Positions 1 through 20,021 of a stretch of DNA of 20,021 nt are shown here, in pieces. A program made the position numbers and the translations under genes. The notes below the pieces were generated by a model. That model made no database searches. It saw only the letters and a program-made list of their open reading frames with translations, and was not told where the DNA came from. This DNA comes from Deinococcales bacterium (GTDB lineage Bacteria > Deinococcota > Deinococci > Deinococcales > JAAFIG01), in the NCBI GenBank assembly GCA_031414595.1, contig JANNVX010000057.1, positions 1 to 20,021 of the forward strand. The letters run 5' to 3'. Positions within the stretch are counted from its first letter, which is position 1. Each line of letters begins with the position of its first letter.

Positions 1-1
1 G

Positions 2-1465
2 AGCTTTGGCAAGTCTCGAGCTAAACAAGTCGAAAAACCAAGCACCACCTTCAAAGAAGTCGCGGGTTGCGATGAAGCCAAAGAAGAATTATCCGAAGTC
101 GTGGATTTCTTAAAAAACCCAACCAAGTACCACGACATCGGCGCAAGAATTCCCAAAGGTGTACTACTAATCGGTCCTCCAGGCAGTGGTAAAACACTGC
201 TGGCTCGAGCCGTGGCAGGTGAGGCTCGAGTCCCCTTCTTTACTATTTCAGGGTCAGACTTCGTAGAAATGTTCGTTGGTGTCGGGGCAGCCAGAGTTAG
301 GGATTTATTCGAGCAAGCCCGTAAAACCGCACCGTGTATTATCTTTATTGATGAAATAGATGCGGTTGGTCGTAAACGTGGTTCTGGTATGGGTGGCGGT
401 AACGATGAACGCGAACAAACCCTCAACCAATTATTAGTCGAAATGGATGGTTTTGAAACCAAACAAGACATTATTATCCTCGCCGCTACCAACCGCCCAG
501 ATGTTCTGGATGCTGCCTTACTTCGCCCTGGTCGCTTTGATCGGCAAGTCACGGTGGATGCCCCAGATGTGAAAGGACGCGAAGAAATCCTGCGGGTTCA
601 CTCGAGAAAAAAACCACTCGATGAAAGTGTTGACTTAAAAACTGTTGCTAAACGAACACCTGGTTTTGTTGGGGCAGACTTGGAGAACCTCCTCAATGAA
701 TCAGCCTTATTAGCGGCTCGAGGAGGCAGACGTAAAATCACGATGCGTGATATTGATGAAGCCGCAGACCGAGTGGTGATGGGAGCAGCCAGAAAATCTC
801 GAGTGATTCTGCTCGAGGATAAGTTGATTACGGCATATCATGAAGTTGGACATGCAATTGCAGCACATTTGCTACCGTTGTCGGATAGGGTACATAAACT
901 CACGATTGTACCGCGTGGTGGAGCGGCTGGCTACATGATGCCATTACCATCAGAAACACTGCATTACTCGAAATCCAGATTGCTCGATGAAATTGCGGTC
1001 TTCTTGGCTGGCAGATGTGCCGAAGAACTGCAATTTGCCGATGTCACGACTGGCGCACAAAATGATTTTCAACGCGCCACCAGCATTGCTAAACGCATGG
1101 TTGCCGAATGGGGAATGAGTCAAACCCTTGGGCATGTGGCACTGATTGAAGAAACCCAAAATTACTTGGGTTATGGTAACGAAAGCCGTTCCTACAGCAA
1201 TGCCACCGCCCAAGCCATAGATGCCGAAGTCAAAAGCATTATCGAGGTGCAGTATGTGCGGGTTAAGCACTTACTCGAGCAGAACCGCAACGCCATGGAC
1301 AGGGTAGTTGGTGTCTTACTCGAGCGTGAAACCCTCAACGGCGAAGAGTTCGCCACCGTTTTTGATGGTGGTTTGCTGCCCGAAGAACCCGAAGCTAAAC
1401 CTAACCTCGAGCCAAGTTTTATGCCCCCAAGTGTGCAACCAAAAACCAAGCCAAGCGGGGCTTAA
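2..1465 (+). CDS. ftsH: ATP-dependent zinc metalloprotease FtsH (5' end outside window)
   Basis: The frame is open from position 2 (SFGKSRAK...[23 protein letters not shown]). It has Walker A GPPGSGKT, Walker B IFIDEID, the [24 protein letters not shown] and the zinc motif HEVGH. Confidence 0.98.
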
Positions 1466-1524
1466 ATTGACTTTAACAATAGTTCGGTAAATTCTCAGAG
1501 AAAATTCAAATTATGCTGTCCTAT

Positions 1525-1551
1525 AGGGCGAACACAGGGGTTCGCCCCTAC
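1525..1551 (-). repeat. GTAG-family REP-like extragenic palindrome
   Basis: The minus strand reads GTAG-GGGCGAAC-CCCTGT-GTTCGCCC-T: a GTAG tetranucleotide followed by an 8-bp GC-rich hairpin, between convergent genes. It may also act as a terminator. Confidence 0.65.
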
Positions 1552-1589
1552 GAACTACAAATACGTCACCAACACGAAAAATTAAAAAA

Positions 1590-4500
1590 CTACCAAACCA
1601 TTGATTTTAAGGCAACGGCAATTAAACTCGAGTTGACTTGCTCGAGTTGTGCTGGACTCAATTTTTTCTCTAAAGTATCACGCAGTAACACCGCATGTTC
1701 GCGTCCAATGCTGCGTTTAACACCGCAATCACCAATCGGACGAGCAAGGCGCACCAAGGTTTCTTTGTATTCCATGCCCAAACCAACTCGGGCGGCTAGT
1801 TCATAGAGCGTCCAGAACCACAAGTAATCTTCTCTAGGGGCTTGGCTGGCGCGTAAGACCGTGGCATATTGGCGCTGCATTAACAAATCTTCGATTTCGG
1901 CAAGGGCATACAACCCATGATGCCAAGCGGGAATCATTTCTAATGGCGGTAAAGACCCAAGTGGTTGACCCAAGAAACGGGCTAAACGCACCCGCCAAAT
2001 CATCATCGCGGGTGCATCAAAACGCTGTGCCAAGGCAAGGGCTTGTTCAAGTTGCCCTAGCATGGTGTGGCACAAAACACTATTTTCGGCCGCAATATTC
2101 TCGAGTTCACGGTCATCGGCGCGTTTTGCCAACACCAAGGCTCGTTTGAAGCGTTCTAAAGCCTCTTCGACATCATCTTCTAAGGTCAGAATCACACCAG
2201 TGTTATTGAGGCTAAAGACTTGGAGTTCTAAATGCCCAACTCGAGCCGCCTCCTCAGAAATTTCGGCATGGACTTCTAAAGCCCTTGACCATTGGCGTTT
2301 ACCACTGTAGGCATTGGCTTCTAAGCGGCGCAGTTGCAGATAACGCAGCAAATCGGTTTCACGGCTGAGGCGGCTTTGGGTGGCTTTGGTTAAAAGTAAG
2401 GTACGGTTATACTGCCCTAACGTTAAAGCAATCTGCCCCAGAAGCAGCAAGGCATCCACCTCGAGTTCAAGGTCATGTCCCTTGAGGTTTGCCCAAGCCA
2501 TTAAGGCATGGTGTCTGGCGGTGGCAATATCGGACATCGCCAGCGCCACCCGAGCGCGAGCCAGCAACACTTCTGCCCCAGAAGCTCGAGATAGCACTTC
2601 TAAAGCCCGTATTGGTTCGCCCCTTGCCGTTAAGAGTTCGGCAAGTCGCAGTCTGGCTTTGGCTTCAAGGTTGCTGTCAGCGTGGTACAAAACTTCGCGG
2701 TAATGGCGTTCGGCTTCGGCAATATGCCCAGTGGCTCGCAAGGCTTCGGCAAGTCCAAGGGTAGCTCGAGCGCGTAACTGACTGCCCTCAGAACTGGTTA
2801 AGTGCGAGGCGGACTCGAGGGCTGCCCTAAAACCACGTTCGGCAAGGGCATAATGCAGGTTTTTTAAGGCACTTTCACCGCCGCGTACTCCCATTTCAAG
2901 GGCTTTTTGATAGTGCTGGGCAATCGCATGATGCTCAGCTAATTCGACATCTGAGGCACGTAAACTAAGGCGTTCGGCGGCTTTGGCATGGAGTTGTTTG
3001 GCGTTGCTACCACTTAAATCCGAACGCAATTTAGCCGCGTATTCAGGATGGGTAAATTTATAGCCGTTGCCTCGAGTCCCCGCAATTTCAAGCAGCACCC
3101 GCGCCCGCATCATGTCTTCAAGCGCACTGATGGCGAGGTCATCATCCCAGCCAAGTAATTTTCGGGCATCTTCATAATCAAAACGAGTTCCAAGCACGGC
3201 GGCAGCTTGGGCAAACAGCAGCGCCGTCCCTGTTAATTGCTCCAAGCGTTTCTCGAGGATTCCAGCAATATTCTCTGGAATTTGGTCGTCAATGCGTGTC
3301 CATTCAAAAATACCATCGCGCTCGAGCAGTTGCCGACGCTCGAGCATGGTGCGTAAACGTTCCTCGAGCAACCACGGATTACCGCCACTGCGTTCAAGTA
3401 AGACATCCCGCAAACGTGCCTCGACGGGCGCACCAAGTCGGGCTTCAATCAAGCGCTCCAAGGCTTCTGGCGGCAAGGCACTTAAAGCAACCGTTTGGTT
3501 ACGGGCAGGTAAATGACGCTCAAACCCGTAGGCTAAATCTTCGGGGCGGTAGGTCAGGATTGTCCGAACCTTATTTGCACCACGTAAACCATGAGCCAAA
3601 TGCCGCAAATCCTCGGCATTGGCAAAATGCAAATCCTCAAAAACAACAATCCCATTGGTGTCCTCGAGTAATTCACGCAGGGCTTCATAACGGGCAAGAC
3701 GCTGTAAATCACTGCTCCAAGCCCCTGATTTTAGACCGTCTCTGGCGGTCTCCGACAAACCCCAAAATGCCTCGGGTTGCTTTTCGGTCAACAACTCTAT
3801 AAAACGCTCAAACCACGCTCCCGGCGCGTCATTCTCGAGCCAATGGACTTGAAGCCATGTGTTTTGAAAATTACCTGCCAGTTCTTGCAGCAAGCGCGAT
3901 TTGCCAATACCCGCCTCGCCAAGCAAAGCCACCACACAATGAATCGGTTCAAGCGCTCGGTACAGGCTTGACAATTCCAAAGCCCGACCAATCATCGGGG
4001 CAGACAGCAGTTGTGGCGGCGGCACAGTCTGTTTGGTTTGTACCCCACGCAAGGTGGCTGCTACTTCGAAAGCACTGATTGGGCGTTCGTTCGGAAATTT
4101 AGCCAGTAAGCTCATGGCTAATTGCTCCAAGTCGCTTGGAATATCGGCTCTGAATTCACGCACCGAACGCGGATTGACCTGTAAATGCGACAACAGCACC
4201 TCGGCAATGCTATTAGATTCAAATGGCACTCGCCCACAAAGGGCTTGGTAGAGCATTACCCCAAGCGCATACAAATCTGAGCGCGGGTCGAGTTCCAAAC
4301 CACGGCATTGCTCTGGCGACATATACAAAACCGTGCCAACCATCGCCCCTTCTCGAGTCAGCAGCACACTGTTGTCATTGGCTTTGGACAAGCCAAAATC
4401 CATCAGTTTGACCTTATTTTGCGTATTCAGCATCACGTTTTCGGGCTTTAAGTCACGGTGCAGCATCCCCACGCCATGCACCACGGTAAGCGCATCGCAA

Positions 4501-4820
4501 AGCTGAGCAAACACATCACGCACTGCTTCTAAACTCGGACGCGACTCAATCCACTCTTGTAAGGTTTGCCCTTCAACATACTCGAGCGTTAGATACGGTG
4601 AACCAGCGTTTTCTCCATAATCCAAGACCTCGATAATATTGGGGTGTTTTAGACTCGAGAGCGCCCGAAATTCGCGTTTCATTCGAGCGCCACCCGCAAA
4701 AGCAATGTTGCTGTGTAATTGTTTTAGGGCAACCAGCCGTTTACTCACGGTGTCAAGCGCCAAAAGCACCCGAGCCGAAGCCCCGACACCCAATTCGCGC
4801 ACCACCGAGTAACGTTCCAT
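1590..4820 (-). CDS. Ser/Thr protein kinase fused to a P-loop NTPase (AAA_16/STAND-like) and TPR-like helical repeats
   Basis: Hanks kinase motifs GVGASARV, VALK, HRDLKPEN, DFG, YMSPEQ and DLYALG. Walker A GEAGIGKS, Walker B VVFEDLH, GGNPWLL, then Ala/Leu-rich TPR-like repeats. ATG at 4820 is preferred over TTG at 4853. Confidence 0.9.
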   Translation of the reverse strand: MERYSVVRELGVGASARVLLALDTVSKRLVALKQLHSNIAFAGGARMKREFRALSSLKHPNIIEVLDYGENAGSPYLTLEYVEGQTLQEWIESRPSLEAVRDVFAQLCDALTVVHGVGMLHRDLKPENVMLNTQNKVKLMDFGLSKANDNSVLLTREGAMVGTVLYMSPEQCRGLELDPRSDLYALGVMLYQALCGRVPFESNSIAEVLLSHLQVNPRSVREFRADIPSDLEQLAMSLLAKFPNERPISAFEVAATLRGVQTKQTVPPPQLLSAPMIGRALELSSLYRALEPIHCVVALLGEAGIGKSRLLQELAGNFQNTWLQVHWLENDAPGAWFERFIELLTEKQPEAFWGLSETARDGLKSGAWSSDLQRLARYEALRELLEDTNGIVVFEDLHFANAEDLRHLAHGLRGANKVRTILTYRPEDLAYGFERHLPARNQTVALSALPPEALERLIEARLGAPVEARLRDVLLERSGGNPWLLEERLRTMLERRQLLERDGIFEWTRIDDQIPENIAGILEKRLEQLTGTALLFAQAAAVLGTRFDYEDARKLLGWDDDLAISALEDMMRARVLLEIAGTRGNGYKFTHPEYAAKLRSDLSGSNAKQLHAKAAERLSLRASDVELAEHHAIAQHYQKALEMGVRGGESALKNLHYALAERGFRAALESASHLTSSEGSQLRARATLGLAEALRATGHIAEAERHYREVLYHADSNLEAKARLRLAELLTARGEPIRALEVLSRASGAEVLLARARVALAMSDIATARHHALMAWANLKGHDLELEVDALLLLGQIALTLGQYNRTLLLTKATQSRLSRETDLLRYLQLRRLEANAYSGKRQWSRALEVHAEISEEAARVGHLELQVFSLNNTGVILTLEDDVEEALERFKRALVLAKRADDRELENIAAENSVLCHTMLGQLEQALALAQRFDAPAMMIWRVRLARFLGQPLGSLPPLEMIPAWHHGLYALAEIEDLLMQRQYATVLRASQAPREDYLWFWTLYELAARVGLGMEYKETLVRLARPIGDCGVKRSIGREHAVLLRDTLEKKLSPAQLEQVNSSLIAVALKSMVW

Positions 4821-4880
4821 ACGGTTGCTATTATGCCTTATTCTCGTGACCAATTGATTGCGCCTAAAGACCTACGGATT

Positions 4881-5576
4881 CTATAACTCGAGAATTACCT
4901 GTGGTACAAAACGCACTGCATCAGCCGCCACATAAGAAAGTGGAATCCCGTCCCAGTGGCGCAACACCCGAGAAGCATCAATGCCATGCAAATGCCCATA
5001 CACCACTGCGTCAGGTTGTAACTCCTCGATAAACTTAGTAAAGCCGCTTGGTTCAAACGCCCCGTTGGTTGGTGGGTAATGTAGCATCAGCACCAGACGG
5101 CTGTAATGCTTGCCGCGTAAAGAAATTTTAGCCAGTTCAAGCCGCTCGAGTTCACGCTTATAAATTTTTTCGTCATCCAAGCTAAAATCGTCCTGCCCCG
5201 GACTTGTCCAACCCCTCGAGCCAAGAATTGCCACATCGCCAACCAGTACCGAATCGTGTTGCAAGGCTTGAATACTTGGTGGTAGGGCTGCCCGTACCTT
5301 AGAAATGCTGCCCCACCAATAATCGTGATTGCCACGAATGATAATTTTATTGCCCGGCAGGGCGGCAATCATTTCTAAGTCTGGTAATGCCTCCTCGAGT
5401 CGCATTCCCCAAGAAATATCACCAGCAATTAGCACCGTGTCATCAGGGCGCACCGTCTCGAGCCACTTTTCAAAAAAGATTTGTGGATGCCCCTGCCAAT
5501 TGCCACCAAAAATACCCATGGATTTACCATGCACCGCCGACAAGTGTGGGTCGGCAATCGCAAGAAGTCGTGGCAT
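4881..5576 (-). CDS. Calcineurin-like metallophosphoesterase (DR1119-like subfamily)
   Basis: Motifs IADPH, AGDISW, RGNHDYWW, LHYPP and YGHLH. Start placed at ATG 5576 because a TAAACT -10 box lies 7 nt upstream. Confidence 0.9.
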   Translation of the reverse strand: MPRLLAIADPHLSAVHGKSMGIFGGNWQGHPQIFFEKWLETVRPDDTVLIAGDISWGMRLEEALPDLEMIAALPGNKIIIRGNHDYWWGSISKVRAALPPSIQALQHDSVLVGDVAILGSRGWTSPGQDDFSLDDEKIYKRELERLELAKISLRGKHYSRLVLMLHYPPTNGAFEPSGFTKFIEELQPDAVVYGHLHGIDASRVLRHWDGIPLSYVAADAVRFVPQVILEL

Positions 5577-5583
5577 AGAGAGC

Positions 5584-5589
5584 AGTTTA
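5584..5589 (-). promoter_or_regulatory. -10 box of a leaderless promoter (metallophosphoesterase)
   Basis: TAAACT-gctctct-ATG on the minus strand, with no Shine-Dalgarno sequence. Confidence 0.6.
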
Positions 5590-5675
5590 ACTTTATCTGA
5601 CCACAAAGTTAGATACCACCCCACTTTAAGACTCGAGAACCTGCCATTAGGGTTGTGTATTAACGCAAAAAACCT

Positions 5676-6284
5676 TTAGAACTGGGCAATCAAAAGCGCA
5701 CAACCAGACTCGAGCCGAACATCTATTTTTCCGTGAGCAATGTTGGAAATCCCTAGGCTTGAACCGAATCCTAAATTGGCATTCTCGAGATTCCACTTGG
5801 CGTTTTGAATGGTTAAACCAGTGCAGTTCTCGAGCGCTAAAATACTAAAAGTCTGGTTATTCTCGAGCGGAATGCAGTGCTGATTTACAACAATCCAAGC
5901 CGCTTCTGAGCCACTCTCGAGACCCACCACAAACCCACTTTTTGTTTCTCGAGCCGCCAAAAGTGCAATCCCAAGCGCATGGTCAAACCGTCCACCAAAC
6001 GCGCCAAGTATGGTGGCACTGGTTGCCCCAAGGCTTTTAGCAGCTATAAGTGCCAACTCGAGGTCGGTGCTGTCTTTTTCTGCTGGGAAAGTCTGACGTG
6101 GTGCATCTAAGATAATCCCATCGCTCGAGTCAAAATCTCCGACCCATTGTGTTACCGTTAAACCCAGCCTAACGGCGTGCCTTGCGCCGCCATCGGCTGC
6201 CACCACAAGGCGAAAAGCCTCCGCCAAAGCCACAACTCGAGGGGTGATACTCAGGTCTCCAGCCGCAAGAATAAGCGCGTGCAT
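5676..6284 (-). CDS. thiN: Thiamine pyrophosphokinase
   Basis: Motifs VAADGGA, VGDFDS, EKDSTDLELA, GAFGGRFDH and SSLGISN. Confidence 0.95.
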   Translation of the reverse strand: MHALILAAGDLSITPRVVALAEAFRLVVAADGGARHAVRLGLTVTQWVGDFDSSDGIILDAPRQTFPAEKDSTDLELALIAAKSLGATSATILGAFGGRFDHALGIALLAARETKSGFVVGLESGSEAAWIVVNQHCIPLENNQTFSILALENCTGLTIQNAKWNLENANLGFGSSLGISNIAHGKIDVRLESGCALLIAQF

Positions 6285-6289
6285 AGGCT

Positions 6290-6769
6290 TTACTTGCGTT
6301 TGAAACTCGGTTTTTCATCCTCGGGTTCTTGACCGTCTAAGTTCTGAATGGCAGAAACAAAATCTTGGACATTATCAAAATCCTTATAGACACTGGCAAA
6401 ACGAATATACGCCACATCGTCTATGCCGCGTAAAAATTTCATGGCACGACGACCAATTTCGACACTCTGAATTTCGGTGTCGCCAAAACCATCTTCTAAA
6501 CTAAAGGCAAAAGCCCGTAAGCGCTCCGCATCCACTGGGCGTTTTTCGCAAGCAATAATTAAGCCCCGCAGCAACTTATCTGGGTCAAAGGTTTCTTTGC
6601 GTCCAGAACGTTTAAGCACCGTCAAAGGTTCAAATTGAGCGCGTTCATAACTGGTGAATCGGTAGCCACAATTCGGGCATTCTCTACGCCGACGAATACT
6701 TGCCCCTTCGTCCGAAGGGCGCGAATCCACAACTCTGGTGTCTAAATGTTGACAACGAGGACACTTCAT
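6290..6769 (-). CDS. nrdR: Transcriptional repressor NrdR
   Basis: MKCPRC...VVDSR...IRRRRECPNCGYRFTSYER zinc ribbon, an ATP-cone domain and DVAYIRFASVY. Confidence 0.98.
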   Translation of the reverse strand: MKCPRCQHLDTRVVDSRPSDEGASIRRRRECPNCGYRFTSYERAQFEPLTVLKRSGRKETFDPDKLLRGLIIACEKRPVDAERLRAFAFSLEDGFGDTEIQSVEIGRRAMKFLRGIDDVAYIRFASVYKDFDNVQDFVSAIQNLDGQEPEDEKPSFKRK

Positions 6770-7482
6770 TCTAAGAACTCCCGAGGAATAAGTTTTTTGC
6801 GTTCAGGCAAGGGTGCAAGTTTAACTCCAATGGTCTGACCCGTAATGCCCCTTGCCGCAGGTAAAGCCAAACTTAAAGCACTTTCGCCAAGTCGCGCATC
6901 AAAATCTACACCACCAGAAATCCTTGAAGGAACAAGCGCATTGGTACGCACCCCCATGTCGGATAAGCCACCGACAATCCCCGAAAGATACGCCCGTAAA
7001 CCCCTTGTATGCGGCTCGTTATTATCCGAAGGCGGCAAGACCAGCGTTGCCCACGCAAGCGGCGCTCGGCGCATCAGGGCTTGCATCACCAAGTAACTCG
7101 AGCGGGCTTGAACTTCAAACATCTCGTTGAATTCGGATTCGGTCAGTTTCTTAAATGGCGTAACACTGACCCCATCGGCAATATGCACCAACCCAGAAAT
7201 ACTGCCGTAAATCTCGAGAATTTTATCAAAAACTTTTTTAACCTCGAGCTGCACCGCCGTATCGCCTTTGACGGGAATGGTTTCAATACCAAGCCGCTCG
7301 AGTTCGGCAGCTGTTTGCGAAGCCGCTTCAGGATTGGGGTCAATCACCACCACTGTCGCCCCAGCCAAACCCAAAGCCCGAGCGATGCTATGCCCAAAGC
7401 CTCTGCCAGCCCCACTGACGGCAATGACAGTGTCCGCTAAGGGCTTGGCGGAAATCGGACTTTGAAGACTGGTCTGGGTCAC
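6766..7482 (-). CDS. SDR-family (Rossmann fold) protein with atypical catalytic motif
   Basis: VSGAGRGFG nucleotide-binding motif and C-terminal ITGQTI. No YxxxK. GTG start at 7482 inferred from TATGAT 6 nt upstream. The stop overlaps the nrdR start (ATGA). Confidence 0.8.
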   Translation of the reverse strand: MTQTSLQSPISAKPLADTVIAVSGAGRGFGHSIARALGLAGATVVVIDPNPEAASQTAAELERLGIETIPVKGDTAVQLEVKKVFDKILEIYGSISGLVHIADGVSVTPFKKLTESEFNEMFEVQARSSYLVMQALMRRAPLAWATLVLPPSDNNEPHTRGLRAYLSGIVGGLSDMGVRTNALVPSRISGGVDFDARLGESALSLALPAARGITGQTIGVKLAPLPERKKLIPREFLE

Positions 7483-7488
7483 AAGTGC

Positions 7489-7540
7489 ATCATACTCATT
7501 TATCGGGGTGCTTGCCAAACTCGAGTAACCATGCTACACT
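7489..7540. promoter_or_regulatory. Overlapping divergent sigma70-type promoters (tRNA-Ala on +, SDR-nrdR-thiN on -)
   Basis: Plus strand: TTGCCA (7512-17), 17 bp, then TACACT (7535-40) with an extended TG. Minus strand: TTGGCA (7518-13), 18 bp, TATGAT (7494-89), 6 nt, GTG. Confidence 0.7.
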
Positions 7541-7571
7541 CCCAAAGCTCGAGGTTAGGGCAATCCCAAGA

Positions 7572-7647
<76 letters not shown>

Positions 7648-7651
7648 GAAT

Positions 7652-7680
7652 AAAACCGCCTTCTAGGGCGGTTTTTTGTT
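7652..7680 (+). terminator. Rho-independent terminator after tRNA-Ala
   Basis: AAAACCGCC-ttctag-GGCGGTTTT followed by a T tract. Confidence 0.85.
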
Positions 7681-7692
7681 TTGGGCTTAAAT

Positions 7693-8402
7693 TACGTTTG
7701 GTCTCGAGCTAAGAGCGTGTTTATAAACGGAATACGAATCCGCAAAACCAAGTGCGGCGCAGCCAAGAATGAAACCGAAGCAAAGAAAGCCCTTACCTTG
7801 GCTCGAGCCGACAAGGAACGCGGGACACTGGCAACACCTGATCGAGTGACAGTAGCCGAATGGTTAGCCCAATGGCTGGAAGGTAAAAAGGCAACAATCA
7901 CAGACAGCAGTAAAGCCCGATACGCTGGCATCATCAAAAACCATTTGATACCCAAACTTGGTGATAAAAGATTCCAAGCCCTAAAACCGCTTGACCTTCG
8001 CAACTTTTACAACGACCTTATAGAGATAGGCTTAACCCCCAAGAGGATTCGCAGCATTGTTCTCTGCCTTAAAACAAGTGGTGTCCCTCGAGTTGACGAT
8101 GCGAAACATTGCTGATGTTGTCCGTCCTGAATTGCCAAGGCAAGACAACAATGCTAAAGCAGCTAAGGCATGGACAGCTACCAAAGCCAAAACATTTTTA
8201 ACCGTTGCTCGAGGTCATTATCTGTATCCCATGTTTACTTGATGCTTGCTGATATAGTTGGGGGTATGTCCCACATGTATGCCGTCATTATCTGTATCCC
8301 ATGTTTTACTTGATGCTTGGGTTACGCCGTGGTGAGGTTTGCGGGTTGTGATGGTCAAGTATTGACCTTGAGAGAAAAACCCTCACAGTACAGGATAACA
8401 AA
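7693..8402 (+). pseudogene. Degraded tyrosine integrase (phage/ICE type)
   Basis: N-terminal and SAM-like segment (TVAEWLAQWLE...YAGIIKNHLIPKLG) and a frameshift near 8056 into LFSALKQVVSLELTMRNIADVVRP...AWT. A second frameshift and duplication follow, then box I GLRRGEVCGL*WSSIDLE with an in-frame TGA at 8349-51. The HxxR and catalytic Tyr region is absent. Confidence 0.9.
8214..8319 (+). repeat. 35/36-bp direct repeat inside the integrase relic
   Basis: GTCATTATCTGTATCCCATGTTT(T)ACTTGATGCTTG at 8214-8248 and 8284-8319, separated by 35 bp. Confidence 0.95.
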
Positions 8403-8420
8403 CCCTGTACTGTGAGGGTT
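8378..8420. repeat. Perfect 17-bp inverted repeat, possible terminator for tRNA-Arg
   Basis: AACCCTCACAGTACAGG (8378-94), 9-nt loop, CCTGTACTGTGAGGGTT (8404-20). On the minus strand it begins 6 nt after the tRNA CCA and ends in TTTTT. Confidence 0.85.
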
Positions 8421-8426
8421 AGCATT

Positions 8427-8503
8427 TGGCGCACCCAGAGAGGCTCGAACTCCCGACCCGCGAGTTAGAAGCTCGCTGCTCTATCCGGCTGAGCTATGGG
8501 TGC
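8427..8503 (-). tRNA. tRNA-Arg (anticodon UCU)
   Basis: Reverse complement GCACCCATAGCTCAGCCGGATAGAGCAGCGAG-CTTCTAA-CTCGCGGGTCGGGAGTTCGAGCCTCTCTGGGTGCG-CCA, 77 nt. Confidence 0.97.
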
Positions 8504-8517
8504 ATCAGCGCCCAAGG

Positions 8518-8546
8518 ATTCTAAAGCCAAGGCTCGAGATGTGCAA
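8518..8546 (-). promoter_or_regulatory. sigma70-type promoter of tRNA-Arg
   Basis: Minus strand TTGCAC, 17 bp, TAGAAT, ending 14 nt before the mature tRNA 5' end. Confidence 0.75.
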
Positions 8547-8550
8547 GTGC

Positions 8551-8581
8551 AAAAAAACTTTGGAGGCGTACCTCCAAAGTT
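8551..8581 (-). terminator. Rho-independent terminator after the carboxypeptidase gene
   Basis: Minus strand AACTTTGGAGG-tacg-CCTCCAAAG-TTTTTTT. Confidence 0.85.
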
Positions 8582-8596
8582 CTGTGGCTTGGTTTT

Positions 8597-10276
8597 TTAG
8601 GGTACAGTCAAAAATACGGCACTGACAGGACCCCAGTTGTTGCTCGAGTCGCGTCCACGTACAAAAATCGTATGTTTGCCCGAACTCAGTCCTGCGGTGC
8701 TGATATTGGCGCTGGCATTTTCGCTCGAGGTGTTAAAACTGCCGTCTGTGGCGCTCATGGCATTGGCGACTGCACCACTTGCCCAAGGTGGGGTATCAAT
8801 ATAGTATTCGGCGGCGGCTACGCTTTGGGTTGGTTCTGTGCCGTTGGTATTGCTAAAGCGTGTGTCGTTTAGGCTGACGGTTAAGGCGCTGCCTGCAAGT
8901 GTGAGATTTAAGGCATCTGGTCCGGCTGGCAATTGATAAGGCGCTCGAGCCACACGAATAGCGTACAACAAAGCATTTAAGTTATTTGGCAAGATGGTGT
9001 TGGTAAAATCAGAGCATGGTTGAAAGAACGACGTGCCAAGTTCAAAGGTGTATGAAGCAATGCCAAGTGCGCCGTAAACATAATCATCGGATGTGCCACT
9101 GGTGGGGTATAAACCAACCGATTGTTGCGGGGTATAGTTATTAAAGTAAGCAAATTTGCGCCCAAGGGTTTGTAAAGCTGTTCCGTTTGGGGCGGCACTG
9201 CTGCGGCTTCCCCAAGGCCAGAGTACCAGTTGGCTGTAGCTATGCAGCGTAATGAAGATGCCACTGGTGCTGGCTGGCGCGGCATCGGTGGTGTTTGGTC
9301 CGCGTTGGTCTGGGAAAAGGCTCGAGGCATAGTTTTGAATGCCTTGGGTTTCTGGCTCAGAAGCGGCACTTGGTCCTCGGTAGGTTTCGTTGCATTGGTT
9401 GCTGCTCGAGCCGCCAGTATTCCATTCAAAGCTGCTGTTGCGGTTCAGGTCTGCGCCTTTGGTGCTGCTGCGGCAATAATTGGTATTGTTGTTTTTGCGC
9501 CATAAAACCCCAGCCTCGGCTTTTTTACGTCCATCAGGGTTGGCTTGTAATAAGAAATGGACTTCGTGATGGTCAAGCATCCAAGTCACATCTGGATTTG
9601 TCCCGTAATTGCTGGTCAGGTACTCAGCGAGACGGGTGGCGAGTTCGGCGGTGGTGTACTCTCGAGCATGAATCGCACTCATGATAAAGGCTTTGGGTTT
9701 TGTGCCAGCAATGTTTTTATTGGTCAGTTTTAGAACCCGAAGGTCATATCCACCAGTATTTCGGGTTTTCTGCCAGCTATCGCCAACATCAGACCAAGTG
9801 GCGAGGTTCGGATAAGTATCAACGATATTCTGAGCGCCAGTAAAGGTTTCTTCAACGGTGCGGTAACAAGTGTAACCACTGATGGTTTGGGTTTTAATAC
9901 TTGCAAGTCCTTGTGTGTCTATTTTGCGAATCAAGTTACTTTGTTGAGTGGTGAGGGCGGTGTCTACACTGACTTCGATTTTTAGACTCGGCTCGAGGTC
10001 GCGTAATTTAGCAAAGTCTTCTAGGTTAAGGTCGGTCAATAAGTAACCTTTGGCGTAATTCATTTCGATAGGTTCAAAGCTAATTGCAATTTTTCGGGCA
10101 GTGATGTCATCACTAAATTTGACGCGGCTGATCACCAATTCGTTTTGTTCAAAAGCGTATTTTTCTGCTTGGCTGAGGTTGCCAAGTTCGCTTTGGGTGC
10201 TGGCTTTTTGACAGCCGACCAAAGCCAACGCCGCAAAAATAGCAAGGACGGGTGTTGAATTACGCCAATGATTCAT
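8597..10276 (-). CDS. M14 zinc carboxypeptidase (carboxypeptidase T-like) lipoprotein with C-terminal Ig-like domain
   Basis: HARE zinc motif, NPDG, WRKN, DLNRN, LHSYS and FELG. Lipobox LVGC. A GGAGG RBS lies 5 nt before ATG 10276. Confidence 0.92.
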   Translation of the reverse strand: MNHWRNSTPVLAIFAALALVGCQKASTQSELGNLSQAEKYAFEQNELVISRVKFSDDITARKIAISFEPIEMNYAKGYLLTDLNLEDFAKLRDLEPSLKIEVSVDTALTTQQSNLIRKIDTQGLASIKTQTISGYTCYRTVEETFTGAQNIVDTYPNLATWSDVGDSWQKTRNTGGYDLRVLKLTNKNIAGTKPKAFIMSAIHAREYTTAELATRLAEYLTSNYGTNPDVTWMLDHHEVHFLLQANPDGRKKAEAGVLWRKNNNTNYCRSSTKGADLNRNSSFEWNTGGSSSNQCNETYRGPSAASEPETQGIQNYASSLFPDQRGPNTTDAAPASTSGIFITLHSYSQLVLWPWGSRSSAAPNGTALQTLGRKFAYFNNYTPQQSVGLYPTSGTSDDYVYGALGIASYTFELGTSFFQPCSDFTNTILPNNLNALLYAIRVARAPYQLPAGPDALNLTLAGSALTVSLNDTRFSNTNGTEPTQSVAAAEYYIDTPPWASGAVANAMSATDGSFNTSSENASANISTAGLSSGKHTIFVRGRDSSNNWGPVSAVFLTVP

Positions 10277-10299
10277 GATGACCTCCACAGTAAAACCCT

Positions 10300-10358
10300 A
10301 GAACTGAATATCATCTTAAACCAAAGCTGAACCAGAATGTAAGATGGTATTCAGTTCT
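10300..10358. promoter_or_regulatory. 19-bp inverted repeat upstream of the carboxypeptidase gene
   Basis: AGAACTGAATATCATCTTA (10300-18) and TAAGATGGTATTCAGTTCT (10340-58) match at 18 of 19 positions with a 21-bp spacer. Confidence 0.6.
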
Positions 10359-10423
10359 GTACTACAAAATCAAGTTTTTACCCTGAGAAAAGTCGGACTT
10401 GAAGGTTCAATTTATGTTGCCAA

Positions 10424-13297
10424 TCACTTACCAAAGAATAGCCCACCGTAGCCCGGAACACTGACAATCCCCGAGAATTGCAAACCAGGCGCAGCTGTCG
10501 GGCTGCTGGCATCAGCTAAATCGGCGGCGCTGTATTTGTAAATGTTGCCAAGGGCTGTGCCAAAGTTACCACAATTGGCATTGGCAGCACTTGCACCTTG
10601 GATATTGACCCATAGTTCGCCATTTGGCGCAGTTGCGATTCCACCGGGGCAGTGCATAAATGAACTGCCGTTAGAATTATTTTTGGAAATAAAACTCAGT
10701 TGTTGCACTTGATTATTGACAGGTGTGGCATTGATGTCGGTCAGCTTAAAGCCCATTAGGTTATCGCCACTGTTATTGGCGACCCATAGTTTTCCTGCCG
10801 CAATACTGATACCTTCTGGTAGTCTAAAATTATTACCGTTGGGCTGAAAAGTCAGGCGCAAGGTTGCATCATTAATTCGGTTAGGGTCTAAGTCATAGAC
10901 CCGCACTTTTCCGTTGGTGCTGCCATTAAAGTCCACATATTCAACAGCGTACAAACGATTAGCTGCCAAATGAACTCCAGACACAGCCACGTTCAGATTT
11001 AGGATTGGTAAAACCTGATTGGCATAGCTATTTGTGCCTGCGTTATATTTTAGATAGCGCAGACCACTTTGTGTACCGACAAAAAAACTGCGTCCGTCGG
11101 TATCAAGGGTTAAACCAATAAATTCGTTGATACCCGAAAACAGCGTTTCGCACTGACCAGCCGTGACGTTGACCACGCCATTTTGCGACACAACGGCTGC
11201 CGCAATTCTTATCACTTTTTGTACTCCAGGAGCAGAGAAAATAATATTTCCTGCGTTGTCTTGAATCAAATCATTCGGCAGAACATTACCGCAAGCAACT
11301 AAATTTAGGGTGGTGTCGGGTGCAATACCTGCATTTGCGCCACCCCATTTAGCTTGGCTGTAGCCACGAATGATGTTTTCGCGTAGCGAAGCGTGCCAGA
11401 GCTTAGGTAATGCGTTAGTGGCAACATTTACAGTCACCAGACTCGAGTCAACCGAACCGTTGGCGTTGGTGGCGGTTAAAATAAAACTGGTGGTGGCAGC
11501 TACAGTGCGGCTGGTACTCGAGCCAGTCACCACACCAACCCCTTGGTTAATGCTCAGGCTGGTTGCCCCTGTCACGTTCCAGCTTAGGGTAACGTTACCA
11601 CCGCCAACAGGCAGGTTTTCTTTATTGACCGCAAAAGAATTGATGCTTGGTTTTGGGGCGGGAGCAGCCCCACCATTGGCAAACGCCACGCCACCATAAC
11701 CAATGTTACTTTCGGTTGCGCCGCCAATACTGACACTTGGGGTGGTGGCGGCTGGGGTTTGGGCGAGTTGTGCGGCTGTATAGGCAATGGCTGCACCATC
11801 CCCTTGGTTATTTGCCCAGATTGTTCCAGTGCTGTTATCCTTGGCTAGACCGTAAATTTTGTTGGTTGCCCCTGAGCCAATAAACCGAGTTGCGCTTGGG
11901 TTAGGTGTGGTTAGTTGTGCGGCTGTAAAAACACTGATTCCAGAGGGCGCACCTTCTTGACCAACGTATAAATTTCCACTCGAGTCAAATTCTAAGCCAA
12001 CTGGTTTGACTAAATTCTGACTCAATACATAACTGGCTGCCGAATTATTTTGTTGTTCGGGTGGTGTAAAGCGCAAAACATTGTTACCCATAAAATTTGC
12101 CACCCAAAGGTTACCGCTCGAGTCTATGGCTAAGCCAGCTGGGAAACTTAAACCTTGGGTAATTTTACGGTCTGGGGTTTTTACACCCGAAGAGGTCAGA
12201 GCGCTGGCTGGAAAACGCACCAGACTATTGCTGTTGCTGACCCAAAGATTGCCGCTCGAGTCAAAGTTTAAGCCCAGTGGCGAACTCAGGCTATTTTGTG
12301 CATCGGTGTCTATAACTACGCTTGGGGTTGGATTACCCGTTTGATTAAATTGATTGGGCGTATAACCAAGCAATTGATTGCCAGTATTGTTGGTTGCCCA
12401 TAAGTTTCCACTTGGGTCAAACGCCAAATCGTTGGGTTTTGCATTCGCGGGTAACGTAATCGTGACGATTGGACTTGGTGAGCCGCTTACTGCCAATTGC
12501 CCTTTTCTATAGCCTTTAATCAGACCAGCATTGTAATTTGCCGCAAAAAGCACAGGCTTTGCGGTGACTTGTAAGGTTGTTTTTGCATTGACGGTGGCAC
12601 TATAAAAGGCGCTTAATTCGGTTGTGCCTTGATTGATTCCAGTCACTAAACCAGTTGTGGCATTGACCGTAGCAACGTTTGTATTCAATACCGACCATGT
12701 GACCGAAGGGGTCACTTGCTCGCCCTTACTGTTTTTGGCGCTCATGGTTGCTTGCACAGCAGCTTCTTCTGGGACATTGGCAATGTTAATCGAAATTGAG
12801 GTCGGTGTGAATAGCACCACAAGATATTTACAAACATAACAAAAGTATTCTTTAGAGATTTCAGTTACCCACTTAGAGGAAACGCGCTTGGTTGGATACA
12901 TTAGGTACTCAGTGTCGGCGGGTCGTCTTGCCAGCGTGACCAACAATGACCCTGCTGGTATAGCTTGCAGTGTAAATCGCCCACCCGAAGCACTGGTCAA
13001 CCCACTGTCTTCGATTTCTAAAGTCACATCTTGATTAGCGACAAATTCGTTTGGGGCGGTGATTTGAAAACTGCCACCGCCCAATGGCGTGTACTCGAGT
13101 GGCAGAGGTGGTGCAACAATCGGCTCGAGTTTAATATTGACTGGGGCTGTAAATGTATTGGCTGGAATGGTCAAGGCAGCCGAATTATTGGGAGTTGTTA
13201 CCACACCGCCAGTCACACCGATTCCAGGAGGGGTTGGTGGGGTACAAGCACTGATGAGTAAGCCAAGAACAACCAAGCCCAAAAATAATTTTTTCAT
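10424..13297 (-). CDS. Large surface lipoprotein with Ig-like (Big_2-like) domains and two NHL-like beta-propeller regions
   Basis: Lipobox ISAC and AGGAG RBS. VTWSVLNTNVATVNATTGLVTG is Big_2-like. Repeated P-x-GL-x-FDSSGNLWV blades, an Ig-like TLSWNVTGATSLSI segment and a second, more divergent propeller. Confidence 0.8.
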   Translation of the reverse strand: MKKLFLGLVVLGLLISACTPPTPPGIGVTGGVVTTPNNSAALTIPANTFTAPVNIKLEPIVAPPLPLEYTPLGGGSFQITAPNEFVANQDVTLEIEDSGLTSASGGRFTLQAIPAGSLLVTLARRPADTEYLMYPTKRVSSKWVTEISKEYFCYVCKYLVVLFTPTSISINIANVPEEAAVQATMSAKNSKGEQVTPSVTWSVLNTNVATVNATTGLVTGINQGTTELSAFYSATVNAKTTLQVTAKPVLFAANYNAGLIKGYRKGQLAVSGSPSPIVTITLPANAKPNDLAFDPSGNLWATNNTGNQLLGYTPNQFNQTGNPTPSVVIDTDAQNSLSSPLGLNFDSSGNLWVSNSNSLVRFPASALTSSGVKTPDRKITQGLSFPAGLAIDSSGNLWVANFMGNNVLRFTPPEQQNNSAASYVLSQNLVKPVGLEFDSSGNLYVGQEGAPSGISVFTAAQLTTPNPSATRFIGSGATNKIYGLAKDNSTGTIWANNQGDGAAIAYTAAQLAQTPAATTPSVSIGGATESNIGYGGVAFANGGAAPAPKPSINSFAVNKENLPVGGGNVTLSWNVTGATSLSINQGVGVVTGSSTSRTVAATTSFILTATNANGSVDSSLVTVNVATNALPKLWHASLRENIIRGYSQAKWGGANAGIAPDTTLNLVACGNVLPNDLIQDNAGNIIFSAPGVQKVIRIAAAVVSQNGVVNVTAGQCETLFSGINEFIGLTLDTDGRSFFVGTQSGLRYLKYNAGTNSYANQVLPILNLNVAVSGVHLAANRLYAVEYVDFNGSTNGKVRVYDLDPNRINDATLRLTFQPNGNNFRLPEGISIAAGKLWVANNSGDNLMGFKLTDINATPVNNQVQQLSFISKNNSNGSSFMHCPGGIATAPNGELWVNIQGASAANANCGNFGTALGNIYKYSAADLADASSPTAAPGLQFSGIVSVPGYGGLFFGK

Positions 13298-13432
13298 TGT
13301 TTCTCCTCATGAACTCGAGCAGTCTACAAGGCAGCCCGTTACCTCTGCGTTACCAGAATCACTATAAACAACATTTATGTTTTCAGAACAACTTGAATAA
13401 TTACTTTACCCGAACATCCAGTTCTCAGCCCA

Positions 13433-13462
13433 ATTGACAAGTCAATGAAACCCTTGTACCTT
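13433..13462 (+). promoter_or_regulatory. sigma70-type promoter with a palindrome over the -35 box
   Basis: TTGACA (13434-39), 17 bp, TACCTT (13457-62). ATTGAC-aa-GTCAAT dyad at 13433-46. Confidence 0.65.
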
Positions 13463-13468
13463 AAATCC

Positions 13469-13537
13469 ATGCAAACCTATCCCATCAGACTCGAGTGGTG
13501 CTGCGCTGCCAGCATCAAACGTTCTAAGTCTGGCTAG
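13469..13537 (+). CDS. Candidate leaderless 22-aa upstream ORF MQTYPIRLEWCCAASIKRSKSG
   Basis: The ATG lies exactly 6 nt after the -10 box, the same geometry as other leaderless genes here. It ends 95 nt before the dehydrogenase gene. Confidence 0.4.
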   Translation: MQTYPIRLEWCCAASIKRSKSG

Positions 13538-13632
13538 GTGATCACCACATTTTAGCGAATCTGTAAACGGTTCATAAAAAATAAATCTAGCTTCTTTAGC
13601 GATAGAGAAGAATTTGAGGATTAGGGTGTTTT

Positions 13633-14847
13633 ATGCGTGTCTTGTTAATTGGGGCTGGTGGAGTTGGAGGGGCTTTTGCGGTTATTGCGTCGCGGCGCAG
13701 TTTTATTTCTAAGTTAGTGGTGGCGGATTTTAGATTAGAAAAAGCCCAAGCTGTGGCAAGTGCTGCGGCTCGAGATGGGCTTGAAGCAGTGGCAGAAACC
13801 GTGGATGCCAGTGATTTTATCAGTGTGTTGGGTGTTGCCCAAAAACATCGTGTGGATGCAATTATCAATCTCTGCGCTCCGCTTTTTAATCCCCCAATTT
13901 TTAGGGCAGCTTTTGAACTGGGAATTATTTATTTGGATACCGCCGCCAATCTCTCAGAACCTCATCCCACCGACCCGTACAATAAAATTGGTAAGACTTT
14001 AGGGGTGGATCAATTTTCAGCCCATGACGCTTGGCTGCAACGTGGAGCGCTCGGCATCACCAGCATCGGGGTTGAACCGGGGCTTTCGGATGTCTTTGCC
14101 CGTTATGCAAAAGATTATTTGTTCTCGAGCATCGAAGAAATTGGTGTCCGAGACGGCGGGAATTTACAAATAGATGGCTTTGCCTTCGCGCCAACTTTTA
14201 ACATTTGGACAACCCTCGAAGAATGCCTCAATCCACCGATTTTTTACGATAAATCACGTGGTTGGTACACAGGTGAACCGATGAGCCAACTCGAGATTTT
14301 TGATTTTCCAGATGGTATCGGTCAACTTGAATGCGTGGCAGTCGAACACGAAGAAGTGCTGTTTATTCCGCGTTATATAGATGTGCAGCATGTCAGCTTT
14401 AAGTACGGGCTGGGTGCAGAGTTTATTGATGTCTTAAAAACCCTGCATAAACTTGGGCTTGATTCAACCAAAAAAATCGAGTTCGGTGACTTTGCGATTT
14501 CGCCAAGGGATTTTGTGGCGGCTGCCCTGCCCGACCCTGCCAAGTTAGGAGATCGAATGCACGGCAAAACCTGCGCTGGAACGTGGGTCAAAGGCATTGG
14601 TAAAAACGGTTTGCCTCGAGAAACCTATTTGCATCATGTGGCAGATAATGCCATCACAATGCGTGAATACGGTTGTCAAGCCGTGGTTTGGCAAACTGCC
14701 ATTAACCCCGTGATTGCCCTTGAACTGATTTTTAACGGCACGTGGCGTGGCGCAGGGGTTTACTGCCCGGAGCATTTTGCACCTAAGCCCTTCCTCGAGA
14801 TGTTAGCCGTATACGGCGCACCACACCGCCAACAAGAACGAATTTAA
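13633..14847 (+). CDS. Saccharopine dehydrogenase / carboxynorspermidine synthase family oxidoreductase
   Basis: N-terminal IGAGGVG Rossmann motif, YLDTA, GVEPGLSDVF, HEEV and GVYCPE. The exact substrate cannot be assigned. Confidence 0.85.
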   Translation: MRVLLIGAGGVGGAFAVIASRRSFISKLVVADFRLEKAQAVASAAARDGLEAVAETVDASDFISVLGVAQKHRVDAIINLCAPLFNPPIFRAAFELGIIYLDTAANLSEPHPTDPYNKIGKTLGVDQFSAHDAWLQRGALGITSIGVEPGLSDVFARYAKDYLFSSIEEIGVRDGGNLQIDGFAFAPTFNIWTTLEECLNPPIFYDKSRGWYTGEPMSQLEIFDFPDGIGQLECVAVEHEEVLFIPRYIDVQHVSFKYGLGAEFIDVLKTLHKLGLDSTKKIEFGDFAISPRDFVAAALPDPAKLGDRMHGKTCAGTWVKGIGKNGLPRETYLHHVADNAITMREYGCQAVVWQTAINPVIALELIFNGTWRGAGVYCPEHFAPKPFLEMLAVYGAPHRQQERI

Positions 14848-15434
14848 TTCTGACACTGTGTGGCTCGAGACACCCGCAAGGCTGCCCAATCAAAACGCGG
14901 GGTTTCGGCTTCGTTTGCCACATTGGGCTGGCTTGGCACAGGCAGATGCAATGCCGCAAGTCGGACACACCAGAGCAGCAAGCCTTGTTTGACCAACACA
15001 TTTTTCTCGAGTGGTAAAGCTATTGTTTGTGGCTCGAGCGTAATCAAAGCACTTTTTTCGGCAATTTTTAAGGCAAAACGCCAATTGCCCAGCAGTAGCG
15101 AATTCGGGCTGGTACTCGAGCCAATGATTAAAAAAGCTCTTTGATTGCGTGAAAACTCGAGCCGCGTTTCAGCCCCATCTGGGCGTAAACGAAAAGCTGT
15201 GGTTAGGGTTGTGCCAGCCAGTTTTTGTGATTCAAGCCAGGCTGGATAACCCAAGATACTGACCACGCCCGAACTCGTCTCGAGCAGTAATTTTTGCGAC
15301 TCGAGACGGGTTTTGGTAATCGTGCTTTTAGGGCGGTCTTCGGTGATTCCTTGGACAGCAATGCTTTGTCCTACTATTTGGCGTTGCGCCAAGACCAAAC
15401 TCGAGAGGAGCAACACAAAAAGTAGGTGTTTCAT
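14844..15434 (-). CDS. Secreted hypothetical protein
   Basis: Signal-peptide-like MKHLLFVLLLSSLVLA. Its start overlaps the stop of the upstream protease gene (ATGA). Confidence 0.75.
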   Translation of the reverse strand: MKHLLFVLLLSSLVLAQRQIVGQSIAVQGITEDRPKSTITKTRLESQKLLLETSSGVVSILGYPAWLESQKLAGTTLTTAFRLRPDGAETRLEFSRNQRAFLIIGSSTSPNSLLLGNWRFALKIAEKSALITLEPQTIALPLEKNVLVKQGLLLWCVRLAALHLPVPSQPNVANEAETPRFDWAALRVSRATQCQN

Positions 15435-17236
15435 TTCATTTCTTCACGTAAACGCTCAAAGAAGGCTGGGCTTGGCGCGGTTTCTGGATAAATTTCTTGG
15501 TGGTCATGGGAAGCTGGCACAAGGCTTGGGCTGATTTTTTGGGTTGCCGAGTTGGTGTAGGTGCTTTCCATTCTCGAGAAACCAAGGCGGATATTTGACC
15601 AATCGTCGTGGTCGGTCAGCACGTCTAAGGTTGCATCGGATAGAGGATTGAGGTTTTTAGCGATGTTATTTTGGATTGAACCACTGACATTCCAATCCAC
15701 ATCGGCTGCACCACGTCCCATACCAGCCGTTTCATTCAAGGCATTTTCGTTTAGGCTGCTCGAGCTTCCATCGGAGTAATCAATTTTGCAATTGGTGGTG
15801 TTTGGATTGTTGACTAAATTGGCAAAGGTCACTTGGGATGGATTGTAATTATAAAAATACCTGTCCGCCACACCCGTGCCAACCACTGGTCCAATACAAT
15901 CAAGTTGATAGGTATAGCTCATGATGCTGATGTAATTGGGTTTGTAATTGCGGTTTTCGTTTCCACCATGACGTAAATTCAGGTTATGTCCAAATTCGTG
16001 CATGATTGTACTTGCCATACGGTTATTTAAGTTATTGGTTCTGGCAACCGTATTTGGATTAAAGCCCCAACCGCCAAAAGAGACCAAACCATCATTGCCT
16101 AAAATTTCGGCTAAACCACTCGAGCCGGCTGTGCCGTTGGCGTTTTGCGAACTGCCCAAGACCATGTAATAAAAAATCAGACTGCGGGTAAAATCAAAAT
16201 TCTGCGATTTCAATTCGTAAACACTGCTGGCAAGTCCAGCATCAGGTGATAAACTAATGCTTTGGCTGTATGGCAGTAAACGCTGGGCATTGCCAAGGTT
16301 ATAATTGGCAGGGTCGAAGCCAGCACTAAACGCATCACCTGCATCTATGTGCAGACTAAAGTTTTTGGCTGCAAAAGCCGCGACCATCAAATCCAAAGCG
16401 GTTTTTTGTGGGTTTAAGCCGGGGTCTGAAGAGGTCATATTATCCAGTTCCATAAAAATATCGCGTTGATTGGTACGTGCGCCCATCGCAAATAAATCCA
16501 GTCCGCCAAATTTTCCACCCGTCACTTCGGCACTGTCTGGAATACCATCATTATCATTATCCGAGGCACTGGCTGGCACATCGTTCGGTGCGGCTGGTGT
16601 AGCATAGCTGCGCGAAGACCAATTGTTTTTATTGTTGCTGTCTGCCCCTGCACGGACAATCGCTTTACCCAAGTCCTTTGGGCGGTTATTGGCATCTACC
16701 CCAACTGGCAAAGCGGGTGCATTCGTGCCGCTCCAAGCACTGGCAATGGTGGGTTCGGTGGTGTTACTTCCCCAACGCACGAAATCAACACTATTTCCGC
16801 CTTTTAGTAGCTCGAGGAAACCGCCATCAAACCAGAATGGCACAACGTTACCATTGGCAACATAGACGCTTTTATTGGTGTTAAAAACATCCGCGCTGAC
16901 TTTGCCACCCACCACGGCGTAACCGCCGGCTGGAATGCTCATGGCTGGTAGATTCCAAGTGGTGGTACTCGAGCTACTGCTGTTGGTTGGAATACCTCGA
17001 GCGCGTAGGGTATAGCCTGCTAAATCAATGGCAGCATTGGTGGGGTTAAACACTTCAAACCAAGAAATTTGGTCGCGGTAATAGGCACTGCCGACCTCGG
17101 AAATCAGTAAATCCGTACCCGTGATTGGACCATTGTCCACGGGCGGGTCAACCACAGGTGTTGGACACGCCACTAAACCACCAATCAGCAGGGTTGCTAA
17201 CGCACTTGCCTTCCAGCGCCAACTTTTTATTTTCAT
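15431..17236 (-). CDS. Lipoprotein with a lamin-tail domain and a metzincin-type zinc metallopeptidase domain
   Basis: Lipobox LVAC. Lamin-tail-like LLISEV...WFEVFNPTNAAIDLAGYTL, Ca-binding-like DNDNDGIPDSAE, HEFGHNLNLRH and Met-turn SIMSY. Leaderless TGc-TAGGCT-N7-ATG. Confidence 0.85.
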   Translation of the reverse strand: MKIKSWRWKASALATLLIGGLVACPTPVVDPPVDNGPITGTDLLISEVGSAYYRDQISWFEVFNPTNAAIDLAGYTLRARGIPTNSSSSSTTTWNLPAMSIPAGGYAVVGGKVSADVFNTNKSVYVANGNVVPFWFDGGFLELLKGGNSVDFVRWGSNTTEPTIASAWSGTNAPALPVGVDANNRPKDLGKAIVRAGADSNNKNNWSSRSYATPAAPNDVPASASDNDNDGIPDSAEVTGGKFGGLDLFAMGARTNQRDIFMELDNMTSSDPGLNPQKTALDLMVAAFAAKNFSLHIDAGDAFSAGFDPANYNLGNAQRLLPYSQSISLSPDAGLASSVYELKSQNFDFTRSLIFYYMVLGSSQNANGTAGSSGLAEILGNDGLVSFGGWGFNPNTVARTNNLNNRMASTIMHEFGHNLNLRHGGNENRNYKPNYISIMSYTYQLDCIGPVVGTGVADRYFYNYNPSQVTFANLVNNPNTTNCKIDYSDGSSSSLNENALNETAGMGRGAADVDWNVSGSIQNNIAKNLNPLSDATLDVLTDHDDWSNIRLGFSRMESTYTNSATQKISPSLVPASHDHQEIYPETAPSPAFFERLREEMK

Positions 17237-17321
17237 AGGTACTAGCCTAGCACCAAAACGATTTTTTTGATGATAAGTTTTTCAAAAGGAAAGTGTTGTT
17301 TATTTTTTTCCTTCCTCCCAG

Positions 17322-19220
17322 CTATAAACCTTTGAGCATTTCCCCTATTTGTGTCTCGAGTTTTTGTTGTTCGCTTGCAATCGCTTTATCACGGGTTTCT
17401 AAGCTCTGCATTGAATCCTCGAGCCGCTCGAGTTGCTGCACCAAACGGGTGCGTAATTTGGCATCTTGTGGACTGGTCAGGGGTTCAAGGTTCTTGCGGG
17501 TGTCTTCCATGCGGCTGCGGACTTGGCTGCGCTCGCTTTCGTTTTTACTGATTTCGTTGGCTAAGTCAACGGTTTTGGCTTGGTGTAACAAAATGGCTTG
17601 AAGCGATTTTAAGGTGCCAGCGTTTAACAAGCGCTGCTCAAGATAGCCACTCAGCATGGCGCTGTTTGTGCCGCGAATATCTTGGTAGCGGGTGGCGAGG
17701 CGCTGCTCGAGAATTGTAAAGACGGTGCGTTTTTGGGCGGTAGCATTAAATTTGTAACGGGCAAATTCGAGGGTTTCCTCGAGTGGTTTTTGTTCTAAAC
17801 TAGAATTGTACCAACGCGGATGTTCTAGCGTGATAATCGTATCGGTGGACAATTGACTGCTGGCTTCATAGGTTGTTTCACAATATTCAAGACCTTCGAG
17901 GTACATGCCGCCATCATGAAAATAAATTCGGGTCGTGGTTTCGCGGTTTACACTGCTGGTCTGCATGGTAATCCCAAGTTCCATAGCAAATGCCAGAATC
18001 ACGTCGCTGTTGCTGGGGCTAAACGGCACAACTGCTTCGCCCGCATAGTCGGCATTGTCTAAAATCGTACAAGGTCCTCGCTCGAGCGTCAGGGATTGGT
18101 TTTTGAAGCGCAGACTGGCGACTGGATTGACCCCAGTCTTTTGCGGGTTGTACAACAGTTCGCGGCTGCCCCTGACCTTAAAGCCAAGAATCGAAACCAT
18201 ACCGCTTTCACCGCGCTTGACCGATACAGGCGTGGCGATGTTATAGGCAAATAATGCACCTTTGGCTTCACCTGTGGCTTGGGCAGGGGCGCTGCCAGCG
18301 TACCCCTCCTCGAGTTTTTTGGCACTCATTTTTCGCATTCGAGGGGCAGCCGCCGCGCTCATTGCCATTGCTGGGGCTGGCGCGGCACGTTCGTACTCCA
18401 TGTCCATCATCGCCTCAAATTCTATTGGTGCATTAACGGTACGGTTTTCGTCACGCACCAAAGGGCGTTCTGGGGTATTCGGGGTGTGCAATTCGTACCT
18501 AAAAGACACTGGCATTCCCGCCGTTAAGGTCAGGGTTACATTCTCTAAATCTTCTTCGAGGGTGTTATCAAATAAACCCCAGCCTTGGACAAAAATATCT
18601 CGGGCTTCGGGGTCATTTTCCACAGCCCTTGCCAGTAATCGGTACGAAACTCGCCATGCTGGGGCAGGGGCAATATAAGAAATTTCGACTTCACTGGGTT
18701 TAGAAAGCGTCACTCGAGCAAAAGCGCGTTCAGTATCTTTGCGCTGTGCCAGCAGTGCAAATTCAAGGTCGGCTTGGGCGCGACCATCGAGCAATGCCAC
18801 TTTACTAATATGCGCCAGTGGAATCAGTTCAATCCCACCTTCGCTCGAGATTGCCAATAATGCCCGTTTCAGATGCCTTTCTGCTTCGACTTCCAAACCA
18901 ATAATTTCGCCGGTGATACTGCGTTCACCAATAAAAACCATGACTCGAGAACCCGCAAAGGCTTGCAGCAAACCAGAAATTGGCGGGTCAAACTGCAATG
19001 GCTGACGCTGCGCTGCTTGGTTGCGGTCTGGTGGGGTTTCAAATGCCACACCAAGCACTTGCACACCCTCATCAAGCGTTAAAACAGCTAGGCTTTTTAA
19101 GGCATCATCCATTGCCCGACGTGGAAACTCGAGGGCAAAACTGCTTTCGGCTTGACCTGTTCGTTCAAAAAAACCAAGTCCATGCTTATAAAGGGTGACG
19201 CGACGAATGGGTAAGGTCAT
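17322..19220 (-). CDS. DUF4139-like protein with C-terminal coiled coil
   Basis: IRRVTLYKHGLGFFER, SYIAPAPAWRVSYRL, DNTLEEDLENVTLTLTAGMP and an APAPAMAM linker. Leaderless TATACT-N6-ATG. Confidence 0.75.
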   Translation of the reverse strand: MTLPIRRVTLYKHGLGFFERTGQAESSFALEFPRRAMDDALKSLAVLTLDEGVQVLGVAFETPPDRNQAAQRQPLQFDPPISGLLQAFAGSRVMVFIGERSITGEIIGLEVEAERHLKRALLAISSEGGIELIPLAHISKVALLDGRAQADLEFALLAQRKDTERAFARVTLSKPSEVEISYIAPAPAWRVSYRLLARAVENDPEARDIFVQGWGLFDNTLEEDLENVTLTLTAGMPVSFRYELHTPNTPERPLVRDENRTVNAPIEFEAMMDMEYERAAPAPAMAMSAAAAPRMRKMSAKKLEEGYAGSAPAQATGEAKGALFAYNIATPVSVKRGESGMVSILGFKVRGSRELLYNPQKTGVNPVASLRFKNQSLTLERGPCTILDNADYAGEAVVPFSPSNSDVILAFAMELGITMQTSSVNRETTTRIYFHDGGMYLEGLEYCETTYEASSQLSTDTIITLEHPRWYNSSLEQKPLEETLEFARYKFNATAQKRTVFTILEQRLATRYQDIRGTNSAMLSGYLEQRLLNAGTLKSLQAILLHQAKTVDLANEISKNESERSQVRSRMEDTRKNLEPLTSPQDAKLRTRLVQQLERLEDSMQSLETRDKAIASEQQKLETQIGEMLKGL

Positions 19221-19317
19221 GCTTTAAGTATAGGGCATGTTTTTGTTTTACGCGCCAAGTGCCTCAATTATTTGGGGGTAACTCAAGGTTTTGGTAAAAA
19301 TACGAGGTTTAGAGCAT

Positions 19318-19346
19318 TTGGCAAAACTCAAGGCAAGCGCTACAAT
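19318..19346 (+). promoter_or_regulatory. sigma70-type leaderless promoter of the toxin-antitoxin operon
   Basis: TTGGCA (19318-23), 17 bp, TACAAT (19341-46), 6 nt, ATG 19353. Confidence 0.7.
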
Positions 19347-19352
19347 GCACCC

Positions 19353-19655
19353 ATGACTGCACCAGCAAAAATGCAAACTCTAAACACAGGAATTGACCCA
19401 CAATTCTTAATTGATACTACTGGTAAACCAACCGCAGTCATGCTCTCCATCGAAACATGGGAGCGAATCGCGCCAATGCTGCAAACAAACCTTGCACTCG
19501 AGACACAAACCGTTCTAAAGCACATTCCAGTGGTGGATGAACCTGTACCTGCTCGAGTCAGCAAACGATTCAAAGAACTAGTAAAAGGTATCAAAGTCGA
19601 AACGTTGACCGTAAAAGAAGCGCAAACCGAACTTAAAAGGTTGCGCGACAAATGA
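19353..19655 (+). CDS. Putative type II antitoxin
   Basis: 100 aa. QFLIDTTGKPTAVMLSIETWERI resembles Phd/YefM-like N-termini. It overlaps the RelE-like gene by ATGA. Confidence 0.65.
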   Translation: MTAPAKMQTLNTGIDPQFLIDTTGKPTAVMLSIETWERIAPMLQTNLALETQTVLKHIPVVDEPVPARVSKRFKELVKGIKVETLTVKEAQTELKRLRDK

Positions 19656-19885
19656 TTACACCCGAACGAACACCCTTTGTGCTTGTGCTGGAAAAACGCG
19701 CTCTAAAAGCCCTAAAACCGCTCAGCACCCAAGACGAAGCACGGGTTTGGGACGCACTTCTACGCCTTTGCGCCGAGGGCATTGGCGATATTGGACAGTT
19801 GCAGAACGAACCAACTGGTTCTTTGCGTTTAAGAGTTGGGGATATGCGAATATTTCTTTTTCTCGAGGGACATAGCCTAACATTA
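19652..19885 (+). pseudogene. RelE/ParE-family toxin interrupted by an IS
   Basis: Not in the ORF track. Reads MITPERTPFVLVLEKRALKALKPL...GDIGQLQNEPTGSLRLRVGDMRIFLFLEGHSLT, then runs into IS sequence. RLRVGDMRI matches the RelE RLRVGDYRV motif. Confidence 0.8.
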
Positions 19886-20021
19886 GACGTTATCGGAAAT
19901 AAGAAACTAGCTCGATTTCCGCAAAGCCCGTTTGCGAAAAGCACAGCGAAGGTTATGCAAACCACAAGCAATCTCCATAAACCAATCAGAGCAATACCAC
20001 TTCGTATTCCGCAACACGTCC
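19884..20021 (-). mobile_element. End of an IS5-family (ISL2/IS1381-like, DDE_Tnp_4) insertion sequence
   Basis: Minus-strand 20020..19907 encodes DVLRNTKWYCSDWFMEIACGLHNLRCAFRKRALRKSS*, like the C-termini of these transposases. It is followed by a TAGAC-starting terminal sequence, TAGACGTTATCGGAAATAAG, at 19884. Confidence 0.75.

Follow-up and report, generated by a model that had tools for sequence, protein, structure and literature searches.

CTCGAG as a highly iterated palindrome of an uncultured bacterial family of the order Deinococcales

The locus raises the question why a single restriction-site-like word, CTCGAG, recurs throughout the window, i.e. the whole stretch of 20,021 nucleotides analysed here, and what maintains it. 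A preliminary description had counted about 103 copies by hand, in all three frames; an exact count also gives 103, the first at position 15 and the last at 19862–19867. About 4.6 copies are expected by hand arithmetic from the composition of the window, making the earlier figure of about 5 a fair one, and dinucleotide-preserving shuffles (n = 100) averaged 2.38 and never exceeded 8, so that the excess is 22- to 43-fold depending on which of these two expectations is used. The enrichment described earlier as about 20-fold is real, albeit with a size nearer 20- to 55-fold, depending on the null model. Our ORF calls place 48 sites in the Leu-Glu frame (frame 0), with 23 and 24 in frames 1 and 2, respectively. 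Eight sites (15, 5632, 7520, 7548, 8208, 8533, 13314 and 13490) are outside ORFs, meaning that no ORF of 90 residues or more covers them; they include all five positions previously named as intergenic (5632, 7520, 7548, 8533, 13314), as well as the site at 15, which is within the 5'-open FtsH frame.

Table 1. Features of the window that carry or lack CTCGAG sites
Feature	Position	Strand	Remarks
Dispersed CTCGAG set, 103 sites	15..19867	.	mean spacing about 195 bp
ftsH, 3' part (AAA and Peptidase_M41)	2..1465	+	10 CTCGAG sites
Single site, spacer between phosphoesterase and thiamin pyrophosphokinase genes	5632..5637	.	from count and ORF calls
Two sites 28 bp apart, spacer between SDR gene and integrase fragment	7520..7553	.	
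Shortened phage-integrase ORF and ORF-free stretch behind it	7681..8596	+	sites 7703, 7802, 8087, 8208, 8533
Longest CTCGAG-free stretch of the window	9998..11441	.	1,444 bp
Two sites, spacer upstream of saccharopine-dehydrogenase-like gene	13314..13495	.	

The enrichment extends beyond the window. In genome G000, CTCGAG is the commonest hexamer, 3-fold ahead, with 23,235 copies in 4.49 Mb (5.2 per kb, about one per 190 bases), and each of the 837 5-kb windows holds at least six. The bases flanking the sites are near random, and the repeat unit is therefore the bare hexamer. Its density is 5.16 per kb in coding and 5.32 per kb in intergenic DNA, where the ratio of observed to expected (O/E) is 29 to 55. 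The sites in coding DNA are distributed over frames 0, 1 and 2 as 12,194, 4,044 and 4,352, and the word also occurs in housekeeping genes and in CRISPR repeats, while low-GC islands carry fewer copies. Spacings are near-Poisson (coefficient of variation 0.99), as for independent sites. The palindrome GGCGCC is nearly missing (3 copies).

All 18 other genomes of the family carry 4.3–6.8 CTCGAG per kb, and genomes spanning 45–60% GC still have 4–6 per kb. Of the 19 family genomes 18 are incomplete bins, G000 being 94% complete and G013 a single contig. None of the 132 other genomes of the order exceeds 3.4 per kb; sister families reach 0.3–3.4 per kb, and one of them (f3) avoids the word (0.01–0.27 per kb). 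The earlier remark that some other Deinococcota are rich in CTCGAG is borne out in this weaker form. We conclude that an entire uncultured bacterial family shares CTCGAG as a true highly iterated palindrome at the DNA level, and that a force acting on the word and not on protein or codon maintains the exact hexamer near 5 per kb in all classes of DNA. The label "HIP1-like" given to it earlier holds for each property tested: genome-wide and lineage-wide occurrence, presence in all frames and in intergenic DNA, positional conservation and spread mainly by substitution.

Positional conservation is evident from comparison with four relatives, in which sites were kept in 402 of 448 (G005), 149 of 167 (G001), 139 of 183 (G004) and 629 of 994 cases (G006), against background hexamer identities of 0.68, 0.54, 0.43 and 0.21, respectively. 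At about 75% identity 63% of the sites persist versus 21% of background hexamers, and the excess is seen in all frames and in spacers. In G005, the third position had changed in 12 of 249 CTC codons inside sites versus 47 of 198 outside, and in 9 of 251 versus 45 of 241 GAG codons; over the four relatives, the ratio of synonymous change in sites to that elsewhere in the same codons is 0.12–0.33, i.e. such changes are about 5-fold rarer inside sites. The Li-Bulmer model provides a formula linking fixation rate, S and enrichment, by which a relative fixation rate near 0.2 corresponds to an S of about 2.7 and to an expected enrichment of about 15-fold. A single weak and roughly uniform per-site force, with S of about 2–3.4 in drift units, would roughly fit both enrichment and retention, the balance being one of mutation and selection or of mutation and conversion, akin to codon bias. 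The force is not strictly uniform, since the fraction of Leu-Glu pairs spelled CTCGAG is 0.50–0.58 at 17–60 bp from another site and 0.66–0.69 beyond. Retention alone fits selection as well as biased repair or conversion, and cannot separate them. Polarised counts gave 7 strict gains (plus 11 ambiguous ones) versus 30 losses in a small test that is biased against gains; these counts are unlike an equilibrium balance and count against the explanation that we consider best.

That explanation, put forward tentatively, is a DNA-level palindrome under a weak per-site force and perhaps read on incoming or recombining DNA; our leading guess is a mark of kin DNA, read during uptake or recombination. 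A dimeric sequence-specific factor would, with low certainty, read CTCGAG as an exact palindrome and would most likely act on incoming or recombining DNA; if CTCGAG-rich kin DNA were preferentially taken up or integrated, the word could spread by drive. No conserved dedicated methyltransferase would appear to be involved, unlike in HIP1. As the bias is also present, less strongly, in sister families, the putative reader may be older than the family, in which its effect would have intensified. Competence genes are widespread (ComEC and DprA in 30 of 31 genomes each, ComEA in 31 of 31), and since the uptake machinery is order-wide it does not explain the extreme density in this family. Adjacent segments of close relatives have a mosaic identity of 72–97%, which suggests frequent recombination. 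To our knowledge, uptake sequences are asymmetric 9–12-mers and not 6-bp palindromes, and no reader protein was found, both of which count against the uptake reading. A costly selected signal would not be expected to reach the same density in coding and non-coding DNA. In the case of HIP1, a boost of transformation that depends on methylation and a proposed role as uptake signal have been published, according to the available portion of PMC13756078. Among 49 CRISPR spacers (1,814 nt) four CTCGAG were found versus 0.38 expected (P = 7e-4). As spacers derive from phages and plasmids, elements not dependent on uptake, this enrichment fits an intracellular process at least equally, unless the spacers represent kin DNA.

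One such process, which we regard as rather unlikely, is a neutral molecular drive in which sequence-specific repair or gene conversion, acting on replication errors and recombination heteroduplex, resolves near-cognate mismatches toward CTCGAG; the word would then accumulate and appear conserved with no function needed. Such a drive hits any resident DNA, which fits the similar density in coding, non-coding, housekeeping and CRISPR-repeat DNA and the spacer enrichment, and a single bias parameter fits enrichment and retention as well as selection does. Moreover, where an ancestral word one mismatch away from CTCGAG had changed, the result was CTCGAG in five of 21 cases, compared with about 1 in 18 if change were undirected, although these numbers are very small. 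Very-short-patch repair in E. coli is a precedent, as biased repair linked to a recognition sequence alters genome-wide word frequencies there (CCWGG and CTWGG), albeit with small effect. In contrast, the CTCGAG excess is 20- to 55-fold, a Vsr-family endonuclease was not found in the 94% complete G000, and C5 methyltransferases were not found in G010 and are not shared across genera. Depletion of single-mismatch words had been proposed as a check, but the transition variants TTCGAG, CTTGAG, CTCAAG and CTCGAA are not depleted (O/E 1.06–1.26), unlike in the E. coli case. The positional conservation of HIP1 has been taken as an argument for selection and against biased repair (in the part of PMC5861425 consulted), yet this is still compatible with a repair bias protecting existing sites.

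A HIP1-type system is unlikely, in which CTCGAG or the TCGA at its core would be the target of an orphan methyltransferase and the methylated word would serve repair, replication or transformation, as has been proposed for HIP1 with DmtA and DmtC. Cyanobacterial HIPs do accompany orphan methyltransferases (PMC4390886, available text), methylated CTCGAG is known to occur naturally in other phyla (accessible part of preprint 10.64898/2026.06.24.734251), and G000 has 24 methyltransferase ORFs, two of them with a TaqI-like specificity domain; most of the 24 are near the genomic CTCGAG density and are therefore not recent imports. However, in a survey limited to recognised families, no methyltransferase of six superfamilies is common to all five genera, judged from five genus representatives. 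Among 18 family genomes, the two TaqI_C enzymes of G000 occur in three and two, and a TaqI_C domain of any kind in five. Searches of the single-contig G013 for PF01555 and of G010 for PF00145 gave no match, MT-A70 is present in one of the five representatives, and no PF01555, PF00145, PF02384 or PF07669 enzyme of G000 has an orthologue of more than 50% identity in all five. The near-universal D12/Dam-like class (17 of 18 family genomes) is not orthologous across genera (26–28% identity); in G000 its MutH/Sau3AI-like partner ORF and a GATC O/E of 0.14 give it the appearance of a GATC restriction system. The orphan methylase with biased repair suggested previously thus found no support, there being no shared methyltransferase, no Vsr in G000 and no depleted transition variants. 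CTCGAG is also the word of XhoI/PaeR7I restriction-modification. A sister-family genome (G021) has an XhoI-family nuclease adjoining a PF01555 methyltransferase, of which G000 has no close homologue, and the nuclease family occurs in none of the 19 family genomes. Restriction targets are normally avoided, as in f3, the opposite of what is seen here.

Selection of many dispersed binding sites for an abundant nucleoid-associated or chromosome-organising protein is decidedly improbable, even though an exact palindrome of 6 bp fits recognition by a dimeric DNA-binding protein, some 23,000 near-Poisson sites resemble abundant nucleoid-protein coverage, and a nucleoid role has been proposed for HIP1 (PMC5861425, as far as its available text goes). 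With the protein held fixed, a second CTCGAG is disfavoured within 8–16 bp with sharp recovery at 17 bp, which could represent a footprint. Hairpin avoidance explains this interference equally, as two copies separated by a loop of 3–10 nt can pair into a 6-bp stem (−7 to −8.5 kcal/mol), and none forms with a 1-nt loop, in agreement with P = 0.14–0.38 at 9–16 bp and 0.51 at 7 bp. Furthermore, no 10–11 bp phasing is visible in the spacings, no candidate protein was found, and enrichment in invader DNA is not predicted.

It is extremely improbable that the word is a by-product of codon or amino-acid preferences, or a relic inherited from a high-GC ancestor preferring CTC and GAG. In favour of this reading, the Leu-Glu frame accounts for 59% of coding sites, and high-GC sister genomes with 1–3.4 sites per kb have them mostly in frame 0 (441 of 515 in G025, 320 of 404 in G128). 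As sufficient cause it is refuted by the equal intergenic density, the intergenic O/E and synonymous-codon shuffles (n = 5), which hold the whole protein sequence and the codon usage of each gene, being stricter than dipeptide-preserving ones, and gave 1,948–2,093 CTCGAG versus 20,643 in the real coding sequences, a 10-fold excess; codon-order shuffles (n = 3) gave 887–978. The earlier view that such bias is insufficient is therefore upheld. In addition, 41% of coding sites fall in frames 1 and 2, GAGCTC, the reverse word with the same codons, has only 6 copies, and the density in the family is above that of all 132 other genomes. Four ftsH site columns are common to 6–8 of 10 family genomes and found in 0 of 11 outgroup genomes, where identical amino acids at these columns are still not spelled CTCGAG. 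Leu-Glu is spelled CTCGAG in 12,214 of 20,402 cases, while CTC makes up 16% of Leu and GAG 33% of Glu codons, and it is the most over-represented dipeptide (O/E 2.24 versus 0.98 for Glu-Leu). CTCGAG-encoded Leu-Glu corresponds to Leu-Glu in 39 of 194 cases in outgroup G019 (other dipeptides 30% identity) and in 571 of 754 in the relative G006 (others 58%). Gaps are seldom opposite CTCGAG in outgroup counterparts (6 in G025, outside the top 15 in the other three), so the sites arose mainly by substitution and not by insertion. The sites were shown to be made mainly by point substitution, at times turning the protein to Leu-Glu, and then kept.

An artefact of assembly, binning or library has a practically negligible probability: nothing was found in its favour, and it is refuted by intact window ORFs with ordinary Pfam content, equal density in 18 other genomes including the single-contig one, and sites aligning position by position across genomes, while independent contig sets of four public runs, which may be the source sample, contain 99% of the sampled words of the window.

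Among known systems, the uptake sequences DUS (Neisseriaceae) and USS (Pasteurellaceae) are family-level words present about once per kb in genes and spacers, which accumulate by point substitution and are thought to spread by uptake bias and recombination. Competence genes are likewise present in the CTCGAG lineage, where an uptake bias is putative, but DUS and USS lack palindromic symmetry, occur in graded variants and have a receptor that is known or suspected, whereas CTCGAG is an exact 6-bp palindrome and 5 times denser. HIP1 (GCGATCGC) is likewise a short palindrome, over-represented tens-fold or more throughout a lineage in coding and non-coding DNA, positionally conserved, scarcer in foreign DNA and present even in CRISPR repeats (available portions of PMC5861425, PMC4390886 and PMC6604393). 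It differs in being an octamer of another phylum, in its density (300–2,700 per Mb in the text available of PMC4390886, versus 4,300–6,800 for CTCGAG) and in having DmtA and DmtC, whereas a conserved cognate orphan methyltransferase for CTCGAG was not found in our survey; CTCGAG also reshapes the proteome (Leu-Glu O/E 2.2). In exceptional cyanobacteria the HIP role is filled, each in one lineage, by a different palindrome (GGCGCC, GCsGC, GGGATCCC or rCCGGy) at about 1,000–2,000 per Mb, all 75–100% GC and each tied to a methyltransferase (Elhai 2015, PMC4390886, sections available); CTCGAG is 67% GC and 3–5 times denser, with no linked enzyme in the survey. No published report of the CTCGAG phenomenon was found in the literature, and CTCGAG represents a second, denser counterpart of the still unexplained cyanobacterial HIP1.

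Within the window, the intergenic pair at 28 bp belongs to a class over-represented genome-wide, pairs at 21–30 bp numbering 166 versus 110 expected. The "pseudogene" noted earlier is a partial phage-integrase ORF, of 144 residues (7681–8115) with the N-terminal SAM-like domain alone; the segment behind it (8116–8596), with the sites at 8208 and 8533, may be an integrase remnant. The CTCGAG-free stretch covers the 5' end of a carboxypeptidase gene (8597–10288), a spacer and the 3' part of an NHL/beta-propeller gene (10424–13297). The latter gene has few sites (7 in 2.9 kb) and a lower GC content, and is only about 79% identical to its counterparts in G001 and G004, compared with 88–94% for the adjoining genes.

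The hexamer CTCGAG, put at about 103 copies in the window by the preliminary description, occurs there exactly 103 times, the first copy starting at position 15 and the last ending at 19867, compared with a mean of 2.38 and a maximum of 8 in 100 dinucleotide-preserving shuffles (a 43-fold excess). The enrichment is not confined to the window. The genome to which it belongs as contig C57 (G000; 4.49 Mb in 120 contigs, 47.2% GC, 94% complete) contains 23,235 copies, or 5.18 per kb, which makes CTCGAG the most frequent hexamer by a factor of three; the runners-up are its own overlapping hexamers, at about 7,000 each, and then AAAAAA with 5,616. Each of the 837 5-kb windows of the genome holds at least six copies (mean 25.9), and the poorest are low-GC stretches of contigs C14 and C46, with 6–9 sites per 5 kb against the mean of 26. 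Since the flanks of the sites are near random, with a slight shortage of C at position -1 and of G at +1 (17% each), the repeat unit is the bare hexamer. The genome-wide excess amounts to tens-fold over composition, shuffle and Markov nulls, as is characteristic of the class of words named after the highly iterated palindrome (HIP1) of cyanobacteria. CTCGAG is a real and robust iterated palindrome, shared by the whole uncultured family to which G000 belongs.

Codon or amino acid bias is insufficient to account for this abundance, as had been proposed from the window alone. The density of sites is 5.16 per kb in coding sequences (4,004 simple ORF calls) and 5.32 per kb outside ORFs, and all frames are used, with 12,194, 4,044 and 4,352 coding sites in frames 0 (read as Leu-Glu), 1 and 2. 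Shuffling synonymous codons within genes, which preserves all proteins and a per-gene codon usage that is itself inflated by CTCGAG, left 1,948–2,093 sites in five runs against 20,643 observed, a 10-fold excess, and shuffling of codon order left 887–978 (three runs). Leu-Glu is spelled CTCGAG in 12,214 of 20,402 cases, although CTC makes up only 16% of the Leu codons and GAG 33% of the Glu codons. Moreover, Leu-Glu is the most over-represented dipeptide of this genome, with an observed/expected ratio (O/E) of 2.24, compared to 0.98 for Glu-Leu. In intergenic DNA, expectation from base composition yields an O/E of 29 for the word, and a motif-masked first-order Markov model one of 55. The window itself has 48, 23 and 24 sites in frames 0, 1 and 2, and eight outside ORFs, among which are all five intergenic sites named in the preliminary description. 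Occurrence in every frame and in non-coding DNA, with no explanation at the codon or peptide level, is a further property of the HIP class.

The 18 other genomes of the family, from five genera, all carry 4.3–6.8 copies per kb (genome sizes rounded), whereas the 132 genomes outside the family, among 151 sampled from the order, range from 0.01 to 3.4 per kb. The word is therefore lineage-wide, the family minimum of 4.3 per kb lying above the maximum of 3.4 per kb elsewhere in the order. Sampled family members vary from 45% to 60% GC, and site density changes little with GC. In coding sequences the excess over each genome's own synonymous shuffle is 10.2-fold in G006 and 5.1-fold in G013, representatives of two genera of the family, and 1.8–1.9-fold in the sister-family genomes G019 and G025. 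In G128, another sister-family genome, 69% of Leu-Glu is spelled CTCGAG while codon frequencies predict 24%, and Leu-Glu has an O/E of 1.53; its frames 1 and 2 appear about 5-fold above shuffle, but frame and non-ORF figures for the sister genomes are only suggestive, as ORF calls are crude in high-GC DNA, and those for G147 come from 20 kb. Since sister genomes carry a weaker bias beyond codon usage, the trait looks graded over the order, with the family of G000 as its extreme. One sister family (f3) avoids the word: all 36 sampled genomes, from genera g7 and g33, have 0.01–0.27 per kb (37–1,193 copies per genome). The f3 genomes also avoid GAGCTC and have about 70% GC (three small loci), and a search of three of them for an XhoI-family nuclease was negative.

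Alignment by blastn of sampled DNA from four relatives shows that the sites are retained well above background. The word is intact at the matching position of the relative for 402 of 448 G000 sites in G005 (mean identity 92%; 68% of background hexamers identical), 149 of 167 in G001 (background 54%), 139 of 183 in G004 (background 43%) and 629 of 994 in the more distant G006 (75% identity; background 21%). Ratios of site to background loss rates are mostly 0.1–0.5, in every frame and in spacers; both ends of the overall span, 0.09–0.68, come from small intergenic classes, with 30 and 8 sites. The same is seen in a cleaner comparison, at synonymous positions of identical codons. Third-position differences between G000 and G005 affect 12 of 249 CTC codons within sites and 47 of 198 elsewhere, and 9 of 251 and 45 of 241 GAG codons, respectively; over the four relatives these in/out ratios are 0.12–0.33. 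Such conservation of orthologous positions above background is also a property of the HIP class.

Comparison with outgroups gives an indication of how the sites arose. The ftsH gene has 3–10 sites in family genomes and 0–4 in 11 outgroup genomes, and four site columns are common to 6–8 of ten family genomes (the G010 row of this set is probably a paralogue, at 54% identity) and absent from all 11 outgroups, even where the amino acids are identical (e.g. Ala-Arg-Val). Leu-Glu encoded by CTCGAG is kept in G006 in 571 of 754 cases, compared with 58% for other dipeptides, but remains Leu-Glu in the outgroup G019 in only 39 of 194 (20%, versus 30% identity for other dipeptides). In outgroups its place is most often taken by Val-Glu, Leu-Asp, Ile-Glu or Leu-Ala, and rarely by a gap. 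Given these other dipeptides, the rarity of gaps and the high conservation within the family, the aligned sequences indicate that sites came mainly through substitution, often altering the protein, and were then retained. Polarised columns of three genomes (5–17 kb of joint coverage) contained 7 strict gains, 11 ambiguous cases and 30 losses, with gains under-counted, as non-site words diverge faster and bias the test against them. Neighbouring segments of single contigs of G005, G001 and G004 map to separate contigs of G000 at 72–97% identity and in broken synteny; this mosaic suggests frequent recombination and rearrangement in close relatives, or chimeric bins.

Under mutation-selection-drift balance, enrichment equals e^S and the relative fixation of changes that destroy a site equals S/(e^S - 1). 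The in/out ratios of 0.12–0.33 then correspond to S of about 1.9–3.4 and predict a 7- to 30-fold enrichment; the measured values are 10- to 55-fold, according to the null used. As a single S roughly fits both retention and enrichment, a weak and roughly uniform force per site suffices, which may be selection, or a bias in transmission or repair.

Our tentative preference is for a functional or driven DNA mark that is read in uptake or recombination, although we hold this as somewhat short of an even chance. The competence genes on which an uptake role depends are present, with ComEC in 30, DprA in 30 and ComEA in all 31 of 31 genomes, and such a role therefore withstands the check that could have refuted it; being order-wide, these genes do not discriminate and lend it no specific support. 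In addition, known uptake sequences (DUS/USS) are asymmetric words of 9–12 nt occurring in both orientations, whereas CTCGAG is exactly palindromic, 6 bp long and flanked by near-random sequence. The architecture of ComEA was considered as a lead to a receptor and set aside, as there is no family-wide pattern. The main copy is about 180–200 residues in the family and 130–250 in sister families, and extra paralogues occur in genera g3–g5 and not in the genus of G000. ComEA-like HHH_3 matches number 3–8 per genome in G009, G010, G011, G013 and G015 (g3–g5), many in frames of 110–160 residues; there is one per genome in the genus of G000, except for two in G003, and one or two in sister families.

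The three CRISPR arrays of G000 (see table) have two types of repeat, of 34–35 nt, each of which contains CTCGAG. The repeat shared by the C82 and C101 arrays was found in none of the 18 family relatives, and no arrays could be identified in the sampled DNA of relatives. In the 49 normal spacers (1,814 nt) the word occurs four times (2.2 per kb) against 0.38 expected (Poisson P = 7e-4), while host-level density would give 8.1 copies. This implies that the DNA met by the host is enriched as well, which agrees with an intracellular process, with mimicry or with an origin of the spacers in kin DNA. A search of IMG/VR for phages of the family, with three CTCGAG within 72 bp as query, returned, among the matches listed, high-GC viral contigs (L233/L234, L222, L261 and L254) with 17–39 dispersed CTCGAG and also 15–29 GAGCTC per 3.5–4.2 kb. 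With both words abundant, these were rejected as family phages; they look like other phages with extreme CTC/GAG codon use, rather than enrichment of a single word.

Neutral biased repair or conversion, in which sites would accumulate without being read, appears rather improbable. The enriched spacers would be compatible with such an intracellular process. VSP-type repair, in particular, would need both Vsr and a cognate C5 methyltransferase and should leave the deamination variants of the site depleted, a combination that was not found. Vsr (PF03852) was not found in G000, the sole genome searched for it, nor was PF00145 found in G010, and the transition neighbours TTCGAG, CTTGAG, CTCAAG and CTCGAA occur in G000 at O/E 1.06–1.26, i.e. 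undepleted. These observations, together with the lack of any surveyed methyltransferase orthologous across the five genera, speak against the orphan methylase with biased repair suggested in the preliminary description.

A methylation-linked role of CTCGAG seems less probable still. G000 has 24 methyltransferase ORFs; a Pfam scan covered 23 of them, as well as one Dam-like gene. No more than two carry a TaqI-like specificity domain, and these enzymes occur in 3 and 2 of the 18 other family genomes, with any TaqI_C domain in five of the 18. One representative per genus (G006, G012, G013, G010 and G011) was scanned. None of the PF01555, PF00145, PF02384 and PF07669 enzymes of G000 has an orthologue of more than 50% identity in all five, and a profile scan found no PF01555 in the single-contig genome G013; the best cross-genus case is a type I HsdM, with 58% in G010 and 39% in G013. 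MT-A70 (PF05063) was found in one of the five representatives. The D12/Dam-like class (PF02086) is present in 17 of the 18 other family genomes, yet with only 26–28% identity between genera. Hence, over six Pfam families and five genera, no co-distributed cognate orphan methyltransferase of the kind known for HIP-class words was found, and CTCGAG does not seem linked to any conserved methyltransferase in this survey of known families, which covers 19 genomes, all but one of them incomplete bins.

The Dam-like gene of G000 overlaps an ORF with a MutH/Sau3AI domain (see table), and the pair is conserved, at 95–98%, in G005 only. The O/E of GATC is 0.14 in G000, 0.48 in G006 and 1.5 in G013, and the two genes are probably a GATC restriction-modification pair that varies across genera. 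The Dam-like enzyme was ruled out as the modifier of CTCGAG, as it has no cross-genus orthology and resembles half of this restriction pair. Besides GATC, G000 purges many other palindromes extremely strongly, among them GGCC (152 copies, O/E 0.01), which is also missing from its CRISPR spacers, TGCGCA (2 copies), GGCGCC, CGATCG, CGCGCG and GACGTC (3 each), GTGCAC and GAGCTC (6 each), GTCGAC (26) and TTCGAA (29). GAGCTC, GTCGAC, GGCGCC and GACGTC are near absent from samples of G006 and G013 too, while avoidance of GATC and GGCC varies from genus to genus.

No XhoI-type restriction-modification system, in which an XhoI-family endonuclease (PF04555) would lie next to a methyltransferase, came to light in the family: the endonuclease was found in none of the 19 genomes by a search that does detect it in the sister-family genome G021. 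There it is convergent with a PF01555 methyltransferase (see table) that has no close homologue in G000. Despite this endonuclease, G021 keeps 3,937 copies of CTCGAG.

Coordinates of features in G000 and in the sister-family genome G021
Feature	Genome	Contig	Positions	Locus
D12/Dam-like methyltransferase and 207-aa MutH/Sau3AI-domain ORF, 16-nt overlap	G000	C1	26904-28483	L167:1297-2873
XhoI-family endonuclease (312 aa), convergent with PF01555 methyltransferase (340 aa)	G021	C1	73699-77256	L176
CRISPR array	G000	C11	14960-16121	
CRISPR array	G000	C82	70753-71697	
CRISPR array	G000	C101	44-1413	

At the short range covered here, the spacing of sites in G000 is close to random, with a coefficient of variation of 0.99 for the gaps and a hazard that stays level at about 0.006 per bp between 80 and 300 bp. 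Gaps below 30 bp are depleted and gaps above 1.5 kb are in excess (42 versus 9 expected). For a fixed protein sequence, the use of CTCGAG for Leu-Glu varies with how far away the next site lies: its probability is 0.14 at 9 bp, 0.23 at 12 bp, 0.38 at 15 bp, about 0.5 at 17–30 bp, 0.575 at 31–60 bp and 0.66–0.69 at 61–300 bp, with an exception of 0.51 at 7 bp. As a function of distance to a Leu-Glu not spelled in this way, it is nearly flat (0.58–0.70). Paired with each other, two copies of the word give a stem of 6 bp, at -7 to -8.5 kcal/mol when the loop has 3–10 nt, whereas a 1-nt loop does not allow the stem. The drop in spelling matches the hairpin-capable spacings, and hairpin avoidance accounts for the interference over 8–16 bp; short-range interference, initially taken as proof of a protein footprint, was accordingly demoted to a hint. 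Two features fall outside this account, the abrupt rise at 17 bp and a slight effect reaching 60–90 bp, and these could reflect a footprint or saturation. A nucleoid protein binding CTCGAG, for which these longer-range features could be the footprint, is an unlikely explanation and the least probable of the four mechanisms weighed here, given that hairpin avoidance already covers the 8–16 bp range. In spacers of G000, pairs of sites 21–30 bp apart are enriched (166 versus 110), possibly as terminator stems.

Returning to a DNA mark read in uptake or recombination, one specific form of it, which we regard as unlikely, is an independently evolved watermark of kin DNA, favoured by a conserved dimeric reader. 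The putative reader, conserved in the order, would sit in a pathway of DNA uptake or recombination and would prefer DNA rich in exact CTCGAG, with no dedicated methyltransferase involved. Within this one uncultured family, the resulting drive would have rewritten about one dipeptide per 110 codons and marked even its phages and plasmids. If such a watermark exists, iterated palindromes would be a general, convergent means of recognizing self or kin DNA, and the family of G000 would be the cleanest system for finding the reader.

The CTCGAG system is the closest analogue of HIP1 outside the cyanobacteria, but differs from it in being denser, in bending protein sequences and, apparently, in lacking a link to a conserved methyltransferase. 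A quasi-periodic arrangement of sites over 10–90 kb is a further mark of the HIP class. To our knowledge, HIP1 still lacks an explanation after thirty years, in part because a single phylum was known to have it and its two methyltransferases were a constant confounder. Comparative tests become feasible with another, denser iterated word from an unrelated lineage, particularly since CTCGAG is uncoupled from base composition (45–60% GC in the family) and apparently also from a conserved methyltransferase. Features common to both systems become prime suspects, and methylation may be non-essential. The bending towards Leu-Glu matters for codon models, gene finding and the detection of horizontal transfer, and the word is a ready compositional marker of native versus foreign DNA, possibly also for assigning metagenomic phages and plasmids to hosts.

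For HIP1, the literature treats its orphan methyltransferases, alternative HIPs and densities (Elhai 2015, PMC4390886), its conservation, selection and periodicity (Xu et al. 2018, PMC5861425), and a methylation-dependent boost of transformation with an uptake-sequence hypothesis (PMC13756078). Methylated CTCGAG is reported in other phyla only, in a preprint (10.64898/2026.06.24.734251). A literature search found nothing pairing CTCGAG with 'highly iterated palindrome' and no report of its over-representation in genomes of this group; links between HIP1 and Deinococcota were limited to passing mentions among the papers listed.

The genes of the window are ordinary, and include those for FtsH, a Ser/Thr kinase, NrdR, thiamin pyrophosphokinase, an M14 carboxypeptidase, others, and a truncated integrase. 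Positions 1-133 and 19881-20000 match the ends of other G000 contigs exactly (C98 and C100; C9, C58, C60 and C79), implying that the contig is limited by repeats that interrupted assembly. Public assemblies of freshwater sediment metagenomes share its sequence and may stem from its source. Finally, an NHL/beta-propeller gene with an Ig-like domain (10424-13297) is poor in sites (seven in 2.9 kb) and lower in GC; it is about 79% identical to G001 and G004, compared to 88–94% for neighbouring genes, and is either fast-evolving or was swapped in through recombination.
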